Assembly (NCBI GenBank): GCA_048538275.1
Contig: JBLYPW010000001.1
Span: forward strand, 431,928-487,038
Direction of reading: 5' to 3'
DNA from: Candidatus Komeilibacteria bacterium
GTDB lineage: Bacteria > Patescibacteriota > Patescibacteriia > UBA1558
Length of the DNA: 55,111 nucleotides
Made by a program: the position numbers and the translations under genes. How positions within the stretch are numbered: the first letter of the stretch is position 1; every line of letters begins with the position of its first letter. The notes beneath the pieces are model-generated. The model did no database searches. It had not been told where the DNA came from and saw only the letters and a list, made by a program, of their open reading frames with translations. Shown here piece by piece: positions 1-55,111 of the stretch.

Positions 1-53
1 TTATTGGAAATACAAAAACGCCGATAAGGCGCTATGTATATAATCCCTTTGAA

Positions 54-1745
54 TCATTTGCTTGCCATATGAATAAATTCCATAAACAATGGGTGTGGTT
101 TGAGAGGTGTGCTTTTGTATTCGGGATGGCCTTGCGTGGCTACGAAAAATGGATGCTCTTGATTACGCAATTCAATCATTTCCACAAAAAAATCATCCGG
201 CGAGGTACCAACAAATTTTAAGCCCGCTTGACTTAATATATCTCTAAAATCATTATTAAACTCATAACGATGACGATGTCTTTCTGATATCAATAAATTA
301 CCAGAGGCTACGATAACTCGCTTTTCTTTCTGATTATCATTTAACAGTTCCCCTTGATTATATTTTTGGTAAATCTTACCAACCATACTATTGGCTTCTA
401 ATATACAATCATAAGCCCCCAGTCGCATTGAAGTGCCCTCACCCTTGATCACCTGATATTTTTCACTCATGGGAATATCGTGAATGATGGGATAAGGTGT
501 CCTAGCGTCGTTTTCAACGGTATTGGCCTGCTTTAGATTGGCCACGTGGCGAGCATATTCTACACAGGCTAATTGCATGCCATAACATAAACCTAAATAA
601 GGTATTTTTTTTTCACGGGCATACTGAATGACTTTAATCTTGCCTTCAGCACCCCTATGTCCCCAACCGATCGGTACTATAATACCATCCGCCTTACCAA
701 TTAGCTTAGTCCCCTGCTTTTCTATGTCCTCAGTATTGATAAATTTTAGTTTTGGCTCTATGTTTTGCTGCCAACAAGCATGTTTTATCGCCTCCAATAA
801 AGCGGCGTATGAATCAGCCAATTCATAATCACCGGTGGCAAAATATTTACCAGCAATGACAATATTCACTGATTTCTTTTTGACTGATTTAATTTTTTTT
901 ACCAGTTTTTTCCAGCTAGTCAAGCGCAGCTGTTTATAATTGAGGTGAAAAGCTTTTAACACTTTTTTATCAAATTCTTGTTTGGCAAAAATGATCGGCA
1001 ATTCATAAATAGTCTTCAGATCCGGGGCCATAATAACATTATCACCGGGTACAGAACACTTGAGGCCGAGCAAATAGCGACGACGTTTATCTAAAGTGGC
1101 TTCACTGCGCAATACTAGAAAATCTGGCATAATGCCCATACTCATTACGGTCCGTATAGACAATTGCGTGGGCATGGTTTTGGGCTCGCCGATGTGTTTG
1201 GGTAGCGGCACATAGCTGACATGCACATTGATCACATCATCCGGTTGCTCTGCTTTCATAATCCGACAAGCTTCATAATAAAGCATATTTTGATATTCAC
1301 CAGCCGTACCACCCAATTCAATAATTATAATATCATCATCCTCACCAGCCTCGCGGATGCGTTTGATAATCTCATCGGAAATATGCGGGATCGCCTCCAC
1401 GTCTTCACCCTTATAACCAAAAGATCTTTCTCTATCAATAACTGCTTTGTAAATTTGTCCCATAGTAGTAAAGTTGCGTTGCCCCATCTCCCTGCCTAAA
1501 AATCGTTCATAAGTACCAAGATCCATGTCAGCTTCCAAACCATCTTCACATAAAAAAGCATCCCCATGTTCTATGGGGTTGATAGTACCAGAATCAATAT
1601 TTAAATAATTCTCACATTTTATTACGCCTACTTTATAACCGCGATTTTGTAGAAGGAAACCGAGAGATGAAGCCACTACGCCCTTGCCGAGTCCGGAGAG
1701 AACGCCACCAGATACAAAAATATACTTAGTGGGCTGCTGCTTCAT
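54..1745 (-). CDS. pyrG: CTP synthase
   Basis: 563-aa ORF. N-terminal KYIFVSGGVLSGLGKG synthetase motif and C-terminal glutamine amidotransferase domain (GLCYGMQ, HRHRYEFN). Ends on TGA. Confidence 0.95.
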   Translation of the reverse strand: MKQQPTKYIFVSGGVLSGLGKGVVASSLGFLLQNRGYKVGVIKCENYLNIDSGTINPIEHGDAFLCEDGLEADMDLGTYERFLGREMGQRNFTTMGQIYKAVIDRERSFGYKGEDVEAIPHISDEIIKRIREAGEDDDIIIIELGGTAGEYQNMLYYEACRIMKAEQPDDVINVHVSYVPLPKHIGEPKTMPTQLSIRTVMSMGIMPDFLVLRSEATLDKRRRYLLGLKCSVPGDNVIMAPDLKTIYELPIIFAKQEFDKKVLKAFHLNYKQLRLTSWKKLVKKIKSVKKKSVNIVIAGKYFATGDYELADSYAALLEAIKHACWQQNIEPKLKFINTEDIEKQGTKLIGKADGIIVPIGWGHRGAEGKIKVIQYAREKKIPYLGLCYGMQLACVEYARHVANLKQANTVENDARTPYPIIHDIPMSEKYQVIKGEGTSMRLGAYDCILEANSMVGKIYQKYNQGELLNDNQKEKRVIVASGNLLISERHRHRYEFNNDFRDILSQAGLKFVGTSPDDFFVEMIELRNQEHPFFVATQGHPEYKSTPLKPHPLFMEFIHMASK

Positions 1746-2184
1746 GCTGTGGAGTAATGTTTAGATGAATATTAATTTTAGTTTGATTGACTTTAAGCTC
1801 TGCATCTTGCTTACCGACTTGTTTTACATTGGTCAATAATACTATATTATGACCAGACAAATCTAAGCCAAATTGCTCGCCAATAGCCGTTTGCAATTGC
1901 TTGTCCGCAACCGCGGCATATAGGTGTCCTTGATCATTGGCTTTTAATTCTAAATTGATAGTCGCATTAGCCAAAGTCTTGGCTAATTTGTCCGTTTTTA
2001 ACTGTTTTTGCTTAACAACTTTTTTTACATTGGCTAGTTTTTTTTGCCAGATTGCTACTTCTTTATCATCAGCCGAAATGGCTAAGCCTTGCGGTATCAA
2101 ATAATTACGAGCATAACCCGCTTTCACCTCTTTAATACCGCCCGGTCGGCAGCCGCCGGCCGCTTTTATATACATTATTTTCAT
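1726..2184 (-). CDS. rplI: 50S ribosomal protein L9
   Basis: N-terminus EVKAGYARNYLIPQGLA matches the conserved L9 N-domain. Overlaps the pyrG start by 20 nt. Confidence 0.85.
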   Translation of the reverse strand: MKIMYIKAAGGCRPGGIKEVKAGYARNYLIPQGLAISADDKEVAIWQKKLANVKKVVKQKQLKTDKLAKTLANATINLELKANDQGHLYAAVADKQLQTAIGEQFGLDLSGHNIVLLTNVKQVGKQDAELKVNQTKINIHLNITPQHEAAAH

Positions 2185-3431
2185 GGTAATTGCTTGATTG
2201 CTTGTAAGGCCGCATCTAGCTGATTATCAATATCATTATTATAGTCCTCTTCATTAAATTCTACCACTTTATCTGGCTCAATGCCAACATTATTGATAAC
2301 TCTATCTTTAGGCGTATGCCATTCAGCTACGGTAATTTTCACCGCACTACCGTCAGATAATTGCTCCAATTCTTGTACCGAACCTTTGCCAAATGTGGTT
2401 TCTCCCAATAAAGTAGCCAAACCATAATCTTGTAAAGCGCCAGCTAATATTTCGGAAGCAGAGGCTGATCCGCCATTAACCAATACGATAGTCGGTATGT
2501 CTGCCAAAAGAGGCATCCCACTGGTCACATAATCTTGATTGCGTGAGGTATTATAAAAAACTTCTTTGACCATAACTTGATGATCAACCCAATAACCGCC
2601 CAACTCAATAGCTACATCTAAAAATCCTCCCGGATTATTACGTAAATCTAGAATAATGCGCTGCGCATTTTGTTGCAGCAATTCATTGACTGCTTGCTTA
2701 AAACGCTTACCGGTGTCTTCATTAAAATGAGTAACTCTAATATAAGCAATATTATCATCCTTCATTTCCCATTGGACGCTGATAATGTTAATGGTATCAC
2801 GAATAATTTGAATATCTTGAGTTTTTAATTCTTCTTTATGCAAAATAGTAAGAACAACCGGGGTGTCCTTCTCACCACGAATCAAATTGACAGCTTGATC
2901 GGTAGACATGCCCGTAGTATCCAGCCCATCAATCGCTAAAATTTTATCACCGGCCCTGACACCAGCTTTATCAGCCGGCGTATCCGGTAAAGGAGCAATA
3001 ATGGTAAGAGTGTTATTTTTAATGCCAATCTCAGCGCCAATGCCCTCAAACTTCCCGCTTAGTTCTTTGGTAAATTTACCAGCTACTTCTGGATTGAAAA
3101 AAACCGAATAAGGATCGCCTAAAGCGGCTACCGAACCAGCCATAGCACCATAAAACAAATCAATATCGTTTATTTTGTCACGGTAAACATATTTATTTTT
3201 TACCAAATCCCAAATCTGCCAAAAAAGATTGAAATTTACGTCTTTACTTAAATAAGAAGGTATCTTATCTTGATTATAAACAGTACCAATTTTATCCGAA
3301 GAATTAGCTATTGCAGAGCCATTACCCACTAACCAGCCAAAGCCAAAACTGACTAAAATTAAAACAATAACCACGGTTGTGGTACGTTTTTTTACACTGG
3401 GAAAATTATACTTTATTTCATTCATGAGCAA
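2181..3431 (-). CDS. S41 family carboxy-terminal processing peptidase with PDZ domain
   Basis: N-terminal TM segment, a PDZ-like segment (GIGAEIG, GVRAGDKILAIDG) and S41 core (LDLRNNPGG, VLVNGGSASASEILAGAL, TFGKGSVQ). Confidence 0.85.
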   Translation of the reverse strand: MLMNEIKYNFPSVKKRTTTVVIVLILVSFGFGWLVGNGSAIANSSDKIGTVYNQDKIPSYLSKDVNFNLFWQIWDLVKNKYVYRDKINDIDLFYGAMAGSVAALGDPYSVFFNPEVAGKFTKELSGKFEGIGAEIGIKNNTLTIIAPLPDTPADKAGVRAGDKILAIDGLDTTGMSTDQAVNLIRGEKDTPVVLTILHKEELKTQDIQIIRDTINIISVQWEMKDDNIAYIRVTHFNEDTGKRFKQAVNELLQQNAQRIILDLRNNPGGFLDVAIELGGYWVDHQVMVKEVFYNTSRNQDYVTSGMPLLADIPTIVLVNGGSASASEILAGALQDYGLATLLGETTFGKGSVQELEQLSDGSAVKITVAEWHTPKDRVINNVGIEPDKVVEFNEEDYNNDIDNQLDAALQAIKQLP

Positions 3432-3449
3432 TATTATAGCAAATATTTA

Positions 3450-4715
3450 TTAGCTGGCCAAATCTATTTCTTCAATGTGAATTCCGATCGCTCTCAATCG
3501 TTCTAAAATATTGCTATAACCTCTTTTTATTTGATAAATATTATCTATAATGGTAGTACCTTGGGCAATGGTACCGGCTATCACCATAGCAATGCCTGCA
3601 CGTAGATCTGGACTTTCTACTTTTTTACCGATCAGCTGGGTAGCTCCTTGAATAATAATTCTATGAGGATCACAAAGAATAATATGAGCGCCCATGCGAT
3701 TTAATAAATCAGTATATAATAAACGACTCTCGTATATGGTCTCATGTACCATACTCAACCCCTCTGCTTGGGTAAGTAATACGGTGGTCGGTGCTTGCAA
3801 GTCAGTCGGAAAGCCGGGGTATTCGTGAGTAGCTATTTTAATAGCTTCAAATTTGTGACTTGGTTTCACATTAATATAATCATCGCCAACGGAAAAATTG
3901 ACACCAATGCGCTTATAAATATATAAAGGAACCGCTAAGTGATCAGGATTACAATTAGTGATAGTCAAACCTTGTTGATTAGCTGCCGCCAAAGCTATAA
4001 AACTACCCGCCTCCAAACGATCTGGAATAATACTAAATTCAGTTCCAGATAATTTATCCACGCCCTGTATAGTGATCGTAGGGGTGCCAGCACCCACAAT
4101 ATTTGCACCCATACTATTCAACATTTCTGCTAAAGCCACCACTTCTGGCTCACAAGCGGCATTGATTATGGTAGTAGTACCCTGAGCTAAAGCAGCTGCC
4201 ATCATCATGCTTTCGGTACCGGTATGACTCATCTGTGGGAAAATAATATTATTAGCTTTCAATTTCTTTGCTTGAAAAAGATAGCTGTCATCAGTGACGG
4301 TCACTTTAGCCCCCAAAGCTGTAAAGCCATCAACAAAAAAATTAATTGGTCGCTTGCCAATTATACAACCGCCCGGATGAGGTAAATGAACCTCGCCCCA
4401 GCGCGCCAATAAAGGCGCTATAAACATTATGGAACTGCGCAACTTTTTAGCTAGATCAGCATCTACTGCAGTGGGATCAATATTACTATTATCTATTCGC
4501 CAGCTACCGTTGCCCAAAGCTTCAATTTGCGAACCAATAGCTCGCATCAAGCTAAATATAATACGCATATCCTCTATGTCCGGAACATTGTGCAAAATAC
4601 AGATTTCATCAGTCAATAAGGTCGCCGGAACGGCTTTAAGAGCATTATTCTTAGCGCCCGCAACCGCAATCTCACCCTTAATTTTCTGCTGTCCAATAAT
4701 TTTATACTGAGCCAT
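3450..4715 (-). CDS. murA: UDP-N-acetylglucosamine 1-carboxyvinyltransferase
   Basis: MAQYKIIGQQKIKGEIAVAGAKNNALK start and a GGCxIG loop with catalytic Cys (PGGCIIGKRPI). The track ORF extends to 4772, but the Met at 4715 fits the MurA N-terminus. Confidence 0.9.
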   Translation of the reverse strand: MAQYKIIGQQKIKGEIAVAGAKNNALKAVPATLLTDEICILHNVPDIEDMRIIFSLMRAIGSQIEALGNGSWRIDNSNIDPTAVDADLAKKLRSSIMFIAPLLARWGEVHLPHPGGCIIGKRPINFFVDGFTALGAKVTVTDDSYLFQAKKLKANNIIFPQMSHTGTESMMMAAALAQGTTTIINAACEPEVVALAEMLNSMGANIVGAGTPTITIQGVDKLSGTEFSIIPDRLEAGSFIALAAANQQGLTITNCNPDHLAVPLYIYKRIGVNFSVGDDYINVKPSHKFEAIKIATHEYPGFPTDLQAPTTVLLTQAEGLSMVHETIYESRLLYTDLLNRMGAHIILCDPHRIIIQGATQLIGKKVESPDLRAGIAMVIAGTIAQGTTIIDNIYQIKRGYSNILERLRAIGIHIEEIDLAS

Positions 4716-4780
4716 AAACTTGACATTATGCTTATTTAACTCTATTTTACCTAAAAGAGGAAAAAATAACAACCCAAACT

Positions 4781-6121
4781 ATGCGCATGCTTTATAAAAG
4801 AATTCTTTGGATATCATCAGCTATCTTGTTTTTTGTATTAGCTCCCCTGTTAATCATTTATTCTTTAGGTTGGCGTTATGACTTTGCTAAGCGATCTTTG
4901 CAGCCGACCGGTATTTTATTTGTAAAAACTTATCCTCAACAAGCTAATATATATTTAAATGACATATGGCAGGATGATCGTACGCCATGGCAAAAAGCAA
5001 ATTTATTGGCTAATGATTATCATCTCAAAATTACACAAACAGGTTATTTGGATTGGCAAAAAACTATCAATGTCCGTCCCCAACAAACTGCTTTTGTAGA
5101 GGACATAGTTTTATTTAAAAAATTGTCTCCCACTATAATAAGTGAAGAAAATAATTTACAAATTATAAGTAATAATACAGGCGAAATACATATCATCACC
5201 GGTCAAACAGACCAGGGTTGGCAAATGTGGAATTTTGTTGTAGATCATAAAATTTGGCGACCTTTACTGGCCCAGCCAATCAATTTACCCATTAAATTAA
5301 TATCCCTTTCCCCTAATGGTAAAAAACTAATATACGAAACGGGTGATGAAATTTATTTACTAAATATCAATATACCGCAAAATAATTCTCGGTTAACTGA
5401 TTTACCGCGCCAATGGTTTAATGACTTTGCGTGGCATGGCAGTAAGGATAATATTATCTATGTATTGCAAAAAAATACTTTACTTGCTTATGATATTACA
5501 ACATCATCAGCTAAATTAGTAGCTAGTATTAGCAATGCACAAGCTTATTTCCCCTATCAGAACACACTTTATATTGGCAGCGAACAAACTGAAGATAATC
5601 AACTATTGCTCAGTCGCTATACTGACCTCAAGACGGAAGCATTGCCTATCACTAAATTACCAGCGGGAGGTAAATTACAGTTAATACCCAGTCAAAGACA
5701 TTTATCGGTCTTGGATAGTGGTACAAACTGGCTGTATTTACTGGGCACCGATAATAATAATTTTGTTGCTAAAGTCATTCCCAATGTAAAACACGCCACC
5801 TGGTATAGTCGCAATGATGATAAGTTACTTTATTGGAATGATAATGAATTGTCCGTATATTTTGCTGACCGTGATAATAGTATTCTTTTAACTCGTCGCA
5901 GCCAAACCATCCATAATGCTTGGTGGCATCCTAACGGAGCCTATGTTTTTTATCTATTAGATAAGGAGTTACAAATTATTGAGCTGGACGAACGTAGTCC
6001 GCGCAATGAATATACGCTTGCTACGCTTGACGATCAATCACCGCTACTGATAAATAACAAGGGTGATATCATATTTTATCTTAATGAATCCGGTCAACTT
6101 TTAGAGCAGATTATTCAGTAA
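4781..6121 (+). CDS. membrane-anchored protein with PEGA-like domain and repeat-rich extracytoplasmic region
   Basis: N-terminal TM helix. PEGA-like segment (LFVKTYPQQANIYLND...YHLKITQTGYLDWQKTINV). One of only three plus-strand protein genes called in the window (with 9617-11728 and 35663-35962). Confidence 0.5.
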   Translation: MRMLYKRILWISSAILFFVLAPLLIIYSLGWRYDFAKRSLQPTGILFVKTYPQQANIYLNDIWQDDRTPWQKANLLANDYHLKITQTGYLDWQKTINVRPQQTAFVEDIVLFKKLSPTIISEENNLQIISNNTGEIHIITGQTDQGWQMWNFVVDHKIWRPLLAQPINLPIKLISLSPNGKKLIYETGDEIYLLNINIPQNNSRLTDLPRQWFNDFAWHGSKDNIIYVLQKNTLLAYDITTSSAKLVASISNAQAYFPYQNTLYIGSEQTEDNQLLLSRYTDLKTEALPITKLPAGGKLQLIPSQRHLSVLDSGTNWLYLLGTDNNNFVAKVIPNVKHATWYSRNDDKLLYWNDNELSVYFADRDNSILLTRRSQTIHNAWWHPNGAYVFYLLDKELQIIELDERSPRNEYTLATLDDQSPLLINNKGDIIFYLNESGQLLEQIIQ

Positions 6122-6473
6122 ATAAGCCGTGCAGCGCCACCCAACCCAGTAAAGATAAATACACTATAAAATACCAAGGCCAATCAACGGCTACCCAGCC
6201 CAATACAAATACTAAAAATCCACCTAGTAATCCCAGCAGAGGGATTTTTTTTATGGCCATATGGTCTGCTGGTCGTACCCAAAAAATATCAAGTATAAAA
6301 AATATCAATAAAATCAAACTATGCCAAACTAGATTATAATAATTTGTCACTAAGCCAGTTTTTAATAATTCTAAAGCCATCAGAATAAGCCAGCTGACCA
6401 AAAGTAGCTGTTCCCATTCCACAATAAAAATGCTGATATATTTTCTAACAAACTTCATCTTTGTTGCCACCAA
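6111..6473 (-). CDS. small polytopic membrane protein
   Basis: 120 aa with three to four hydrophobic helices. Overlaps its upstream neighbour by 19 nt, suggesting an operon. Confidence 0.4.
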   Translation of the reverse strand: MVATKMKFVRKYISIFIVEWEQLLLVSWLILMALELLKTGLVTNYYNLVWHSLILLIFFILDIFWVRPADHMAIKKIPLLGLLGGFLVFVLGWVAVDWPWYFIVYLSLLGWVALHGLFTE

Positions 6474-7927
6474 TATTTAAGATAAGATAAGCTGTCCGGC
6501 CACCAAGCAGCCACTGTCCGAGAAAAACTAAGCTCTATTTTTTTTATCTTGAACGGTTGTTCTAAACTAACTCCTGGGGCAGCAATCATAAAACGTAATT
6601 TTCCACCACTCAGAGCCGCCGAATCTAGATTAAAAACTACGACATTACTAAACCATTGCTCTTGCTCTATAAATTGTTTAACCGGTAGCTGATACTTAGC
6701 TATAAAATAATCATAAGGACTTTCATCATTGACAATAGTAGTCTTATAATCACTAGGCGCAAACCATTCATCATCGGCAAAGGCGAATAAATTGTTACCA
6801 TCAATCATTAAATCACTCTGATCTATGTCAATATTATATTGGCCCTTGAGATAATCCAGTGTATAGATCTTATGTAATTCGGAAATAGCCAGGCTACGTC
6901 CTGCTACCATAATATTTTGTTTACCGCTGGGATGACTGGTGCTGATATTTATAACAGAGCTATTGCTTATCAGCCTGATAGGAGCATCTTGGATCACTCC
7001 CAAACCATCTGCATATTCACTATTGCCGGCCAAATAAAGATGTTTAATAAAAGTCAAATAAATCTGAGGCGAGCGAATTGCGGTGGTGAAAATATCATAA
7101 TTAGCCAACACTTCAAAACGATATACCCCCGGCTGTAAATGATCTAAAGCAATACCCAATTGACGAACATTGCTAGCCGGGTCAGTCGCTTGTTGCCAGC
7201 CATCATCGGCCAATGCCTTAGTCACTATACGATTATTATTCCAATCATAAACATTTATTAAAACATTATCTTCATTATTACTACGATTTAAATCCTGTAA
7301 AAAAAACGTAAAATCTAAATCGCCACCACTATAAGTATAAAAACTATAATCCCCCCTTAATATATAATTCCGTGTTTTAGGACTGGACCAGTCTTTATAA
7401 TCCGGTAAAATATAATGCTGAGGCAAATGTATATTATAACTAGCTACCCTATCTAATTCAGCGGCTTGACCTATAAACTCAGCAATAGAAGAAAAATCTA
7501 TATTTCTTTGCCACAATATTGTTTCACCTTCTACTAGATTGGGCCAAGACAAATTATTAAAATCCCGATTATCCAATGTTTCCAAATGATAGGCCCAGTC
7601 ATTAGCAGAGGCTTGCTGTAAACCAATTTTAATATCCTGACAACAGGTATTGTCATATAATAATTTTACTTGCACTCTGTCATAGGGACGGGGCAAGCGA
7701 GCAGAAAAATACAATGGCTCTTTATGAATCTGCCATACTCCTTCGCTTATCATTACCCGATCGGCGGGAAACAATGGCCCAATGATCGGATTACTGGCAG
7801 CGGCTTCTTGAGCGGCATAAAAATAACCACTCCTACCCAAATCACTAGCCAATAACCAGATGATTACACAAATAAATAATAACCAACCAAAATAATAAAT
7901 AAATTGTCTAAATTTATTGACCGTCAT
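6455..7927 (-). CDS. membrane-anchored hypothetical protein
   Basis: 490-aa ORF with an N-terminal TM helix. Overlaps the GT-C gene upstream. No recognisable motif. Confidence 0.45.
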   Translation of the reverse strand: MTVNKFRQFIYYFGWLLFICVIIWLLASDLGRSGYFYAAQEAAASNPIIGPLFPADRVMISEGVWQIHKEPLYFSARLPRPYDRVQVKLLYDNTCCQDIKIGLQQASANDWAYHLETLDNRDFNNLSWPNLVEGETILWQRNIDFSSIAEFIGQAAELDRVASYNIHLPQHYILPDYKDWSSPKTRNYILRGDYSFYTYSGGDLDFTFFLQDLNRSNNEDNVLINVYDWNNNRIVTKALADDGWQQATDPASNVRQLGIALDHLQPGVYRFEVLANYDIFTTAIRSPQIYLTFIKHLYLAGNSEYADGLGVIQDAPIRLISNSSVINISTSHPSGKQNIMVAGRSLAISELHKIYTLDYLKGQYNIDIDQSDLMIDGNNLFAFADDEWFAPSDYKTTIVNDESPYDYFIAKYQLPVKQFIEQEQWFSNVVVFNLDSAALSGGKLRFMIAAPGVSLEQPFKIKKIELSFSRTVAAWWPDSLSYLKYWWQQR

Positions 7928-9557
7928 ATTCTAAATTTATCTTATATAAAGCCATATTATCATAGCTAATATCAGTAATGCCTAATTCTAAATCATACTT
8001 TTTATAATCACGCTGATTCAAATAGGCAATATCAGCCAAATCATATTGCCAATCCCACAAATAAACAGGATATTGATCGGCTAATCTAGCCAAACGCTGC
8101 CAATCAATCGGATAAAAAAGATCATAGATCACCGTCCTGGTCGGCCAAAACACCTTATCACTACGACGAGCGATGATAATAGCATCAGTAGCAGTCTTCT
8201 CATTTACTAAAGTAGACATTTGTTCGTACCGTTCTATCTGATAATTCATAGCTTGCCAGCTTTCATCTCCATCCAATATAACTTGATGCCAGGCAAAGCT
8301 AAAACTAAATAAAAATAAAGCCGCCGCTGCGCTTATCCAGGCCAATTTATGTCGGGAAAAAATCCACTGCACAGACCAAGCAATAATGGGTAAGGTCATA
8401 ATATATATGGGCAACCAATAACGCACAAAGGATGTACCGATGGTCACAGCGCTGGGATCGGGATTGTCATGAAAGCTCCAACTGCCATAATAAATCACCA
8501 AGATCAAGGCAACGACGCCAAAAGAAAAAAGATAAGCCCACTGCGAACGGCTATTGGCTTGACGACGAATAGCCGCTAAGATAAATAAAAATAAAGCGAC
8601 TATAAAAATGACTGTCTGCCAATTAAAAAGATAATGCAGATAATTTGCCACATTACGACGCAAAACTTCTGGATGCCAACCAAAAGGTAAAAGATAATTT
8701 GTTAATGATTGCCAAGAACTAACTTCCTGCCCATTCACAAGCTGATAACCAATACTCCACGGTGAATTATAAAGCATGGTATTGTGATAAAACATTGGCA
8801 ATAGGGCGACTAAAGCAAAAATAGGTATAAACCAAACATAAGCCCAATGAATTTGACGCCAACGACATAGTAAAAATAATAAGCCCAACGGCAAAAGCCA
8901 GACTATTTCTGAGCTACGAACAAATAGAGCCAACCCAAACATTAATCCGGCAGCAGCATAAGACCACCAATAACGAGAGGATAAAGCTTGCCATAAAAAC
9001 CACAAAGCAGCGATGACCAATACCATTAATAAAACATTGGGCATCATGGCGCGTCCCGCATAATACCAATAGGCCGGTAATATCCACAATAATAAAGCGC
9101 TTAACAAAGCTGTTCGCCTATCAAAAATAGCTTTAATCAAACCATAAAACAATAATCCCCCTACAGCCGCCAGCAAAGGAGTCAACCAAATAATAATATC
9201 AGCGCGGTCAAACAGTCTGGCAATACTACCATATAACCAAGGTAAGCCAAGAAAGCCGGTCGGAGATAAATAATTATTAATAATACGCAAACTACGTGGC
9301 TTGACTATATCACCGCCCACTAAAGATGGTTCACTAAATTGGTGAAATTGGCCACTTTGATAAAACTGTGTGCTGGCCCAATAATTAGCCGTTTCATCCG
9401 GTGAATTAAAAATGGGCCGACCGGTTTTTTCCACATTTTGCAAACTAATAAAAGAGGGCCAACTATAAGCAACAAAAAAAATAATAGCTACCACCCCCAG
9501 AAAAATCCAATGCCAATCCAGGCTACCCTTAGTTTGTTTTAGACTGATGTTTAACAT
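7914..9557 (-). CDS. GT-C fold glycosyltransferase (ArnT/PMT, GT39-like)
   Basis: Polytopic 547-aa protein with an acidic first-loop motif (NSPDETANYWAS) typical of lipid-carrier-dependent GT-C enzymes. Confidence 0.6.
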   Translation of the reverse strand: MLNISLKQTKGSLDWHWIFLGVVAIIFFVAYSWPSFISLQNVEKTGRPIFNSPDETANYWASTQFYQSGQFHQFSEPSLVGGDIVKPRSLRIINNYLSPTGFLGLPWLYGSIARLFDRADIIIWLTPLLAAVGGLLFYGLIKAIFDRRTALLSALLLWILPAYWYYAGRAMMPNVLLMVLVIAALWFLWQALSSRYWWSYAAAGLMFGLALFVRSSEIVWLLPLGLLFLLCRWRQIHWAYVWFIPIFALVALLPMFYHNTMLYNSPWSIGYQLVNGQEVSSWQSLTNYLLPFGWHPEVLRRNVANYLHYLFNWQTVIFIVALFLFILAAIRRQANSRSQWAYLFSFGVVALILVIYYGSWSFHDNPDPSAVTIGTSFVRYWLPIYIMTLPIIAWSVQWIFSRHKLAWISAAAALFLFSFSFAWHQVILDGDESWQAMNYQIERYEQMSTLVNEKTATDAIIIARRSDKVFWPTRTVIYDLFYPIDWQRLARLADQYPVYLWDWQYDLADIAYLNQRDYKKYDLELGITDISYDNMALYKINLEYDGQ

Positions 9558-9616
9558 ATTAGCATTATAGCAAAAAAAAGCTTATTTTATTAGCCAAGTT
9601 ATGCTAAAATTATATT

Positions 9617-11728
9617 ATGGCAGAAAAAACTCTAAACTTACATATTTGGTTGGGACTGGCCACGGTCTTAATTGCTCTAATGCAACTCCCCTGGTCACCA
9701 CTGGCTATCATGGCCGGCGTCTTGCTTAGTATTATAGTGGGCTGGATTTATGGCTGGTGGGCCCTGGATAGCGATCAACAATTATGGCGCTTTTTATTAG
9801 GCATGCTGTTTTGGCTGGCCGGCCTCGCTATACTAGGCGCCCTGTTTATATTTATTTATAAATTGAATAATCTAACATGGCTCATCACCTTGGGCATCAG
9901 TTTATTGATTCCCTATTTTTGGCTATGGCGCAATGGTAATATGAACATTCCCCTACCTCAGCTCAAACAAAGCCGATTAATTTTTAATTATAATTTTTTA
10001 TTATTATTGTTAATTTTATTTAATTTTCTTATTATATTTATTTTGTATTGGCAAGCCCGCACCGCTGACCTTGTATTATCCTTATGGCAAACCTTGCCTA
10101 GCTACATTTTCTGGCTTTTTATTTTATTGATAGGGCTGATGATGGCTTATAGTCGTCGTGATAATGACTCCAGCATGCCTTGGCTATGGTCACTATTTAC
10201 TTTTTTGGTTTTGGGCGCAGCCGTGATTATTTATAAAATAGGTTATGGTTTTGATCCTTTCATTCATTTGGCCACACTAAAATTAATTGATTTACAAGGC
10301 ACTATTTCCCCTAAACCATTTTATTATTTAGGACAATATGCCACGCAATTACAACTGCACTGGCTATGGCATATCCCTTTGGTTTGGATCAATAAATACC
10401 TAGTACCTTTGATTTTTTCGCTTTATGTGCCTGCCAGTATTTATTATACCTGGAAGACAAATTTTCAAGATAGCCAAGTGGCTCGTTGGCTACCTTGGAT
10501 TATTTTTACATTTCCCTTGAGCGCCTATATCTATACCACGCCGCAAGGCCTGGCCAATACTTTAGTACTGCTGCTTTTGCTCTTGGCTATAAATACTTTT
10601 ATAAACAATCGCCTACCGATTGGCTGGCTTTGGTTATTAGCTTTCTATATTACTGCCATTCATCCCTTAGCCGGCGTACCCGCTATTTTCTTTATGGCCG
10701 TGCTGCATTGGCAAGTGGGTAGCTGGCGCTCACTACGACAAACTAATTGGCATAAATATATTAACTATCTGCTGATCATCCTTGGTCTGTTTGCCTTGCC
10801 AATATTATTTTTGCTTTACGGATTTATCAGCAAGCAACAATTTGTTTGGGAATGGCGTTTAACACAGCTAGGCACTGATTTATCTGCCTGGCTTACCACC
10901 TCAGCGCCGCTCATAAATATTTGGGATTGGCTTTATAGCATATTGCACTGGTGGCCCTTGGCTTTATTGGCTTTAGCCGGCTGGGGTCTTTATTATAGCT
11001 GGCAGCAAGGACGACTAGCTTTATTACGACCATATTTGATTTTATCCGCTATATTATTGAGCAATTATTTAATTTTTGCTTATGGCCTGCGCTTTGCTTG
11101 GCTGATCAGCTATGAACAAAACAATTATACTGACCGACTATGGTCTTTATTTTGGCTTAGCCTACTGATCCCTATTTTGATCGGTGCCTATAATTTATGG
11201 AAAAAAACATTGGCCCGCGGTTGGTCCACTCGTTTTTTGCTAATCATTTTATTGATATTGATAATCGTGACCAACTGGTATGCCAGCTATCCCCGACAAG
11301 ATCCTTATTTTGAAAACAAGAACGTCAATACAACGGCACTAGACTTGGCCATAGTGCAAACAATAGATACGCAAAGCTCTGATGATTATATTGTCCTGGC
11401 CAATCAAGCGGTCAGCGCCGCCGCCTTACAAACTTTTGGGTTTGCTCACTATTATCTTGGTAATTTTTATTATCCCCTACCAACATCGGGCGAATTATAT
11501 CAGGATTATCTAGCGCTCGCTTATCAAACCAAAGACACACCAATAACGCTGGCCCATAGCGCGCAGATTACCGGCGTCAAAAATATCTATTTAGTTTTGA
11601 ATAATTATTGGACCAATTATGCTAGTTTAGTGGCCAGCTATAAAAAAACCGCTGACAGCTATCAAGCAGTAGCGGATGGTCAAGCTTATATATTTTACTT
11701 CAATTTAGCCAATACAGCAGCGCAATAA
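9617..11728 (+). CDS. large polytopic membrane protein with C-terminal soluble domain
   Basis: 703 aa with more than 14 predicted hydrophobic helices. Divergent from the GT-C gene across a 59-bp spacer. Possibly another GT-C or polymerase-like protein. Confidence 0.5.
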   Translation: MAEKTLNLHIWLGLATVLIALMQLPWSPLAIMAGVLLSIIVGWIYGWWALDSDQQLWRFLLGMLFWLAGLAILGALFIFIYKLNNLTWLITLGISLLIPYFWLWRNGNMNIPLPQLKQSRLIFNYNFLLLLLILFNFLIIFILYWQARTADLVLSLWQTLPSYIFWLFILLIGLMMAYSRRDNDSSMPWLWSLFTFLVLGAAVIIYKIGYGFDPFIHLATLKLIDLQGTISPKPFYYLGQYATQLQLHWLWHIPLVWINKYLVPLIFSLYVPASIYYTWKTNFQDSQVARWLPWIIFTFPLSAYIYTTPQGLANTLVLLLLLLAINTFINNRLPIGWLWLLAFYITAIHPLAGVPAIFFMAVLHWQVGSWRSLRQTNWHKYINYLLIILGLFALPILFLLYGFISKQQFVWEWRLTQLGTDLSAWLTTSAPLINIWDWLYSILHWWPLALLALAGWGLYYSWQQGRLALLRPYLILSAILLSNYLIFAYGLRFAWLISYEQNNYTDRLWSLFWLSLLIPILIGAYNLWKKTLARGWSTRFLLIILLILIIVTNWYASYPRQDPYFENKNVNTTALDLAIVQTIDTQSSDDYIVLANQAVSAAALQTFGFAHYYLGNFYYPLPTSGELYQDYLALAYQTKDTPITLAHSAQITGVKNIYLVLNNYWTNYASLVASYKKTADSYQAVADGQAYIFYFNLANTAAQ

Positions 11729-12876
11729 GTACTGGCATCTATTATTTTTTTAGTGGGGGTTAATCGCCAAAGCTGATTATTATTTCTTAAATCAACCATA
11801 GTAGTCAGCCAAGCATTGAGATCGGCAGGCGGTAAAGCCCACTGATTTTTAGCTACCAACATTTCCGGTATGCCACCCAGGCGGCTAGCTAAAATGGCCC
11901 CACCAAAACTTTGTGCCTGAGCAATTATAGTAGGGCTGTTTTCATAACACATGGTCGGCATCAGTAAAGCCGCACCCTGACGCAAATAACCATTGACTAT
12001 ATCATTAGTTTGTCTGCCGAGATAAACAATACTATCATCGCAACTACTATTACTTACAACCTTATCTTGTAAACTGCCGTCACCGATTATAATAAGCTTT
12101 TCTTCGGCTTGGGCTTTTGGCTTATAGGCCGACCATAATTTCAGTAAAAAATCCACTCCTTTATGGGGCTCCAATTGGCCCACAAATAACCAAATAAAGT
12201 CTAGACTATCAGTAACAGTCTTGCTATCCAATGGAGCTGGTTGGCGTAATACCAGAGCAGGAACGGCTGGCCAATATTTTTTTGTTTTATAAAAATCCCA
12301 TAGCCACTGAGAAGGTGAAATTAGCTGATCGGGTAAAGGTAATAAATAACGCATCAGTCGGCTATAAACAGCGCGGGCTACTTTATAAAAAAATGATACT
12401 TTATCCGGCCAAAGTATTAAACCACTGGGATCATAATACTGCACATCATGTAAGGACATAAACCAAGTAGCCGGATAGGCGGCCAGTTGTTTCCAGCTCA
12501 TTACTCCCAAGCCCATATGATTATGCGACCAAATAAAATCCGGTTGGATTTTTTTGAGTATTCTGCGTAAATGAGCTGCCTGACGCCAATTAAATATGTC
12601 AAAAATATGCCACCATAGGCGTAAAAATGGCCCCAAACGGCTTAAATTAGCAAAAGTAGTGATATTATAGCTAGGCAATCTAAATACCCCAATTTCGCCC
12701 TGTTTATTATACTGCTCTTTTTTTATTGCTGATTCTGTAGCAGTAGTAATAATAAATACTTGATGACCGCTCGCCACCAAGCTGTGGGCAATCAAATCCA
12801 CTATCACCTCGGCGCCGCCGCGCTGCGGCGGCCCATATAAACTATTTATTAAGCAAATCCGCATATAATTTATCAA
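11695..12876 (-). CDS. glycosyltransferase family 4
   Basis: N-terminal MRICLINSLYGPPQRGGAEV and a C-terminal GT1-type E-x7-E region (ENSPTIIAQAQSFG). Confidence 0.75.
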   Translation of the reverse strand: MINYMRICLINSLYGPPQRGGAEVIVDLIAHSLVASGHQVFIITTATESAIKKEQYNKQGEIGVFRLPSYNITTFANLSRLGPFLRLWWHIFDIFNWRQAAHLRRILKKIQPDFIWSHNHMGLGVMSWKQLAAYPATWFMSLHDVQYYDPSGLILWPDKVSFFYKVARAVYSRLMRYLLPLPDQLISPSQWLWDFYKTKKYWPAVPALVLRQPAPLDSKTVTDSLDFIWLFVGQLEPHKGVDFLLKLWSAYKPKAQAEEKLIIIGDGSLQDKVVSNSSCDDSIVYLGRQTNDIVNGYLRQGAALLMPTMCYENSPTIIAQAQSFGGAILASRLGGIPEMLVAKNQWALPPADLNAWLTTMVDLRNNNQLWRLTPTKKIIDASTYCAAVLAKLK

Positions 12877-14005
12877 GTTGTTTACCGATTATATTCCAAT
12901 CATATTTATTTTTGGCTTGTTGGCAGGCCCGCATTGACATTTCTTCAACCAAAGCCTCCTGATCCAAAAGATAATCCAGTTTCACTCGTAATGCCTCTTC
13001 ATCATTAGGCGGTACTAAACTGCCCGTTTGTTCATCTTTCACTACTGAGCGCACGCCCGCTAAATTTGTAGCGACCACCGCAGTTTGACAGGCCATGCTT
13101 TCAATCAAAACAATACCAAAGGCTTCACCGCTAGTTGTGGAAGGTAAAATGGTTAAATAAGAGTGGCTATAAAAATCACGTAATTGTTCATCGCTGACCT
13201 CGTGATGAAAATTTATTTTATCTTCCAAACGAAAACGCTTAGCCAGCTCACGATAATAATCGGCCATATCACCATTACCCACTACCGCCAGCCGCCAATC
13301 ACTTTGCTGTAAATTGTGCAGAGCATTAAATAAAACCGGCAAGCCTTTGAAATAATGAGCTTTATCCAAGGCGCCGACAAATAAAAGCTGACGCGGTTTA
13401 TTTTTCATCTTAGCCGCCAAGTCAATCACCGGATGATAAAATTTAGTATCCACGCCATTGGGTATGACTACAATTTTCTTATGCCAATGTCTAAACCACC
13501 AGCTTGATTGGCAATTGAAAGCATAATCTTGGGAATGAACTACGATCTTGGTAGCAACTTTTAAAACTTGGGGTAAAATCAAATAGCGCCAAAGTTGGAA
13601 AATACTGCCCTTGATACCACCGGCAATATTATCCATATGATAATGAACTACCAATGGTTTGCGCCAAAACAATTTGGCCAAAATAGAACTGATCGTAGCG
13701 CCATAAAAAGGATAATGTAAATGAATGATATCAAATTTGCGCAGCGACCATAATAAACCGGGCAAAACAGCGGCATTACCAAACTGGAGCCAACCGGTCA
13801 AACGACGCACCTGCACGCCATTATCATTCTCACTACGCGGCAAGGTCTGTAAATATTTATACCAAGGTGTGAAAACAGTCACATCATAACCATGGCTAAC
13901 CAGCTGTCTGGCATCTTCTCTAGCCACCTTGCCCATACCGCCCCGATAAGGCGGATAGGTACAAATAATGTGGGCAATTTTTGTCTTTACCATCTTATCA
14001 GCCAT
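12842..14005 (-). CDS. glycosyltransferase family 4
   Basis: IAHIICTYPPYRGGMG N-terminus. C-terminal SGEAFGIVLIESMACQTAVVATNLAG motif. Confidence 0.8.
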   Translation of the reverse strand: MADKMVKTKIAHIICTYPPYRGGMGKVAREDARQLVSHGYDVTVFTPWYKYLQTLPRSENDNGVQVRRLTGWLQFGNAAVLPGLLWSLRKFDIIHLHYPFYGATISSILAKLFWRKPLVVHYHMDNIAGGIKGSIFQLWRYLILPQVLKVATKIVVHSQDYAFNCQSSWWFRHWHKKIVVIPNGVDTKFYHPVIDLAAKMKNKPRQLLFVGALDKAHYFKGLPVLFNALHNLQQSDWRLAVVGNGDMADYYRELAKRFRLEDKINFHHEVSDEQLRDFYSHSYLTILPSTTSGEAFGIVLIESMACQTAVVATNLAGVRSVVKDEQTGSLVPPNDEEALRVKLDYLLDQEALVEEMSMRACQQAKNKYDWNIIGKQLDKLYADLLNK

Positions 14006-15036
14006 CGCATTATAGTTAAATAAAATTTAAAAATCGGATTAGCCACATACAATAATAAAGGGCTGGCCAATTCTTGATATAATATTTCACCGGTAAACAT
14101 AGCCAACATTTGTGCATCAGTTCTGTGCCGCTGATTTTGTATCTGCCGCCTTTGACCCAATAACTCCGACCAGACCAAAGGATCGGTGAAATATACATAG
14201 CTACGTATTTTATCCTTGCTCCAACCATTTTTTATGGCAAATAATAGCTGGCCGATTTCCATCATCAATAAAGCGGGAAATAATAAAATCAAAGTAGCCC
14301 AATGATAATCACGTAATATACACAACCACCGATTACGCTCAAAATAATATACCTTTGTCATGCCCCGGCTAAATTCAAATTTATGATAAATGATACTCCG
14401 AGGGTCCAACCAACACTGATAACCGGCTAGCCACAAACGCCAACCCAAATCAAGATCTTCCAAATACATAAACATCTGCGGCGCAAATAAACCGACCGAA
14501 CGCAAAGCCTCCGCCCGATACAAAACCGCCGCCCCGGAAGGATAGTTTATCATGCGCGCTTGTTCATATTTTCCCCGATCCAACTGGCCAGATGCTTCAC
14601 CATAGCCAAAGCCAAGAAAATGAATCCGATTACCGACAGTATTGATGTGGTCCTTTTTTTGCGCCAGCATCAATTTTGATTGAACGGCACCTATCTCTTT
14701 ATTGGACTCCGCTCTGTTTACCAATGGTTCTAGCCAGCCAGGAGTGACTACCGTATCGTGATTGAGCAAGAAAATATAATCATAGCCGTTGTCCAGCGCA
14801 TATGACATGGCCAGATTATTAGCAGCGGCAAAACCAAGATTTTCTTTTTGGGGGAAAAGTTTAGCCTGCGGAAAAAGTTCTTTTGCCAAGGCAATGCTAT
14901 TATCTTGGGAATTATTATCTACCAGCAAAAGATCCCAATCATCTGGCGGATAAGTGGTGTTTTGTAAACTAGACAAAAGCTCCGGTAAAAAACCGGCGCC
15001 ATTATAAATCACAACAATAACAGCAACTTTTGGCAT
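13987..15036 (-). CDS. glycosyltransferase family 2
   Basis: VAVIVVIYNG...LLLVDNNSQDNS with a DxD-type region (YLEDLDLGWR), resembling rhamnosyltransferase-like GT2 enzymes. Confidence 0.8.
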   Translation of the reverse strand: MPKVAVIVVIYNGAGFLPELLSSLQNTTYPPDDWDLLLVDNNSQDNSIALAKELFPQAKLFPQKENLGFAAANNLAMSYALDNGYDYIFLLNHDTVVTPGWLEPLVNRAESNKEIGAVQSKLMLAQKKDHINTVGNRIHFLGFGYGEASGQLDRGKYEQARMINYPSGAAVLYRAEALRSVGLFAPQMFMYLEDLDLGWRLWLAGYQCWLDPRSIIYHKFEFSRGMTKVYYFERNRWLCILRDYHWATLILLFPALLMMEIGQLLFAIKNGWSKDKIRSYVYFTDPLVWSELLGQRRQIQNQRHRTDAQMLAMFTGEILYQELASPLLLYVANPIFKFYLTIMRWLIRW

Positions 15037-15380
15037 TAATCCTCTTTATTAACGGTGCTGCGATCGGCCTGCTCTAAGGCTTCGCGTCGCACCAGCTGAG
15101 TAATTTGGCCGGCTATCTTTTGTTGGCCCAAATATAATCTAAATTGCCAATAAAATAAAGCGATGATAGCCAAATAAACTACCAAATCCGCCCCCCGACC
15201 AATACCTAAATAATTGGCAATATAAGTGGTGGCATCAGGCCACCAAAATACCAATAAAATAAGCAACCACAATAAAGTCCAAGTCCAAGATTGTCCTTGG
15301 CTCAGACGTCCGGCCGGTCGGCGCCAAATAGTTAACCAAACCAATATAACAAAAAAACTGACGATAATCTGAATCAACAT
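15036..15380 (-). CDS. DUF2304-like small membrane protein
   Basis: 114 aa with three TM helices. Sits between two GT2 genes, the usual context of DUF2304. Confidence 0.55.
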   Translation of the reverse strand: MLIQIIVSFFVILVWLTIWRRPAGRLSQGQSWTWTLLWLLILLVFWWPDATTYIANYLGIGRGADLVVYLAIIALFYWQFRLYLGQQKIAGQITQLVRREALEQADRSTVNKED

Positions 15381-16058
15381 TTAACTTCTCTTAAAAATTA
15401 AATCGCGTACAATGCGGATGCCACCCAGTAAGCCTTGGCCAAATTCATGATAAACTATTGTCACCGGCACTTCTTGAAAAGCCCAATGGTGTCGAGTAAT
15501 GGCTCGTACTATTTCTGTATTATGAGCCATGGCATCCTGCTGAATAGTTAAATTATCTAAAACTTTTTTATTAAAAGCCCGCCAACCATTGTGTGCATCT
15601 GACAACCATAAACCAGTAAACAGCCAATTTATACAGCGGCCAATCTGTAATAAAATATATTTCTTAAACCAAGGCAATTGTGATTGACTATTGGCAAATC
15701 TAGTGCCCAAGGTAATATCTGCCTGGCCAGCCAATAACGGCGCCAACATCGGCTCTATATCAGCAGCTCGCATCTGACCATCGCTATCAAAATGTACTAT
15801 ATATTCCGCTCCCTGCTGGCGAGCATATTCATCACCGGTTTGCAAAGCAGCGCCCATTCCCCTATTTAGACGATGATTAAGTAAATTTATGCTAGGAAAA
15901 CGGCGAACAATGGCCGCCGTCTTATCTTGTGATCCATCATTTACTACCACAATACTATAAGGCAAATTTACCAAATCAGACAAAACCTGCTCTAATTTTT
16001 CCTCTTCATTATAGGCTGGCACTACTAGCCAAATATTATTTTGGAATATTGGTGGCAT
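15381..16058 (-). CDS. glycosyltransferase family 2 (polyprenyl-phosphate sugar synthase-like)
   Basis: VVPAYNEEEKL...VVVNDGSQDKT...HFDSDGQ motifs. Confidence 0.8.
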   Translation of the reverse strand: MPPIFQNNIWLVVPAYNEEEKLEQVLSDLVNLPYSIVVVNDGSQDKTAAIVRRFPSINLLNHRLNRGMGAALQTGDEYARQQGAEYIVHFDSDGQMRAADIEPMLAPLLAGQADITLGTRFANSQSQLPWFKKYILLQIGRCINWLFTGLWLSDAHNGWRAFNKKVLDNLTIQQDAMAHNTEIVRAITRHHWAFQEVPVTIVYHEFGQGLLGGIRIVRDLIFKRS

Positions 16059-17058
16059 GTAATAAATCTATATTAGCGCGGGCATATTCAATGGTCTTAG
16101 TAAGGCCTTGTTCTAAATTAATCACCGGGAACCAACCCAATTTATTTCTTATTTTACTGATATTCGGCTTGCCCAACGGCGTCATAAAGGGTAGCCAATC
16201 TTGATATGTTATTTTTACTTTAGCGCCGGTCATTGCCAAAACTTTCTCGGCCACCGCTGTCAAAGTATAATCAACGTCGGAGCCCACATTAAAAATATCA
16301 TTTTCTGAACTATTCATAATTTTCAATAAAGCATCCACCACGTCATCTACATAAACCAAAGTAGTGTTAAAATTCTTATCACCATAAATCACCAAATCCT
16401 TATTATCCAGAGCGTTCATAATAAAATCCGGTATCATCTGACCGTCATGCAAAGGCATGCGCGGTCCATAAGTCCGAAAAACACGAGCAATTTTTATAGG
16501 CAACTGATAATAATCGCGATAAGTCAAAGCCATGGTCTCAGCCCAACGCTTGCCCTCATCATAACAAGCGCGCGGTGATGTAAAATCTACCTGACCCACA
16601 AAATTTTCATCCCAATGCTCATTATCCACTTGACGAGGTCCATAAACCACTGAGCTGGAAAAATGTAACAAGGCAGCTTTAAATTTCCTGGTCATCTCCA
16701 AAATATTTTTCATGCCCAATGAATTTGCATCTAGAGTTTGAATTACCAAATCATCAAAGTTTTTTACTGAAGTTGGACAAGCTAAATTATAAATTTGTTG
16801 AATGCCTTGAAATTCAATTTTAAATTTTTGCACATCCGGAATTTGTAACAAATCCAATGGCTGGGTAATGTCATGATTAATAAAAACAAAATTTGGCGAT
16901 TGCATTAAAAAACGGATATTTTCTACATTGCCCGTAGAAAAATTATCAATACATATCACCTTATTATCAGCTAATAAACGCTCACACAAATGTGAACCAA
17001 TAAAACCGGCACCACCAACTACCACTACATTGGCTTTGTCAAATATTACTTTAGACAT
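16036..17058 (-). CDS. uxs: UDP-glucuronate decarboxylase (UDP-xylose synthase), SDR family
   Basis: VVGGAGFIGSHLCERL Rossmann motif and the UXS-type catalytic CYDEGKRWAE motif. Confidence 0.85.
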   Translation of the reverse strand: MSKVIFDKANVVVVGGAGFIGSHLCERLLADNKVICIDNFSTGNVENIRFLMQSPNFVFINHDITQPLDLLQIPDVQKFKIEFQGIQQIYNLACPTSVKNFDDLVIQTLDANSLGMKNILEMTRKFKAALLHFSSSVVYGPRQVDNEHWDENFVGQVDFTSPRACYDEGKRWAETMALTYRDYYQLPIKIARVFRTYGPRMPLHDGQMIPDFIMNALDNKDLVIYGDKNFNTTLVYVDDVVDALLKIMNSSENDIFNVGSDVDYTLTAVAEKVLAMTGAKVKITYQDWLPFMTPLGKPNISKIRNKLGWFPVINLEQGLTKTIEYARANIDLLHATNIPK

Positions 17059-17090
17059 AAATAAGAAAAGTTAATACTAATTTATACGTC

Positions 17091-17212
17091 CACCCCGTCA
17101 GCTTAAGCTAACGAGGCCCGTCACGTCAGCTTAAGCTAACGAGGCCCGTCACGTCAGCTTAAGCTAACGAGGCCCGTCACGTCAGCTTAAGCTGACGTGA
17201 CCCATCTGACGG
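17091..17212. repeat. mosaic repeat cluster 1: 28-bp tandem unit GTCAGCTTAAGCTAACGAGGCCCGTCAC x3 plus a terminal perfect palindrome
   Basis: Units at 17097-17124, 17125-17152 and 17153-17180. The array ends in GTCACGTCAGCTTAAGCTGACGTGAC. Read directly. Confidence 0.9.
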
Positions 17213-17244
17213 AACACTCTCTACTCAAATCATTACTCCAGACG

Positions 17245-17931
17245 CTATTTTTTTCTAAACCTAATTCTAAATAAACTAATTAAAGTACCAAAATAGTCTT
17301 TTAGCTTAACATGGCTACGGCCATCGTCACGCCACTGCACAGGTATTTCTTTAATAGTGAATCCTCTTTGCTTGGCTAAATATAATAGCTCCATATCAAA
17401 ACTCCAACCCACTTCTTGCAACTCATTAAATAATTGAGCCGCTCGCTCAGAAAACAGTTTAAAACCGCACTGACTATCATGAATTCCCGGCAATAAAGTG
17501 ATTTGTACTAATAAGTTTCCCAGTTTACCAGCCACTACTTTATACCAAGGCTGAGAATATAGTATTTGACTACCCGGTAAAGCCCTGCTGGCAATAATAA
17601 TATCATAATCGGCGCTATATTCCAAACATTTTGTCAACTCAGAAATTGGTGTTGCCAGATCTATATCCATAAATATACGCCACTGACCGCGGGCTGCTAA
17701 CATACCGGCTGTGACGGCCGCTCCTTTACCCTGATGATAATTTTTTATAATCTTGACAGATAACTTACTGGCCAGCTCAACAGTATTATCGCCACTACCG
17801 TCATCACTCACTATAACCTCACTGGCAAAATCCTGCTGCTCCAACCAGCGCAATATTTTAGTCAAATTATCCTGAATAATAGAGGCCTCATTATAAACCG
17901 GTATGATAATTGATAGATATGGTTTAGACAT
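17245..17931 (-). CDS. glycosyltransferase family 2 (GtrB / dolichyl-phosphate glucosyltransferase-like)
   Basis: LSIIIPVYNEASII...VIVSDDGSGDNT...DIDLATP motifs. Confidence 0.8.
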   Translation of the reverse strand: MSKPYLSIIIPVYNEASIIQDNLTKILRWLEQQDFASEVIVSDDGSGDNTVELASKLSVKIIKNYHQGKGAAVTAGMLAARGQWRIFMDIDLATPISELTKCLEYSADYDIIIASRALPGSQILYSQPWYKVVAGKLGNLLVQITLLPGIHDSQCGFKLFSERAAQLFNELQEVGWSFDMELLYLAKQRGFTIKEIPVQWRDDGRSHVKLKDYFGTLISLFRIRFRKK

Positions 17932-18370
17932 GATTGAATACCCAGCGACGACTCATAAAAAAGTTCCAAAGAAAACCCAAAAACACGCCGATTAATTTGC
18001 CGATTAAATCATAAACCTGCCAATGCTCCACCGCATAATACAAAGCAGATTGGGCGATTACAAAACTTCCCAACCACATGATAAGAATATATTTCAATAA
18101 TAGTAGCCAAGAAAAAACCACTTTTTTATTGGCAAAAGTCCAACCATAATTCATCAAAAAACTACAAATGACCGCCGTGCCAAAAGATATCGCATTGGCC
18201 TGTAAATAATGAACGGAAAAATACTCTGTCAAACGAGTTAAACTAATATAAATAGCATAATCCAATAAAGTATTGATCAGTCCAACTGTGGCAAAGCGCA
18301 AGCCCTGTACCAAGACTAAGCGCCATTTATTTATAATTTTATTAATTAGCCAAGTCAACATTGACACCAC
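17924..18370 (-). CDS. GtrA family membrane protein
   Basis: 148 aa with four TM helices and RFATVGLINTLLDYAIY. Overlaps the downstream GT2 gene. Confidence 0.75.
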   Translation of the reverse strand: MVSMLTWLINKIINKWRLVLVQGLRFATVGLINTLLDYAIYISLTRLTEYFSVHYLQANAISFGTAVICSFLMNYGWTFANKKVVFSWLLLLKYILIMWLGSFVIAQSALYYAVEHWQVYDLIGKLIGVFLGFLWNFFMSRRWVFNHV

Positions 18371-20270
18371 CGGTTAAATTATTATCAAGCACAAAATACT
18401 GCGCTGCTAATTGGCCGTCATCCGTCCACCAGCGCAAATGTGGCCCACCGCCTTGATTGGGAGTGGTCACTAGCATATTATTAGCAGCGCTAATTTGTAT
18501 GCCGCCCCGCCAGTTATCAGCATAAGCCAGCCACTGTTTTTGCACCTTACCTTGCCAATCATATTGCCGTACCCAAGGCGCTTGTCCGGCAGTCGCAGTG
18601 ATATAAAAATATTGACCATTGGCTGTCATGCTATCAGCGTCTGCGACTGTCCATTGCTTTTCTAATAAACCTAGTTGATTATAAGCGCTTAACTGGCGAT
18701 CTGTCAGTATCAAGATTTCAGTATAATTATCTTTATCATAATCACTGGCACTAATATCCAAAATAATATTGTGAGCCGCCCAGCTCGTCAGTTTATCACC
18801 CTCGCCGCTCCACAATTCTACAACCTTACTGGCGGTATTGTCAGACCATACTAAAATCCTATTGTCCATCAATGCTACTTTTGCGCCGTGAGGATCGTCG
18901 CCATTGAGCACATCCCATTGTTTTATTAGATCGCCGGTCCAGCTCAATACTTTCACTTGCGGCTTAGCCTGACCTGCGGGAGCGGTGATGATTTCTGGAC
19001 GACCGTCACCATCTAGATCGCCTACCGCTAAATTAATACCACCGGACCATTCTGGCCAAGCAACTATTCTACGCTCCAGTTGGCCGAGTTTATTATATAT
19101 ATCCACTATCCCCTGATAATCGGACTGAGGAGCAACGACAATGCTATCATTATAATGCACTAATTGACTAACCGCTGCCAGACTGGCAGCAATATTTAAT
19201 CGGCCAGCACCCAATTTAGCCGGGTATAAAGGATTGGATGCCTCAATCGGATCACTATTGTCTTTTAAGACAGTTATTATTTCCTGAGCTGATAAACTAG
19301 GACGATAGGCTTTGAGCAAAGCAGCTGCTCCTGCTACCACCGGCGTGGCTAAAGATGTGCCAGACCAATGGCCAGAAAATTTATCACGCCACTCTGCTAG
19401 GGCGGGCTGATAAACAGTTAAACCAAAAAACCTTTCCCCAGGAGCGCTCATATCCACACAATTGCCATAGTTTGCAAATAAAGACTTTTGGTCTAGCTGA
19501 TTCACGGCCGTCACTCCTAAAACATTATTATAAAGGCCGTCACTACAAATAGGATAACGGGGATGAAAAGTTAAATCCAAACTATTGTCTGCATTATTTG
19601 CACCAATGGTTTCATTACCGGCTGCCGCCAAAACCAATACCCCGGCTTTACCAGCTTGGGATATTGCCAAATCTAAGGTAGAATTTGTTTCCGCGCCAAC
19701 CAATGATAGATTGATAATATCAGCACCATTGGCCACTGCATAATTTATAGCACGGCTCACATCGTCCAAATTACCATTGCCATTACCATCCAAAGCTACC
19801 AGCGGCATGATTGATACCTGCCAATTTATACCGGCTATACCATAGTCATTATTTCCCATAGCACCGATAATACCGGCCACGATAGTACCGTGCTCTATGC
19901 CCAATTCAGAATGAAGCGCATCCAGCTTGGGCTGAGGATCAGACTCATTATGAATAAAATCCCAGCCATAAACATCATCTATATAACCATTGTGATCATT
20001 GTCTAGACCATCGCCCGGCACTTCATCATTATTTTTCCAAATATTGGCATAAAGATCCGGATGGCCGATATCCACACCGGTGTCAATCACGGCCACCACA
20101 ATATCAGAAGATCCAGTAGAATAATTCCAAGCAGACGGTGCGCTAATTTGATTCAAATAATATTGTTCGCCTAAAAACGGATCATTACTACTTTTCGCCA
20201 TTACAAAATTTGGTAGCATTAAGGCAACGGCGATTAAATACAAAAAAGTTTTGGCATAAACAGCTCTCAT
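18342..20270 (-). CDS. secreted S8 (subtilisin-like) serine peptidase with C-terminal repeat/propeller-like region
   Basis: Signal peptide. Catalytic triad contexts VAVIDTGVD, HGTIVAGIIGA and SGTSLATPVVAGAAALL. The C-terminal half has FG-GAP-like DLDGDGRPEI. Confidence 0.85.
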   Translation of the reverse strand: MRAVYAKTFLYLIAVALMLPNFVMAKSSNDPFLGEQYYLNQISAPSAWNYSTGSSDIVVAVIDTGVDIGHPDLYANIWKNNDEVPGDGLDNDHNGYIDDVYGWDFIHNESDPQPKLDALHSELGIEHGTIVAGIIGAMGNNDYGIAGINWQVSIMPLVALDGNGNGNLDDVSRAINYAVANGADIINLSLVGAETNSTLDLAISQAGKAGVLVLAAAGNETIGANNADNSLDLTFHPRYPICSDGLYNNVLGVTAVNQLDQKSLFANYGNCVDMSAPGERFFGLTVYQPALAEWRDKFSGHWSGTSLATPVVAGAAALLKAYRPSLSAQEIITVLKDNSDPIEASNPLYPAKLGAGRLNIAASLAAVSQLVHYNDSIVVAPQSDYQGIVDIYNKLGQLERRIVAWPEWSGGINLAVGDLDGDGRPEIITAPAGQAKPQVKVLSWTGDLIKQWDVLNGDDPHGAKVALMDNRILVWSDNTASKVVELWSGEGDKLTSWAAHNIILDISASDYDKDNYTEILILTDRQLSAYNQLGLLEKQWTVADADSMTANGQYFYITATAGQAPWVRQYDWQGKVQKQWLAYADNWRGGIQISAANNMLVTTPNQGGGPHLRWWTDDGQLAAQYFVLDNNLTGGVNVDLAN

Positions 20271-20320
20271 GATTGATATTATAACAAAATACTGTGATTT
20301 TGTCTTTTTATTATTCTGCT

Positions 20321-20758
20321 GTCCGCCCCGTCAGACGGGCCTCGTCAGCTTAAGCTGACGTGACGGGCCTCGTCAGCTTAAGCTGACGTGACGGGCTTCC
20401 CCTCGTCATTTCTACAGAGCATAAACAAGCGGAGAAGCCTCTCAACACACGACTTCACAATAGACTTCTCCGCTTGTCCGCACTGCGTTTGGACAGCGGT
20501 CGAAGTGACAATGTATTGTACTTAGTTTTGTTATTCTGACCACAGCTCTCTATCCTTTCCCCTCGTCACTTCGACCGAACCATCATACCCCCTCCGTCAT
20601 TTCGCCAGAGTCATCATACTCCCTCCGTCACTTAGACTGAGTCATCATAACCCACCCGTCACTTCGACCGTAGTCAACATACCCCCTCCGTCACTTCGAC
20701 CGTAGTCAACATACCCCCTCCGTCACTTCGACCGAGCGCAAGCGAGCGGAGAAGTCTA
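20321..20758. repeat. mosaic repeat cluster 2
   Basis: Two 28-bp palindrome units (20337-20392), a degenerate Y/X hairpin composite (about 20402-20510) and module T. Then five to six tandem 30-32-bp V units (20559-20735), ending in module Y (20721-20757). Confidence 0.9.
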
Positions 20759-20806
20759 TATTATGCAAACGATAGTTAAACAAGCAACTATTACATAAAA
20801 CATTTA

Positions 20807-21115
20807 CTATAATTCATTGAATAAATCATGCCAATTAGGGTTAACACTATTAATAAGTTTAACTTTTTTACTCCTCCTCCATCTTTTAATTTGCTTCTCT
20901 CTACTTATTGCTTCCATCGGGGATTCAAATATTTCATAGTATAGTAGAATATGACAATGATACTTTTTAGTAAAACCATCATTAACGTTATTTCTATGCT
21001 CCATTACACGTCTAATTATATTGTTTGTCATGCCAATACATAATACCCTTGATTTGCTTGACATGATATAAACATAATACAACTTATAATAATCCCTATA
21101 TTTTTTCCAAAACAT
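20807..21115 (-). CDS. GIY-YIG nuclease family protein (URI domain, COG2827-like)
   Basis: 102 aa with YYVYIMSSKSRVLCIGMTNNIIRRVMEH and REKQIKRWRRSKK, both typical of small GIY-YIG proteins. Confidence 0.8.
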   Translation of the reverse strand: MFWKKYRDYYKLYYVYIMSSKSRVLCIGMTNNIIRRVMEHRNNVNDGFTKKYHCHILLYYEIFESPMEAISREKQIKRWRRSKKVKLINSVNPNWHDLFNEL

Positions 21116-21143
21116 TTTAATTTATATTATTTATATTACAGTA

Positions 21144-21340
21144 GTATTGCTATTAGACTTCTCCGCTCGTCCGCACTGCGTTTGGACATCGGTCGAAGTG
21201 ACGGGGAGGTGTGATGAGCAGACAAAGGCACCGTCAGACGCCGCAAGCCCCGTCAGACGAAACAGATCTAGTCTGACGGGGCAAGCCCCGTCAGACGCCG
21301 CAAGCCCCGTCAGACGAAACAGATCTAGTCTGACGGGGCA
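21144..21340. repeat. mosaic repeat cluster 3
   Basis: Module X at 21155-21203, followed by a 57-bp tandem duplication (period 21231 to 21288). Each copy contains a CCCCGTCAGAC-12 nt-GTCTGACGGGG hairpin. Confidence 0.9.
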
Positions 21341-21363
21341 AGCTCCTTTTGCTCCCCGCCCGA

Positions 21364-21397
21364 TAAAACAAAAAACAGGATCATGAAACGACCCTGT
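21364..21397 (-). terminator. intrinsic terminator downstream of 21421-22938
   Basis: Minus strand: ACAGGG-11 nt-TCCTGT followed by TTTTTTGTTTT. Confidence 0.6.
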
Positions 21398-21420
21398 TTT
21401 TACTCACTGGAAAATAACTT

Positions 21421-22938
21421 TTAATCAATCAGATCGCCATCCGGATAAATCTCAAAGACGGGCACGGTAATTATTCTATCCCAACGATAATGGCGGGTAT
21501 TAAAAGCCGCCTCACTGCTAATCCAGCGCTTGTGCCCATTGTCCAACAAATAAACTCGGGGATCGCCAGCATATTTGATTAAAACACCATCCGGCTTGGT
21601 AGTGGCGTCGGTAATAGCCTGTTGCTCGGGATAGTCAGCTAAACTATCAACCCCCACACGATAAGCCCAATCATCAGAAAAACCCAAAGCATTATATAGT
21701 TGAGTGGTCATGAATATACGCTTGCCGCCATCACTGATAAAATAATAAGTTGCCGCCCCTACTTTTACTACTGACCCATCACGGAATTTCAAATTCTCAC
21801 CACGCGGTAAACGATAAATCTTACTATTGACCTGTGCTTGAACGGGCTTGGCGCTCCAAGAATGCAATATATCGCTACTGCTAACCAAATGCCGAATATT
21901 ATTTTCTACCCAATAAATATGTTCATCGCCCACCATTTTATAAATTCCCGGTTGACTGACATCATTCACTTCCCAGCCGGGCACGGAAGCCAATAAACGA
22001 TAATAACCAAGACGATAAATATCCGCTCGCGCAGTACTGTTGTTAATATCAACGGTCGTGGGTAATACCAGCCATTGTTTAATCTCATCATCATAATAGG
22101 CCAAACGCAATGTATCACTAGCAAAATTATTTAAGCGTCTATCAGCAAAACTAATAGAAACAGTAACCCTGGCATTAAACTGCTCAATATCTTCACCCGT
22201 CACACTATCTTGCAGGCTAAGTTGCCACGGCTGTTCATAAACAGTAAATAAACCACTGGCAATACTGGGAGTGGCAGGATAATTATTATAAGGGGAAGTA
22301 ATCTGTAAATCAGCATGAGTATTGACTGCTCCCTGAGGCAGGCCCAAAGTTATTTGATGCTGATAACTTTCATAGAGAGTGGTTTTACCGGCTATATCCG
22401 GGGTTAGCTCAAGTCTGCCATTATTGCTAATAACGGCAAAATCACCCTCATCCAGAAAATTAGTTTGGCACGACAAAGTCTTAAATTGGCCGTTGGCACT
22501 TTTCTGCTCATTGCCACCGGCATCCAATAAAGCTACTTGATAATGATATGTTGTACCGCAAATCAAACCAGACAAAGTGTTATTTTGTCTACCCTGTTGC
22601 CAATACAATAAAGTAGTGGATTGGTTGAGCCGACCGACACCATAATAAACTTTGGCACGGCTCATATACGGCGCTGTCCATGATACCGTCACGCTATCCT
22701 TATTGATATTATTAATGCTAATATTGCGCGGTTGCGCTTCGGCAGGCGTATAACCATAATTTGCCAAAGGCTCAATATTATAACCCATACCGGTATCTGT
22801 TTGCCCGCTACCGTTTATCCCTATACCCTGACGAAAAGAAGTGTCACTACTGTCAGTACGATAAAAATAAGCTTGACCAAGTAGTGGCCAAACCAGCAAA
22901 GAAACTATTATGAGCACTAGAAAAGATTGACGTTTCAT
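21421..22938 (-). CDS. secreted protein with fibronectin type III-like domain and C-terminal surface-repeat domains
   Basis: MKRQSFLVLIIVSLLVWPLLGQA signal peptide at the Met at 22938 (the track ORF extends to 23007). FN3-like DSVTVSWTAP...YHYQV. C-terminal repeats shared with 26098-26577 and the N-terminus of 28522-32583. Confidence 0.6.
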   Translation of the reverse strand: MKRQSFLVLIIVSLLVWPLLGQAYFYRTDSSDTSFRQGIGINGSGQTDTGMGYNIEPLANYGYTPAEAQPRNISINNINKDSVTVSWTAPYMSRAKVYYGVGRLNQSTTLLYWQQGRQNNTLSGLICGTTYHYQVALLDAGGNEQKSANGQFKTLSCQTNFLDEGDFAVISNNGRLELTPDIAGKTTLYESYQHQITLGLPQGAVNTHADLQITSPYNNYPATPSIASGLFTVYEQPWQLSLQDSVTGEDIEQFNARVTVSISFADRRLNNFASDTLRLAYYDDEIKQWLVLPTTVDINNSTARADIYRLGYYRLLASVPGWEVNDVSQPGIYKMVGDEHIYWVENNIRHLVSSSDILHSWSAKPVQAQVNSKIYRLPRGENLKFRDGSVVKVGAATYYFISDGGKRIFMTTQLYNALGFSDDWAYRVGVDSLADYPEQQAITDATTKPDGVLIKYAGDPRVYLLDNGHKRWISSEAAFNTRHYRWDRIITVPVFEIYPDGDLID

Positions 22939-23122
22939 AGTAGCAATAGAGTACCAATTCGCCAAAAAAATGTCAACTGCCCATGCCCCAAATATTAAAA
23001 TCCCCACTACCTAAGAATTCTTATAGGTATTGTCATTGCCAATTCTAATAGAATCAACTAGCTTCTCAGCCTTAGTATTGAGCAAATAACTTGGCAATCG
23101 TATTTATATCGCCTGTATAATA

Positions 23123-23352
23123 TAGACTTCTCCGCTCGCTTACGCTCGGTCGAAGTGACGGAGGGGGTATGATGGCTCGGTCGAAGTGACGAGAGGGAAG
23201 GATAGAGGGCTGTGATCACAATAACAAAACTAAGCACAACCCATGGTCACTTCGACCGATGTCCAAACGCAGTGCGGACGAGCGGAGAAGTCTATTGTGG
23301 ATTCGTGCGCTGAAAGACTATTCTGCTCGTTTATGCTCTATCAATGTGATGG
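23123..23352. repeat. mosaic repeat cluster 4
   Basis: Module Y (23124-23160, +), module T (inverted), module X (23246-23294, inverted) and a degenerate Y arm. Confidence 0.9.
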
Positions 23353-23445
23353 TGTAATGCGCCCAAATGGGCCAAGCGACAACCCATCATTAATACCTGT
23401 GGACAAACACATTGACACTCCTCTCTAATATGTTAATATTGAGAT

Positions 23446-23513
23446 ACAAATGGTATCCCCTTTACGGGGTTGCTCCGAGACTCCATATCGCAAGATATGG
23501 AGATCGTTTTTTT
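23446..23513 (+). ncRNA. candidate small RNA convergent with the MazF-like gene
   Basis: TTGACA (23412-23417), 16 nt, TAATAT (23434-23439). Then a CCCC/GGGG hairpin and CTCCATATC-GCAA-GATATGGAG (23481-23502) followed by T7. No ORF. Confidence 0.4.
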
Positions 23514-23907
23514 ATAAATAATTTTTTATCTTTTTCTTGACATCAATAAAAACATCATCATCAATAATCCCTATTTTCCTAATCAATCTTTTACTGCTCA
23601 ATAATCTTAATGGGGGTAAAATTATCGTTTGTGATTGATCCTTAAAAGTAAAATTATAATAATAGCTACCATCCCTTGGCTTGGTAGTTGTGGGAATTGC
23701 CCAAAATATCTCTTTATTGAATTTCTTGATGATAATCACAGGTCTTTCAAATTTCGCATTCTTTCCATCTTGTTCATAACCAATATTCATACCTAAGCTA
23801 GTCCACCATATTTCCTTTTCCCTATAATATAGGCACCTATTCTCAGCAATATGTATTCTTACTTTTAGTTTAGTCCACTCAATAAATCTCCGAATATACT
23901 CTTCCAT
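23512..23907 (-). CDS. PemK/MazF-like toxin family protein (no adjacent protein antitoxin)
   Basis: EIWWTSLGMNIGYEQDG...RPVIIIKKFN...AIPTTTK...LSSKRLIRKIG resembles the longer PemK/MazF subfamily. Recognised from memory, not searched. Confidence 0.55.
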   Translation of the reverse strand: MEEYIRRFIEWTKLKVRIHIAENRCLYYREKEIWWTSLGMNIGYEQDGKNAKFERPVIIIKKFNKEIFWAIPTTTKPRDGSYYYNFTFKDQSQTIILPPLRLLSSKRLIRKIGIIDDDVFIDVKKKIKNYL

Positions 23908-23994
23908 ATTTTTATAATAAATAATAAATAATCAAAAAAGGGTCTGACGACCCTTTAAGCTATAATATAAAATCAAAGTCAGTTAGTCAAACCT

Positions 23995-24258
23995 CGCCCC
24001 GTCAGACTAGATCTATTTCGTCTGACGAGGCTCACCCCGTAAGACTGAGCCTGCCACGTCTGACGGGGCTTGCGGCGTCTGACGGTGCCTTTATCTGCTT
24101 ATAACACTTCCTCGTCACTTCGACCGATGTCCAAACGCAGTGCGGACGAGCGGAGAAGTCTATTGTGGATTCGTGTGTTGAGAGACTATTCTGCTCGTTT
24201 ATGCTCTATCGAAGTGACGAGGGGGAAGGATACAGAGCTGTGGTCAGAATAACAAAAC
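23995..24258. repeat. mosaic repeat cluster 5
   Basis: GTCAGAC/GTCTGAC hairpins, module X (24113-24161, inverted), a degenerate Y arm and module T (inverted). Abuts the higA stop codon. Confidence 0.9.
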
Positions 24259-24262
24259 ATTA

Positions 24263-24562
24263 CTATTTAAAACTTACCACTAATTGCTTATCTAAGGCTT
24301 TAGCTATTTTGTCTAGCATTTTAATAGTAAAATTTTGTTGACCAGATTCAAGTCTGGCAATATTACTTTGACTAGTTGCCAATTTTTTAGCCATCTGAGA
24401 TTGAGTGATTTTTTGTTGTCTACGAATATGATTAATAGCATAGGCTATCTTTAATTGCCTACCATAATGATCATATAATCTTTTAAACTCAGGATCTTTT
24501 AATTCCTGTTCTAAATATTCATTAAAATCTGTAGCCTTTAATTGTTTTTTACCATTACTCAT
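24263..24562 (-). CDS. higA: XRE-family HTH antitoxin (HigA-like)
   Basis: ITQSQMAKKLATSQSNIARLESGQQN helix-turn-helix. Overlaps the upstream toxin gene by 8 nt. Confidence 0.8.
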   Translation of the reverse strand: MSNGKKQLKATDFNEYLEQELKDPEFKRLYDHYGRQLKIAYAINHIRRQQKITQSQMAKKLATSQSNIARLESGQQNFTIKMLDKIAKALDKQLVVSFK

Positions 24563-24917
24563 ATATTTTAGGATTATTATATACGTCGTTTAAATTATTA
24601 ATAGCTTTATCTATTTCTCTCTTTGGAGTCTTTTTTGTTTTTTTATTAAAAGCATGTAAAAGTATTATAGTTTTATTTATAAAAGTAAAATAGAAAATCC
24701 TATGAAAGTGCTTATTAAAATCTACGCGCAGCTCTCTAAGTTTTCCTTGTATATGCTTTGAATAAGGTTCATCCAAACATCCTCTATGAAAAACTAATAA
24801 TTCAATATAGCTATAAACCTTAGCTTTTGTTTTACTGGGCAATTTAGTAATATAATCTAAAACAGGTTCTTTGCTATTTGTACTATTTTTATAAAATTTT
24901 ACTTTATATTTTTGCAT
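24555..24917 (-). CDS. higB: RelE/ParE superfamily toxin, Gp49/HigB-like
   Basis: GKLRELRVDFNKHFHRIFYFTFINKTIILLHAFNKKTKKTPKREIDKA matches the Gp49-like (DUF891) toxin pattern. Toxin-first gene order. Confidence 0.8.
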   Translation of the reverse strand: MQKYKVKFYKNSTNSKEPVLDYITKLPSKTKAKVYSYIELLVFHRGCLDEPYSKHIQGKLRELRVDFNKHFHRIFYFTFINKTIILLHAFNKKTKKTPKREIDKAINNLNDVYNNPKIYE

Positions 24918-25067
24918 ATTTATAATATATCATAAATGATATATTGTCAAATTAATTAATATACTAAAAAAGGGTTCGCTTTCTCAACGACCCTTTATTA
25001 TCTATACCTTATAATATTATTTATTCCTAGTCAATCACAGTATATTCCTGAAAATATTTATCTGGGA

Positions 25068-26030
25068 TTATCTTATTTTAATGCCTAATAACAGCAAAAC
25101 TAGGCCTATCATCTTATCTTTATCCCCAGACTTACTTTCAGCAATCAATAGTGTTAAAGTTGTTAGTGCTTCTGGAGATAGATTGTTTTTCAACAATCCT
25201 GCTTTATTCAAATACCAAACAAAAGTAAAAGCTGCACTACGTTTATTGCCGTCAATAAATGGATGATTTTTTACAATATAGTATAAAAAATTAGCAGCCT
25301 TTTCTTCGTTACTTGGATAAACATCCTTATTTCCAAATGATTGAAAAACATTACCAATAATACCTTCAACTGAATTCACAGCTCTTTCTTTACCAAATAT
25401 GTCTGTTGCTTGTTTCTTTGCAATCAAATTAGCTTTTAATTCATTAAGTGCTTCTACTAAACTTTTTGCTGTAATATCCACCTTCTTTCTAATTGAACCA
25501 TTCTTGGGAAAGTTTTCTTTATCATAAGCTTCTAATGACATCCATGTACTTGAGAAAAGATTTATGAGTTCCAATGCATCTTTCGTGCTAATTTCACTAC
25601 TTGCCGGTATTACTGCTTTTAAATCATACAAAGCCTTCTGAAAAGCTTTGTAGTTATTCTTAATTCTTCCCTTATTGACTGTATACCCATCTATTAAATG
25701 TTGTTTTAATACTTCAGTCGCCCATTTACGAAAAACTATTGCTTTAGCAGAATTCGTACGATAACCTACCGCCAATATAATATCTAAAGAATAAAACTTT
25801 ACAGGTTTATCTGAATTTGCAATGTGCATTTTTTGCACATTGCTTTTTTCATCCACTTCACCATCTTTTAAAATTTTATTTATATGCTTTGTTACTACAG
25901 ATCTTTCTGTATCAAAAATATCTGCAATCTGTTTTTGCATTCCCCAAATAGTATCTCGCTTAAAATCTCCACGAAATTCAATTGATCCATTTTTTGCTTG
26001 ATAAATTACCAATTGTTTTAACTCTTTCAT
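25068..26030 (-). CDS. RhuM-like N-terminal domain fused to Fic/Doc domain
   Basis: N-terminal half is RhuM-like (SIEFRGDFKRDTIW...ILAVGYRTNSAKAIVFRKWATEVL). The C-terminal half has the Doc-type motif HPFIDGNKRSAAF. Confidence 0.7.
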   Translation of the reverse strand: MKELKQLVIYQAKNGSIEFRGDFKRDTIWGMQKQIADIFDTERSVVTKHINKILKDGEVDEKSNVQKMHIANSDKPVKFYSLDIILAVGYRTNSAKAIVFRKWATEVLKQHLIDGYTVNKGRIKNNYKAFQKALYDLKAVIPASSEISTKDALELINLFSSTWMSLEAYDKENFPKNGSIRKKVDITAKSLVEALNELKANLIAKKQATDIFGKERAVNSVEGIIGNVFQSFGNKDVYPSNEEKAANFLYYIVKNHPFIDGNKRSAAFTFVWYLNKAGLLKNNLSPEALTTLTLLIAESKSGDKDKMIGLVLLLLGIKIR

Positions 26031-26097
26031 ATTTTTATAATAAAAAGGGTTACTAATAATAGTGACCCTTAAAACAATAATATATTAAACTTAAATA

Positions 26098-26577
26098 CTA
26101 GTCAATTAGAGTATATTCCTCAAAATATTTATCTGGGATCATTTGGACCCGTGCTGCCCAGTCAGCACCATAAGTAGCCCTGACCGCGGCCGGCGATCGC
26201 AACCAAGTCAACTCCCCTACTGCGGTTACGGCATAAACCTTATCCCCGATGATCTTTTTTACCAAGGTACCGACCGGCAAAAACATATCCCGACCATTAG
26301 CAAAATTATTCATATCTCTGCCGTCAATTTTATCCACAACAATATCATCACCAGCATAATAATGAAACATAGCTTGATTGTACAACCAATATCTGGTCTG
26401 CTCTTTTACCAGATACACTCGATCACTAGAATCTGCTTTTATATATTTATCTGTTGAAACTGTTCTTAGCAGTACAACTTCTTCACCATTTATTAATGTT
26501 GGCTCAGCACCGACCATTGCCTGCGCCATTGACGGTAAGAAAATAACTAATAGTAATAATAAAATATTTTTGCGCAT
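26098..26577 (-). CDS. small secreted protein with surface-repeat domain
   Basis: Signal peptide MRKNILLLLLVIFLPSMAQA. The C-terminus VYAVTAVGELTWLRSPAAVRATYGADWAARV parallels VYAVEPSGNLRWIPSEEIAAGLYGADWASRV in the 1353-aa protein. Confidence 0.6.
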   Translation of the reverse strand: MRKNILLLLLVIFLPSMAQAMVGAEPTLINGEEVVLLRTVSTDKYIKADSSDRVYLVKEQTRYWLYNQAMFHYYAGDDIVVDKIDGRDMNNFANGRDMFLPVGTLVKKIIGDKVYAVTAVGELTWLRSPAAVRATYGADWAARVQMIPDKYFEEYTLID

Positions 26578-26614
26578 GTTTTTTTTCTGACTTAAATAAT
26601 AATGCGAATATTAT
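26504..26614. repeat. 111-bp direct repeat, copy 1
   Basis: Identical to 27326-27436. Covers part of the -10 region, the 5' UTR, the start codon and the first 24 codons of 26098-26577. Confidence 0.9.
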
Positions 26615-26754
26615 ATAGTTTTTTTAAATATTTTCAACTCCCTATTGACTATTATCCATCCACATGCTACCATTAAATCGTGATATTTGTGAGGACTTTA
26701 GTTCTCCCGCGGTTAAACACATAAAACCGCAGACAAATATCATGCAAAAAAAGT

Positions 26755-27240
26755 TTAATCATTTTCTAAGTCTCCTTCATGGAAGACTTTTTTTGTTACT
26801 CCCACAATTGGGTTTTTTCGTGTCTTCCAAAAGGGTATTACACTCCAAAAATATGGCACACCATTAGCTACCTCCTTTACAATAACCTTAATCTTAATAT
26901 TAAAATTTATTATTGCAACGAAGCCATAATATTTAACATCCTTAGCCACAAAATCCCACCTAGCATTAATTCTCACCCTCTCAACACATCTTCTCTCTTG
27001 AAATTCTTGCATTGTGCCAGACAATCTTAATATATTCGGAACGAACTTAAGAAACTTTAATCTCAAATATTGATCTTCAATCAAACGCCCCCTATTCCAG
27101 TCCTTACCCTTTATATGATTTAAACCCTTGACATTGAACTTTATATTTTTCTTTAAAAATGGATTGTACACGGAGTCTAACTTTTTATAGTCGTCTTCAG
27201 CCATTTTTCTAACTTTTTCAAATTTATCTATATTTTTCAT
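26755..27240 (-). CDS. hypothetical protein (161 aa)
   Basis: Clean ORF between the two 111-bp repeat copies. TTGACA-17 nt-TAGATT lies on the minus strand at about 27286-27314. No recognised domain. Confidence 0.5.
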   Translation of the reverse strand: MKNIDKFEKVRKMAEDDYKKLDSVYNPFLKKNIKFNVKGLNHIKGKDWNRGRLIEDQYLRLKFLKFVPNILRLSGTMQEFQERRCVERVRINARWDFVAKDVKYYGFVAIINFNIKIKVIVKEVANGVPYFWSVIPFWKTRKNPIVGVTKKVFHEGDLEND

Positions 27241-27309
27241 AATAAAAAAAGGTTACCGAACTCAGTTCGACGACCCTTGAAACCAATCTATCAACCGTAA
27301 TAAAATTTG

Positions 27310-27399
27310 TCAACTCATAACCTCTTCAGCACCGACCATTGCCTGCGCCATTGACGGTAAGAAAATAACTAATAGTAATAATAAAATATTTTTGCGCAT
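27310..27399 (-). pseudogene. orphan 5' fragment (signal peptide only) of the 26098-26577 gene
   Basis: Encodes MRKNILLLLLVIFLPSMAQAMVGAE, then EVMS and TGA. Lies within repeat copy 2. Confidence 0.7.
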
Positions 27400-27436
27400 G
27401 TTTTTTTTCTGACTTAAATAATAATGCGAATATTAT
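27326..27436. repeat. 111-bp direct repeat, copy 2
   Basis: Identical to 26504-26614. Confidence 0.9.
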
Positions 27437-27525
27437 GTAGTGTTTTTTAATTTATCACACCCAAAAACCGACATCTGTACGATGCCGGTTGGCAAAAATT
27501 TGTATAAACACTAATAGCTGATTAG

Positions 27526-28302
27526 TTATTCTATTGCATTTTTTAATTCCACTTCCAGTCTTTGTATGTTCTGCAATATTATATCATGATTATTCTGCGC
27601 CAAATCATATGCCTGTTTCCAATAATCCAATGCCAGCTGTTTCTCTCCTATAGAATCCAAGTAATAGGCATAATCCTTGATGATGGTAACACTGTTATTT
27701 GTATATTCCAATGCTAATTCATACAACGACATCATGTCAGGCTGATGTGCTTTTATTTTATAACGATAAAAATCGATCAGTTGACTCCATGCGGGTAAAT
27801 AGTCACTATCCAACTCTAATGAACGTATTAAATTATTGGTAGCTGACTGCCAAGCACCAGCTTTCACTTGAAAAGTTCCTAAGTTGTACCAACTAAGTGG
27901 TCTATTTGGATATTCTTCTATCGCTTGTGTATATGTTTTAGCGGCTTCATCCCACTGTCCAAGGGATTGATACTTCATAGCCAATACCATATAATCTTCA
28001 AATTTCTGATCATCGATGGTTAAATCACCTTCCTGATAGTCGTCAGCTATTACTCTGGACTCTATCTCATCGATCTCAGCAGATATACGCTGCTCTAATT
28101 CCTGAGTCAATTCCGTATGTGGATACGACTGTTGCTGTTGATTGGATGTTTGATGTGTATATTGATCGGTAATATCTTTGAGCGAAGCCACGATGGGAGA
28201 GTAATTTTCAGCCTCATCACGTGTTTGCTGGGTATAATAATACGCCCCTCCCGCAATCACAATCAGTAGCAATATTGGTAAAATGTAATATTTTAATTTC
28301 AT
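27526..28302 (-). CDS. membrane-anchored TPR repeat protein
   Basis: N-terminal TM helix and TPR-like repeats (YQSLGQWDEAAKTYTQAIEEYPN, WYNLGTFQVKAGAW). Confidence 0.65.
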   Translation of the reverse strand: MKLKYYILPILLLIVIAGGAYYYTQQTRDEAENYSPIVASLKDITDQYTHQTSNQQQQSYPHTELTQELEQRISAEIDEIESRVIADDYQEGDLTIDDQKFEDYMVLAMKYQSLGQWDEAAKTYTQAIEEYPNRPLSWYNLGTFQVKAGAWQSATNNLIRSLELDSDYLPAWSQLIDFYRYKIKAHQPDMMSLYELALEYTNNSVTIIKDYAYYLDSIGEKQLALDYWKQAYDLAQNNHDIILQNIQRLEVELKNAIE

Positions 28303-28420
28303 AATAATAATTTAATACTTCATTGATAATATTATAGTAGACATAAGCATAAACAACAACCCCATTCACCCTACCGGGGAGGGGTCCCCGGCGAGGACCA
28401 TACCCTACCGGGGCGTCTGA

Positions 28421-28458
28421 TCAAAAACAGCAACCCAGCCTCGTGAGAGGCTGGGTTG
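28421..28458 (-). terminator. intrinsic terminator of the 1353-aa surface protein gene
   Basis: 12-bp stem CAACCCAGCCTC/GAGGCTGGGTTG with a 4-nt loop, followed on the minus strand by CTGTTTTT. Confidence 0.75.
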
Positions 28459-28521
28459 TGTAATCCGTGTAATACGGATTGAGTTCTTTCCTAAACCTTT
28501 AGGCTTTAGAAACTAATTAGA

Positions 28522-31500
28522 TTAGTAACTGAAGCTGAAGGTAATAGGATCTTCTGCTCCTGAAACCCAAGTAATTGGGGAAGTTGCAGTTACAGCACCG
28601 TCATACCATGCAACGTCACCAGCTGTTGATACGCCACCGAGATCCATACTAACAATCAAAGTCTGATCGTTAGTATCATCTGTAGCCATCAATGTGTTGG
28701 TATTAGTTACAACAGTATAAACTTGTTCACTTGAACTGATAGTTAGATCAGTTGTAGGAACAAATTCTACGGTTGCTGCTGAAGTAGATGTTGGATAGAG
28801 ATATCCAGTCATCTTAGTAGTACCAGATGAGTCTTTGAAGTAAACTGCTAGACCATCTGTGGTTGCAACAGCACCTAAGTTACCTGAAATATCAAGATTC
28901 AAAGAATCGTTGTACAGTCTCAAGTTATCCACATCTACTGTGTCACCCGAAGCTAATGCAGTAGCAGATGTTAAATTAATTAGAGAAATAACATCTTTTT
29001 CTGCAGAGGTGGTAGGTAGAGTAACTTCAACATACTGCCACACATTTGCGTTAGCATAGTTAACAGTAGTTGAAGCCCTTGCTCCACCATCATCAGTAAC
29101 TGTAAATGTCATGTTATCTGCGGTTTGACTTGAACGTGTCCAGAATCCTAACTTAGAGTAACTTGACCAATCCTGACTAGAGTCAAAAGTATAACGCAGA
29201 ATATTAGCTGCTACAGGTGTGGTTGCACCCTGAGTAAATCTAATGACGTTAGTGCCATAAATTGGAGTAGTTGTATCTACACCAACTGTTGAACCATCGT
29301 CATCTGCGTCTACAGCTGTCCAGTCACCGTCTCCTAGAGAGGTTCCTGATGGAGAAACAGCGTCAGTAATTTCGTCAACTGTTGTACCAGCTCTTAACTT
29401 AGCTTGATAGTTGCTGTCAGCTGTAAAGCCGATCTTAGCAACTTCCTGTGAAGCGCCATAACTACCACCTGAATTATTAGGTGTCTTAGTTGTGGCTGTC
29501 AACATAGTACGGAATGCTTTCATTGAGTTAGCATTCACAGCTGAAGTTAGGTTAACTGAAATGTTACCTGAACCTTCACCGGTAGCTTCAAATGCGCTTC
29601 CGGCACCAGTTGCGAGGTAAGCATAGTTTGCTGTGTTTTCTGTGGCTGCTGTATAAGCAGATACGTCTGCTTTGACTTTAAAAGTCTTCACAGCACCGGC
29701 TGGGAGATCCCAGCTAACTGAGTTGAATGTGGCTACACCACTGGCAGTCACAGGTACGGTAGAACCAATTTGTTCACCGCTGTCACCGTCATACAGTGCC
29801 CAGTTGATAAGAGTATCATCTGCACCTGTACTGTTCTTGACAATGATCTTGCTAACAGTAACATCTTCAGCTCCAGAACTTTCCTCAACACGGAAAGTTG
29901 CAATGTGGTTACCGGTACTACCGGTTACCAACTGCATAGAGTCTGGTGAGTTACCATCTAAGGATACACTGAGTGATCCACCTGTTGAGAAGTAAACGTC
30001 TTGTAGTGTTGCACCTGAAGTGTCGTTGGCTGAGGTATTGGTGTCTACACCAGTACCGTTTACTTGTGAAATCTTTAATTGGCCGACCACACTACCTGTG
30101 GTAGCGCCTGACTTAACGTCAGCGAATACATTAACAACCATACTTTCTGAAGCATTCAAACGAATGCTGGAGCTTGGATTAAAGCTGTAAGTATTGCCAC
30201 CTGAAACAGTAGCTCTGGTATTACCAATTTGAGTACCGTCAGCTTTTTTCAACATCACATTCTGTAACTCATCGAATGCACTACTGGCATCACCCAAAGT
30301 AATAGTTGTAATATCAACCGCTTCGGATGAACCGGCTGTAATTACACCTGAGCCAACTTTTACATTGCTAGAACCGGCTACCCCATATGGGTTGCTAGAA
30401 CTACCAGCGGCAAAAGCGGCATTCTTGGCTGAAGATAGTGTGTTAGCTGTAGTAGTCAGCAGGTAACCTGCTTGATCTGTCATAGAAACAGTTGCAAGAG
30501 ATGTTACGCCTTGCGCACTACCTGAACTAGCAACAACTGTTACTGTAAAGGCGTCATCAGCATCCCATGAATCACCGTCGCCGTCTTTTATGTCAGCTTT
30601 AACAACCAAAGTCTTAGTTTCACCGGCAGGAACTATGAAGTTACTACCGAAATTGAATGTGTAGTTAGTGTTGTTAGCTACCAAGTTGGTAGTGGTTCCA
30701 ATTTGGGAACCATCTACATGTAGAGAAACTTGATACAAACCAGCATTATCTGCTCCTGGATCTGTTGATTCTGCCATCTTAACTGGAAGTGAACTGATCT
30801 TTACATCTTCACCTACAGCAGAGAAATCAACTTTAGCGACTGTAACGTCCGTACCGTCAATTGGTACATTGCCTGATGGTGAATCAGTAGCCCGAGTAAC
30901 AGTCATGCTACCGGTACTAATACTGGTTGAACCACCGGCCTGAATAACAGTCCAGCTGTCTGCTTGATTTGGTTTGATGTTTACACCGTATTCTACGTCT
31001 GTAGCAACCAGATGATATATCTGCTGTACACTAAACTTGAAGTTACGATTAGTACCGCCCACAATATCACCACGTAGTGAGAAATATTCAGTATTTCCCT
31101 TGGTAATACTAATTGGATTAGCACTTAAATCAAAGGTAAGAGTACCATCTGAGCCTAGCTGAGCTTTGGTGTCACCGTACTGGGTACCATCATTCTTTTC
31201 CAATTTGATGTTCTGCAAATCATCTGCAGCGACAGTACCAATATTAGTGAATTTGAGGTACTTAACCTGAACATTCTGATCGGCAGCTGCGAGTGAGAAT
31301 CTCCATAGTTCATAGTCAGTTTCACCAGCATCAACTGTTGAAGAGTATGAACTACTGGCAAGGGTTAACTTACCAAGATCACTCACTTGAGCAGTGCTCA
31401 TGACATTTCCGGTAACAGGGAAGGTGCCCTCAATAGTAGCGCCTGATGCAGTTACAACATCTGAAGAGCTTAAGATAGCAAACTTCATGTTGCGACTCGC

Positions 31501-32583
31501 TGAGGTACCGTTGGCAATATCAACTTTCAAGGTAACAGCCTTGGTACTGCCAGCTGAAACTGTAAACAGGCCATTGCTATTATTGAATGTCAATACACCA
31601 TCTGAAATGGAAGAATAACGAGCAATTAATTCATTGCCGTCATACAAATAAAAATCTGAAAAATCACTATCTGCTGAAGGGACTCCTTGGCGTTTGAATT
31701 TGACAGTATTAACTTGGATTGCTCCATCTGATGAAGCAGCAAAGTTAACAGTCATCATTTCAGCCATTGACTGAGCACCATCACCTGAAACTGCGTCAGC
31801 AATTAGTGTTGAGGAATCAGCACTACTTGAAGCCAAACCTACGGTCAAGCCGGTACCACCAACTGGAACACCAGAGCCGGCGTTACCACCTTGGGAAACG
31901 TCCATCAATGAGCTGTCAGCTGCGGAAATGGCGGAACCATCACTGTAAGCGCTTAGATCAGAGACAGTGATGATATAGTTGGCGTCATAACCATTAGCGC
32001 TCAAAGCATCCATAGATGCAAAAGGACGCTTGGCACCATCGGCGATCAAATAGATGGTATCGCTACCTTCCATTTTTACCAAGGAACCGGCTGGTACGTC
32101 GCCAGAAGCCAAATCAGAACCCACGGTGTATTGTGGGAAAAATACTTCGTTAATGTCATTCACCCGACTAGCCCAGTCAGCACCGTATAAACCGGCAGCG
32201 ATCTCTTCGCTAGGAATCCAGCGTAAGTTACCACTTGGTTCAACAGCGTAAACCTTGGCAGTATTAGGATGAGTGACCAATTTTGTACCCGCACGATACA
32301 AAACCATACCACCGTCGGCATAAGTGTCTAATTCTGCAACGCTCAATAACTGAACATTGGAGAAATCACTGTACCAACTAAAGTAGGTCTTGGCATCCGG
32401 GAATACATACTTCTTCATATCACTACCAATGTAGTAAACAGCGTCGCTGTTAGGTCCTTTTACCAAGGAACCGGCATCAACGGCAGCTTGCGCTACATTT
32501 GGAGTAACAAAACCTAGACCAAAAGTAGCTATAGTAGCTATGGTCACGGCAATGATGAAGCTTTTTTTAGCAAAATTTGCCAT
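28522..32583 (-). CDS. very large secreted/surface protein (S-layer or adhesin-like)
   Basis: 1353 aa with an N-terminal signal/anchor. Three N-terminal surface-repeat domains, then Ser/Thr/Ala/Gly-rich beta-type repeats. Strong AAGGAG Shine-Dalgarno. Confidence 0.75.
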   Translation of the reverse strand: MANFAKKSFIIAVTIATIATFGLGFVTPNVAQAAVDAGSLVKGPNSDAVYYIGSDMKKYVFPDAKTYFSWYSDFSNVQLLSVAELDTYADGGMVLYRAGTKLVTHPNTAKVYAVEPSGNLRWIPSEEIAAGLYGADWASRVNDINEVFFPQYTVGSDLASGDVPAGSLVKMEGSDTIYLIADGAKRPFASMDALSANGYDANYIITVSDLSAYSDGSAISAADSSLMDVSQGGNAGSGVPVGGTGLTVGLASSSADSSTLIADAVSGDGAQSMAEMMTVNFAASSDGAIQVNTVKFKRQGVPSADSDFSDFYLYDGNELIARYSSISDGVLTFNNSNGLFTVSAGSTKAVTLKVDIANGTSASRNMKFAILSSSDVVTASGATIEGTFPVTGNVMSTAQVSDLGKLTLASSSYSSTVDAGETDYELWRFSLAAADQNVQVKYLKFTNIGTVAADDLQNIKLEKNDGTQYGDTKAQLGSDGTLTFDLSANPISITKGNTEYFSLRGDIVGGTNRNFKFSVQQIYHLVATDVEYGVNIKPNQADSWTVIQAGGSTSISTGSMTVTRATDSPSGNVPIDGTDVTVAKVDFSAVGEDVKISSLPVKMAESTDPGADNAGLYQVSLHVDGSQIGTTTNLVANNTNYTFNFGSNFIVPAGETKTLVVKADIKDGDGDSWDADDAFTVTVVASSGSAQGVTSLATVSMTDQAGYLLTTTANTLSSAKNAAFAAGSSSNPYGVAGSSNVKVGSGVITAGSSEAVDITTITLGDASSAFDELQNVMLKKADGTQIGNTRATVSGGNTYSFNPSSSIRLNASESMVVNVFADVKSGATTGSVVGQLKISQVNGTGVDTNTSANDTSGATLQDVYFSTGGSLSVSLDGNSPDSMQLVTGSTGNHIATFRVEESSGAEDVTVSKIIVKNSTGADDTLINWALYDGDSGEQIGSTVPVTASGVATFNSVSWDLPAGAVKTFKVKADVSAYTAATENTANYAYLATGAGSAFEATGEGSGNISVNLTSAVNANSMKAFRTMLTATTKTPNNSGGSYGASQEVAKIGFTADSNYQAKLRAGTTVDEITDAVSPSGTSLGDGDWTAVDADDDGSTVGVDTTTPIYGTNVIRFTQGATTPVAANILRYTFDSSQDWSSYSKLGFWTRSSQTADNMTFTVTDDGGARASTTVNYANANVWQYVEVTLPTTSAEKDVISLINLTSATALASGDTVDVDNLRLYNDSLNLDISGNLGAVATTDGLAVYFKDSSGTTKMTGYLYPTSTSAATVEFVPTTDLTISSSEQVYTVVTNTNTLMATDDTNDQTLIVSMDLGGVSTAGDVAWYDGAVTATSPITWVSGAEDPITFSFSY

Positions 32584-32901
32584 ATAAATTAAATCTCCTT
32601 ATTAACTTATCAGTTATTCACTTATGCTACACAAGTCAAGAACAAATCCCCACTAGGGGGAGACTAGCCTTTACTTTGGTCAGTGACGCCCAATGCGTCC
32701 CGACCTTTACCGTACCAAAGCATCGGTGCTCAAGTTGGTAGGGTCGCTCAATCACCTAAAACAGGCAACTGAGAAATAAGTAAAAACAACCAATAAGTGT
32801 TTATCAACAATATCACTTATCTCCGCTCTTAAAATCGGGGAGAATAAGGATGATTGTTTGTCAAACTTTAGCCTACTACGCGAATTAAACTGTGTAATAG
32901 G

Positions 32902-32943
32902 CCATCCGTCATACCAATTTATAAATTGGTATGACGGATGGCA
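32902..32943. repeat. 42-bp perfect palindrome
   Basis: GCCATCCGTCATACCAATTTA|TAAATTGGTATGACGGATGGC, 6 nt downstream of the DUF5667 gene stop. No U-tract on either strand. Confidence 0.9.
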
Positions 32944-32949
32944 CATCAC

Positions 32950-33945
32950 TTATTTCTTCTCTATCTCGGCCGGTAACTCTACCTGATCCAACTGGCTATT
33001 TACCTGAGCGATCAATTGTTTAGCCTCCGTCAAATCCGCAAAAGCGGTTTTATAATCAGCTCCGTCAAAACTGACCTTGGCGCTATTTAATAAACCAGAG
33101 ACCTGACGAATCTGAGCATAAGCGGTCTGCCAATCTATATTTATAGCATCTTTGAGAGACTGCTCTTTTACCTTGGCTTCACTTTCTTGCACCTGCTCAC
33201 TCAAGGAAATCAACTGTTGCTCAATAATAGCCACAAACTTACTAACAGTTTCTTCGGCGGTAATTTTATCCTCCCCATACATGCTAACCAAATAACGCAA
33301 AGTCTTATCTTCTATATTAGCGGTAGAAAGCAAAACATCGTCCAAAGCCTGCAATGCTTCAGGAGCAATCACACTTTGCTTGGTTTCGCCCAAAACATCC
33401 ACTCCGGCATTGGCATTATTATTGATCCGCATAGCCAGCTCATCCAGCTCAGCGGCATCGCTTTGCTCGGCCTGCGCAATTTCCAAAGAAGTGGCGGCGG
33501 CCGCCAAATCCTTTTCTAGACGCTTGGCAGTGCCCTGAATATCTTCATCACTGGCTTTATCCACTGTTAATTTACGTAAGTCATTAATGCGTTGAGAAGC
33601 GTGTCGGCTATATACTTCCGCTTCTTGAGCCGGTGTCGTGGCCAACATCAATTCTACTTTTTCTATTACCACTCTACCCGGATAAAGCACACTGCCCGGC
33701 AAAGAAGCTTTGGCCATCATAGAAGTGCTAAAACCAACAGCTACTAATAATAAAATAACCAAGGCTCGCACCGGAGCCATGGTAATATGAGCTAAACCTA
33801 AATTAAAATTACCCAATACACGGGACAAGCCACGGGCCGGAGTAATATCAATCTCGGACAATAAACGCTCGCGATTGGCTATCACCCAAGCATTGTCCGG
33901 AGTGGCACTTTTCAATTTATTTAATTGTTTAACTAGGTTATCCAT
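32950..33945 (-). CDS. DUF5667-like membrane protein (putative anti-sigma / sigma-associated)
   Basis: Cytoplasmic N-terminus, one TM helix (VRALVILLLVAVGF) and a coiled-coil-rich exterior. Sits downstream of the ECF sigma gene. Confidence 0.55.
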   Translation of the reverse strand: MDNLVKQLNKLKSATPDNAWVIANRERLLSEIDITPARGLSRVLGNFNLGLAHITMAPVRALVILLLVAVGFSTSMMAKASLPGSVLYPGRVVIEKVELMLATTPAQEAEVYSRHASQRINDLRKLTVDKASDEDIQGTAKRLEKDLAAAATSLEIAQAEQSDAAELDELAMRINNNANAGVDVLGETKQSVIAPEALQALDDVLLSTANIEDKTLRYLVSMYGEDKITAEETVSKFVAIIEQQLISLSEQVQESEAKVKEQSLKDAINIDWQTAYAQIRQVSGLLNSAKVSFDGADYKTAFADLTEAKQLIAQVNSQLDQVELPAEIEKK

Positions 33946-33984
33946 TATATATAGTTTATTTTTTTATCACCCCTCTCCTAACAG

Positions 33985-34370
33985 CGTCATAGTATCCTTG
34001 TGATACAGGGCTTTATCCTTTCCCTTGTCATTTCGACCGTAGTCACGCCCAGTCAGACGTGGCCTCGTCAGCTTAAGCTGACGTGACGGGCTTCCTCTCG
34101 TCATTTCGACCCAACTATCATTTTCTTTGTCACTTCGACCGAGCGCAAGCGAGCGGAGAAGTCTCTCAGCACACCACTCCCTTATAGACTTCTCCACTCG
34201 TCCGCACTGCGTTTGGACATCGGTCGAAGTGACGAGGAAGTGTTATAAGCAGATAAAGACCCTGTCAGACGTGGCAGGCTCAGTCTGACGGGGTGAGCCT
34301 CGTCAGACGGCAAACATCTAGTCTGACGGGGCGAGCCTCGTCAGACGGCATATATCTAGTCTGACGGGGG
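33985..34370. repeat. mosaic repeat cluster 6
   Basis: Module T, palindrome Z (about 34062-34091), a Y/X hairpin composite (34128-34234) and three GTCAGAC-12 nt-GTCTGAC hairpins (34263-34366). Confidence 0.9.
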
Positions 34371-34399
34371 AAGTAATCTCATTCCAAATCTTTGTATCT

Positions 34400-34945
34400 C
34401 TATTGGTAGCCCCGCAAAATCTTTTTTAACTCTTGTAAAGCGCGGTGACTGATGGTAGTAATATTATTATTGGACTTGTCCAGAATCTTAGCTACTTCGG
34501 AAACAGATAAACCTTCTATATATCTTAATATCACCACTTCACGATAATCATCATTATTCATCAGACCCAGTGCTTTCTTGATTAACTGACGATCAATATG
34601 GGCGTGAATCCGATCCGTGGCATCTTGTCCCTCATCCTGCAAGTCATAAGATAAAGGTAATTCTGTACGCTGTCGCGAACGATAATAATCTATGATCAAA
34701 TTTCTCAGTATTTGATAAAGTAATGCCTGTAAAGAACGTATCTGTCCACCGACCAGAATTTTCTCCCACATCTTGAGAAAAGTCTGTGAGACCAAATCCT
34801 CGGCCATTTCTTTATTGCTAGTCTTGTAATAAGCAAAACGATAAAGGCGACTTACATATTTATTATATATATTAGCAAAAGCGCTCTTATCGCCGAGTCG
34901 CGCCTTTAAAATCAGTAATTTATCTGTTAGTTTATCACGACTCAT
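34400..34945 (-). CDS. ECF-type RNA polymerase sigma-70 family factor
   Basis: 181 aa. Region 2 (YRFAYYKTSNKEMAEDLVSQTFLKMW) and region 4 HTH (GLSVSEVAKILDKSNNNITTISHRAL). Confidence 0.85.
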   Translation of the reverse strand: MSRDKLTDKLLILKARLGDKSAFANIYNKYVSRLYRFAYYKTSNKEMAEDLVSQTFLKMWEKILVGGQIRSLQALLYQILRNLIIDYYRSRQRTELPLSYDLQDEGQDATDRIHAHIDRQLIKKALGLMNNDDYREVVILRYIEGLSVSEVAKILDKSNNNITTISHRALQELKKILRGYQ

Positions 34946-35294
34946 TATTTAAGACGTCATTAATAGCTTAATGTTACAGTAAAATTTCCTTACAATGTAC
35001 AGTATTATAATAAAAAAAAGCAGAATATTCCACTTAGTTTATCTACAGTTTTAGACTATTTTTTGGTCATAATCTTACAAGAACAATACTTTACCACGTC
35101 CTACCGTCTATGTCAATGGGGAGATATTATATATACATAATTTTACATTATACTTTATAAGGTGTAGAATAGTGTAGAAGTTCTAGTAAGAATATTGTTA
35201 AATCACTATTTTATATTCATTTGAATCAACCATTATACTCCCCTATCACTTTGAGCGGGTTATTGCTGTATTATGACAATTATTCCTCACCTCA

Positions 35295-35596
35295 CCCCGT
35301 CACTTTGACTGTAATTCATGGGTATTGCTATTAGACTTCTCCGCTCGTCCGCACTGCGTTTGGACATCGGTCGAAGTGACGAGGAAGTGTGATGAGCAGA
35401 GACAAAGGACCCTGTCAGACGGGCCTCGTCAGCTTAAGCTGACGTGACGGGCTTCCCCTCGTCATTTCAACCGAGCAATCATACCTCCCCCACCGTCACT
35501 TCGACCGAGCGCAAGCGAGCGGAGAAATCTCTCACCACACCACTCCCTTATAGACTCTCCACTCGTCCTCACTGTGTTTGACAGCGGTCAAAGTGA
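35295..35596. repeat. mosaic repeat cluster 7 (left arm of the ~290-bp inverted repeat)
   Basis: X (35333-35381), linker, palindrome Z (about 35420-35452) and a Y/X composite (35494-35596). 35295-35587 is the reverse complement of 40819-41108. Confidence 0.9.
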
Positions 35597-35662
35597 CAAG
35601 TCTATTATTGTGTCGTCTTGTTATTATTAACCCTCTATTACTCCCTTGTTGATTATAATCAT

Positions 35663-35962
35663 ATGATCAGAATAACCGTTTCCGAGGCTAGCCGCTTATT
35701 TGGCGTTTCTACCAAAACTATAAGGCAAGCCATTAAAAATCAAGAAATAAAATATGTCGTAGTCAGAGGTCGCTATAAGCTCCAATTTGAGTCGGTCTTA
35801 AAGTGGTCACAAATCAGTACCCGACGCCGTAATCAGCGTGACCGACAAGGCATTGGTCGCTATGTTGATCAGTGGAATATTTCCAATCGCAAATATTCTC
35901 CCCGACCAGAATATATCAAACAGGATGAAACCGGCCACTACTTTGTTGACAAAAATAAATAA
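35663..35962 (+). CDS. excisionase/MerR-type helix-turn-helix DNA-binding protein
   Basis: MIRITVSEASRLFGVSTKTIRQAIKNQEIKYVVVRGRYK resembles excisionase-family HTH proteins. ATG at 35663 is preferred over the TTG at 35618. Confidence 0.55.
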   Translation: MIRITVSEASRLFGVSTKTIRQAIKNQEIKYVVVRGRYKLQFESVLKWSQISTRRRNQRDRQGIGRYVDQWNISNRKYSPRPEYIKQDETGHYFVDKNK

Positions 35963-35999
35963 TTTGACAAGACAATAAAATTGCTGCTATATTAATATC

Positions 36000-36176
36000 A
36001 CCCTAAAAACCCGTCCTGTGACCTGCCTGTTATAATACACTCTACCTAATTTGGTAAAAGCGTATACTCCACATAACTTGTCAGGTCACTACCCGGTAGC
36101 TACAGAATGTAACCATTCTGTGCACTCCCTACCCCCCGGCTTATAGCTTAAAGCAGCTGGGGGGTTTATTTATTTT
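36000..36176 (+). ncRNA. candidate structured small RNA A
   Basis: TTGACA 35964-35969, 18 nt, TATATT 35988-35993. Internal stems GTGACCTG/CAGGTCAC and ACAGAATG-TAAC-CATTCTGT. CCCCCC...GGGGGG hairpin plus T-rich tail (36132-36176). No ORF. Confidence 0.45.
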
Positions 36177-36223
36177 GACATAATAACTATTGACACTTTA
36201 CCCACTATCTGCTATGCTTGCAG

Positions 36224-36328
36224 TGCTGTCCTGCACAAGCGCCTAGACTAGAAGAGATAGAAAATCTTCAAATAGGCGAAGCAAACAAAAGGGGCCCCAA
36301 TCTTATGTCCAAAAAAGGGGCCCTTTTT
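36224..36328 (+). ncRNA. candidate structured small RNA B
   Basis: TTGACA 36190-36195, 17 nt, TATGCT 36213-36218. Stems TGCAG/CTGCA and CGCCT/AGGCG. GGGCCCC...GGGGCCC hairpin followed by TTTTT (36291-36328). Confidence 0.4.
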
Positions 36329-36364
36329 ACTTGACAAATATATAAGCTTTTTATACTATTGAAT

Positions 36365-36548
36365 CATAACCTAGGGTTGTATAAACAACTACTAGGTGAA
36401 AAAAATGGCGCCCGTGTTATTTAATATATCAATGCATAAATCCTCCTCACGGTTAAGCAAAGATACATAGCGGGCGCCATTACTTCACATCTTATGACCT
36501 TAATTTTTTGAGATGTGCTGACTGACTGCTTAAAGTGGTCAGTTTTTT
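36365..36548 (+). ncRNA. candidate structured small RNA C (contains a 21-codon sORF)
   Basis: TTGACA 36331-36336 with TATACT/TACTAT at 15-17 nt. 10-bp inverted repeat ATGGCGCCCG/CGGGCGCCAT (36405-36414, 36471-36480). Terminator ACTGACTGC-TTAAA-GTGGTCAGT plus T6 (36521-36548). Confidence 0.45.
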
Positions 36549-36596
36549 GTGGAAAAAAAGCTTGACAATAATAACATGATAATTTAATATTATTTG

Positions 36597-36772
36597 CATA
36601 TGGGCCTGTAAAGCCTATGACATAGCGCAAGGATAGCGCAATCATACAACGGGTATTTACCCGTAAAACTGCTATAAAGCAGTCCTGTATGGTCGCCTGG
36701 ATACGTGGGATTATCCTGAGCAACCAACACAATTGAAAAGGGCGGGACAGCAATGTTACTGCCCTTTTTTAT
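36597..36772 (+). ncRNA. candidate structured small RNA D
   Basis: TTGACA 36562-36567, 17 nt, TAATAT 36585-36590. Hairpins ACGGGT/ACCCGT and CTGCT-ATAA-AGCAG. GGGC...GCCC terminator plus T6 (36737-36772). Confidence 0.45.
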
Positions 36773-36827
36773 TTCCAGTGAACATTTATACAAAACAACC
36801 TGTCTTTAAAATAGACGGGTTTTATAT

Positions 36828-37706
36828 TTACTTGCGATTGAGACTGGCAAGCCATTGCTTTGGATTATCTTTTATATATTCCCTAATTCTTTCCAAATCA
36901 TCATCGTCTCCTATGATGTGTTCATAATAATTTCTTTGCCAAGCAAAATCACACAAACCCAATTTGTGTATTGCTTTGGATGTCATCATTTTATATTTGC
37001 CAATTAACATGGGTAATACCATACGTCGCCTATTTTTTATCATTTTTTTACGTAGAGGCAATTCATGAATTGCCTCTACGGGTTGGGGCATCATACGTTC
37101 ACACCCATCATGAATTGCCTCTACGGATGACATAATATGGTTTGGCGCATCATGAATTGCCTCTACGGGTTGGGGCATCATACGTTCACACCCACCATGA
37201 ATTGCCTCTACGGGTTGGGGCATCATACGTTCACACCCATCATGAATTGCCTCTACGGATGACATAATATGGTTTGGCGCATCATGAATTGCCTCTACGG
37301 GTTGGGGCATCATACGTTCACGCCCATCATGAATTCCCTCTACGGATGACATAATATGTTCACGCCCACCATGAATTGCCTCTACGGATGACATAATATG
37401 GTTTGGCGCACCATGAATTGATTTTAAAATCTGAATAATGAGATGGATATGATTAGGCATGATAATATATTCATCTAATTTTACATGCTTGAATTGCGCG
37501 CTTAATTTCTCTAAATTATCCTGTGCAATCTGACCGTATCTATTTAATAACACCCTATATTGTTTTACCTTGCCAAAATATTTTCTTTTATTTTTTACAC
37601 AAATAGTAATAAAATAATATCCCGGCCTGGAATAATCATAAAACGGCAAGCGTAATGACTGCGTTCTATATTTATTTTTATACAAAGCCGATTTATATTT
37701 TGCCAT
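36828..37706 (-). CDS. IS200-like Y1 (HUH) transposase, REP-associated tyrosine transposase-like, with internal repeat expansion
   Basis: YDYSRPGYYFITICVKN N-terminus, HUH motif MPNHIHLII and catalytic-Tyr region FAWQRNYYEHII. Eight VEAIH-containing 14-15-aa repeats lie between them. Terminator hairpin at 36797-36822. Confidence 0.8.
   Translation of the reverse strand: MAKYKSALYKNKYRTQSLRLPFYDYSRPGYYFITICVKNKRKYFGKVKQYRVLLNRYGQIAQDNLEKLSAQFKHVKLDEYIIMPNHIHLIIQILKSIHGAPNHIMSSVEAIHGGREHIMSSVEGIHDGRERMMPQPVEAIHDAPNHIMSSVEAIHDGCERMMPQPVEAIHGGCERMMPQPVEAIHDAPNHIMSSVEAIHDGCERMMPQPVEAIHELPLRKKMIKNRRRMVLPMLIGKYKMMTSKAIHKLGLCDFAWQRNYYEHIIGDDDDLERIREYIKDNPKQWLASLNRK
37050..37425. repeat. in-frame 42/45-nt minisatellite inside the Y1 transposase gene, with a terminal 30-bp palindrome
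   Basis: Core GAATTGCCTCTACGG starts at 37067, 37112, 37154, 37199, 37244, 37286, 37331 (1 mismatch) and 37373, with a partial copy at 37414. Perfect palindrome CGTAGAGGCAATTCATGAATTGCCTCTACG at 37050-37079. Confidence 0.9.
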
Positions 37707-37792
37707 AAAAAAACAAAGTCTATTAACAAGACCCTGTTTTTTATTGCATAAACTTTTTTACAGAATAATCAAATAAGCAATATTTGTCAAAA

Positions 37793-39295
37793 TTATTTAA
37801 TCGCAAATATTTTTATTTTAGCCAAAGCCGCCTTGGCCAAAGCCATACGCTGTTGGCTTTGTGCATATAAAGTAAACAATCGCTGATCCTTCTTAACTGT
37901 ATCACCATACTCAACATTCAAATAAATACCGGCTAATTTATCCTTAGGCGCTCCCAAAATCCTACATAGAGTATTGATTTTTTTATTGTCTGTCAAAACA
38001 ATCTTGCCGCTCCGGGGCGCATTTATATAATGCTTAATAGCGCCAATAGTAATATCCTCCGAATCAATTTTGTGTTGTCCGCCTTGGGCTTTGATGATGG
38101 CCTGCATTTGCTGCCAAGCCGCCCCTGATGCCAAAGTCTTTTTTGCCAATGCCTGGCCCTTGCCCTTGGGCGCTTTACCGGCCAATTCTAATAGTTCTCC
38201 GGCCAATCTAACAGATTTCTTTTCTAAATCAAAGGGACGAATATCTTTTTGCTGTAATACGCGCAAAACATCGCGCGCTTCCAAAGAAGGGCCAATGCCC
38301 TGGCCGATCGGATCCAAACTCAAAGTTTTGATCACCTTAATCTTGATGCCAAATTGCCGGGCCACATATTTAAATTTTCTTTCTAACATAGCGGCTGTCT
38401 TCATATCCGGAATTTTAGCTGTCTCCCCGACAGGCATATCAATAATCAAATGATTGACCGAGGTAGCGACTTTTTTAGCCATGACCGACACTATCATTTT
38501 ATCATAAGGCTCCAAAGATAAAGGATAAGTCACTTTTAGTATCCTATCATCAGCCGGTGCCAGATTAAAACCGCCGCCCCAAACCATGCAAGCGCCGGTT
38601 TTGCGTACTATTTCTTTCATTTCAGAAGCCGAGAATGTGACCGGGGCCAATACCTCCATAGTATCTGACGTGCCGGCCGGTGAAGTAATCGCTCGTGAGG
38701 AAGTTTTTGGTATTTTTAAGCCTAGGGCAGAAATAATTGGGATAATAACCATAGTTGTTCTATTACCCGCCAAGCCGCCGACCGAATGTTTATCTACCAC
38801 CAAGCCTTTATAATGTATTGTCTCGCCCGTTTCGGCTATCGCCCGTGTCATATGAACAAGCTCCTGATTGGTATATGGATACATATAAGTCGCCGCCACA
38901 AAATAAGTGATCTCCGTATTGCTCAAACGATTATTGACTATATCGGTAATGATGGATTGCGCATCTTGCTTGGTCAAACGCTTGCCTGTCAATTTTCTTT
39001 TGATGGCCTGCACCGAAGCCGGCCTGCCCAAAACTTCTACCTCTACTATTTCATTACTTTCCACGGCATGGCGGGTCCAGACATCTTCATATAGGCCAAT
39101 TTCGCCCGGCTTGATATGTTTATCTGAAAGATTGGCTTCTACCACCACTTTTTTTCTACCGCGCCAATGTAAAGAAATTTTATCACCGGCATGAATGCCA
39201 TAATGATAAGCCTCTTCTTCATTCAATAAAGCGATTAAAACTTGGCCGGTAGAAAAATCCAACTTTTTTACCTTGAGATAATATGGTGCTGCCAT
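37793..39295 (-). CDS. deoA: AMP phosphorylase (thymidine phosphorylase family, archaeal DeoA type)
   Basis: 500 aa. Extra N-terminal domain (YYLKVKKLDFSTGQVLIALLNEEEA) and pyrimidine-nucleoside phosphorylase core (DKHSVGG, TSRAITSPAGTSD). Adjacent to RuBisCO. Confidence 0.85.
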   Translation of the reverse strand: MAAPYYLKVKKLDFSTGQVLIALLNEEEAYHYGIHAGDKISLHWRGRKKVVVEANLSDKHIKPGEIGLYEDVWTRHAVESNEIVEVEVLGRPASVQAIKRKLTGKRLTKQDAQSIITDIVNNRLSNTEITYFVAATYMYPYTNQELVHMTRAIAETGETIHYKGLVVDKHSVGGLAGNRTTMVIIPIISALGLKIPKTSSRAITSPAGTSDTMEVLAPVTFSASEMKEIVRKTGACMVWGGGFNLAPADDRILKVTYPLSLEPYDKMIVSVMAKKVATSVNHLIIDMPVGETAKIPDMKTAAMLERKFKYVARQFGIKIKVIKTLSLDPIGQGIGPSLEARDVLRVLQQKDIRPFDLEKKSVRLAGELLELAGKAPKGKGQALAKKTLASGAAWQQMQAIIKAQGGQHKIDSEDITIGAIKHYINAPRSGKIVLTDNKKINTLCRILGAPKDKLAGIYLNVEYGDTVKKDQRLFTLYAQSQQRMALAKAALAKIKIFAIK

Positions 39296-39514
39296 AAAAA
39301 AATTAATAATTAAAAATTAGAAATAATTGATAGAACAAAACTTGCTACGCCCATGCTGTGGCTGAGGCGATTTTTGCTTGTCATTTTTTGTCTCACCCTG
39401 TACAACTTACCCACTTATTGACTTATGCCGCCGCTGGCGGCATTTCGTCCAAGGCGGTGGTAAACTTAACGCTTACCAAGTAAATCAAAATATATTTCTG
39501 AAGAAAATAAATCA

Positions 39515-40783
39515 TCACTCCTGCCAATACTTCAAAGCAGTGGCTAATTCTTTATGTTCTTGAGCTGCCTTAGTCAAAGAAATACCGGCTAAAGTAGCCT
39601 GCAATGCTTGATGGGCCGCCCGAGCGCCAGCTGCTACGCCTTGCGGATGACCAAAAATACCGCCACCAAAATTGATAATCACCTCTTGCCCGATATATTT
39701 AACCACATTAGGAATCATGCCCGGCTGCAAACCACCCGAGGCCACCGGCATAACCGGTTTAATACTGCTCCAATCACTACGCAGATTATCAAAATGAGCC
39801 CAATCCTCTTTGAGAAAGTCATCCAATTCAGTTACTACTTTACTATCCCCGTCCATTTTTCCCACCACGGTACCAGTGTGTAACTCGTCAATACCAGCCA
39901 GCCGTGCTAATTTAGCGACCACCAACATGCTCATACCATGCTCTGGCAAACGAGAAAACATTGAATGTCCGGCGCGATGACCATGCATCACCAATCCTAA
40001 GTTTTCCTGACGCAAAGACTGTATTGCGCTCCATCCCATGGCAATAATATCCACCATCATACAAAATCCCCCATGAGCTTTGATATATTTAGCTCTTTTT
40101 AGAGCCTCATTATAAGGTGCGGTGATATTGATAATAGCCATTTTTTTCTGGCCGGTTTCTTTTTCTACCCGCCTGCGCATCTTCAATACCTCGCGCACTC
40201 TTTCTCGGAAATGATTGAAATCCTGATCAGTTAGATTTTCATCATCTTTGACGACATCAACACCGTTTTTCCAAAGCTGATAACAAGCATTGGCGTGTTG
40301 CTTGGCGGTCAGACCAACCTTAGGCTTGACGATAGATCCTACTAAAGGCCGCCCCTGAATATTCAGTAATCTACGTAAGCCATCAATACCAAATCTTGGG
40401 CCGGGCATACTTTTTATATAGCTTTTGGGAAACTCTATATCTTCCAAACGTAAATGCTCCACTACTTTCATGGAAAATATATTACCAGCAATACTGGATA
40501 ATAACTGAGGAATATTACCCTCTTCAAATAAAGCTAAAGGATAGGCTATTTTTACCATATGCTTGCGTCGGTCTTCCCCAATAATCTTAGGTGCCAATTT
40601 TTTATACTGCGCTTTTGATAACCTAGCAATCTTTGTCCAGGTACCGATAGAACTTTCACCGGCAATAGCATGCACGGCCTCGCGCCACGACAAGCTAGGC
40701 GCGTCAAAATAGAATTTGGCGATAATATGCTTTTCCGGATTAAACGGCTTAGTAAATTTATAAAAATTAAATTGACTATACAT
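39515..40783 (-). CDS. rbcL: ribulose-1,5-bisphosphate carboxylase large subunit, form III / II-III-like
   Basis: 422 aa. Active-site motifs GVDVVKDDENL, MHGHRAGH and FGGGIFGHPQG. No small-subunit or Calvin-cycle genes nearby. Confidence 0.9.
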   Translation of the reverse strand: MYSQFNFYKFTKPFNPEKHIIAKFYFDAPSLSWREAVHAIAGESSIGTWTKIARLSKAQYKKLAPKIIGEDRRKHMVKIAYPLALFEEGNIPQLLSSIAGNIFSMKVVEHLRLEDIEFPKSYIKSMPGPRFGIDGLRRLLNIQGRPLVGSIVKPKVGLTAKQHANACYQLWKNGVDVVKDDENLTDQDFNHFRERVREVLKMRRRVEKETGQKKMAIINITAPYNEALKRAKYIKAHGGFCMMVDIIAMGWSAIQSLRQENLGLVMHGHRAGHSMFSRLPEHGMSMLVVAKLARLAGIDELHTGTVVGKMDGDSKVVTELDDFLKEDWAHFDNLRSDWSSIKPVMPVASGGLQPGMIPNVVKYIGQEVIINFGGGIFGHPQGVAAGARAAHQALQATLAGISLTKAAQEHKELATALKYWQE

Positions 40784-40814
40784 AATAATACTAAATATTA
40801 AAAATTAATTTACT

Positions 40815-41254
40815 TGCCCCGCTGTCAAACGCAGTGCGGATGAGTGGAGAGTCTATAAAGGAGTGGTGTGCTGAGAGACTTCTCCGCTCGCTTGCGCTCG
40901 GTCGAAGTGACGGAGGGGGTATGATGGCTTGGTTGAAATGACGAGGGGAAGCCCGTCACGTCAGCTTAAGCTGACGAGGCCCGTCTGACAGGGTCCTTTG
41001 TCTCTACTCATCACACTTCCTCGTCACTTCGACCGATGTCCAAACGCAGTGCGGACGAGCGGAGAAGTCTAATAGCAATACCCATGAATTACAGTCAAAG
41101 TGACGGGGCTTGCGGCGTCTGACGGGGCTTGCGGCGTCTGACGGTGCCCTTATCTGCTCATCACACTTCCTCGTCACTTCGACCGATGTCCAAACGCAGT
41201 GCGGACGAGCGGAGAAGTCTAATAGCAATACCCATGAATTACAGTCAAAGTGAC
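40815..41254. repeat. mosaic repeat cluster 8 (right arm of the inverted repeat plus a 98-bp tandem duplication)
   Basis: 40819-41108 is the reverse complement of 35295-35587. 41007-41104 is repeated exactly at 41157-41254. Confidence 0.9.
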
Positions 41255-41276
41255 AAAAATGTATGAAACGCAATTG

Positions 41277-42200
41277 TTAATTTTTCTGCAGTAGCCATGG
41301 GTAAGTTTTGGCCACCTTATTTTTTAACTGTCCGGGCTTAACAATACCAAACTCTGTAATGATGCCGGTAATATATTTAGCCGGTACGCGGTCAAAAGCC
41401 AAGTTTAATATTTTTAAGCCCTCTGGCCTGTCTGGCCAAATTTCTTCATCATCCCTCAATTCTATCTCTATCTTATCATCTGCGTCCATTTTGAGGCCAA
41501 TAGCTGCCACATAAAATGGTATTTTAGCCGTATGAGCTGCTAAAGCCAGGCTATAACTACCAATTTTATTATAAATATCACCGGCCCAACTAATACTGTC
41601 GGCACCGACTATCACCATGTTCATAGCCAAATCTTTGCCGCTAGCACGACTGGCTACCCAAGCCAAAGCACTGTCGGCCACCATAGTAACTGGTAAACCA
41701 TTGGTTAGTAAATTGGTAGCTGTAATATGTCCCTGCAACAAAGGTCTGGTTTCTGAATTAAATACACTAAATGATTTTTTTTGATAAGCCTGGACTAATA
41801 TTTTTTCTACCGCTGACGAATGACAATGGGTCAAAACTTTATAATTTTTCTTAACTAGGCTTTGCCCGGCATCAATTAATTTTTGCTCTCCGGTAGCCAT
41901 CAATTGTAAATAAGTGCCTCCCGCCTGATCCAAAGTAGCTTTGGCAATAGACAAATCACTGATATCATTTTGCTGCAAAGAAAATAAAATATAATTCAAG
42001 CCATTGTGCAGCAAAGGCTCGGTCGGGCGAGCATCAGCCAAATCATCTATAGCGCTTTTTATTTTATGCATAAAATCAAGACCGCCGCGCCGGGCGCTCT
42101 GACCAACCTCCACCAAAGCCTGAATACCGACTCTGGCTACTGCCGTTGCTCCTTGAATACGCAAGTCTCTAATATCGTTAACGGTTTTTTGTAATGACAT
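41277..42200 (-). CDS. e2b2: ribose-1,5-bisphosphate isomerase (eIF-2B alpha/beta/delta-like, e2b2)
   Basis: 307 aa. Resembles eIF-2B-like family members (LTHCHSSAVEKIL, VIVGADSI). Third enzyme of the AMP/RuBisCO pathway by context. Confidence 0.75.
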   Translation of the reverse strand: MSLQKTVNDIRDLRIQGATAVARVGIQALVEVGQSARRGGLDFMHKIKSAIDDLADARPTEPLLHNGLNYILFSLQQNDISDLSIAKATLDQAGGTYLQLMATGEQKLIDAGQSLVKKNYKVLTHCHSSAVEKILVQAYQKKSFSVFNSETRPLLQGHITATNLLTNGLPVTMVADSALAWVASRASGKDLAMNMVIVGADSISWAGDIYNKIGSYSLALAAHTAKIPFYVAAIGLKMDADDKIEIELRDDEEIWPDRPEGLKILNLAFDRVPAKYITGIITEFGIVKPGQLKNKVAKTYPWLLQKN

Positions 42201-42260
42201 AAAAAAACAGCTACTAATATAGCCGTATTATAACATATATCAAAAAAATACGCAGCCAAA

Positions 42261-43856
42261 TTATTTAAATTTAGTGGGTGGTGCAGACAATGCTTGATCT
42301 AAGGATATGGCTTCTTTGGGTTTGTCGGTCCTAGCTGTATCAGCATCAGCGCCAGTATTGCTTACTGGGTTGGTCATTATTGCTTCTCTAGAAATTTTAC
42401 CGGCTTTAAACAATTTCAAACAATCAGGACAAAAAATGGGACGCACGCCATCCGGCTTAAAAGGAACGGACGTTTCAATGCCGCAACGCGAACAATTGGC
42501 CTTAAATCCGGGCTTATCCTCTTTTTTATCTTTACTCTGCTGACCGCCAACAGTGGACTCGGCCGTAGAACTCCAGCGCGATATTTTATCCTCAATAATT
42601 TCTCGCTGTTTACAATATCGCTGGCGGGACACTTTAATAACTTTTTGTAAATTATCCGTCATATCATCACCGGTTAGCAAAGGCGGTAAACCCTTGGCCG
42701 AAAAAGCGGGTGAAGTCACGCCATCAATCATTAATTTATTATAAAAATGATATTTACTTAAATTTACCAGATCATTTTTATCAAATTGCGGGAAAAATTC
42801 TTTTTCTAAAAACTCAGCATCATCAGCACCAACCCGAAAACTTATCAAAGTGCCAACATTACCAACGATAGCCGCCTGTACTCTCTCATCAAGCTGCTCC
42901 CGATACTGATGGGCTAAAATCATATTCAAATGATATTTACGAGCCTCTGATAAAATTTCGGCAAAAGACTCAGTGGCAAAGTTTTGAAATTCATCAATAT
43001 ACATATAAAAATCATTGCGCTGTTGTTCGGGAATATCCACCCGACTCATGGCGGCCAGCTGTATTTTGGTAATCATCATAGCTCCCAATAAAGCAGAATT
43101 GTCCTCGCCGATACGCCCTTTTGACAAATTCAGAAGTAATATTTTCTTATTATCCATAACATCACGCAAATCAATACTTGATTTGATCTGACCAACGACA
43201 TTGCGAATCAAAAAAGATGATAAAAAAGCACCGACTTTATTCTGAATAGGAGCGATGGCTTCTACTTGAAAATTACCCTTATATTTTTCATATTCATCTA
43301 TCCAAAATGACTTTACTACCGGGTCAGTCACTTGCCCCACTACCTTGCGGCGATAATCCTGATCTACCAACATGCGCATAATGCCCAGTAAAGTAGAATC
43401 CGGAAATTCTAATAAAGCCAAAATAGCATTACGCAGTACATATTCCAAACGCGGACCCCAGGTATCAGCCCAAATTTTACGAAAAACACCAATCAAACCA
43501 GAAGCCACCAAATGTTGGTGTTCTTTATCTACTTTTTCCAAAACATTAAAAGCAAAGGGATAGTTGATATCCGCCGGATTAAAATATATCGTATCATTGA
43601 TGCGACTAGTAGGAATATAACTGACGATTTTTTCTACGGTATCGCCGTGCGGATCCACTACGGCCACTCCCCGACCCGCTTGAATATCCTGCACAATCAT
43701 ATTTTCCAGCATAGTAGACTTACCTACACCGGTTTTACCGATGAGATACATATGATTGCGTCTATCTTTGACCTTGATACCAAATTTACGCTCAATATTG
43801 CGATAATTGGTCACGCCAAAGGCGACTACTTGTTCTTCATAATTTTGATCTGTCAT
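42261..43856 (-). CDS. FtsK/HerA-superfamily ATPase (VirD4/TraG coupling-protein-like) with C-terminal zinc ribbon
   Basis: Walker A IGKTGVGKST and Walker B YMYIDEFQNF. C-terminal CSRCG...17 aa...CPDC. Confidence 0.65.
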   Translation of the reverse strand: MTDQNYEEQVVAFGVTNYRNIERKFGIKVKDRRNHMYLIGKTGVGKSTMLENMIVQDIQAGRGVAVVDPHGDTVEKIVSYIPTSRINDTIYFNPADINYPFAFNVLEKVDKEHQHLVASGLIGVFRKIWADTWGPRLEYVLRNAILALLEFPDSTLLGIMRMLVDQDYRRKVVGQVTDPVVKSFWIDEYEKYKGNFQVEAIAPIQNKVGAFLSSFLIRNVVGQIKSSIDLRDVMDNKKILLLNLSKGRIGEDNSALLGAMMITKIQLAAMSRVDIPEQQRNDFYMYIDEFQNFATESFAEILSEARKYHLNMILAHQYREQLDERVQAAIVGNVGTLISFRVGADDAEFLEKEFFPQFDKNDLVNLSKYHFYNKLMIDGVTSPAFSAKGLPPLLTGDDMTDNLQKVIKVSRQRYCKQREIIEDKISRWSSTAESTVGGQQSKDKKEDKPGFKANCSRCGIETSVPFKPDGVRPIFCPDCLKLFKAGKISREAIMTNPVSNTGADADTARTDKPKEAISLDQALSAPPTKFK

Positions 43857-43859
43857 AAT

Positions 43860-45419
43860 TTAATCAACAAAAGGTAAATTACCGGGCGGTGTTGGAGTCA
43901 CCTCATCATCGGGCTTTTGCTTCGCTTGACCCTCCTGGGGCTGAGCACTGGCCTGATCCTCAGCTACTTGTTTGGCAAACTTTTTTTCAAAATAATCATT
44001 GGCAAAATCATATTGCTTTAACTCGTCCGGCAAATAATCAACTTTTCTGACCGGCTTATCGGTTGCCGGCTGAGGGCTGTCTTGGGCAGCTGGCTGTGAT
44101 GCGGGGGCGGGCAAATCTTGATCAAGCGGCAAGCTGGCTGGCGGCTCGGCTTTTTTAGCCTCAGTCCGTTTCAAAAGAGGCGCTTTGATAGTATAGGCCG
44201 GGAAATGATAAAGCGTAGCCAGCTCTTCAATATTCAAAACAAACTCCGGCATTCCTCGCCACGAGCTACGCGCTTTATACGCAGCCATAAATCTATTTTG
44301 TTTGGCAATGACTCGGCGTTTGGCAAAAAAATACTGAGCTTTAGTGGTTGCTTCTTTGGAGGGCTTCAAGGCATTAGCATTGAGCGTATTATATTGTTTA
44401 ATGGCGGCAAAAAAAGTACCCACGCGTTTTGCTTTTTGATAAGCCTCTTTATGAGCAACATAAGCTACTCTTATTTTACAATAAAAACCAAGTTTGGACA
44501 TCTTTCTTTCTACCGCATCAACTGTATGTCTTTGTCCGGGCGATAAATAAAGCATGCGCGAGGGCAAATCATCTTTTTTGTCTCCTGGCGAAGACGGACC
44601 CGTACCAAAAATAGCATGTAAAAAGTCCATAAAAAACTCACCAAAAAACTTAAATATACCGCCAAAAATACCGGGGCTGGGACTGGGCTCCTTGGCGCCA
44701 ATTAACTTATTTACCACTCTTTGCGCCTTGACTTTCCACTTGTCATCGGTAGGTTTGACAATAATTTGAAACCACATTTGCTCACCCCGACCGACTCTAG
44801 AAAACATCTCCAAAAGAGCCGCCAATGGATCTTTCAATTCTTGCGTCAAAGAATGCTCAAAGTCAATATAAGTGCGCAAAGGAAAAGCCTCGTCGGTAAC
44901 CGGTACCAACTCTGAAGCCCAAAAATTATAATTATCATCAGGATAATGATCGGGGATGCTGTCTACATAATCATTTACCTCGGTAATCTCCGCTTCTGGA
45001 TATTGTGCATAGATACCAGCCTCCACCATATCACGCGCATAATCAGGGGTACGTATTAAAAACTGAATATAGCCGTCTATAGAGACGATCTCTAAAGAAA
45101 AACATTGCTGATGGGCTCCTTCCCACCATTCTTCCCATTTGCTAAAAGGCGAATGAGCACCAGCCAAATTGGTCATAAAATGCTCTACTGCTTTAGGCGA
45201 TTGCTCATTATCACGTGGCACGTCAATGGCCAATAAAACAAAATTTACTGCCGCAGCATACTTTTCCTGACGATATTTAATCCACAAACTCCAAGTAAAA
45301 CTCAAAATTAAAAAAACAAAAAAGACCCATCCGCCATTTATAAAAAGCTGCCACATAATCTGTGGTACGGATAGATCTAATAAGTGTCTAAAAAAAGATA
45401 AATCAAAATAGATTTGCAT
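43860..45419 (-). CDS. membrane protein partner of the ATPase, with Pro/Ala/Gln-rich C-terminal tail
   Basis: 519 aa with an N-terminal TM helix. Its stop lies 3 nt before the ATPase start. No recognised domain. Confidence 0.5.
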   Translation of the reverse strand: MQIYFDLSFFRHLLDLSVPQIMWQLFINGGWVFFVFLILSFTWSLWIKYRQEKYAAAVNFVLLAIDVPRDNEQSPKAVEHFMTNLAGAHSPFSKWEEWWEGAHQQCFSLEIVSIDGYIQFLIRTPDYARDMVEAGIYAQYPEAEITEVNDYVDSIPDHYPDDNYNFWASELVPVTDEAFPLRTYIDFEHSLTQELKDPLAALLEMFSRVGRGEQMWFQIIVKPTDDKWKVKAQRVVNKLIGAKEPSPSPGIFGGIFKFFGEFFMDFLHAIFGTGPSSPGDKKDDLPSRMLYLSPGQRHTVDAVERKMSKLGFYCKIRVAYVAHKEAYQKAKRVGTFFAAIKQYNTLNANALKPSKEATTKAQYFFAKRRVIAKQNRFMAAYKARSSWRGMPEFVLNIEELATLYHFPAYTIKAPLLKRTEAKKAEPPASLPLDQDLPAPASQPAAQDSPQPATDKPVRKVDYLPDELKQYDFANDYFEKKFAKQVAEDQASAQPQEGQAKQKPDDEVTPTPPGNLPFVD

Positions 45420-45499
45420 GGGGTCAAATCTGACAAGTTAAGCGATTGATCAAGTCTATCAATCGCAAGGGGAAATAAATAACAAAGTACTGCTAATAT

Positions 45500-46645
45500 T
45501 TACTTCTTCTCAACTAAAGTATACTTGTTTCTACCTACTTTGGCAAAACGATCCTTATTCATTAAAGATAATTGGATGGTGCTTTTCTTTACGATTCTTT
45601 TAGCCAATACCCGTTTAATAATCTCTTCCTTGGTCAAAGGTTCATCAGCTTCTTGTAAAACTTCAGTAATAACATCGGCTACTACGCCAGGATGATAGCC
45701 CCACTCTTTGAGGGCATAGATGCCACGACCCACCAAAACATACTTGTCATCCAAAATCAGTTCATTGTGAATGGTGGCCGGATAAGCTTTCTTTTTGTCA
45801 AAACCGGCTGCGTTGATTTTTTCTGCTATCTCATTAAAATGCATTGGCTTACCTTCTTTTTTCATGACTAAATAAATCTTATCATTCATACGCTTGGGAG
45901 TAATAGAGCGCCAATCAACTAAGCCCCATTCATCAAAGGGATTGCTATCAATTTTCGTAGTCAAGTCCAAAATATTATCCAAGATACTATCATTGAGCAT
46001 GCCCTGCTCTTTGGCTTTCACGGCCCTTCTCTGCAAAGCATCCAACAGATAATGTCTAGCTAAAGGTTCTTTGTTTTCGTGTAAAATTTCAATCAAGTGG
46101 TCCACTAAATCCTCTACAATTTCCAACTCAGCGCTAGGTAATTTCCAGCTATCATGTAATTTACTATGTTTATTGATCTTTTCTAGTTTATGACCCAATA
46201 AATGAGTGATAATAAAATTAGTAGCGGTCCGACTGATTTGCTTAGCTCCACTATAACTTAAAATTTTATCAAAGAGATTGTCCTCACGCATCACACCGCC
46301 ATATTCTTCTAAAATACTGTTAATCAGGCTCTCCACCGGCTTGAGCTTTTCTTCAATCTCAGGATGACTCTTTATTTTACGAATTGAAGAATTTTCAATC
46401 TGTCTTATGCGTTCGCGGGTAACATTAAAAAGTCGTCCAATTTCTTCCAAGGTTTTGGCTTCGCCTTCTTCCAAACCATAGCGATGTACAATGACCTGCC
46501 GCTCCCGCTCATTAAGCTTGGAAAATAATAAATGTAGTATTGAGGTAGGATCAAAATTAGCAATATTTTCAGCTGTTTGCGATGACAATACCTTATCCAA
46601 AATAGAATCAGCGCTAGTAGCTGTAAAATCTTTATTTTCACTCAT
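45500..46645 (-). CDS. sigma-70 region 4-like HTH protein with C-terminal HARE-HTH-like domain
   Basis: [47 protein letters not shown] (region 4) near the N-terminus. No region 2 seen. C-terminal [10 protein letters not shown]...[17 protein letters not shown] at 46645 preferred over the TTG at 46663. Confidence 0.6.
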
Positions 46646-46900
46646 ATTTTTATAATAATGCAATTAAATACCGTTCAAGCACAACGGTGTAGCATAGGTT
46701 GACCGTTGAAAAATATAGCATAATTATTGCTATACGTCAACCTAAAGCATTATTATACTAACATATATGAAAAATTATGTCAAGAGCATGTGGCTGTAAA
46801 ATATTAACGGTGGCGCAAAACTAAAAAGTAGTGGTAAAATTAGCTAAGAAAATGAGTTTTCCAACTCAGCTAAAGAATAACCACTACTTTCTGCAGCGAT

Positions 46901-46930
46901 TAACCTTGAAGGTCTAGACCTTCAAGGTTA
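46901..46930. repeat. 30-bp perfect palindrome downstream of secF
   Basis: TAACCTTGAAGGTCT|AGACCTTCAAGGTTA, 12 nt after the secF stop. No U-tract. Possibly a terminator or a binding site. Confidence 0.85.
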
Positions 46931-46942
46931 AAATTATTAAAA

Positions 46943-47869
46943 TTATGGCTGTTTTTTCCACCCCTTATACCACACCAATAATAATGGGCTGGCCAAGAAA
47001 ATTGAAGAATAAGTACCAATCACAATACCAAATAGCAAGGCTAGAATAAAGTGCTGAATAGAGGCGCCACCAAAGAGATAAACCGCCAATAATACTATCA
47101 TTGTCGTCAATGAAGTATTTAGAGAACGCACCAAAGTCTCATTTATACTATTATTAACAATATCCGAGAAAGTCTGGTTTTGATGACGAAACAAATTCTC
47201 ACGGGTACGATCAAAAGTAACAATGGTGTCATGTACGGAAAATCCCATTATAGTCAATAAAGCGGTAACAAATAATGAATCAATCTGATAACCCAAATAA
47301 TGACCTAAAATGCTAAAAAGACCAATAGTAATAAAAATATCATGCGCCAAAGCAATGATTGCGGAAATGCCATATTTCCAGGAAGCGACCGGATAAGATA
47401 CCTTGCGAAAAGCAAAGGCAATATAAGCCACAATCGCTAATAAAACCCAAATGATAGCGCTCAAGGCTTTAGACTTCAGCTCCGCTCCAATGGTCGGGCC
47501 AATTGATTCAAAACGCTCTTCCTGAATTTGACTGATGATATTGCCATCCTCATCAACTTGATGAAAGTTTTCTTCTAAAGTCTGCAAAACCGCTTGGTGT
47601 TGTTCCTCAGTCAATGACTCTAATCTAATCAATACTAAATTATCAGTGCTGGGCTGCACCTGTACGCCATTATAGCCGGCAGTCGTCAAAGTCTGCGCAA
47701 TATTCTCATTACTGATAGCATTGTCATCGATGGACACTTCCATTAAACTCCCGCCCGTAAAATCTATGCCCCAGTTTAAACCCCATTGCCACAAAGCAAT
47801 AAAACTTATAATGACAAGTATGACTGATATGCCAAACCAATATTTTCTTTTGCCAATAATATTAAACAT
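46943..47869 (-). CDS. secF: protein translocase subunit SecF
   Basis: 308 aa. GIDFTGGSL motif and six TM helices. Overlaps the secD stop by 8 nt. Confidence 0.9.
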   Translation of the reverse strand: MFNIIGKRKYWFGISVILVIISFIALWQWGLNWGIDFTGGSLMEVSIDDNAISNENIAQTLTTAGYNGVQVQPSTDNLVLIRLESLTEEQHQAVLQTLEENFHQVDEDGNIISQIQEERFESIGPTIGAELKSKALSAIIWVLLAIVAYIAFAFRKVSYPVASWKYGISAIIALAHDIFITIGLFSILGHYLGYQIDSLFVTALLTIMGFSVHDTIVTFDRTRENLFRHQNQTFSDIVNNSINETLVRSLNTSLTTMIVLLAVYLFGGASIQHFILALLFGIVIGTYSSIFLASPLLLVWYKGWKKQP

Positions 47870-49559
47870 TTTCTTTTATTTTCTTACTTACATTAAATAA
47901 CCAAAGATGGCGAGTCAATCCCCGCTTCACTAATAATCGCATCAAAGTACGAGTAACGGTGATAGCGGAAAACATTGACACTAAAATACCAATACCCAAG
48001 GTAATGGCAAAACCCTTGATAATGCTGGTACCAAACCAAATTAAAATCAAACAGGTAATCAAACTGGATATATTAGAATCACGAATAGGCGCCCAAGCCC
48101 GCTTAAATCCTTCTTCTACAGCCGTTCCCATTGGCTTGCCCCAGCGTAATTCTTCACGCATACGCTCAAAAATAAGAACATTGGCATCAACCGCCATACC
48201 AACAGATAATATAAATCCAGCGATACCGGCCAATGTCAAAGTAATAGGAATAAGCTCAAATATCGCTAAAGCAATAATAGTATAAATAACTAATGCTAGT
48301 ACCGCTAAAATACCGGGCAAGCGATAAAAGACCAACATAAATATGCCCACCAATAACAAACCCAATAAACCGGCTAATAAGCTTTGTTGTAAAGAAATTT
48401 TACCCAGTGAAGGACCAATGGTCTGCTGGCTAATTAATTCAATCGGCACGGGCAAGGCGCCGGCATTTAAACGTTGGGTCAATAATTTTGCCTCCGGTAA
48501 TTGGAAATTGCCTTGAATCACAGCCTCCCCTTGGGTAATTTCTTCATTTACCAGCGGCACGGAAATGGGCTGACCATCCAAAAATATAGCAATCGGTTTG
48601 CCGACATTGTCTCGCGTTAGCTGCGCGAAAAGTTCTTTACCAGCGTCGTCAAATTTTAAGCTCACTTCTGGCTGGCTGGTTTGCGGATCAAAAACAACGG
48701 CTGCGGACTGTAAATTTTTACCGGTCAAATCAGTATTCAACCATTGTTCTGGTAGAGGAACTATATCACTAGGTCGTTGCGTCTTTATCAATATATGACG
48801 AGCCTGCACCTCGGCTTGATCGCCCTCCCCCCGACTAGCTTCTCGGAAAATAATATGATAACCAAAATCACTTTCAACCGCTACTTTAGTATATTCGCCA
48901 TCCTCTAGATTATCCCATAGAGCCGTTTCAAATTCGGGCACATAAGATCCTTTTTTTGCCCAACCCAATTCGCCACCCTGGCTAGCACTACCGGGATCAT
49001 CAGAATTCGCTTGAGCTAACTCAGCAAAATCAGCTCCCTGGTCTAATTGTTGAATTAAACTCTCCGCCTTTTCTTGGGCGGCTGTATTAAAATCATCCAA
49101 TTGTTTTTGTTGCTCTGCCGTTAGTGGCGGTGGCTGTGAATAAGCCGGATTCTCAGTTTTAAACTCCAGTAATGGGGTTTCTCCAATTTGCTTAATGGCT
49201 TCATTTACATCAAAAACCCCGGCCAATTCAACTATTAAACGATCATGGCTACTGGTCTGTACCAATGGTTCGGCCACACCAAAAGCATTGACACGCCGTT
49301 CAATAACATCGCGAACACCTTCTAAAGCTGAGCCGGCGTCGCTATTACTGACCTGACTCAAATCCGCTTGATAAACCAGATGCGCACCACCTTGCAAATC
49401 CAAACCCAATTTTGGTGTAAATTTATTAAACCAAGCAGCCAGCGGTGCTTGGTCCGGATATTGTGGATAAATAATACCAATAGCAAATATTAACAAAATA
49501 AAAATGCCGACCATTGTCAGCCAGACTTTTTTTCTGGAAAAACCTTTATTTTCACGCAT
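47862..49559 (-). CDS. secD: protein translocase subunit SecD with inserted parvulin-like (PpiC) segment
   Basis: LGLDLQGGAH, RVNAFGVAEPLVQ, IGPSLG and a C-terminal 6-TM SecD core. Residues ~135-262 contain GADFAELAQANSDDPGSASQGGELGW...FGYHII. Confidence 0.85.
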   Translation of the reverse strand: MRENKGFSRKKVWLTMVGIFILLIFAIGIIYPQYPDQAPLAAWFNKFTPKLGLDLQGGAHLVYQADLSQVSNSDAGSALEGVRDVIERRVNAFGVAEPLVQTSSHDRLIVELAGVFDVNEAIKQIGETPLLEFKTENPAYSQPPPLTAEQQKQLDDFNTAAQEKAESLIQQLDQGADFAELAQANSDDPGSASQGGELGWAKKGSYVPEFETALWDNLEDGEYTKVAVESDFGYHIIFREASRGEGDQAEVQARHILIKTQRPSDIVPLPEQWLNTDLTGKNLQSAAVVFDPQTSQPEVSLKFDDAGKELFAQLTRDNVGKPIAIFLDGQPISVPLVNEEITQGEAVIQGNFQLPEAKLLTQRLNAGALPVPIELISQQTIGPSLGKISLQQSLLAGLLGLLLVGIFMLVFYRLPGILAVLALVIYTIIALAIFELIPITLTLAGIAGFILSVGMAVDANVLIFERMREELRWGKPMGTAVEEGFKRAWAPIRDSNISSLITCLILIWFGTSIIKGFAITLGIGILVSMFSAITVTRTLMRLLVKRGLTRHLWLFNVSKKIKENV

Positions 49560-49631
49560 AATATATCAACAAAATAGTGTTACTTTCTAAAACATCAATA
49601 ATCTTAGCATTTTTTATCGGGCGATGCAAGG

Positions 49632-50789
49632 CTATTGAACGGATCTCAACCATTGGCCCACCTTAGTATAAATTTGTTTGGTTTGCTGAGCTAATTTATT
49701 CCAATCAAATCGCTGAGTATTTTTATAACCAGCCTGTTTTAATTTATCACGCAAATCCTCATTACTGATGACTTTAGCCATCTTGGCAGCAATATCATTG
49801 ATATCAAAAGGATCAAAATAAACAGCTGACTCTGCCAACACCTCAGGCAAGGATGAATTGTTGGCAGCCAATACGGGAATACCATAGCTTTGCGCTTCTA
49901 TGGCCGGCAAACCAAACCCTTCCAAATAAGATGGAAAAATATACGCTAAACTGAACTGATAAAATATAGGCAATTCTTTATCATAAATATAGCCAGTAAA
50001 TACAACATTGCGATCCAGTTGTTGCTCACGACTCTCATCTTGTAAAGTTTGATAAAACCAATCACGCTGACCCACTAAAACCAACTGATAAGCATCTTTA
50101 AGCTCGGGTTGGAGTAATTTCCAAGCCTGCAATAAACGATATAAATTTTTATGAGGATAGGCCGCCCCAACATATAATATATAAGGGCGATCTATACCAT
50201 AATGAGATAAGTCAACCGGCTGACTAATTTGATGATCTACTGCAAAACCCAGATGAGTGACTGATATTTTATGCATTACCTGCGGATAATATCTTTCAAT
50301 ATCCTGCTTGGTAAAATGAGAAACGGTAATAATGCTAGATGACTTTATAATAGCGTGCCTTAACACAAAACGATAAGCTTGCAATTTTAACCAATACAAC
50401 CAAGCCGGCAAAGTAGTAGCCCGACTATCAGGATAATGCGACATAATCAAATCATGAATAGTAACAATGAAAGAACCGCGATAAAGCAAAGGCACATTAA
50501 AATGTGGCCAATGCATTATATCCAAACGCAAACGCCACAATAATAGTGGTAAAAAAATTTGCTCTCGCCAACTATACCAATGAGATTTTACCAAAATTTT
50601 GACAAAATTTTTATTCTTAGTTTGAAAATCATCCCAGTTATGCGGTCCTAATAAAATATAATACTCATTATAAGTATCAAGTTGAGCCAAATGATCCACC
50701 AACTGCTGAACATAACGCCCCAGTCCACGAGAACGGGGTCCGTACATGCGAGCGTCAATACCAATTTTCAACGGTTTATTTTTGCTCAT
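49632..50789 (-). CDS. glycosyltransferase family 4
   Basis: MSKNKPLKIGIDARMYGP start at 50789 (the track ORF extends to 50864). C-terminal EGFGLPAIEAQSYGIPVLAAN. Confidence 0.8.
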   Translation of the reverse strand: MSKNKPLKIGIDARMYGPRSRGLGRYVQQLVDHLAQLDTYNEYYILLGPHNWDDFQTKNKNFVKILVKSHWYSWREQIFLPLLLWRLRLDIMHWPHFNVPLLYRGSFIVTIHDLIMSHYPDSRATTLPAWLYWLKLQAYRFVLRHAIIKSSSIITVSHFTKQDIERYYPQVMHKISVTHLGFAVDHQISQPVDLSHYGIDRPYILYVGAAYPHKNLYRLLQAWKLLQPELKDAYQLVLVGQRDWFYQTLQDESREQQLDRNVVFTGYIYDKELPIFYQFSLAYIFPSYLEGFGLPAIEAQSYGIPVLAANNSSLPEVLAESAVYFDPFDINDIAAKMAKVISNEDLRDKLKQAGYKNTQRFDWNKLAQQTKQIYTKVGQWLRSVQ

Positions 50790-51882
50790 GTAATAATCTA
50801 GAAAATAATTCATTATATTGATCCACCGCTCTTTGCCAACTAAAATAGCTGGCAATTTTATCAATTTCAGCGGGACTGGGGCCGACTACTTTATTTTCTT
50901 CCACCAAAAGCATTGCGGCGGCTAATTCATTGATATTATAAGGATTGATCATAATAGCATGATTACCAACAATCTCCCCTATAGAACTGCCATTACTGGT
51001 AATTACCGGTCGTCCCAACAATAATGCTTCCAAGGGAGGATAACCAAATCCTTCATAAAAGCTAGGCCACAATAAAGCACTGCTGTTTGCTAATAAACTA
51101 TACTTGGTATGCTCATCCACCGCTGTCCGCAATTGCAAAGCGCCTTGGCTGTCTACGGCTTGTTGATGCAACCATTTGGCTAAACCACCCCAACCGGGCA
51201 CGCCAATCAAAACCAGAGACTGTTGAGTTTGTCGTTGCCGTCGTAATCTTTGCCAGGCCAATACAATACTAACAATATTTTTGCGAGGTTCCCAAGTAGC
51301 CACGAAAACAAAATATTTATCAGGCGCGTCTTTACTGGGAGCCCATTTTTTTTGATAATCAAACTCAAGACCAGAGTGTATAACAGATATTTTTTCATCC
51401 GGCACTGATAATAAATCTATCAGATCACGCTTAGTGCTTTGTGAAACCGCAACCAAGTGACTGGCTTTATGTAATAATCTGGAAAAATTTAATAAATAAT
51501 GCCAAGCGCGACGACGCCAATTATACCAATGTGGATTTATCAGCCAAGAAAGATCGTGAATGGTAAGCACCGCCGGAATATCTTTTGCCCAACTAGTAAA
51601 ATTGTGGCTGGGTAACCAGAGCAAATCTGGCCGCACAGTGCCGTGAATATAGGGCCTAGCAAACACGCGAGTAGACATATTAAACGCTTTACTAGGCATA
51701 TAATTCTGCTCTATGGTACCGTGTTCCGCATACCAAGAGGGTAGATTAACCGGACTAGACTGATTTAAGAAAAAAAATAAATCATTGGCTGGCGCCAAAA
51801 AATGAGTTAGCTGATCGGTATAATAGCCAATACCTGACCAGGGTTGGGATTGTAATGACCGCAGGTCAATACCTAAACGCAT
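50776..51882 (-). CDS. glycosyltransferase family 4
   Basis: MRLGIDLRSL start. C-terminal EGFGYPPLEALLLGRPVITSN. Confidence 0.8.
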   Translation of the reverse strand: MRLGIDLRSLQSQPWSGIGYYTDQLTHFLAPANDLFFFLNQSSPVNLPSWYAEHGTIEQNYMPSKAFNMSTRVFARPYIHGTVRPDLLWLPSHNFTSWAKDIPAVLTIHDLSWLINPHWYNWRRRAWHYLLNFSRLLHKASHLVAVSQSTKRDLIDLLSVPDEKISVIHSGLEFDYQKKWAPSKDAPDKYFVFVATWEPRKNIVSIVLAWQRLRRQRQTQQSLVLIGVPGWGGLAKWLHQQAVDSQGALQLRTAVDEHTKYSLLANSSALLWPSFYEGFGYPPLEALLLGRPVITSNGSSIGEIVGNHAIMINPYNINELAAAMLLVEENKVVGPSPAEIDKIASYFSWQRAVDQYNELFSRLLHEQK

Positions 51883-52017
51883 AAATCAAATAGATATAGT
51901 ATAAAAAAACCAGCCCAAGCCCACACCGGCCAATGAAGCAATTAATAACTCTATCACTAAAACCAGCATCTTGTTTTTCATATAATATCAATATAAAAAA
52001 TTAATAATTGATATAAA

Positions 52018-53124
52018 TTAGATCTTATTTACTTGATTAAAATCTTGCCAAGCTTGAGCAATAAAATCGTTTATTTCCTGACGAAAACGCTCGGGCGAGT
52101 ATTTTAATGCGCTAGCTCTTATCAATTGTGGGTCATAATCTCGGCTATCAAACTGTAAAATTTTATGAGTCAAGCACTCCCAAGATTGTTCTTGAAAAAA
52201 AGTACCCGATACCCCCTCTACTACCGTTTCCAAGGCTCCGCCACCGGCAAAAGCAATAACCGGCCGACCAGCAGCCATCGCTTCCACGGCAGCAATGCCA
52301 AAATCCTCAACCTGCGGATGAATAAAAGCAATTGCTTTTTGTAAATATTTTATTTTATCCGCCTCTGATATTGCACCTAAAAATCTAATATTTGATTTTG
52401 CTAATTGTCGCAAACGAGCGCTTTCTTCCCCATCACCAATGACTAATAGAGGTAAGCCCAATTCATTAAACGCCCGAATCGCCAAATCAACTTTTTTATA
52501 AGGTCGTAAACGAGAAATGATAATATAATAATCCCCAATGGTAGGGCTGATCCGATACTGCTCCGTCGGCACTGGCGGATAAATAACCTGAGCCGGCCGA
52601 TTATAATATTTACGAATTCGTCGGGCCACAAAATCTGAATTTGCAATAAAACGATCCACTCGCTGGGCAGCAAATAAATCCCACATCCGCAGCCGATGCA
52701 AGATTAGAGGTAAAATTTTTTTTATCAAACGCGGCTGATTGAGCTCTTCTACATAAGAGTGAGCATCGCTCCAAAGATAACGAGTGGGGGTATGACAATA
52801 ACTTATATGTAAAGCATGGGGAGGAGTAATCAATCCTTTAGCCAGCGCCGAAGTAGATGACAATACTATATCATAATCAGAGAAATCAAATTGCTCCCAA
52901 ACAATCGGCATCAAAGATAAAAAATACTTGAGATGATTTTTAGCTCCCGGAATTCTTTGTAAAATTGATGTCCGAATATCCATATTGGCAAACCAATTGT
53001 CATCCAACAAAGAATAAACCAGAGTATAAAGTGGCGCATCCGGAAATAAACGGTGAAATTCCGCTACTACCCGTTCGGCGCCGCCCAATTGGAACAAATG
53101 ATCATGTGCTAAAGCCACTTTCAT
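52018..53124 (-). CDS. glycosyltransferase family 4
   Basis: MKVALAHDHLFQLGGAERV start. C-terminal EDFGIAAVEAMAAGRPVIAF. Confidence 0.8.
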   Translation of the reverse strand: MKVALAHDHLFQLGGAERVVAEFHRLFPDAPLYTLVYSLLDDNWFANMDIRTSILQRIPGAKNHLKYFLSLMPIVWEQFDFSDYDIVLSSTSALAKGLITPPHALHISYCHTPTRYLWSDAHSYVEELNQPRLIKKILPLILHRLRMWDLFAAQRVDRFIANSDFVARRIRKYYNRPAQVIYPPVPTEQYRISPTIGDYYIIISRLRPYKKVDLAIRAFNELGLPLLVIGDGEESARLRQLAKSNIRFLGAISEADKIKYLQKAIAFIHPQVEDFGIAAVEAMAAGRPVIAFAGGGALETVVEGVSGTFFQEQSWECLTHKILQFDSRDYDPQLIRASALKYSPERFRQEINDFIAQAWQDFNQVNKI

Positions 53125-53125
53125 A

Positions 53126-54514
53126 TTAAGATACTCCCTGCCTCCGGAACACCACCCATATTGTTTTCACCAAAATCTGCAAATCAAGCCACCAACTCCA
53201 GTTTTCTATATAATAAGTATCCAATCTTACCTCCTCCTCAAATAATAAATTTGATCTACCGGACACTTGTGCCATGCCGGTAACGCCCGGTTTTATGGTT
53301 AATAATTTTCTTTGATTATGCTGATAACGAGCCACTTCTTCCGGTTCATGCGGCCGTGGCCCCACTAAGCTCATATCACCCCGCAAAACATTAAAAAACT
53401 GAGGCAGCTCATCTATGCTCCAGGCTCGCAACCACCTGCCCAGTCGCGTTACTCGGGGATCATGCTTCATCTTAAATAATGGCCCGTCTCCCCTTTCATT
53501 CATAGTCACTATTTGTTCTTTTAATTTATCAGCCTTATCCACCATAGAACGATATTTATATAAATAAAATTGACGACCAGCTTGCCCGACTCTAGGCAAG
53601 CGCACGAAAATAGGTCCCCGACTATCTAATTTAATCAATAAACCAATAAATAAAGTTATGGGAATTAATACAATACAACCAAAAAAGGATAAAATAATAT
53701 CATAAATGCGTTTAATAATCCTACCCCAACCCTGCAATCTGGTATGATTAATCTCAATAACGGGCAAACCGCCGATCGTGCCGACAGAAAAATTAATCAA
53801 TTTTGTTTCCAAAAGAGAAGCGATATATTTAAAACCAAGCTGGTTCTGCTGACAATAACCAAATAATAAATCTTTTTGACTGGCCGGCAAATTAGCATCC
53901 GCCCAAATAACCTCATCAATGATCAACTTATTGCGTAAACGATCAAAATATTGCATTTCTTTTTCTGTAAATTGAGACATCAGCTCTATCACGCGAAATC
54001 CCATAGCCGGATGCCTTTTCAACTCCGCTATCAAATTAAAAGTATTATTATCCTGGCCGATGACTACGACACGTCTTGCTCCATAACCATGTCTATAAAA
54101 AACTTTTTTCAACAAATAGAAAATAATGCGCCCTATGGAAACTAAAATAATAGATAAAATCCAGAAAGCCAATATAATAAAACGCGAAGAAAATAACTGG
54201 CTATTTACAAAAAAAGCCAAAATAATAATCAAAGTAGCGGTAGAAGATGCCAACCAAACTTGTTTTAACTCATACCACAAACTACGTCTTTGAAAAGAAT
54301 AAAGTCCTGACAAAGAAAAAACAACTAGCCATCCCAACAAAATCAGGTAAACTAGTTGCATATAATCAGACCAAGGCAAAGAAAATATTACCGGTCTCAA
54401 TTCTGTTATAAATGATTGAAAACGTAATTGATAGCTCAATATAGCCGCCGCCAACAAAAGCAAATAATCAATGGGTACCAAGGCGGCATTAAAAACTAAT
54501 TCAAACTTCTTCAT
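53126..54514 (-). CDS. polyprenyl-phosphate glycosyl-1-phosphate transferase (WbaP/EpsB-type sugar transferase)
   Basis: 462 aa with N-terminal TM helices. C-terminal bacterial sugar transferase domain (KRIYDIILSF, GPIFVRLPRVGQAGRQFYLYKYRSM, DELPQFFNVLRGDMSLVGPRP). Confidence 0.85.
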   Translation of the reverse strand: MKKFELVFNAALVPIDYLLLLAAAILSYQLRFQSFITELRPVIFSLPWSDYMQLVYLILLGWLVVFSLSGLYSFQRRSLWYELKQVWLASSTATLIIILAFFVNSQLFSSRFIILAFWILSIILVSIGRIIFYLLKKVFYRHGYGARRVVVIGQDNNTFNLIAELKRHPAMGFRVIELMSQFTEKEMQYFDRLRNKLIIDEVIWADANLPASQKDLLFGYCQQNQLGFKYIASLLETKLINFSVGTIGGLPVIEINHTRLQGWGRIIKRIYDIILSFFGCIVLIPITLFIGLLIKLDSRGPIFVRLPRVGQAGRQFYLYKYRSMVDKADKLKEQIVTMNERGDGPLFKMKHDPRVTRLGRWLRAWSIDELPQFFNVLRGDMSLVGPRPHEPEEVARYQHNQRKLLTIKPGVTGMAQVSGRSNLLFEEEVRLDTYYIENWSWWLDLQILVKTIWVVFRRQGVS

Positions 54515-54532
54515 AAAGCATTTCCATAAAAA

Positions 54533-54969
54533 AAGCCTAAGAGGGCTGATAAGCCGAATTCTGTCCCTTTATCCAAAGACAAAGGTGATGATCATCTATC
54601 TAGCCGCCACATTGCTGCGACGATCAATAGCGTTCAACCCGTCTCTGCCCAAGGCAGAGAACCTACTTGAACTTGCACCGAGTAGAAGTTTACCTAGCCG
54701 ACTATGTCACCATAATCGCTGGTGGTCTCTTACCAGCTCAACCCACAGGCCGACTGATTCCCGTCTGGGAATACCACCGTTTCACCCATCACCCAGCTGC
54801 TGTTAAGCGACTGGGCTGGTCTATTCTCTGTTGCACTTGTCCTCTATCGCTAAAAACAATAGGGTCGGTGTTACCGACTACCCACACCGTTATAAAAACG
54901 GCGCAAAAATGGTGTTCGGACTTTCCTCTCATCCTCATGAATGAGCGATCATCTTGCCCTCTTAAGCTT
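54533..54969 (-). ncRNA. rnpB: RNase P RNA, bacterial type A
   Basis: Minus strand carries GAGGAAAGTCCGAAC, GGGTGAAACGGTGG, GGTAAGAGACCACCAGC, GGTAAAC...GGTGCAAG and ACAGAATTCGGCTTATC. The 5' AAGCTTAAGAGGGC pairs with the 3' GCCCTCTTAGGCTT (P1). Upstream TTGACA (54998-55003), 18 nt, TATATT (54974-54979). T-tract after the 3' end. Confidence 0.9.
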
Positions 54970-55111
54970 TGTTAATATACTATAAATTAGCTACTTTTGT
55001 CAATCCTTGTAGCATTGCAGCGAAAGGTTTACACTGGCTAGCTTGTTTAGCTTCTGTATAGGTGTTAAGCCATCCATACCAAGGCCTCTATGCCTCTTTT
55101 GGTAGTTATAA

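Follow-up and report, generated by a model that had tools for sequence, protein, structure and literature searches.

CGTC-tagged hairpin repeats in eight intergenic mosaic clusters of a Komeilibacteria-like genome, with a putative cognate gene of the Ssn family

Published work on the Ssn nucleases, small GIY-YIG enzymes of a single domain (family cd10448), shows that Ssn binds its cognate hairpin as single-stranded DNA only and makes its cut upstream of the hairpin's tag, a few nucleotides away. In the 28-nt NTS, with the layout CGTC-ATTCCCGCG..CGGGAAT-C, cleavage depends on the three upstream bases and binding on the C that follows the palindrome, and the SsnA mutant Y17A retains binding and loses cutting (Chenal et al. 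2025, Nat Commun, PMC11893778). The same tag, or TGTC or CCTC in its place, characterises the CGTC-tagged REPs, families CGTC-1 to -4, for which no dedicated enzyme was found (Di Nocera et al. 2013, PMC3733652). In Neisseria, CGTC-tagged palindromes are interleaved with other modules in large intergenic mosaic elements (dRS3/RS arrays), ssnA lying among them. REP/BIME and REPIN-RAYT systems also form mosaic clusters of inverted hairpin doublets with a short spacer, and a single-copy gene for a nuclease recognising single-stranded DNA hairpins lies between two hairpins; there the tag is GTAG and the enzyme is of the HUH/Y1 type.

Judged by their sequences, eight GC-rich intergenic clusters in the window (the whole stretch of 55,111 nucleotides that was analysed) are of the recently described kind in which CGTC-tagged hairpin repeats travel with a tiny GIY-YIG nuclease, Ssn. 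The clusters have a GC content of 51-59%, against 40% for the window, and CGTCA occurs 66 times within their 2,382 bp compared with 80 times in the remaining 52.7 kb, an enrichment of about 18-fold. Scanning with blastn-short shows that modules X, Y, Z, W, V and T are reused in either orientation across the clusters, far above chance. The positions given for the clusters in an earlier note, made from the letters alone, are borne out, with the end of cluster 3 now at 21342 and that of cluster 7 at 35597; its gene identities (epimerase/UXS-like, GT2, sigma, DUF5667, RuBisCO, IF-2B/e2b2 and Y1_Tnp) all stand. Open reading frames called within the clusters, for example at 21147-21386 and 41004-41273, are almost certainly spurious. 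The features are as follows.

Cluster 1, 17091..17212, no strand: four tandem 28-nt Z units with core CGTCAGCTTAAGCT[A/G]ACG, lying between the epimerase/UXS-like and GT2 genes.
Cluster 2, 20321..20758, no strand: W half-site; two Z; degenerate Y (20405-20440); spacer; X (20462-20509); T (20522-20555); V half-hairpin array (20559-20736); complete Y (20721-20757).
Ssn-family GIY-YIG gene (putative), 20807..21115, minus strand: 102 aa, GC 28%, occupying the spacer position of a Y-spacer-X doublet.
Cluster 3, 21144..21342, no strand: the 11-nt GTATTGCTATT, X (21155-21203), Q (21209-21240), W hairpin, W half-site, W hairpin; it forms the right-hand arm of the unit that carries the gene.
Cluster 4, 23123..23352, no strand: Y, V unit, 3' half of Y, inverted T, inverted X (23246-23293), spacer, degenerate Y.
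Cluster 5, 23995..24258, no strand: W, W variant, Q, X (24113-24161), spacer, degenerate Y, T, all inverted with respect to clusters 3 and 6.
Cluster 6, 33985..34370, no strand: T-like element, V-like head, W half, Z, V-like element, Y (34129-34164), 21-nt spacer, X (34186-34234), Q, three W; between sigma and DUF5667.
Cluster 7, 35295..35597, no strand: orphan arm with 21-nt spacer (module F), X (35333-35381), Q, Z, V, Y (35494-35526), spacer, degenerate X.
Y1 (RAYT-like) transposase, 36828-37706, strand not given: Y1_Tnp, 292 aa.
Cluster 8, 40815..41254, no strand: cluster 7 in inverted form (197 nt at 97%, 102 nt at 100%), with a second W-half/Q/X/F unit added; between RuBisCO and e2b2.

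Module counts are close to those previously made by eye. The sequence GTCACTTCGACCG matches 19 times in the window with at most one mismatch, where 0.03 matches are expected, and 26 copies, all within clusters, are found at up to two mismatches (about 28, variants included, had been reported). There are ten copies of X, as had been estimated, at 20462, 21155, 23246, 24113, 34186, 35333, 35556, 40826, 41022 and 41172, those at 35556 and 40826 being degenerate; the five or so Y proposed correspond to good copies at 20721, 23124, 34129, 35494 and 40876, with three degenerate ones besides. The 18-bp Z core CGTCAGCTTAAGCTGACG occurs six times exactly and nine times with one mismatch, and Z forms in cluster 1 a tandem repeat of period 28 (3.6 copies, 98% matches); the 26-bp perfect palindrome by which Z had been defined does exist, at 17176, but its full form is present only once. 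W half-sites, CCCCGTCAGAC, number 23 at up to one mismatch and T has four copies. The V tandem units of about 31 bp amount to 5.7 units of 31 nt at 20559-20736; a CRISPR reading of this array was rejected, the array lacking unique spacers.

Neighbouring clusters are inverted copies of each other, the best pair being 35295-35491 and 40912-41108 (197 nt, 97% complementary); cluster 4 repeats part of cluster 2 in inverted form (195 nt, 87%).

Read on the sense strand, X and Y have the form [C/T]GTC-ACTTCGACCG...CGGAGAAGT-C, with the tag first, an imperfect hairpin next and a C following the palindrome. The pattern [CT]GTC + ACTTC...GAAGT + C, an oriented hairpin of 20-50 nt, fits twelve X and Y copies. 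Stems, mostly starting with AC, are of 5+3+2 or 5+3+4 bp with internal loops, the loop is of 4 nt in Y (CAAG) and 11 nt in X, and the tail is CTA or CTC; at 37 and 49 nt the two hairpins are long. The complete Y of cluster 2 has its CGTC tag reading on the plus strand. When strand bias relative to replication was examined, sense copies proved about equal on both strands because they are present as inverted doublets. X alone or Y alone folds no better than shuffled sequence, while the composite of inverted Y, spacer and X, thought earlier to be hairpin-capable, folds at -29.6 kcal/mol (z = -7.0). The W region of cluster 3 reaches -39.1 kcal/mol (z -9.95). Since Z and W, as double-tagged perfect palindromes, have a G after them rather than a C, co-location is their only link to Ssn; they are probably co-travelling members of the same mosaic. 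A few terminator-like hairpins are seen within Q and W, a T-run being absent from most modules.

The complete Y at 20721-20757 and the X at 21155-21203 flank, at 49 and 39 nt and so both within 500 bp, an open reading frame for 102 aa that the earlier note overlooked. Its product has as sole Pfam match GIY-YIG (residues 13-84, E 3e-12), in keeping with the single domain and length below 150 aa expected of an Ssn nuclease. In a tblastn search it matches a single N. gonorrhoeae locus of ssnA type at E 1e-13 (8e-20 locally) with 35% identity and 84% cover, values within the homology criterion of the Ssn paper (E < 1e-10, at least 75% cover), the comparison being with this gonococcal orthologue and not with CAX49033.1 itself. 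Nine canonical NTS surround the gonococcal locus, which encodes 94 aa, in agreement with the reported size of SsnA (PMC11893778). Matches in the PDB to UPF0213 proteins are weak (E 1e-3), and the protein is not a close member of that family. Homology and position thus make this the predicted cognate gene of the hairpin modules. Of the conserved catalytic residues of the family (two Tyr, Arg and Glu) the protein keeps the first Tyr, Arg36 and Glu73, and it has Asn92 as well, but the second Tyr, kept in all 13 aligned homologues, is replaced by Cys26, and this copy may be inactive. The protein is predicted to bind X and Y.

The locus resembles the Ssn/SRM system of PMC11893778 in its small single-domain GIY-YIG gene, an ssnA homologue with tagged hairpins on both sides, in the succession of CGTC tag, palindrome and C, and in the clustering of repeats around genes. 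It differs in the length and interrupted stems of its hairpins, which in NTS span 28 nt; in having hairpin tails that point to the gene and CGTC tags that point outward, the opposite of the Neisseria locus; in the replaced tyrosine; and in its Patescibacteria host, a phylum unnamed in the main text of PMC11893778. With the CGTC-tagged REPs of PMC3733652 it shares the terminal CGTC/TGTC tag, a 4-nt loop (in Y), the arrangement as inverted heterodimers with spacers of 20-100 nt and the siting between unidirectional genes, but their stems, of 8-9 bp, start with AT and are shorter than the interrupted ones here, their loops are of 4-5 nt and their tail is CCA. The large mosaics recall those of Neisseria, although the module sequences are unrelated and tandem half-hairpins and double-tagged palindromes (Z, W) are features of the present clusters. 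A modular, REP/BIME-like organisation had been suggested earlier and is upheld, in that hairpin repeats lie between genes that are adjacent in relatives; inverted doublets with a short spacer, mosaics and a single-copy nuclease gene placed between two hairpins are common to both, whereas the tag here is CGTC rather than GTAG and the flanked enzyme is GIY-YIG rather than HUH/Y1. The earlier statement that the sequence family was not recognised still applies to individual elements, none of those described matching by sequence, but at class level the modules are recognisable: they fit the CGTC-tagged REPs (PMC3733652) and Ssn-related motifs (PMC11893778), and a match to a described repeat family, which had been named as an outcome that would count against the proposal, is therefore found at that level.

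The association of gene and hairpins extends well beyond the window. Homologues at 36-64% identity were taken from Azospirillum, Planktothrix, Spirosoma, Shinella, Aeromonas, Photobacterium, Novosphingobium and five metagenome contigs, and [C/T]GTC-tagged hairpins flank 14 out of 14 genes examined, that of the window included, across several phyla. Within 400 nt of the gene, the twelve loci scanned hold 45 tagged hairpins compared with 8.7 in shuffles. Stems vary from locus to locus yet stay complementary (ACTTC/GAAGT, ATCCC/GGGAT, ATTCT/AGAAT, ATTCC/GGAAT, GCCCC/GGGGC). Half-hairpin arrays adjoining a complete hairpin are seen at the Planktothrix and Photobacterium homologues too. The published SRM pattern, HGTCWYN(0-2)YYVSBRHN(0-5)WNVSBRGN(0-2)RNCYNB, has no match in the 55-kb window or beside the closest homologues; the same script finds nine at the Neisseria locus and four at the Azospirillum locus.

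Within the window, the gene-bearing unit and the gene-less composites match arm for arm, as V-Y, spacer or gene, and X-Q-W. There are nine gene-less Y-spacer-X doublets with 21-nt spacers, and the F-type spacer retains the 11 nt GTATTGCTATT found beside X in the copy that carries the gene. On this sequence evidence the doublets without a gene seem to have arisen from the gene-bearing unit by deletion.

Comparison of orthologous loci, proposed earlier as a check, shows the clusters to be absent from syntenic Komeilibacteria: two such loci are without any module and their gene junctions are tight. The separation of e2b2 and RuBisCO is 493 nt here but 10 or 55 nt in relatives, and that of sigma and DUF5667 is 454 nt here compared with an overlap or a 43-nt gap, so that the suggested splitting of these usually adjacent pairs holds. 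Gene order and orientation across clusters 6-8 are unchanged in the cluster-free relatives. Elsewhere, module Y is found at 97% identity over 36-39 nt in one Cyclobacteriaceae genome and one metagenome contig, and the X/Y end pattern has matches in two Pirellulales genomes, one aligning at 92%. Used as a looser search, this end pattern matches only seven unrelated high-GC contigs, none from the source genome or a near relative. An exact 25-mer of X was not found in GTDB genomes, viral contigs gave no X/Y match and a single isolated W-like palindrome, and a full-text literature search with the module sequences returned nothing relevant. The Rfam search that had been recommended was run and gave no match in any cluster, at gathering thresholds or at E <= 1.

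We consider it likely that X, Y and V are CGTC/TGTC-tagged hairpin repeats of the class that accompanies Ssn, that their cognate protein is the one encoded at 20807-21115(-), that the gene-less doublets are REPIN/MITE-like derivatives and that the whole makes up NIME/BIME-like mosaics inserted in tight gene junctions. The doublets, with their 21-nt spacers, would then be best read as derived from the unit that carries the gene; along with half-hairpin arrays and modules Z, W, Q and T they would have accreted into mosaics, which would have been inserted at otherwise tight gene junctions of this Komeilibacteria-like (Patescibacteria) genome. Ssn-dependent cutting of single strands in the course of replication, repair or DNA uptake may drive both the spread and the tandem duplication of half-sites. 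A bolder version holds that the doublets are internal-deletion derivatives (cf. MITEs and REPINs) of an ssn-carrying unit, that Ssn is the long-missing mobilising enzyme of the CGTC-tagged REPs, that in recent times the system has been entering operons of a reduced Patescibacteria genome and splitting them, and that the tandem half-hairpin arrays are a footprint of cleavage and repair; this we regard as possible but somewhat doubtful.

Other explanations were weighed. The idea that the repeats serve the host in structure or regulation (for instance as terminators, mRNA stabilisers or recombination sites) and spread by local duplication and recombination, the GIY-YIG gene being a selfish homing gene that targets hairpins and does not make them, draws on the large inverted duplicates formed by cluster pairs 7/8, 2/4 and 5/6, which fit segmental copying better than unit-by-unit transposition, on the contrast between the 28% GC of the ssn gene and that of the repeats, which suggests separate histories, on the lost catalytic Tyr and on the few terminator-like hairpins. 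We nevertheless think it unlikely: the pairing of gene and hairpins with covarying stems at all 14 homologue genes argues for co-evolving partners over chance targeting, the gene-less doublets retain 11 nt of gene-proximal sequence, and against it too are the cluster-free syntenic relatives and the scarcity of T-runs.

Mobilisation of the modules as REP/REPIN elements by the RAYT-like Y1 transposase at 36828-37706, a partner pointed to in the earlier note, seems very improbable. The gene is present, in the 5.2-kb segment that the inverted clusters 7 and 8 enclose, the NCBIfam family matching it best is REP-associated tyrosine transposase (54 bits, under the cut-off of 80), and inverted hairpin doublets with short spacers are REPIN-like; but it has no module-like inverted repeats at its ends, the nearest modules are 1.2 and 3.1 kb away, and the tags are CGTC/TGTC, not GTAG, no RAYT flanked by CGTC repeats appearing in published surveys (PMC3733652). 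The Y1 protein, which gave no match in a PDB search, moreover carries a tandem-repeat insert of about 100 aa between its HUH and Tyr motifs, giving 292 aa against 175-215 aa in homologues, and the gene that does lie inside a doublet is the GIY-YIG gene. Hardly credible, finally, is a reading of the clusters as attC-like or cassette recombination sites that serve an integron-like or invertible-segment system. Small gene sets do lie between clusters (GT2-GtrA-S8, fn3, PemK, and a segment with a Gp49/HTH pair and RhuM-Fic) and orientation alternates between successive clusters, but no integrase or invertase was found (some 20 open reading frames at 16-44 kb against Pfam, others in the window by eye), the modules lack the R''/L''/L'/R' layout, and the conserved gene order and orientation over clusters 6-8 speak against it.

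If the clusters are indeed Ssn-accompanying repeats, the partnership of Ssn and tagged hairpins would extend to a Komeilibacteria-like Patescibacteria genome, where by analogy with Neisseria its present role may be the control of recombination or of incoming single-stranded DNA. A widespread class of longer hairpins associated with Ssn escapes the published SRM pattern, and surveys based on the pattern would therefore underestimate the Ssn system. The locus is unusually legible, with a gene-bearing unit beside nine gene-less doublets that have the same arms, and relatives that lack them. As such it bears on two questions, whether Ssn elements are, or formerly were, mobile and what propagates the CGTC-tagged REPs.

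The repeat mosaics occupy eight intergenic blocks of 51-59% GC in a window that is itself AT-rich (39.8% GC): clusters 1-8, at 17091-17212, 20321-20758, 21144-21342, 23123-23352, 23995-24258, 33985-34370, 35295-35597 and 40815-41254. They had been described in an earlier note, and module mapping, counts and folding bear that observation out in every essential. In the window, GTCACTTCGACCG has 19 sites at no more than one mismatch, against 0.03 expected, and 26 at up to two mismatches, every one inside the blocks; CGTCA is enriched about 18-fold in the clusters. Adjacent clusters are long inverted copies of one another, the top pair being 35295-35491 and 40912-41108 (197 nt, 97%). Module Z had been given as a 26-bp perfect palindrome, which is present but as a single copy, the recurring core being the 18-bp CGTCAGCTTAAGCTGACG.

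Repeat modules in the window, from a blastn-short map and multiple alignment
X: 10 copies
Y: 5 good and 3 degenerate copies
Z cores: 9
W half-sites: 23
V: tandem array, 31-nt unit
T: 4 copies

On its sense strand Y reads CGTC-ACTTCGACCGAGCG-CAAG-CGAGCGGAGAAGT-CT, and X is built alike with a longer apical part. V keeps just the tag and 5' arm, with 18 nt after them, and runs in tandem to a final unit that is a complete Y. Z and W are perfect palindromes with CGTCAG on both strands. The alignment shows a recurring composite, (V)-Y-spacer-X-(Q-W... or T), Q being a further module. The folding energy of the Y(inverted)-spacer-X composite lies far below that of its shuffles (-29.6 kcal/mol, z = -7). 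The W and Z regions likewise outdo shuffled sequence in this test; the V array does not. ORFs of 60-89 aa lying wholly inside clusters (21147-21386 and 24070-24252, plus strand; 33967-34197 and 41004-41273, minus strand) have translations that just mirror the repeats, with LLDFSARPHCVWTSVEVT for example twice in one ORF, and are very likely spurious gene calls.

The nearest relatives of the window RuBisCO are type III enzymes from Candidatus Komeilibacteria and other Patescibacteria (71-73% identity), and a long syntenic block is common to the window and two Komeilibacteria-type assemblies, L015 and L016. Its order is GT4-GT4-SecD-SecF-sigma/HARE-DUF8128-TrwB-like-e2b2-RuBisCO-AMP phosphorylase ... 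HTH_17-sigma-DUF5667-1,3xx-aa protein.

Gene junctions in the syntenic block
e2b2 - RuBisCO: 10 nt in L015, 55 nt in L016, 493 nt in the window (cluster 8)
sigma - DUF5667: overlap in L015, 43 nt in L016, 454 nt in the window (cluster 6)

Since these junctions are tight, and a search of both assemblies and of the additional comparison sequence L017 found no modules, the clusters are, on gene order, lineage-specific insertions; the junctions they interrupt are probably co-transcribed. Between clusters 4/5 and a large surface-protein gene, 23512-26030 is dense in addiction/defence-type genes (a PemK/MazF-like toxin, a Gp49(HigB-like)/HTH_3 pair and a RhuM-Fic fusion); in L015 a Gp49/HTH pair is placed directly after the AMP phosphorylase gene instead. 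Two direct-repeat pairs, 26504-26629/27326-27451 (126 nt, 98% identical, 822 nt apart, around two small ORFs of unknown function) and 25010-25071/26081-26142 (82%), bear no relation to the CGTC modules.

Between clusters 2 and 3 lies a gene for a small homologue of the Ssn nucleases (20807-21115, minus strand; 102 aa), with GIY-YIG as its sole domain and a GC content of 28%, unlike the repeats and unlike the host average. Placed 49 nt from a Y (20721-20757) and 39 nt from an X (21155-21203), it occupies the exact position of the 21-nt spacer in gene-less composites, with CGTC tags outward and hairpin tails toward the gene. Ssn proteins are single-domain GIY-YIG nucleases (CDD cd10448) that bind the NTS/SRM hairpin CGTCATTCCCGCGMAVGCGGGAATCYRG as ssDNA only and cut a few nt upstream; cleavage is governed by the three bases preceding the palindrome and binding by the C 3' of it, and SRMs lie near 71% of homologues (Chenal et al. 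2025, PMC11893778). X and Y share a terminal CGTC/TGTC tag, the feature by which the 'CGTC-tagged REP' superfamily is recognised. Neisseria dRS3, with the intergenic mosaics it forms, belongs to this superfamily, which according to Di Nocera et al. (2013, PMC3733652) has no dedicated transposase.

With the window protein as query, a tblastn search of PLSDB, which includes two mislabelled N. gonorrhoeae chromosomes, finds just one locus in the gonococcus (E 1e-13, 35% identity, 84% cover). Its 94-aa protein is surrounded by nine canonical NTS repeats, which, judged by sequence, is the ssnA situation of Chenal et al. (2025, PMC11893778), although at Neisseria ssnA the tags, rather than the tails, face the gene. 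No sequence in the window, and none next to the closest homologues, matches the published degenerate SRM pattern; the pattern itself works, since it recovers the Neisseria and Azospirillum repeats. X and Y are a longer variant of the SRM with an interrupted stem. Z and W have no C after the palindrome, and their sole tie to Ssn is co-location. Codon 26 of the window gene is Cys (..RVLCIGMT..); in 13 of 13 aligned homologues this position holds the GIY-YIG motif's second catalytic Tyr. The corresponding mutant, SsnA Y17A, binds ssDNA and does not cut it (PMC11893778). The window copy may be decaying, may carry an assembly variant or may bind without cutting.

Thirteen further homologue genes (36-64% identity) were examined on fourteen loci, two of the genes each being represented by two contigs.

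Sources of the further homologues
Plasmids or chromosomes: Azospirillum, Planktothrix, Spirosoma, Shinella, Aeromonas, Photobacterium, Novosphingobium, Neisseria
Metagenomes (five genes): L008/L009, L010, L011, L024, L025/L026

[C/T]GTC-tagged hairpins adjoin the gene in all thirteen. A uniform scan of twelve loci (the window, L008, L010-L014 and L018-L022) counted 45 tagged hairpins no more than 400 nt from the genes, where shuffled sequence gave 8.7. Outer stems vary by locus with complementarity kept (ACTTC/GAAGT, ATCCC/GGGAT, ATTCT/AGAAT, ATCCT/AGGAT, ATTCC/GGAAT, GCCCC/GGGGC), an illustration and not an independent covariation test because the scan demanded perfect outer pairing. The 'tag..tail [gene] tail..tag' layout of the window recurs in the closest homologues (L024, L008, L011). 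On Azospirillum lipoferum plasmid AZO_p3 a hairpin-dimer/ssn/hairpin-dimer unit (1360-1875 of L014) sits between sufB and sufC, another conserved operon split in this way. The Planktothrix gene is flanked by an MmeI-type R-M gene and DISARM drmA.

All 10 copies of X in the window belong to inverted heterodimers, in four partner and spacer forms.

Doublet forms containing X
Y and spacer type A: clusters 6, 7, 8
Degenerate Y and spacer type B: clusters 2, 4, 5
Orphan 5' arm and spacer type F: clusters 7, 8, 8
Y and the 397-nt ssn segment (26% GC): clusters 2/3

Spacer F ends in the 11 nt GTATTGCTATT, and an identical 11 nt stand between the ssn segment and X. On the most economical reading, internal deletion in the gene-bearing unit would have produced the gene-less doublets, much as MITEs relate to IS elements or REPINs to REP-flanked RAYT genes; this is an inference, since no Ssn is known to move DNA. 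Half-hairpin arrays also stand beside other homologues: Planktothrix agardhii plasmid p1 carries tandem copies of tag and 5' arm, the last a complete hairpin (1150-2000 of L013), and Photobacterium a single extra half-unit followed by a complete hairpin (about 1080-1165 of L019). They therefore look like a side product of the process at work on hairpin sites; slippage or repair once the DNA has been cut upstream of the hairpin would be a plausible cause.

The window does encode a RAYT-like Y1 protein (36828-37706, minus strand), which might be thought to serve the X/Y-type modules. However, the nearest modules are 1.2 and 3.1 kb away, nothing module-like flanks the gene and published surveys describe no RAYT-CGTC association, making such service very improbable. 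The protein has 292 aa, against 175-215 in homologues. The excess of about 100 aa comes from an in-frame array of tandem repeats that separates the HUH motif from the Tyr motif (37051-37420; 42-45-nt units, about 7-8 copies), each unit holding CATGAATTGCCTCTACG, a motif found nowhere else in the window; 37051-37080 is a perfect 30-nt palindrome with a GTAG tag. Nearby, 35964-36830 (plus strand) has four TTGACA-type promoter-like sites (35964, 36190, 36331, 36562), each with 130-230 nt of non-coding DNA behind it; several of these stretches end in a hairpin and T-run (for example 36282-36333, 36520-36544, 36797-36821). They are oriented against all neighbouring genes and have no Rfam match, and they may represent small-RNA genes arranged in tandem. 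At 54534-54964 (minus strand) the window carries a class A bacterial RNase P RNA, full length and scoring 190 bits.

Beyond these loci, elements of 36-39 nt that match Y at 97% identity are present in a Cyclobacteriaceae genome and a metagenome contig, and a Pirellulales genome has a match at 92%; a looser X/Y end pattern adds a second Pirellulales genome and a further three metagenome contigs. GC content in all seven contigs is far above that of the window. This points either to tight constraint of the hairpin by its protein or to horizontal movement of the system.

The repeat system is real and striking, and of a kind already described, the repeats in 2013 and the enzyme in 2025. The window adds a member in a Patescibacteria genome, with a hairpin variant that escapes present SRM searches. 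The locus lends circumstantial support to Ssn units being, or having been, mobile.

Follow-up and report, generated by a model that had tools for sequence, protein, structure and literature searches.

A probable Ssn-family nuclease gene between inverted copies of its CGTC-tagged hairpin repeat in a Patescibacteria genome

The stretch of DNA analyzed here (the window) comprises 55,111 nt of a Candidatus Komeilibacteria bacterium (GCA_048538275.1, contig JBLYPW010000001.1, positions 431,928-487,038 of the forward strand). It encodes a single GIY-YIG protein, the 102-aa product of an ORF at 20807-21115 on the minus strand, which is a homolog of ssn. Two repeat arms bracket this gene, and we call the whole, at 20721-21203, the cassette. 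Arm Y (20721-20757, plus strand, 37 nt) reads CGTCACTTCGACCG-AGCGCAAGC-GAGCGGAGAAGTCT and lies 3' of the ORF, whereas arm X (21155-21203, minus strand, 49 nt), with the forward-strand letters AGACTTCTCCGCTC-GTCCGCACTGCGTTTGGAC-AT-CGGTCGAAGTGACG, lies on its 5' side. Both carry a terminal tag that faces outward, at 74 and 73 nt from the ORF. The gap between Y and X is 397 bp (20758-21154), of which the ORF takes 309 bp. An earlier note on this DNA had claimed this arrangement, and its coordinates and sequences are confirmed here.

Arm Y and the reverse complement of arm X (X') are the same CGTC-tagged hairpin unit, and the loop alone differs between them. The unit has, in this order, a conserved 5' extension (CATCAYACCCCCTC), the CGTC tag, a left stem (ACTTCGACCG), the loop, a right stem (CGGAGAAGT), and a C. 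Read on the plus strand, Y is a unit of the type that flanks ssn genes (SRM, see below), with CGTC, ACTTCGACCG, a short loop of 12 nt (AGCGCAAGCGAG), CGGAGAAGT, and C. Read on the minus strand, X' is a unit of the same type with a loop of 24 nt and an inner hairpin (GTCC AAACGCAGTGC GGAC). The stem pairs ACTTC with GAAGT and CCG with CGG, with a bulge, and the tail is CT. The minimum free energy fold of arm Y has the tag and the interrupted stem, as expected. Taken alone, X and Y units fold weakly as single-stranded DNA (z=-0.6 and -1.0); for comparison, the Neisseria repeat NTS has z=-3.9.

The sequences adjoining the arms on the inside belong to different repeat subtypes. That of Y (20758-20774, plus strand, 17 nt, ATATTATGCAAACGATA) is found again, with 14 of the 17 positions matching, at 23107-23123 beside a solo Y' copy (23124). 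That of X (21144-21154, plus strand, 11 nt, GTATTGCTATT) is common to the X copies at 35333, 41022 (minus strand), and 41172 (minus strand), where it lies at 35322, 41071, and 41221. On the outside, the flanks are inverted and not direct, with CATACCCCCTC preceding CGTCAC on one side and GGGAGGTGTGATG following GTGACG on the other, and the inverted repeat of the cassette reaches ~14 nt further out than the arms.

The repeats are abundant in the window. The 14-mer CGTCACTTCGACCG (the 'a' motif) has 25 matches with at most 2 mismatches in these 55 kb, against 0.05 expected, and for the 14-mer AGACTTCTCCGCTC, 14 matches compare with an expectation of 0.17. Our census counts 10 copies of X (2 degenerate) and 6 of Y (1 degenerate). 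The earlier note had reported six closely spaced Y/X pairs; there are indeed six such short modules, all with a spacer of 21 nt, Y being intact in three and degenerate in three. The reference copy, at 34128-34234 (plus strand), has an intact Y and is made of two inverted SRM units whose tags point outward. Those at 35494-35598 (plus strand, X degenerate) and 40806-40912 (minus strand) also have an intact Y. The module at 20404-20510 (plus strand) consists of a degenerate Y, the 21-nt spacer, and X, within an intergenic cluster shared with the cassette, and the two others, again with degenerate Y, adjoin the X' copies at 23245-23293 and 24113-24161. The composite module in other words consists of two inverted copies of one tagged hairpin unit, whose tags point outward. 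As single-stranded DNA it forms a strong hairpin (-30.7 kcal/mol, z=-6.5). The sole partner of the X copies at 35333, 41022, and 41172 is a degenerate half-site.

Around the cassette, a tandem array of the 5' half of the unit (20559-20736, plus strand, 5.7 copies with a period of 31, CCCCTC-CGTCACTTCGACCG-AGTCATCATAC) has a final copy that merges into arm Y. Other CGTCA-tagged palindromes lie at 20327-20399, namely P (CGTCAGCTTAAGCTGACG, 2.2 copies with a period of 28) and a Q-like site. On the opposite side, positions 21204-21343 hold the conserved right flank of X and then Q hairpins (CCCGTCAGAC..GTCTGACGGG; a 57-nt unit present twice). The composite of X and Q is also present at the X copies at 34186, 35333, 24113 (minus strand), 41022 (minus strand), and 41172 (minus strand), and the palindromes P and Q share clusters with the X/Y units. 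Rfam has no family for the repeats, and RNase P was its sole match. The 19-mer loop of X gave a single chance match in genome contigs, in a MAG of Planctomycetota, and the pattern a-N(9-21)-b' had no match in metagenomes.

The sole Pfam domain of the 102-aa protein is GIY-YIG (PF01541, E=3e-12, residues 13-84). An exact look-up found no identical protein on record, and NCBIfam has no model specific to its family. Small proteins of this kind have been described as Ssn, a family of site-specific ssDNA nucleases with cognate hairpin repeats on the flanks of their genes (Chenal et al. 2025, Nat Commun, PMC11893778), to which the CDD family GIY-YIG_unchar_3 (cd10448) corresponds. SsnA of N. meningitidis, a single-domain GIY-YIG protein of 94 aa, binds the CGTC-type repeat of Neisseria (NTS, CGTCATTCCCGCGMAVGCGGGAATCYRG) as ssDNA and cuts a few nt upstream; cleavage is restricted to ssDNA adjoining the hairpin, and the protein acts without a separate DNA-binding domain (PMC11893778). 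Biochemical experiments showed that SsnA and three homologs directly recognize the flanking repeat, and homologs of ssnA across bacteria carry their own flanking repeats (SRM), at least one in 71% of cases and on both sides in 42% (PMC11893778). The association of gene and repeats, which the earlier note did not know to be described, had been published as the defining trait of this family in 2025. We found no literature on the pairing of Ssn and repeats after Chenal et al. 2025.

As a reference for SsnA we used a 94-aa ORF in an N. gonorrhoeae chromosome record (from a plasmid collection), which has Y6, Y17, and E64 as reported for SsnA and ten canonical NTS copies around it, on both sides. 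A tblastn search of this record with the window protein matched a single place (E=1e-13, 84% cover), and BLASTP against the 94-aa ORF gave E=1e-23 with 38% identity over 86 aa. The protein lies within the limits that the Ssn paper sets for homology to SsnA (E<1e-10, ~75% query cover) and for size (single-domain GIY-YIG, <150 aa). Its arms are likewise inverted hairpins within the range of 20-50 nt (37 nt for Y and 49 nt for X'), oriented by a 5' tag and recurring in the genome. Residues Y16, R36, H40, E73, and N92 are conserved. Among the three catalytic positions of SsnA (Y6, Y17, E64), Y16 and E73 are present, whereas the tyrosine of the YIG motif (SsnA Y17) is replaced by Cys26 (codon TGT).

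The published SRM pattern, HGTCWYN(0-2)YYVSBRHN(0-5)WNVSBRGN(0-2)RNCYNB, searched 5' and 3' within 500 bp of the gene, has 9 matches at the N. gonorrhoeae locus, none in the window, and none near the gene in the loci of the closest homologs. Hence, the pattern misses the whole sub-clade. Given the lack of matches, we discarded it as a test of membership for the sub-clade and relied on the alignment of the arms instead.

Inverted repeat clusters also bracket other genes of the window, at kb distance, and low-GC accessory genes (MazF-like, HigB/HTH, and Fic) lie between them. Hence, the link between gene and repeats is not provable from the window alone, and it is the comparison across genomes that proves it. 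If the cluster were a hot spot for foreign DNA in which the gene landed, or which captured it, Y and X would be functionally unlinked to the protein; the accessory genes in similar positions, and inner flanks that belong to different subtypes, would fit such a scenario. The earlier note had set beforehand, as a test, that homologs be bracketed by arms. All eight homolog loci retrieved through exact look-up have tagged hairpins (CGTC or TGTC) beside the gene, with clear flanking inverted pairs in six. We then have a metagenomic set of 66 loci in which each side of the gene is covered by 200 nt or more. The 13-nt motif GTCAYYYYGASCK, which is the same motif as the 'a' motif CGTCACTTCGACCG of the window, occurs within 200 nt of the gene, on one flank or both, in 59 of these loci, and on both flanks in 46. 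Its orientation is outward in 114 cases and inward in 47, and its density is ~10 times higher near the gene (5.08 per kb) than further off (0.50 per kb). In 44 of the 66 loci, the inverted repeat of the flanks exceeds those of 20/20 shuffles, and the arms nearly always start with TGTCAT(T/C)(T/C)CGA(G/C)CG.

The X' and Y arms of the window can be aligned, column for column, with those of unrelated contigs, the variable part being the loop in the middle. The median distances from tag to ORF are 89 and 69 nt in the metagenomic loci, similar to the 74 and 73 nt given above. Distance and outward orientation are kept in unrelated genomes, contrary to what is expected of independent neighbors. The test of the earlier note is thus passed, and the comparison supports the view that gene and arms form one unit, as that note had supposed. 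Together with the published recognition of the repeats by SsnA and its three homologs, it makes the capture of the gene by a pre-existing cluster highly improbable.

The gene stands out by its composition, with a GC content of 27.8%, where the other ORFs of the window average 38.5% (sd 4.3). Its best homologs, 62-64% identical, are from other organisms, and the best JGI match (L012) is from a GC-rich contig. We compared syntenic loci of Patescibacteria, which encode an fn3-like protein, an S8 peptidase, GtrA, an epimerase, and glycosyltransferases (45% amino acid identity in the flanking gene). There, the flanking genes are either 123 nt apart or separated by an unrelated ORF of 114 aa, and both ssn and such repeats are absent. 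The empty sites that the earlier note proposed to look for in relatives thus exist. Because of the low GC, the closest homologs lying elsewhere, and the absence from syntenic relatives, the cassette was very probably acquired horizontally by this lineage of Patescibacteria. Viral contigs contain only 4 ssn loci and give no sign of a phage vehicle.

Among relatives, several groups of loci (for example L021/L042/L056, L030/L083, L068/L080, L023/L057, and L018/L074) have cassettes of ~440-530 nt with 78-85% nucleotide identity between contigs, and their flanks have no tblastx similarity. The homology extends from 1-2 nt before the upstream GTCA to 1-8 nt after the downstream TGAC. Judging from these alignments, repeat-gene-repeat cassettes recur in non-syntenic contexts and their homology ends at the tags. 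Target-site duplications, which the earlier note had proposed to look for, were seen neither at the window cassette nor in the relatives.

The earlier note had regarded the cassette as an autonomous element, and the short modules as its internally deleted derivatives. Under this scenario, the GIY-YIG protein would mobilize the cassette and the short Y/X modules would be non-autonomous copies, akin to MITEs or REPINs. Several of the above observations would suit it: the inverted arms are terminal, similar cassettes with limits at the tags are found in unrelated contexts, the site is empty in syntenic relatives, and sequence internal to the cassette lies beside four dispersed arm copies (17 nt once, 11 nt three times). 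The authors of the Ssn paper themselves raised the analogy with IS and RAYT (PMC11893778). Yet the six short modules contain no internal cassette sequence: their 21-nt loop (CTCAGCACACCACTCCCTTAT) has no match in the interior of the cassette, which speaks against their being deletion derivatives. The converse, an insertion of the gene into the loop of a standard module, was ruled out because the loop sequence is missing at both junctions. Inner flanks are shared with the cassette at one solo Y (17 nt) and three X copies (11 nt) only; they show an exchange between the ends of the cassette and dispersed copies, and are silent on its direction and mechanism. We also rejected the X copies of variant 3 as deletion derivatives retaining the 3' end of ssn, since the match (15 of 18 positions, p~0.012 with shuffles) was found post hoc and the segment also resembles a degenerate 'a' half-site.

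Further points count against autonomous transposition. Besides the lack of target-site duplications, ssn is present once in the 55 kb, the nearest relative among the homologs found has 64% identity, and a catalytic tyrosine is replaced by a cysteine. The outward tags provide one cleavable site per strand, whereas IS200/IS605 elements make both cuts on one strand. The breakpoints were seen in other organisms and are equally compatible with transfer followed by recombination at the repeats. Finally, we know of no joining or strand-transfer activity in GIY-YIG enzymes or in this fold. We therefore regard the transposon scenario as unlikely. The idea of a mobile element is supported in part, by the recurrence of tag-bounded cassettes in non-syntenic places and by the syntenic loci of Patescibacteria in which gene and repeats are both absent.

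The cysteine raises a different question. The position equivalent to Cys26 is a tyrosine in 78/78 homologs from databases and in 79/80 from metagenomes (157/158 in all). The exception is L012, with 62% identity, from a high-GC genome and with tagged arms of the long-loop type, which also has a cysteine. Its presence in two diverged proteins makes a sequencing error or fresh decay unlikely, and argues for Cys26 being a maintained variant rather than the product of recent decay. In SsnA, the mutant Y17A keeps binding and loses cleavage (PMC11893778), so that cleavage by the protein with Cys26 is uncertain. The protein might accordingly be a cleavage-dead factor that binds the hairpins, to regulate or protect the repeats, or might be becoming a pseudogene. 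The near-universal tyrosine and the phenotype of Y17A agree with this, but the ORF is intact, the remaining catalytic positions are conserved, and the cysteine shared with L012 suggests maintenance, even if the latter has no bearing on residual or altered catalysis. On balance, we consider a cleavage-dead or decaying protein to be rather improbable.

Altogether, it is very likely that the region 20721-21203 is an SRM-ssn-SRM cassette, that is, a gene of the Ssn family between two inverted copies of the repeat that its protein recognizes. The homology to SsnA, the sequence and geometry of arms shared across genomes, the boundaries of the cassette in relatives, and the lineage-specific presence of the gene are the observations on which we base this conclusion. 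The lack of matches to the published SRM pattern, the weak folding of single X and Y units, and the cysteine in place of a catalytic tyrosine count against it. By homology with SsnA, the window protein is predicted to bind and cleave ssDNA. It would bind the unit when the tagged strand is single-stranded, e.g., during replication, DNA uptake, or conjugative entry, and the bound protein would cut on the 5' side of the tag, a few nt away. The X/Y copies, their pairs, and the arrays of half-sites in nearby intergenic regions would then be the genomic population of its recognition site.

While the pairing of repeat and gene was already known, the window adds to the work of Chenal et al. 2025 a host among Patescibacteria, with a reduced genome, a repeat type that evades the published pattern, a maintained cysteine, and, in relatives, a cassette bounded by the tags. 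Since this repeat type is missed by the pattern, surveys based on it will under-count such systems. The tag-bounded cassette bears on the means by which the CGTC-tagged REPs of Di Nocera, De Gregorio and Rocco (2013) spread and on the past or present mobility of NTS-ssnA-NTS (Chenal et al. 2025). A speculative and, in our opinion, doubtful extension is that SRM-ssn-SRM is a self-mobilizing element and Ssn the missing mobilizer of CGTC-tagged REPs, as a counterpart of RAYT, which serves the GTAG-tagged REPs. If so, the tag breakpoints in non-syntenic relatives would be footprints of movement, the cassette of the window would have come recently to a Patescibacteria genome and afterwards seeded the X/Y copies, and the replacement of tyrosine by cysteine would mark a sub-lineage whose chemistry has changed.

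A RAYT-like protein of the Y1 type is also encoded in the window (36828-37706, minus strand; 54 bits against NF047646, and E=1.3e-7 for Pfam Y1_Tnp). Its gene is >1 kb from any X/Y and has an in-frame interruption made of eight tandem halves of a GTAG-type palindrome found nowhere else in the window. We rejected it as the mobilizer of X/Y, as X/Y arms are missing from its flanks and it has GTAG palindromes of its own. This fits the coexistence of two superfamilies, GTAG with RAYT and CGTC with Ssn. In RAYT/REPIN systems (REPtrons), as here, a single-copy nuclease gene lies between inverted copies of a hairpin that populates the genome; their doublets fold into long hairpins and recognition is of ssDNA, as for SsnA and as predicted for the window protein. 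In contrast, RAYT combines a Y1 HUH transposase with the GTAG tag of its REPs, and the cassette combines a GIY-YIG protein, whose fold is unrelated, with CGTC; it is not a member of that class.

Other known systems resemble the cassette less. TIR transposons and their MITEs are recognized by target-site duplications and by subterminal sequence kept in short copies, neither of which was observed. The homing nuclease suggested by the earlier note is difficult to reconcile with a characterized homolog that cuts ssDNA only and has no separate DNA-binding domain; homing endonucleases of the I-TevI type join the nuclease to a separate DNA-binding domain and are encoded in introns or inteins, or stand free in phages, whereas the window protein is single-domain, its gene is intergenic in a bacterial chromosome, and it is rare in viral contigs (4 loci). 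A search of the PDB by sequence found no Ssn structure and weak matches to UPF0213 only. These small GIY-YIG proteins of the UPF0213/YhbQ type (1ZG2 and 1YWL), the only solved structures matched, have the same fold and size, but resemble it weakly in sequence (E=1e-3 and 6.5e-3) and lack the motifs GFTKKY and REKQIKxWRRxKK that the window protein shares with SsnA.

The repeats themselves are close to the CGTC-tagged REPs, defined in 2013 by Di Nocera, De Gregorio and Rocco (BMC Genomics, PMC3733652) and said there to 'apparently lack a dedicated transposase'. In these, a palindrome comes after a terminal tag (CGTC or TGTC), and the units occur as inverted dimers and in intergenic clusters, as do X and Y, whose terminal tag is likewise unpaired and next to the palindrome. 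However, the families CGTC-1 to CGTC-4 have a stem of 8-9 bp starting with AT, a loop of 4-5 nt, and a CCA tail, whereas X/Y units have an interrupted stem, longer loops, and a CT tail, and fall outside that definition.

The closest system remains the Ssn family, for which the architecture NTS-ssnA-NTS was said to be one that 'is identical to' insertion sequences, with a hypothesis of RAYT-like domestication (PMC11893778). There are differences. The host is from Patescibacteria, a group that goes unmentioned in that study (PMC11893778), the published SRM has a GC-rich stem of 7-8 bp and a 4-nt loop whereas in the window the stem is ACTTCGACCG/CGGAGAAGT and the loop takes 12 or 24 nt, an inner hairpin being present in one of the two, and the nearest tags face outward here and inward in N. 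gonorrhoeae. The tyrosine of YIG is a cysteine in the window protein, whose activity is a prediction from its sequence. In both cases, a single-domain GIY-YIG protein of ~100 aa, here significantly similar to SsnA, is encoded between inverted hairpins with (C/T)GTCA at the start and a C behind the stem, and the same repeats are also dispersed or clustered in intergenic DNA and around other genes.

The ssn cassettes (ssn with its two bracketing repeat arms) of metagenomic relatives were compared at loci L021:1382-1832, L042:1149-1604, and L056:462-918, and in the further groups L030/L083, L068/L080, L023/L057, and L018/L074. Nucleotide identity between cassettes is 78-85%, their flanks are unrelated, and homology extends from 1-2 nt ahead of the GTCA tag to 1-8 nt past the opposite TGAC. 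No target duplication was seen at these cassettes. The pattern looks like mobility at the level of the cassette, or repeat-bounded transfer. In the window, the repeats and ssn span 1150 nt. At this position, two syntenic Patescibacteria loci (45% amino acid identity) carry, respectively, an AT-rich 123-nt spacer with a simple hairpin (L092:9516-9638) and an unrelated 114-aa ORF (L093:3512-4073).

Codon 26 of the ssn ORF (window 21038-21040) is TGT, which encodes Cys where the YIG motif has Tyr (Y17 of SsnA). Among 158 ssn homologs, only one has Cys at this position, L012 (L012:1486-1824), a locus from a high-GC genome that is also the best JGI match to the window protein (62% identity). As both proteins share this residue, their sequences suggest that GIY-CIG is a maintained variant.

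Arm Y directly adjoins a tandem array (20559-20736; period 31, 5.7 copies) in which every copy is just a 5' half-unit, comprising the extension, the CGTC tag, and the left stem, without the right stem. Besides X and Y, two more palindrome families start with CGTCA: P (CGTCAGCTTAAGCTGACG; 17096-17197, 20343-20388, 34066-34083, 35427-35444, and 40959-40976), where CGTCA often precedes the palindrome, and Q (CCCGTCAGAC..GTCTGACGGG; 21231-21343, 23998-24086, 34261-34368, and 41117-41145), which folds at -15.4 kcal/mol (z=-7.8). Within the window, P and Q always share clusters with X/Y, and they may be alternative recognition sites. The left part (ACTTTGACTGTAATTCAT) of the "variant 3" X copies (35299-35332, 41071-41105, and 41221-41254) matches the stop-codon region of ssn (20801-20818) at 15 of 18 positions (p about 0.012 on shuffles), which could be the relic of a deleted cassette or chance. 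An Rfam search of the window matched bacterial RNase P RNA class A (54534-54964, minus strand, 190 bits) and nothing else.

A stretch of low GC (24-32%) at 23512-27240, between X/Y clusters, contains accessory genes: a MazF/PemK-like toxin, an HTH and Gp49/HigB-like pair, a RhuM/Fic protein, and an LPD3-like ORF. Direct repeats of 126 nt (98%), at 26504-26629 and at 27326-27451, flank the last ORF. At 42261-43856 (minus strand), the window encodes a homolog of coupling proteins of the TrwB/TraG type that carries a treble-clef zinc finger; it is a possible route for the entry of ssDNA, which could then be a substrate for an ssDNA nuclease. The RAYT-like Y1 transposase ORF (292 aa; 36828-37706, minus strand) is broken into, in frame, by eight tandem GTAG-type palindrome-half copies (CGTAGAGGCAATTCA / TGAATTGCCTCTACG; 37051-37386), which encode the repeated peptide ..SSVEAIH.. 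and whose motif is found nowhere else in the window. Two 197-nt repeat clusters, 97% complementary (35295-35491 and 40912-41108), lie on either side of a 5.4-kb block containing an HTH gene, the RAYT-like gene, AMP phosphorylase, and a form II/III-type RuBisCO, an arrangement akin to the repeat-gene-repeat layout described for Neisseria genes.

Follow-up and report, generated by a model that had tools for sequence, protein, structure and literature searches.

Directly downstream of a conserved HTH gene in a genome of the Patescibacteria (CPR), four plus-strand units stand back to back in a gene-free array of 810 bases, and we read them as four separate, lineage-specific small RNA (sRNA) genes, each with a promoter and a terminator of its own and with a proposed regulatory role. 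We give this reading a probability of roughly one half. The window, by which we mean the whole stretch of 55,111 nucleotides that was analysed, comes from a genome of ∼40% GC whose nearest relatives are Komeilibacteria metagenome-assembled genomes, and its genes lie nearly all on the minus strand. Within it, 866 bases without a credible open reading frame (ORF) separate the HTH gene from a Y1 gene that is convergent with the array (Table 1). The units are packed with almost no room between them: a single nucleotide lies between the HTH stop codon and the first −35 box, and the gaps from each T-run to the next −35 box are 13, 2 and 12 nt. As predicted from sequence, the four candidates are credible new orphan sRNA genes, whose transcription, RNA ends and any regulatory role we infer.

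Table 1. Coordinates of the predicted features of the array and of the two genes that flank it (positions in the window; z, minimum free energy relative to dinucleotide shuffles)
Feature	Coordinates	Strand	Remarks
HTH_17 gene (excisionase-family; PF12728), left flank	35663..35962	+	conserved core Patescibacteria gene, outside the array
Unit 1 promoter	35964..35993	+	TTGACA, 18-nt spacer, TG-extended TATATT; −35 box starts 1 nt past the HTH stop codon
Unit 1 predicted RNA, ∼177 nt	36000..36176	+	MFE −60.9, z −6.7; identical in L001
Unit 2 promoter	36190..36218	+	TTGACA, 17-nt spacer, TG-extended TATGCT
Unit 2 predicted RNA, ∼104 nt	36225..36328	+	z −3.8; identical in L001
Unit 3 promoter	36331..36359	+	TTGACA, 17-nt spacer, TACTAT; begins 2 nt past the unit 2 T-run
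Unit 3 predicted RNA, ∼185 nt	36366..36550	+	four hairpins; z −6.0
Unit 4 promoter	36562..36590	+	TTGACA, 17-nt spacer, TAATAT
Unit 4 predicted RNA, ∼176 nt	36597..36772	+	string of short perfect hairpins; z −4.5
Y1 (IS200-like / RAYT-like) gene, right flank	36828..37706	−	convergent with the array; ortholog in array-free L082; outside the array

Promoters, terminators and predicted folds

The initial annotation of this DNA had picked out four perfect TTGACA boxes, each followed by a −10-like hexamer, and both observations hold: the boxes on the plus strand are exact at 35964, 36190, 36331 and 36562, and the hexamers TATATT, TATGCT, TACTAT and TAATAT follow at 17–18 nt. We counted 11 copies of the pattern TTGACA-N17-TAnnnT in the window, compared with 0.73 ± 0.84 in shuffled sequence, and no shuffle reached 11. 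Three of the 11 copies fall in the array (unit 1, with its 18-nt spacer, is excluded from this count), and most of those outside it stand directly upstream of ORFs. Since the pattern is both enriched and placed mostly in front of ORFs, it marks genuine promoters of the organism. The one certain non-coding RNA (ncRNA) gene of the window, that of RNase P RNA (190 bits, Rfam), is preceded by TTGACA-N18-TATATT ending ∼8 nt before the mature 5′ end, an architecture like that of unit 1. Judged by these motifs, all four units carry their own promoter of the housekeeping sigma type.

Each of these promoters is followed, 50–300 nt downstream and with no ORF between, by a predicted intrinsic terminator, and the terminator-like hairpins with their T-runs end at about 36176, 36328, 36549 and 36770. 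The earlier description of stable stems leading into a GC-rich hairpin and a T-tract in every unit was likewise borne out, with predicted transcripts of 104–185 nt and z-scores of −3.8 to −6.7. When the terminator hairpins are removed, the remaining bodies of units 1–4 give z-scores of −6.1, −2.2, −6.7 and −2.5. Unit 1 is predicted to fold into a multibranch domain closed by GUGACCUG/CAGGUCAC, with a hairpin ACAGAAUG-UAAC-CAUUCUGU and an unpaired CUCCCUA; its terminator, a hairpin at 36132–36164 followed by the T-tract TTTATTTATTTT at 36165–36176, is the first one downstream of the HTH gene. Unit 2 would form a single hairpin (GCGCCUA...UAGGCG) ahead of a terminator at 36287–36328 (AAAAGGGGCCCC / GGGGCCCUUUUU). 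In the predicted fold of unit 3, a 12-bp GC-rich stem (AUGGCGCCCGUG/...CGGGCGCCAU) encloses an exposed, anti-Shine-Dalgarno-like AUCCUCCUCA, which sits in a largely unpaired internal region, and the unit ends in a terminator hairpin at 36520–36544 and T6. The terminator of unit 4 spans 36736–36770 and consists of GGGCGGGACAG...CUGCCC plus T6.

Both DNA strands of the array fold about equally well, and the stems are almost all Watson–Crick. For that reason the folds alone are no proof of function at the RNA level, and since folding shows no strand asymmetry, it is the promoters and T-runs that assign the units to the plus strand. Units 1 and 3 have T-runs on the plus strand alone. In units 2 and 4 an A-run lies upstream of the terminator, which is bidirectional, that of unit 2 having an A-run on one side and a T-run on the other.

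The density of the units had been called unusual from the outset, and a mechanical scan, which asked for a hairpin and T-run 40–260 nt behind a consensus promoter and outside long ORFs, puts a figure on it: four such units lie in the 0.8-kb array, compared with only 6 in 758 kb of sequence from 166 related loci. In the rest of the window, the same scan returned one further orphan unit (23412–23512) and one probable small gene.

The failure to recognize a known RNA by eye was repeated by the programs. Rfam 15 at its gathering score, run over the whole window, gave nothing matching in the array, and under permissive settings (E ≤ 10, 35000–37200) the best match was Hrs12, whose 23 bits (E = 0.86) fall short of the threshold of 70 and which covers essentially a terminator; Rfam on 20 related loci gave no match, and ARAGORN found no tRNA or tmRNA. 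The units had also been said to have no obvious sequence in common, and we found no sequence shared among them or between them and the rest of the 55-kb window, nor any fold common to all four. A cluster of sibling sRNAs of the LhrC, PrrF or AbcR type was ruled out, the units being non-homologous. As for an IS200/IS605-associated guide RNA, the only neighbours are the HTH_17 and Y1 genes, no TnpB/IscB or RuvC-type ORF lies in the slot, and Rfam returned no HEARO or omega RNA match in the array.

A second strain copy and a variable slot between core genes

Part of the array is present a second time, in a 983-nt contig (L001) of a near-identical strain that comes from a separate assembly and sequencing run, is 97.7% identical to the window overall, and includes the HTH gene, the first two units in full and two thirds of the third. 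Because an independent assembly carries these units, the array is not an assembly artefact, and taken together the observations on it go far beyond what chance would produce. The differences between the two copies are unevenly placed: there are 9 in the 158 nt of non-coding sequence upstream of the HTH gene, 5 in the 300-nt HTH gene (all synonymous), none over 35924–36378 (455 nt that comprise the first two units along with the promoter of the third), and 6 events within 36379–36460 in unit 3, where the changes fall in the tip of a hairpin, the A-run of a linker and an internal loop without breaking the main stems. At the rate of the coding region (1.7%), ∼8 changes would be expected in the 455 nt in which 0 are observed. 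This single comparison suggests either that units 1 and 2 are under strong purifying selection or that the tract has recently been exchanged by recombination.

Diverged homologues of the units were not found by blastn among 166 related loci, and when 529 kb were scanned with a covariance model of unit 1, the best foreign match scored 15.7 bits (E = 0.06), which we read as noise. Phage and plasmid collections searched by blastn contained no match to the units, and neither did exact k-mer look-ups with one 22-mer in metagenome contigs and four 20–24-mers in viral contigs. A query with the RAYT C-terminus, aimed at the contig that would hold unit 4 of the L001 strain, returned only matches of ≤56% identity, and none of the sigma factor, RuBisCO and AMP phosphorylase proteins had an exact match on record. 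The sole further copy of the units in these searches is that of L001, which leaves no diverged copies from which covariation could be read, and the conservation in related genomes that is looked for in an sRNA gene was not found. The initial annotation had named the absence of conservation beyond this genome as an outcome that would refute it; the units do recur in one near-identical strain and in nothing more distant, which is close to that outcome.

The HTH (PF12728) protein has >300 homologues at 55–78% identity across Patescibacteria, and it is embedded in a conserved gene order of DUF5667, ECF sigma, HTH and, after an interval, AMP phosphorylase and RuBisCO. DUF5667 and ECF sigma genes precede the HTH gene in L002, L082, L086 and L087, as they do in the window, and in L002, L013 and L082 the next conserved genes after it are those of AMP phosphorylase and form III RuBisCO. 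In the window, the slot between these core genes measures only 1.8 kb.

What fills the slot changes from genome to genome. In L013 it contains about 300 nt. In L082 the only occupant is a 180-aa ORF that starts 4 nt after the HTH gene and is a 46–50% identical ortholog of the window's Y1 gene. In L002, the nearest genome (72% identity to the window for the HTH protein and 81% for AMP phosphorylase), the slot holds one unit, in which a TTGACA box directly behind the HTH stop codon precedes a hairpin RNA of ∼95 nt and its terminator; four ORFs follow, among them a HigBA-like pair. Co-occurrence was assessed across 80 genome loci and 6 contigs of the closest HTH homologues. In nearly all of the 80 genome loci the HTH gene has nothing like the array behind it, and none of them has a promoter/terminator array there, the next gene usually following within 0–100 nt, and no sequence similar to the array was found among the 80 loci and the 6 contigs. 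Relatives of the Y1/RAYT gene (80 metagenome loci, ≤46% identity) likewise showed no similarity to any unit.

These comparisons do not sustain the earlier view of the array as part of a possibly mobile segment: the HTH gene is a syntenic core gene and not one of a mobile element, and the co-occurrence with it or with the Y1 transposase that the initial annotation had proposed to test is not seen. The array is independent of the Y1/RAYT gene because the L082 ortholog, in the same position, has no array. From gene content, the Y1 gene resides in the slot in two lineages or more; the array adds ∼0.86 kb between the HTH and Y1 genes in this lineage and travels with neither of them. By the same comparison, the array is specific to this lineage and occupies a variable slot, bounded by the HTH and AMP phosphorylase genes, that in relatives is empty or holds one gene or other cargo.

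Alternative explanations for the array

A variable slot of this kind invites the idea that the four RNAs arrived as cargo when an accessory module was acquired horizontally and landed in a hotspot; they might then be RNA antitoxins, decoys, or RNAs with an anti-phage or anti-defence role, rather than regulators of host genes. We consider this rather unlikely. The slot does differ in every relative examined (L002, L082, L013), and the units are without relatives in neighbouring lineages, both of which favour acquired cargo. However, no partner protein gene lies in the slot, the GC content of the array is that of its surroundings, and no integrase, att repeats or GC shift, the hallmarks of an island, were seen there. 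A type I toxin–antitoxin system was rejected, as the array has no hydrophobic small ORF and no antisense (minus-strand) promoter with at least 10/12 matches. Direct repeats were absent from 35964–36772; a CRISPR, TIGR or ToxI-type array was ruled out for want of regularly spaced direct repeats, and a TIGR-Tas array was considered and rejected for the same absence. The empty phage, plasmid and viral searches also count against an acquired module.

It also seems unlikely to us that the units are non-functional relics, that is, promoters and terminators left behind by small genes or cassettes whose coding parts have been lost, with any transcription amounting to noise. A conservation that ends at one strain and a fast turnover of the slot would suit such remnants, but four exact, correctly spaced TTGACA boxes and four intact terminators would decay fast if they were unselected. 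The bodies of units 1 and 3 fold 6 standard deviations better than shuffles, as fused UTR remnants would not, and the 455-nt tract is without changes against the diverged flanks in the comparison with L001. When the slot proteins of relatives were compared by tblastn with the 0.8 kb, nothing was found, and pseudogene relics were rejected.

A more speculative proposal, and an improbable one, sees in the array an accessory module that consists of RNA alone and belongs to an episymbiotic CPR bacterium. The four unrelated, constitutive and strongly expressed structured RNAs would then have been acquired, or born de novo, in a fast-turning slot. Acting together, they might for instance serve as decoys or sponges for factors of the host or of phages, provide RNA-based defence or anti-defence, or be exported as effectors, and they would not be ordinary regulators of the bacterium's own mRNAs.

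We regard it as very improbable that the array consists of DNA-level hairpins, whether palindromes of a REP-like kind or sites on which the neighbouring Y1/RAYT enzyme acts, and not of RNA genes. A RAYT-like gene does adjoin the array, the genome is rich in REP-like repeats, and the stems are mostly perfect palindromes, with both strands folding equally. REP sequences, however, are multi-copy and flank RAYT genes, whereas every hairpin of the array is unique in the 55-kb window; REP/REPIN copies of the RAYT were ruled out on this ground. Hairpins acting as DNA would also leave the four consensus promoters and the plus-strand T-runs unexplained, and the RAYT ortholog of L082 does without such hairpins.

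The array had been described as having no coding potential, and the search for ORFs agrees with that description: no ORF in it is credible, and the only one preceded by a Shine-Dalgarno (SD) sequence is a 21-codon ORF in unit 3 (36405–36470), with AGGUGA 6–7 nt upstream of its ATG and a product (MAPVLFNISMHKSSSRLSKDT) that is not hydrophobic. A spurious 110-aa minus-strand ORF across units 3 and 4, used as a protein query, yielded no candidate. The possibility that any of the units codes for a very small protein, or is a dual-function RNA, can be given very little weight: the unit 3 ORF speaks for it, but that ORF is frameshifted in L001, with its C-terminal third and length altered, its start codon is buried in the 12-bp GC-rich stem of the predicted fold, and units 1, 2 and 4 have no SD-preceded ATG ORF of at least 10 codons that ends before the terminator.

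Possible action and comparison with known systems

If the array does consist of four separate sRNA genes, as we favour, each would be a ncRNA gene running from a sigma-70-type consensus promoter to an intrinsic terminator, with products of ∼177, 104, 185 and 176 nt. Their most likely action would be that of abundant, stable trans-acting regulatory RNAs that work through base pairing or protein binding. In Gram-positive sRNAs, C-rich loops mask ribosome-binding sites, and the AUCCUCCUCA of unit 3 resembles the anti-Shine-Dalgarno tail of 16S rRNA; this CCUCC stretch could serve to occlude ribosome-binding sites. Target prediction within the 55-kb window pointed to no target: exact sense or antisense k-mers shared with the units reach 13 nt at most, as chance would give, and the energies of duplexes with 43 translation-initiation regions all lie inside the shuffled range. 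Because unit 1 gives the HTH mRNA its first terminator, it may also arise as a 3′UTR-type RNA and could double as an sRNA of that kind, a layout that L002 shares.

To our knowledge, the regulatory RNAs of the Patescibacteria, which have tiny genomes and few protein regulators, are essentially uncharted. We found no paper on sRNAs in this group and no description of RAYT-linked sRNA arrays. Four packed orphan RNA genes, if confirmed, would offer concrete candidates with which to begin exploring riboregulation in the CPR, and their consensus promoters should ease testing in a surrogate host. The array may also be an example of sRNA genes being gained rapidly in a slot of changing content that core genes enclose. 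Should it turn out not to be expressed, it would instead indicate that promoter-plus-terminator signatures alone over-predict sRNAs in such genomes.

The known systems that the array most calls to mind are the classical intergenic sRNA genes, which have their own sigma-70 promoter, a length of 50–300 nt and a Rho-independent terminator; early screens for such genes in E. coli used this promoter and terminator signature and required conservation in relatives. The units are like them in having an orphan promoter, a short, structured, non-coding predicted transcript, a hairpin with U-tail and an intergenic location. They are unlike them in that the array is without conservation in related genomes, resides in a patescibacterial host and is arranged head to tail with almost no spacer. 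Strain- or lineage-specific RNAs in a variable, exchanged part of the genome are familiar from the Spr RNAs of S. aureus and the Isr RNAs of Salmonella, which are encoded on islands or prophages; the array resembles them in this respect but lacks island hallmarks.

Unit 1 has a counterpart in 3′UTR-type sRNAs with a promoter of their own, such as DapZ and MicL. Its promoter lies at the 3′ end of the HTH gene and its terminator is the first for the HTH mRNA, as is also the case in L002, although in DapZ and MicL the promoter is inside the upstream coding sequence and that of unit 1 is just after it. The likeness to REP/BIME elements and their RAYT genes is that clustered, GC-containing palindromes adjoin a gene of the Y1 HUH family; unlike REP sequences, the hairpins of the array are single-copy, come with promoters and T-runs, and form no inverted pairs around the RAYT gene.

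In its tandem layout, with a promoter and a terminator for each member, the array is like the clusters of sibling sRNAs (LhrC1–5 of Listeria, PrrF1/2 of Pseudomonas, AbcR1/2 of Agrobacterium), which are paralogues with shared seed sequences, whereas the units described here share neither sequence nor fold. What appears new in the array is that it would consist of orphan, lineage-specific sRNA candidates that each match the textbook signature and, unlike the members of known tandem clusters, are mutually unrelated.

Further putative orphan RNA units and the RNase P RNA gene

Outside the array of four tandem candidate sRNA units, the window holds a fifth orphan unit, which lies on the strand opposite to that of its neighbouring genes. 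Its promoter is followed by ∼70 nt in which a CCCC..GGGG hairpin and a second hairpin, CUCCAUAUC-GCAA-GAUAUGGAG, precede a run of seven Ts, with a folding z of -4.7. In the nearest genome, the Komeilibacteria MAG L002, the HTH gene is followed by a putative unit, in which the TTGACA box leads into a hairpin RNA of ∼95 nt and the terminator AAAAAATTCTGGGTCGCAGAATTTTTTT; this unit is a counterpart of unit 1 by position, with no similarity in sequence. The window also contains the class A RNase P RNA gene, whose promoter takes the consensus form TTGACA-N18-TATATT. One helix of its RNA carries a large insertion, at 45 nt versus 6 in the model.

Features of the window and of L002 (window coordinates unless stated)
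Feature	Position	Strand	Remarks
Fifth orphan unit	23412-23512	+	promoter TTGACA-N16-TAATAT, two-hairpin RNA, T7
L002 putative unit	3296-3405 (L002)		TTGACA box 2 nt past HTH stop codon
RNase P RNA gene, class A	54534-55003	-	190 bits
REP-like repeat blocks	34000-34360, 35320-35600, 23120-23330, 24000-24250, 40810-41215, ~20732, ~21160		
Y1/RAYT gene	36828-37706	-	
In-frame tandem-repeat array	37063-37420		within Y1/RAYT gene
Perfect 30-nt palindrome	37051-37080		within Y1/RAYT gene
AMP phosphorylase + form III RuBisCO, adjacent	37793-40783	-	
1353-aa ORF	28522-32583	-	no Pfam match at E <= 0.01

Repeats and short exact matches

Terminator loops are involved in two 13-nt exact matches between the array and other parts of the window, each with an E of ∼0.14, and both are probably due to chance. 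CTTAAAGTGGTCA, in the unit 3 terminator (36529-36541), recurs at 35797-35809 within the HTH coding sequence, while TTATAGCTTAAAG, in the unit 1 terminator loop (36141-36153), recurs on the other strand at 23953-23965, adjoining another terminator-like hairpin.

Many intergenic spacers of the window are occupied by a composite REP-like repeat family, exemplified by GTCACTTCGACCGAGCGCAAGCGAGCGGAGAAGTCTC, the palindrome CGTCAGCTTAAGCTGACG and the tandem units AGTCTGACGGGG..CCTCGTCAGACGGC, and these composite repeats give rise to spurious ORFs. Such blocks flank the ECF sigma gene on both sides (n = 2). The intergenic repeats could be the real substrates of the RAYT-like enzyme.

The Y1/RAYT gene itself contains an in-frame tandem-repeat array of ∼360 nt, comprising 7-8 copies with a period of 42/45 nt, every one of which includes CATGAATTGCCTCTACG. 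The array separates the HUH motif (NHIHLII) from the catalytic Tyr motif (QRNYYEH). In the close relative L082, the syntenic ortholog is 180 aa long and lacks the in-frame array. The enzyme may still be active, or these repeats may be REP-like DNA that has invaded its own transposase gene.

Neighbouring protein genes

The position of the 1353-aa ORF beside the DUF5667 / ECF sigma pair is kept in L082, where the counterpart, of 1307 aa, likewise returned no match in a Pfam search. Also in L082, the gene next after the AMP phosphorylase / form III RuBisCO pair belongs to the IF-2B family and probably encodes ribose-1,5-bisphosphate isomerase. AMP phosphorylase, form III RuBisCO and the IF-2B-family gene constitute the nucleotide-salvage CO2-fixing pathway, which is known in archaea and CPR bacteria.

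Follow-up and report, generated by a model that had tools for sequence, protein, structure and literature searches.

The window, which is the whole 55,111 nt stretch of DNA analysed here, includes at positions 36828-37706 of the minus strand an open reading frame (ORF) for a protein of 292 aa. From the ORF itself, profile searches, alignments and a structure search, it was assigned as a tnpA_REP (RAYT) gene resembling TnpAY1 subclass 2.4. The minus strand carries nearly all of the long ORFs in the window (1-55111), namely 34 of the 36 with 150 aa or more, the RAYT gene being counted among them, and GC skew is negative over most of the 33-42 kb interval. About 55 nt 3' of the RAYT stop codon, an imperfect G+C-rich hairpin (36741-36775) with A/T runs on its flanks (AAAAGGGCGGGACAGCAATGTTACTGCCCTTTTTT) looks, from its sequence, like a bidirectional intrinsic terminator.

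The RAYT product matched Pfam Y1_Tnp with an E-value of 1.3e-7, which passes the cut-off. The score against NCBIfam REP_Tyr_transpos (54 bits) fell under the 80-bit cut-off because an insert splits the match in two, and that against NCBIfam transpos_IS200 was 19.8 bits (cut-off 55). A total of 5,449 significant homologues were identified, the best of which are 170-230 aa in length and belong to Patescibacteria, Calditrichota, Balneolaceae, Fusobacteria, Planctomycetota, cyanobacteria and others; several are annotated as 'REP element-mobilizing transposase RayT'. Escherichia coli TnpA_REP (4ER8) was the sole sequence match in the PDB, and a Foldseek search with the predicted model retrieved solely the ISDra2 and IS608 transposases (IS200/IS605) and 4ER8. 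The Pfam match, the motifs described below, 4ER8 and the Foldseek result thus support the description of the gene as a RAYT-like Y1 transposase in the initial annotation.

The HUH, WQ and Y---NP motifs of the protein match invariant columns in an alignment of 83 homologues. The HUH codons (MPNHIH), placed by the ORF and the alignment, occupy 37443-37460 on the minus strand, directly 5' of the repeat array; NHIH corresponds to residues 85-88, and the columns for N85, H86 and H88 in the PNHIHLII segment are invariant or nearly so. The codons from the W motif (WQRNYYEH, residues 256-263, GTAG recognition) to the Y motif (YIKDNP, catalytic Tyr) lie at 36867-36941 on the minus strand, as located by alignment and by comparison with 4ER8, and W256 and Q257 are invariant. 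In the alignment with the E. coli protein, W94-H101 fall opposite WQRNYYEH, and DYIYINP, which holds Y115, the counterpart of Y277 here, falls opposite REYIKDNP. In E. coli TnpA_REP, W94-H101 are the GTAG-recognition residues and Y115 is the catalytic Tyr (PMC6006769). RNYYEHII, taken initially for the catalytic-Tyr region, was therefore misassigned: it belongs to the GTAG-recognition W motif, and the catalytic Tyr is Y277.

TnpAY1 subclass 2.4, which equals Bertels group 4, was defined by Quentin, Siguier, Chandler and Fichant in 2018 (BMC Genomics 19:475, Figs S6, S7B and S10; PMC6006769). Its members have the HuH motif NH[IFV]H, the W motif WQ, the Y motif YIxNNP and a median length of 194 aa, and are further characterised by an 8 aa insertion at the end of alphaB (Table 1 therein) and by a variable insertion between beta3 and alphaC that is peripheral in the structural model (PMC6006769). 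In-frame 'long' or 'double foot' REPs (5' GT[AG]G and 3' C[TC]AC) have been reported in genes of this subclass already, and its length heterogeneity is explained by short DNA repeats (PMC6006769). The protein encoded here shares with the subclass NH[IFV]H, WQ, Y---NP, the insertion between beta3 and alphaC, and the in-frame double-foot REP. It departs from the norm in carrying eight half-REP units, in its unusually large size (292 aa versus the median of 194 aa) and in the sequence of its Y motif, YIKDNP, where Y277, N281 and P282 conform to Y---NP but D replaces the first N of the YIxNNP consensus. The host looks like a bacterium with a small, AT-rich genome, and the best matches are from Patescibacteria. 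Judged by its motifs, the gene belongs to subclass 2.4 of TnpAY1 (Bertels group 4) and encodes a tyrosine transposase associated with REPs.

Like E. coli TnpA_REP, this RAYT combines the HUH/Tyr fold with a WQxxxxEH segment recognising GTAG, a Tyr in Y---NP and a GTAG-tagged hairpin as presumed substrate. The E. coli enzyme differs in that it belongs to subclass 2.2, is 165 aa long and has no REP in its gene, its REPs being bulged, extragenic and located at the flanks of the gene. Unlike TnpA of IS200/IS605 elements (subclass 1.1), which has Y---Q, a length of ~150 aa and subterminal hairpins at the IS ends, the RAYT has Y---NP, and hairpins marking IS ends are absent from its locus.

Alignments with homologues place the array as an insertion that begins shortly after the HUH strand and ends before the helix RRRMxLPKIIGxFK, and so agree with its initial description as a linker, expanded in frame, that joins the HUH motif to the C-terminal catalytic half. 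The product had also rightly been called long for its family, since homologues are typically 170-230 aa. The insert adds 102 aa, and removal of 306 nt (seven extra units) would leave 190 aa, against the family median of 194 aa. In an AlphaFold2 model built from an alignment of 83 sequences, pLDDT exceeds 90 at residues ~21-95 and ~225-285 and is 43-55 at ~97-220, where secondary structure is nearly absent. The prediction, which answers the earlier proposal to check whether the core remains foldable, is that the HUH/Tyr core does so, with the array forming a disordered peripheral loop. We infer that the RAYT with its insert retains enzymatic activity.

In-frame REP and repeat array

A complete 'double-foot' REP (5' GTAG...CTAC 3') lies in frame at 37051-37080 on the minus strand, as located by palindrome and frame analysis. 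It is a perfect 30 nt palindrome, CGTAGAGGCAATTCATGAATTGCCTCTACG, with arms of 15 + 15 nt and no loop, and encodes VEAIHELPLR; the REP in the form GTAGAGGCAATTCATGAATTGCCTCTAC is translated as V-E-A-I-H-E-L-P-L. The palindrome arises where the last core of the array abuts its own inverse. It counts as a double foot because GTAG itself pairs with CTAC, and the tag is at the foot of the palindromic stem, as in GTAG REPs sensu Di Nocera et al. The initial annotation, which reported a GTAG-type REP hairpin within the coding sequence of the transposase itself, was correct on this point and on the sequence and translation of the palindrome, whereas its coordinates (37050-37079) were one base off.

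The REP stands at one end of a single tandem array identified by TRF at 37063-37420 with periods of 45, 87 and 132 nt, the 132 nt period giving 94% matches. On the coding strand there are eight copies of the 16-mer GTAGAGGCAATTCATG, one of them with a single mismatch, plus one mirrored copy, as compared with 0.6 occurrences expected by chance, and this count was reached in none of 100 shuffles. Spacings between successive cores are 42, 45, 42, 45, 45, 42 and 45 nt, in frame 0 throughout. As all are multiples of three, the eight in-frame units of 42 or 45 nt noted previously, and an ORF that stays open at 292 aa, are both confirmed.

TRF and alignment of the units resolved seven full units at about 37081-37385 on the minus strand, each of 42 or 45 nt and composed of the REP left arm GTAGAGGCAATTCATG and a spacer of 26 or 29 nt. 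They are preceded at 37386-37430 (minus strand, unit alignment) by a partial first (ninth) unit that has of the arm solely CAATTCATG, followed by a type-B spacer, and that forms the upstream boundary of the array. In sum, the array consists of eight left half-REPs and then one complete REP. There are two types of spacer, and one unit is a mosaic of both. Unit 3 matches unit 6 exactly, unit 4 likewise matches unit 7, and a 132 nt higher-order block is repeated at 98% identity. Beyond the pairing of arms, no structure was detected in the array spacers (ssDNA and RNA folding z-scores of -1.6 and -2.3), and no Rfam family overlaps the repeat region. A CRISPR-like 'repeat + spacer' reading was rejected, as the spacers are of two types, are themselves repeated, and are all in frame within an ORF. 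The resemblance of the spacer peptide PNHIM to PNHIH of the HUH motif was taken as chance (DNA match of ~10/15 nt by eye), and a literature search for the loop peptide (AIHELPL and similar) returned irrelevant matches only.

Within the window, which covers 55 kb of a contig of at least 487 kb, the REP is an orphan. No cognate GT[AG]G-footed hairpin was found in the flanks of the RAYT gene (±1000 nt) or elsewhere in the 55 kb, a palindrome scan of the whole window gave no GTAG-footed palindrome besides that in the RAYT gene, and no good copy of GTAGAGGCAATTCATG occurs in the window outside this gene. This distinguishes the locus from a typical REPtron, as the cognate REP is neither flanking nor dispersed in the 55 kb. 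Searches for the array elsewhere were also negative: the protein is the only member of its cluster and is carried by one contig, and a 24-mer spanning the arm/spacer junction had no matches in metagenomes. Relatives with the same repeat as a stable domain, which would have spoken against the initial reading, were sought and none was found; the next-best protein is at most ~50% identical and is devoid of the units.

Internal palindromes in homologous genes

Eighty homologous loci were fetched from genomes of many phyla, and the DNA of the interval between the HUH and W motifs was analysed in 61 genes. Perfect palindromes with arms of at least 9 nt were counted, with 240 nt of N-terminal coding sequence as the control. 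Such a palindrome was present between the two motifs in 43 of the 61 genes, compared with 1/61 in the control, and the 43 palindromes represent 42 distinct sequences, examples being GTAGAGACGCATTGCAATGCGTCTCTAC, GTAGGGGCGAAAAATTTTTCGCCCCTAC, GTAGAGACGTTGCATGCAACGTCTCTAC and GTAGGGGCGGGTTTGAAACCCGCCCCTAC. Among the 21 cases with a GT[AG]G foot, 19 have the foot in codon phase 0. Many homologues include at the identical position the peptide V[GE]AIHELPL[QR], which is encoded by GTAG(R)GGCAATTCATGAATTGCC(Y)CTAC. Compensated variants that alter the peptide were also found, namely GAG/CCT in the window, GGG/CCC in locus L019, GCG/TCG in L033 and ATA/TAT in L062. Given these compensated, peptide-changing variants and the 42 different sequences, the loop peptide follows the DNA palindrome and not the reverse.

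In many homologous loci (e.g. L023, L073, L046, L047, L062 and L006) the same palindrome also occurs just outside the gene, as in a REPtron. When metagenome contigs were scanned for exact copies of GTAGRGGCAATTCATGAATTGCCYCTAC, at least 120 stretches matched. The context was read for 84 matches: 83 are outside RAYT ORFs, mostly in short spurious ORFs or intergenic, and one is inside (L082). As the metagenome copies are mostly extragenic, the palindrome type of the window represents a genuine dispersed REP. The RAYT gene of L082 (Ga0315298_1000003, about 8800-9410) includes an array of 18 nt left arms encoding NVGAVQ twice and NVGAIQ twice, followed by NVGAIHELPLQ, and a second full REP copy is located 430 nt away. 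L082 is the closest architectural analogue of the array in the window.

Extra left arms were found only upstream of the complete REP (the window, L044, L009, L063, L006, L008, L034, L053, L066 and L082) and extra right arms only downstream (L068, L078, L080, L051, L052 and L055), whereas whole-REP duplications occur in L004, L037, L039 and L065. This polarity of the half-REP arrays suggests that breakpoints tend toward the hairpin apex. In L019 and L010, the internal REP lies inside a far longer palindrome of the coding sequence with arms of 25-26 nt (e.g. ATAACCCAGCCGTAGGGGCAATTCATGAATTGCCCCTACGGCTGGGTTAT). The annotated N-terminal extension of homologue P0017 includes a second VGAIHELPLQ, which probably reflects a REP located just 5' of the true start.

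Palindromic elements within genes are known from other systems. Di Nocera et al. (2013) described the GTAG and CGTC superfamilies of REPs, including intragenic REPs (PMC3733652); a GTAG-tagged REP consists of a palindromic stem (5-13 bp or more) with the tag at its foot, and is found in many dispersed, mostly extragenic copies (PMC3733652). The RAYT gene resembles the intragenic REPs outlined there and the Rickettsia palindromic elements of Ogata et al. (2000, as cited by Di Nocera et al.), where in-frame palindromes are tolerated in loops and linkers. In the cases given in those accounts, however, the palindromes lie in unrelated host genes, whereas here the palindrome is in the gene for its own presumed transposase, with position and codon phase fixed family-wide. 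The in-gene REP with its array is thus a kind of feature that has been documented already, of which the member studied here is strongly expanded. The novelty implied by the initial annotation was overstated, as in-frame REPs in subclass 2.4 genes were reported before (PMC6006769), and no new kind of system is revealed by the RAYT array. The locus rather presents a clean and extreme case of a documented oddity, a RAYT with a surface loop encoded by its own REP, and adds to the known in-gene REPs one from an AT-rich genome in which dispersed copies are not visible.

Origin of the array and possible role of the internal REP

The array has most probably arisen in a subclass 2.4 RAYT gene with a loop-encoding in-frame REP, through amplification of a 42 nt segment by slippage or unequal recombination. 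In subclass 2.4, the surface loop between beta3 and alphaC, just past the HUH strand, is typically encoded by an in-frame 'double-foot' REP. The segment amplified here would be CAATTCATG...GTAGAGG (42 nt), bounded by two copies of the 9 nt direct repeat CAATTCATG, and in this phase the array comprises ~8.2 copies with unique sequence on either side. The putative single-copy ancestor can be written as ...AAAAT-CAATTCATG-GTGCGCCAAACCATATTATGTCATCCGTAGAGG-CAATTCATG-AATTGCCTCTACG, where the downstream copy of CAATTCATG coincides with the inner left arm and the apex of the REP, and the upstream copy could have seeded slippage. Slipped-strand mispairing classically acts on segments of this kind, with a short direct repeat at each end. 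From the anatomy of the array, slipped-strand mispairing or unequal recombination is the likely mechanism, probably aided by hairpin formation, and the palindrome at the 3' border of the 42 nt segment would favour stalling. Later events would have included divergence into 42 and 45 nt types, recombination that produced the mosaic units, and recent re-duplication of the 132 nt block. The divergence of the units, the mosaics and the 98% identity of the re-duplicated 132 nt block together suggest continued unequal exchange.

Like slippage-made coding minisatellites, the array has units of 42/45 nt that stay in frame, a higher-order repeat, mosaics and a partial boundary unit with a short direct repeat; it is unlike these in that the unit was seeded by a REP hairpin arm and the array ends in a perfect palindrome. 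Points that count against this account of the gene and its array are that no cognate REP occurs in the flanks or the 55 kb, that the Y motif is YIKDNP and not YIxNNP, and that the REP_Tyr_transpos score of 54 bits is below the 80-bit cut-off.

The initial annotation offered self-targeted activity, replication slippage and a hypervariable linker as possible causes, and of these the last two fit the anatomy best. Self-targeting would mean that the transposase itself made the array, through cleavage and strand transfer at the internal REP that duplicated half-REPs. The REP does sit within the gene of its own transposase, enzymes of this family cut ssDNA beside GTAG hairpins (PMC8266576), and half-REP arrays with breakpoints at the hairpin apex recur in several homologues. 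However, the sites at which TnpA_REP is known to cleave are CT or CA dinucleotides on the 5' or 3' side of the hairpin and not its apex (PMC8266576), hence we consider transposase-made arrays a minor and unlikely alternative. A self-targeted origin also has no specific support: the 9 nt direct repeat fully accounts for the borders of the units, the window includes no other REP copies to show activity, and the mosaic units resemble homologous exchange.

Short-read assembly of near-identical 42/45 nt units might instead have created or distorted the copy number and unit order. The array (~360 nt), with a 132 nt block that is 98% identical, exceeds typical short reads, and the protein is found on one contig only, with no independent copy. 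Against this, the reading frame is held through all units, the unit variants follow a non-trivial mosaic order, both flanking catalytic halves are intact, and comparable arrays occur in homologues from independent assemblies, making an artefact very unlikely. It is more doubtful still, to the point of being hardly credible, that the repeats represent a selected protein-level domain, such as an interaction module, and not a by-product of DNA repeat dynamics. The frame is preserved, and an insert at this site is peripheral and exposed (Quentin et al., PMC6006769), but the region is of low pLDDT and is predicted to lack secondary structure, its unit sequence is common to no homologue, and the loop peptides of homologues track whichever palindrome is present, in 42 sequences, such that DNA dictates the peptide.

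A tentative and rather doubtful suggestion is that the internal REP is a cis element kept at the DNA level, carried along with the transposase gene as a portable 'seed' or a hairpin for self-recognition. Room is left for this because most subclass 2.4 genes have the palindrome in the same loop and codon phase and yet in 42 sequences, because the perfect palindrome is kept via compensatory changes that alter amino acids, and because the REP persists here with no visible dispersed REPs. If such a hairpin is indeed retained, the polar half-REP arrays would mark places where its apex repeatedly underwent breakage or template switching. Selection on the hairpin could explain the fixed position and phase and the 42 perfect palindromes, and so, equally well, could repeated replacement from dispersed REPs of the host. 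As a compact test case provided by nature, the locus lends itself to asking whether the internal REP has a function (as a seed or autoregulatory site), whether local tandem amplification is driven by REP hairpins, and how large a disordered insertion the HUH/Tyr fold can accommodate.

Other palindromic and structured elements in the window

At least eight intergenic spots (17068-17206, 20334-20783, 21098-21373, 23124-23349, 23975-24258, 34027-34369, 35276-35580 and 40826-41221) carry clusters of palindromes that are G+C-rich and CGTC-tagged, together with short tandem arrays; these bear no sequence relationship to the GTAG REP of the RAYT gene. Members of these clusters include CGTCAGCTTAAGCTGACG with a 28 nt period, CGTCAGAC...GTCTGACG with periods of 19, 38 and 57 nt, GTCACTTCGACCG with a 31-32 nt period, and inverted copies of TCTCCGCTCGTCCGCACTGCGTTTG. 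In sequence, the clusters resemble the CGTC REP superfamily and BIME-like mosaics; these are reported to lack a dedicated transposase (Di Nocera et al. 2013, PMC3733652).

The sole Rfam match in the window is a bacterial class A RNase P RNA (RF00010, 190 bits) at 54534-54964 on the minus strand. Two further perfect palindromes lie between genes, one of 42 nt (GCCATCCGTCATACCAATTTATAAATTGGTATGACGGATGGC, 32901-32942) in the stretch separating the ORFs that end at 32583 and 32950, and one of 32 nt (TTAACCTTGAAGGTCTAGACCTTCAAGGTTAA, 46900-46931) in the intergenic gap at 46663-46943.
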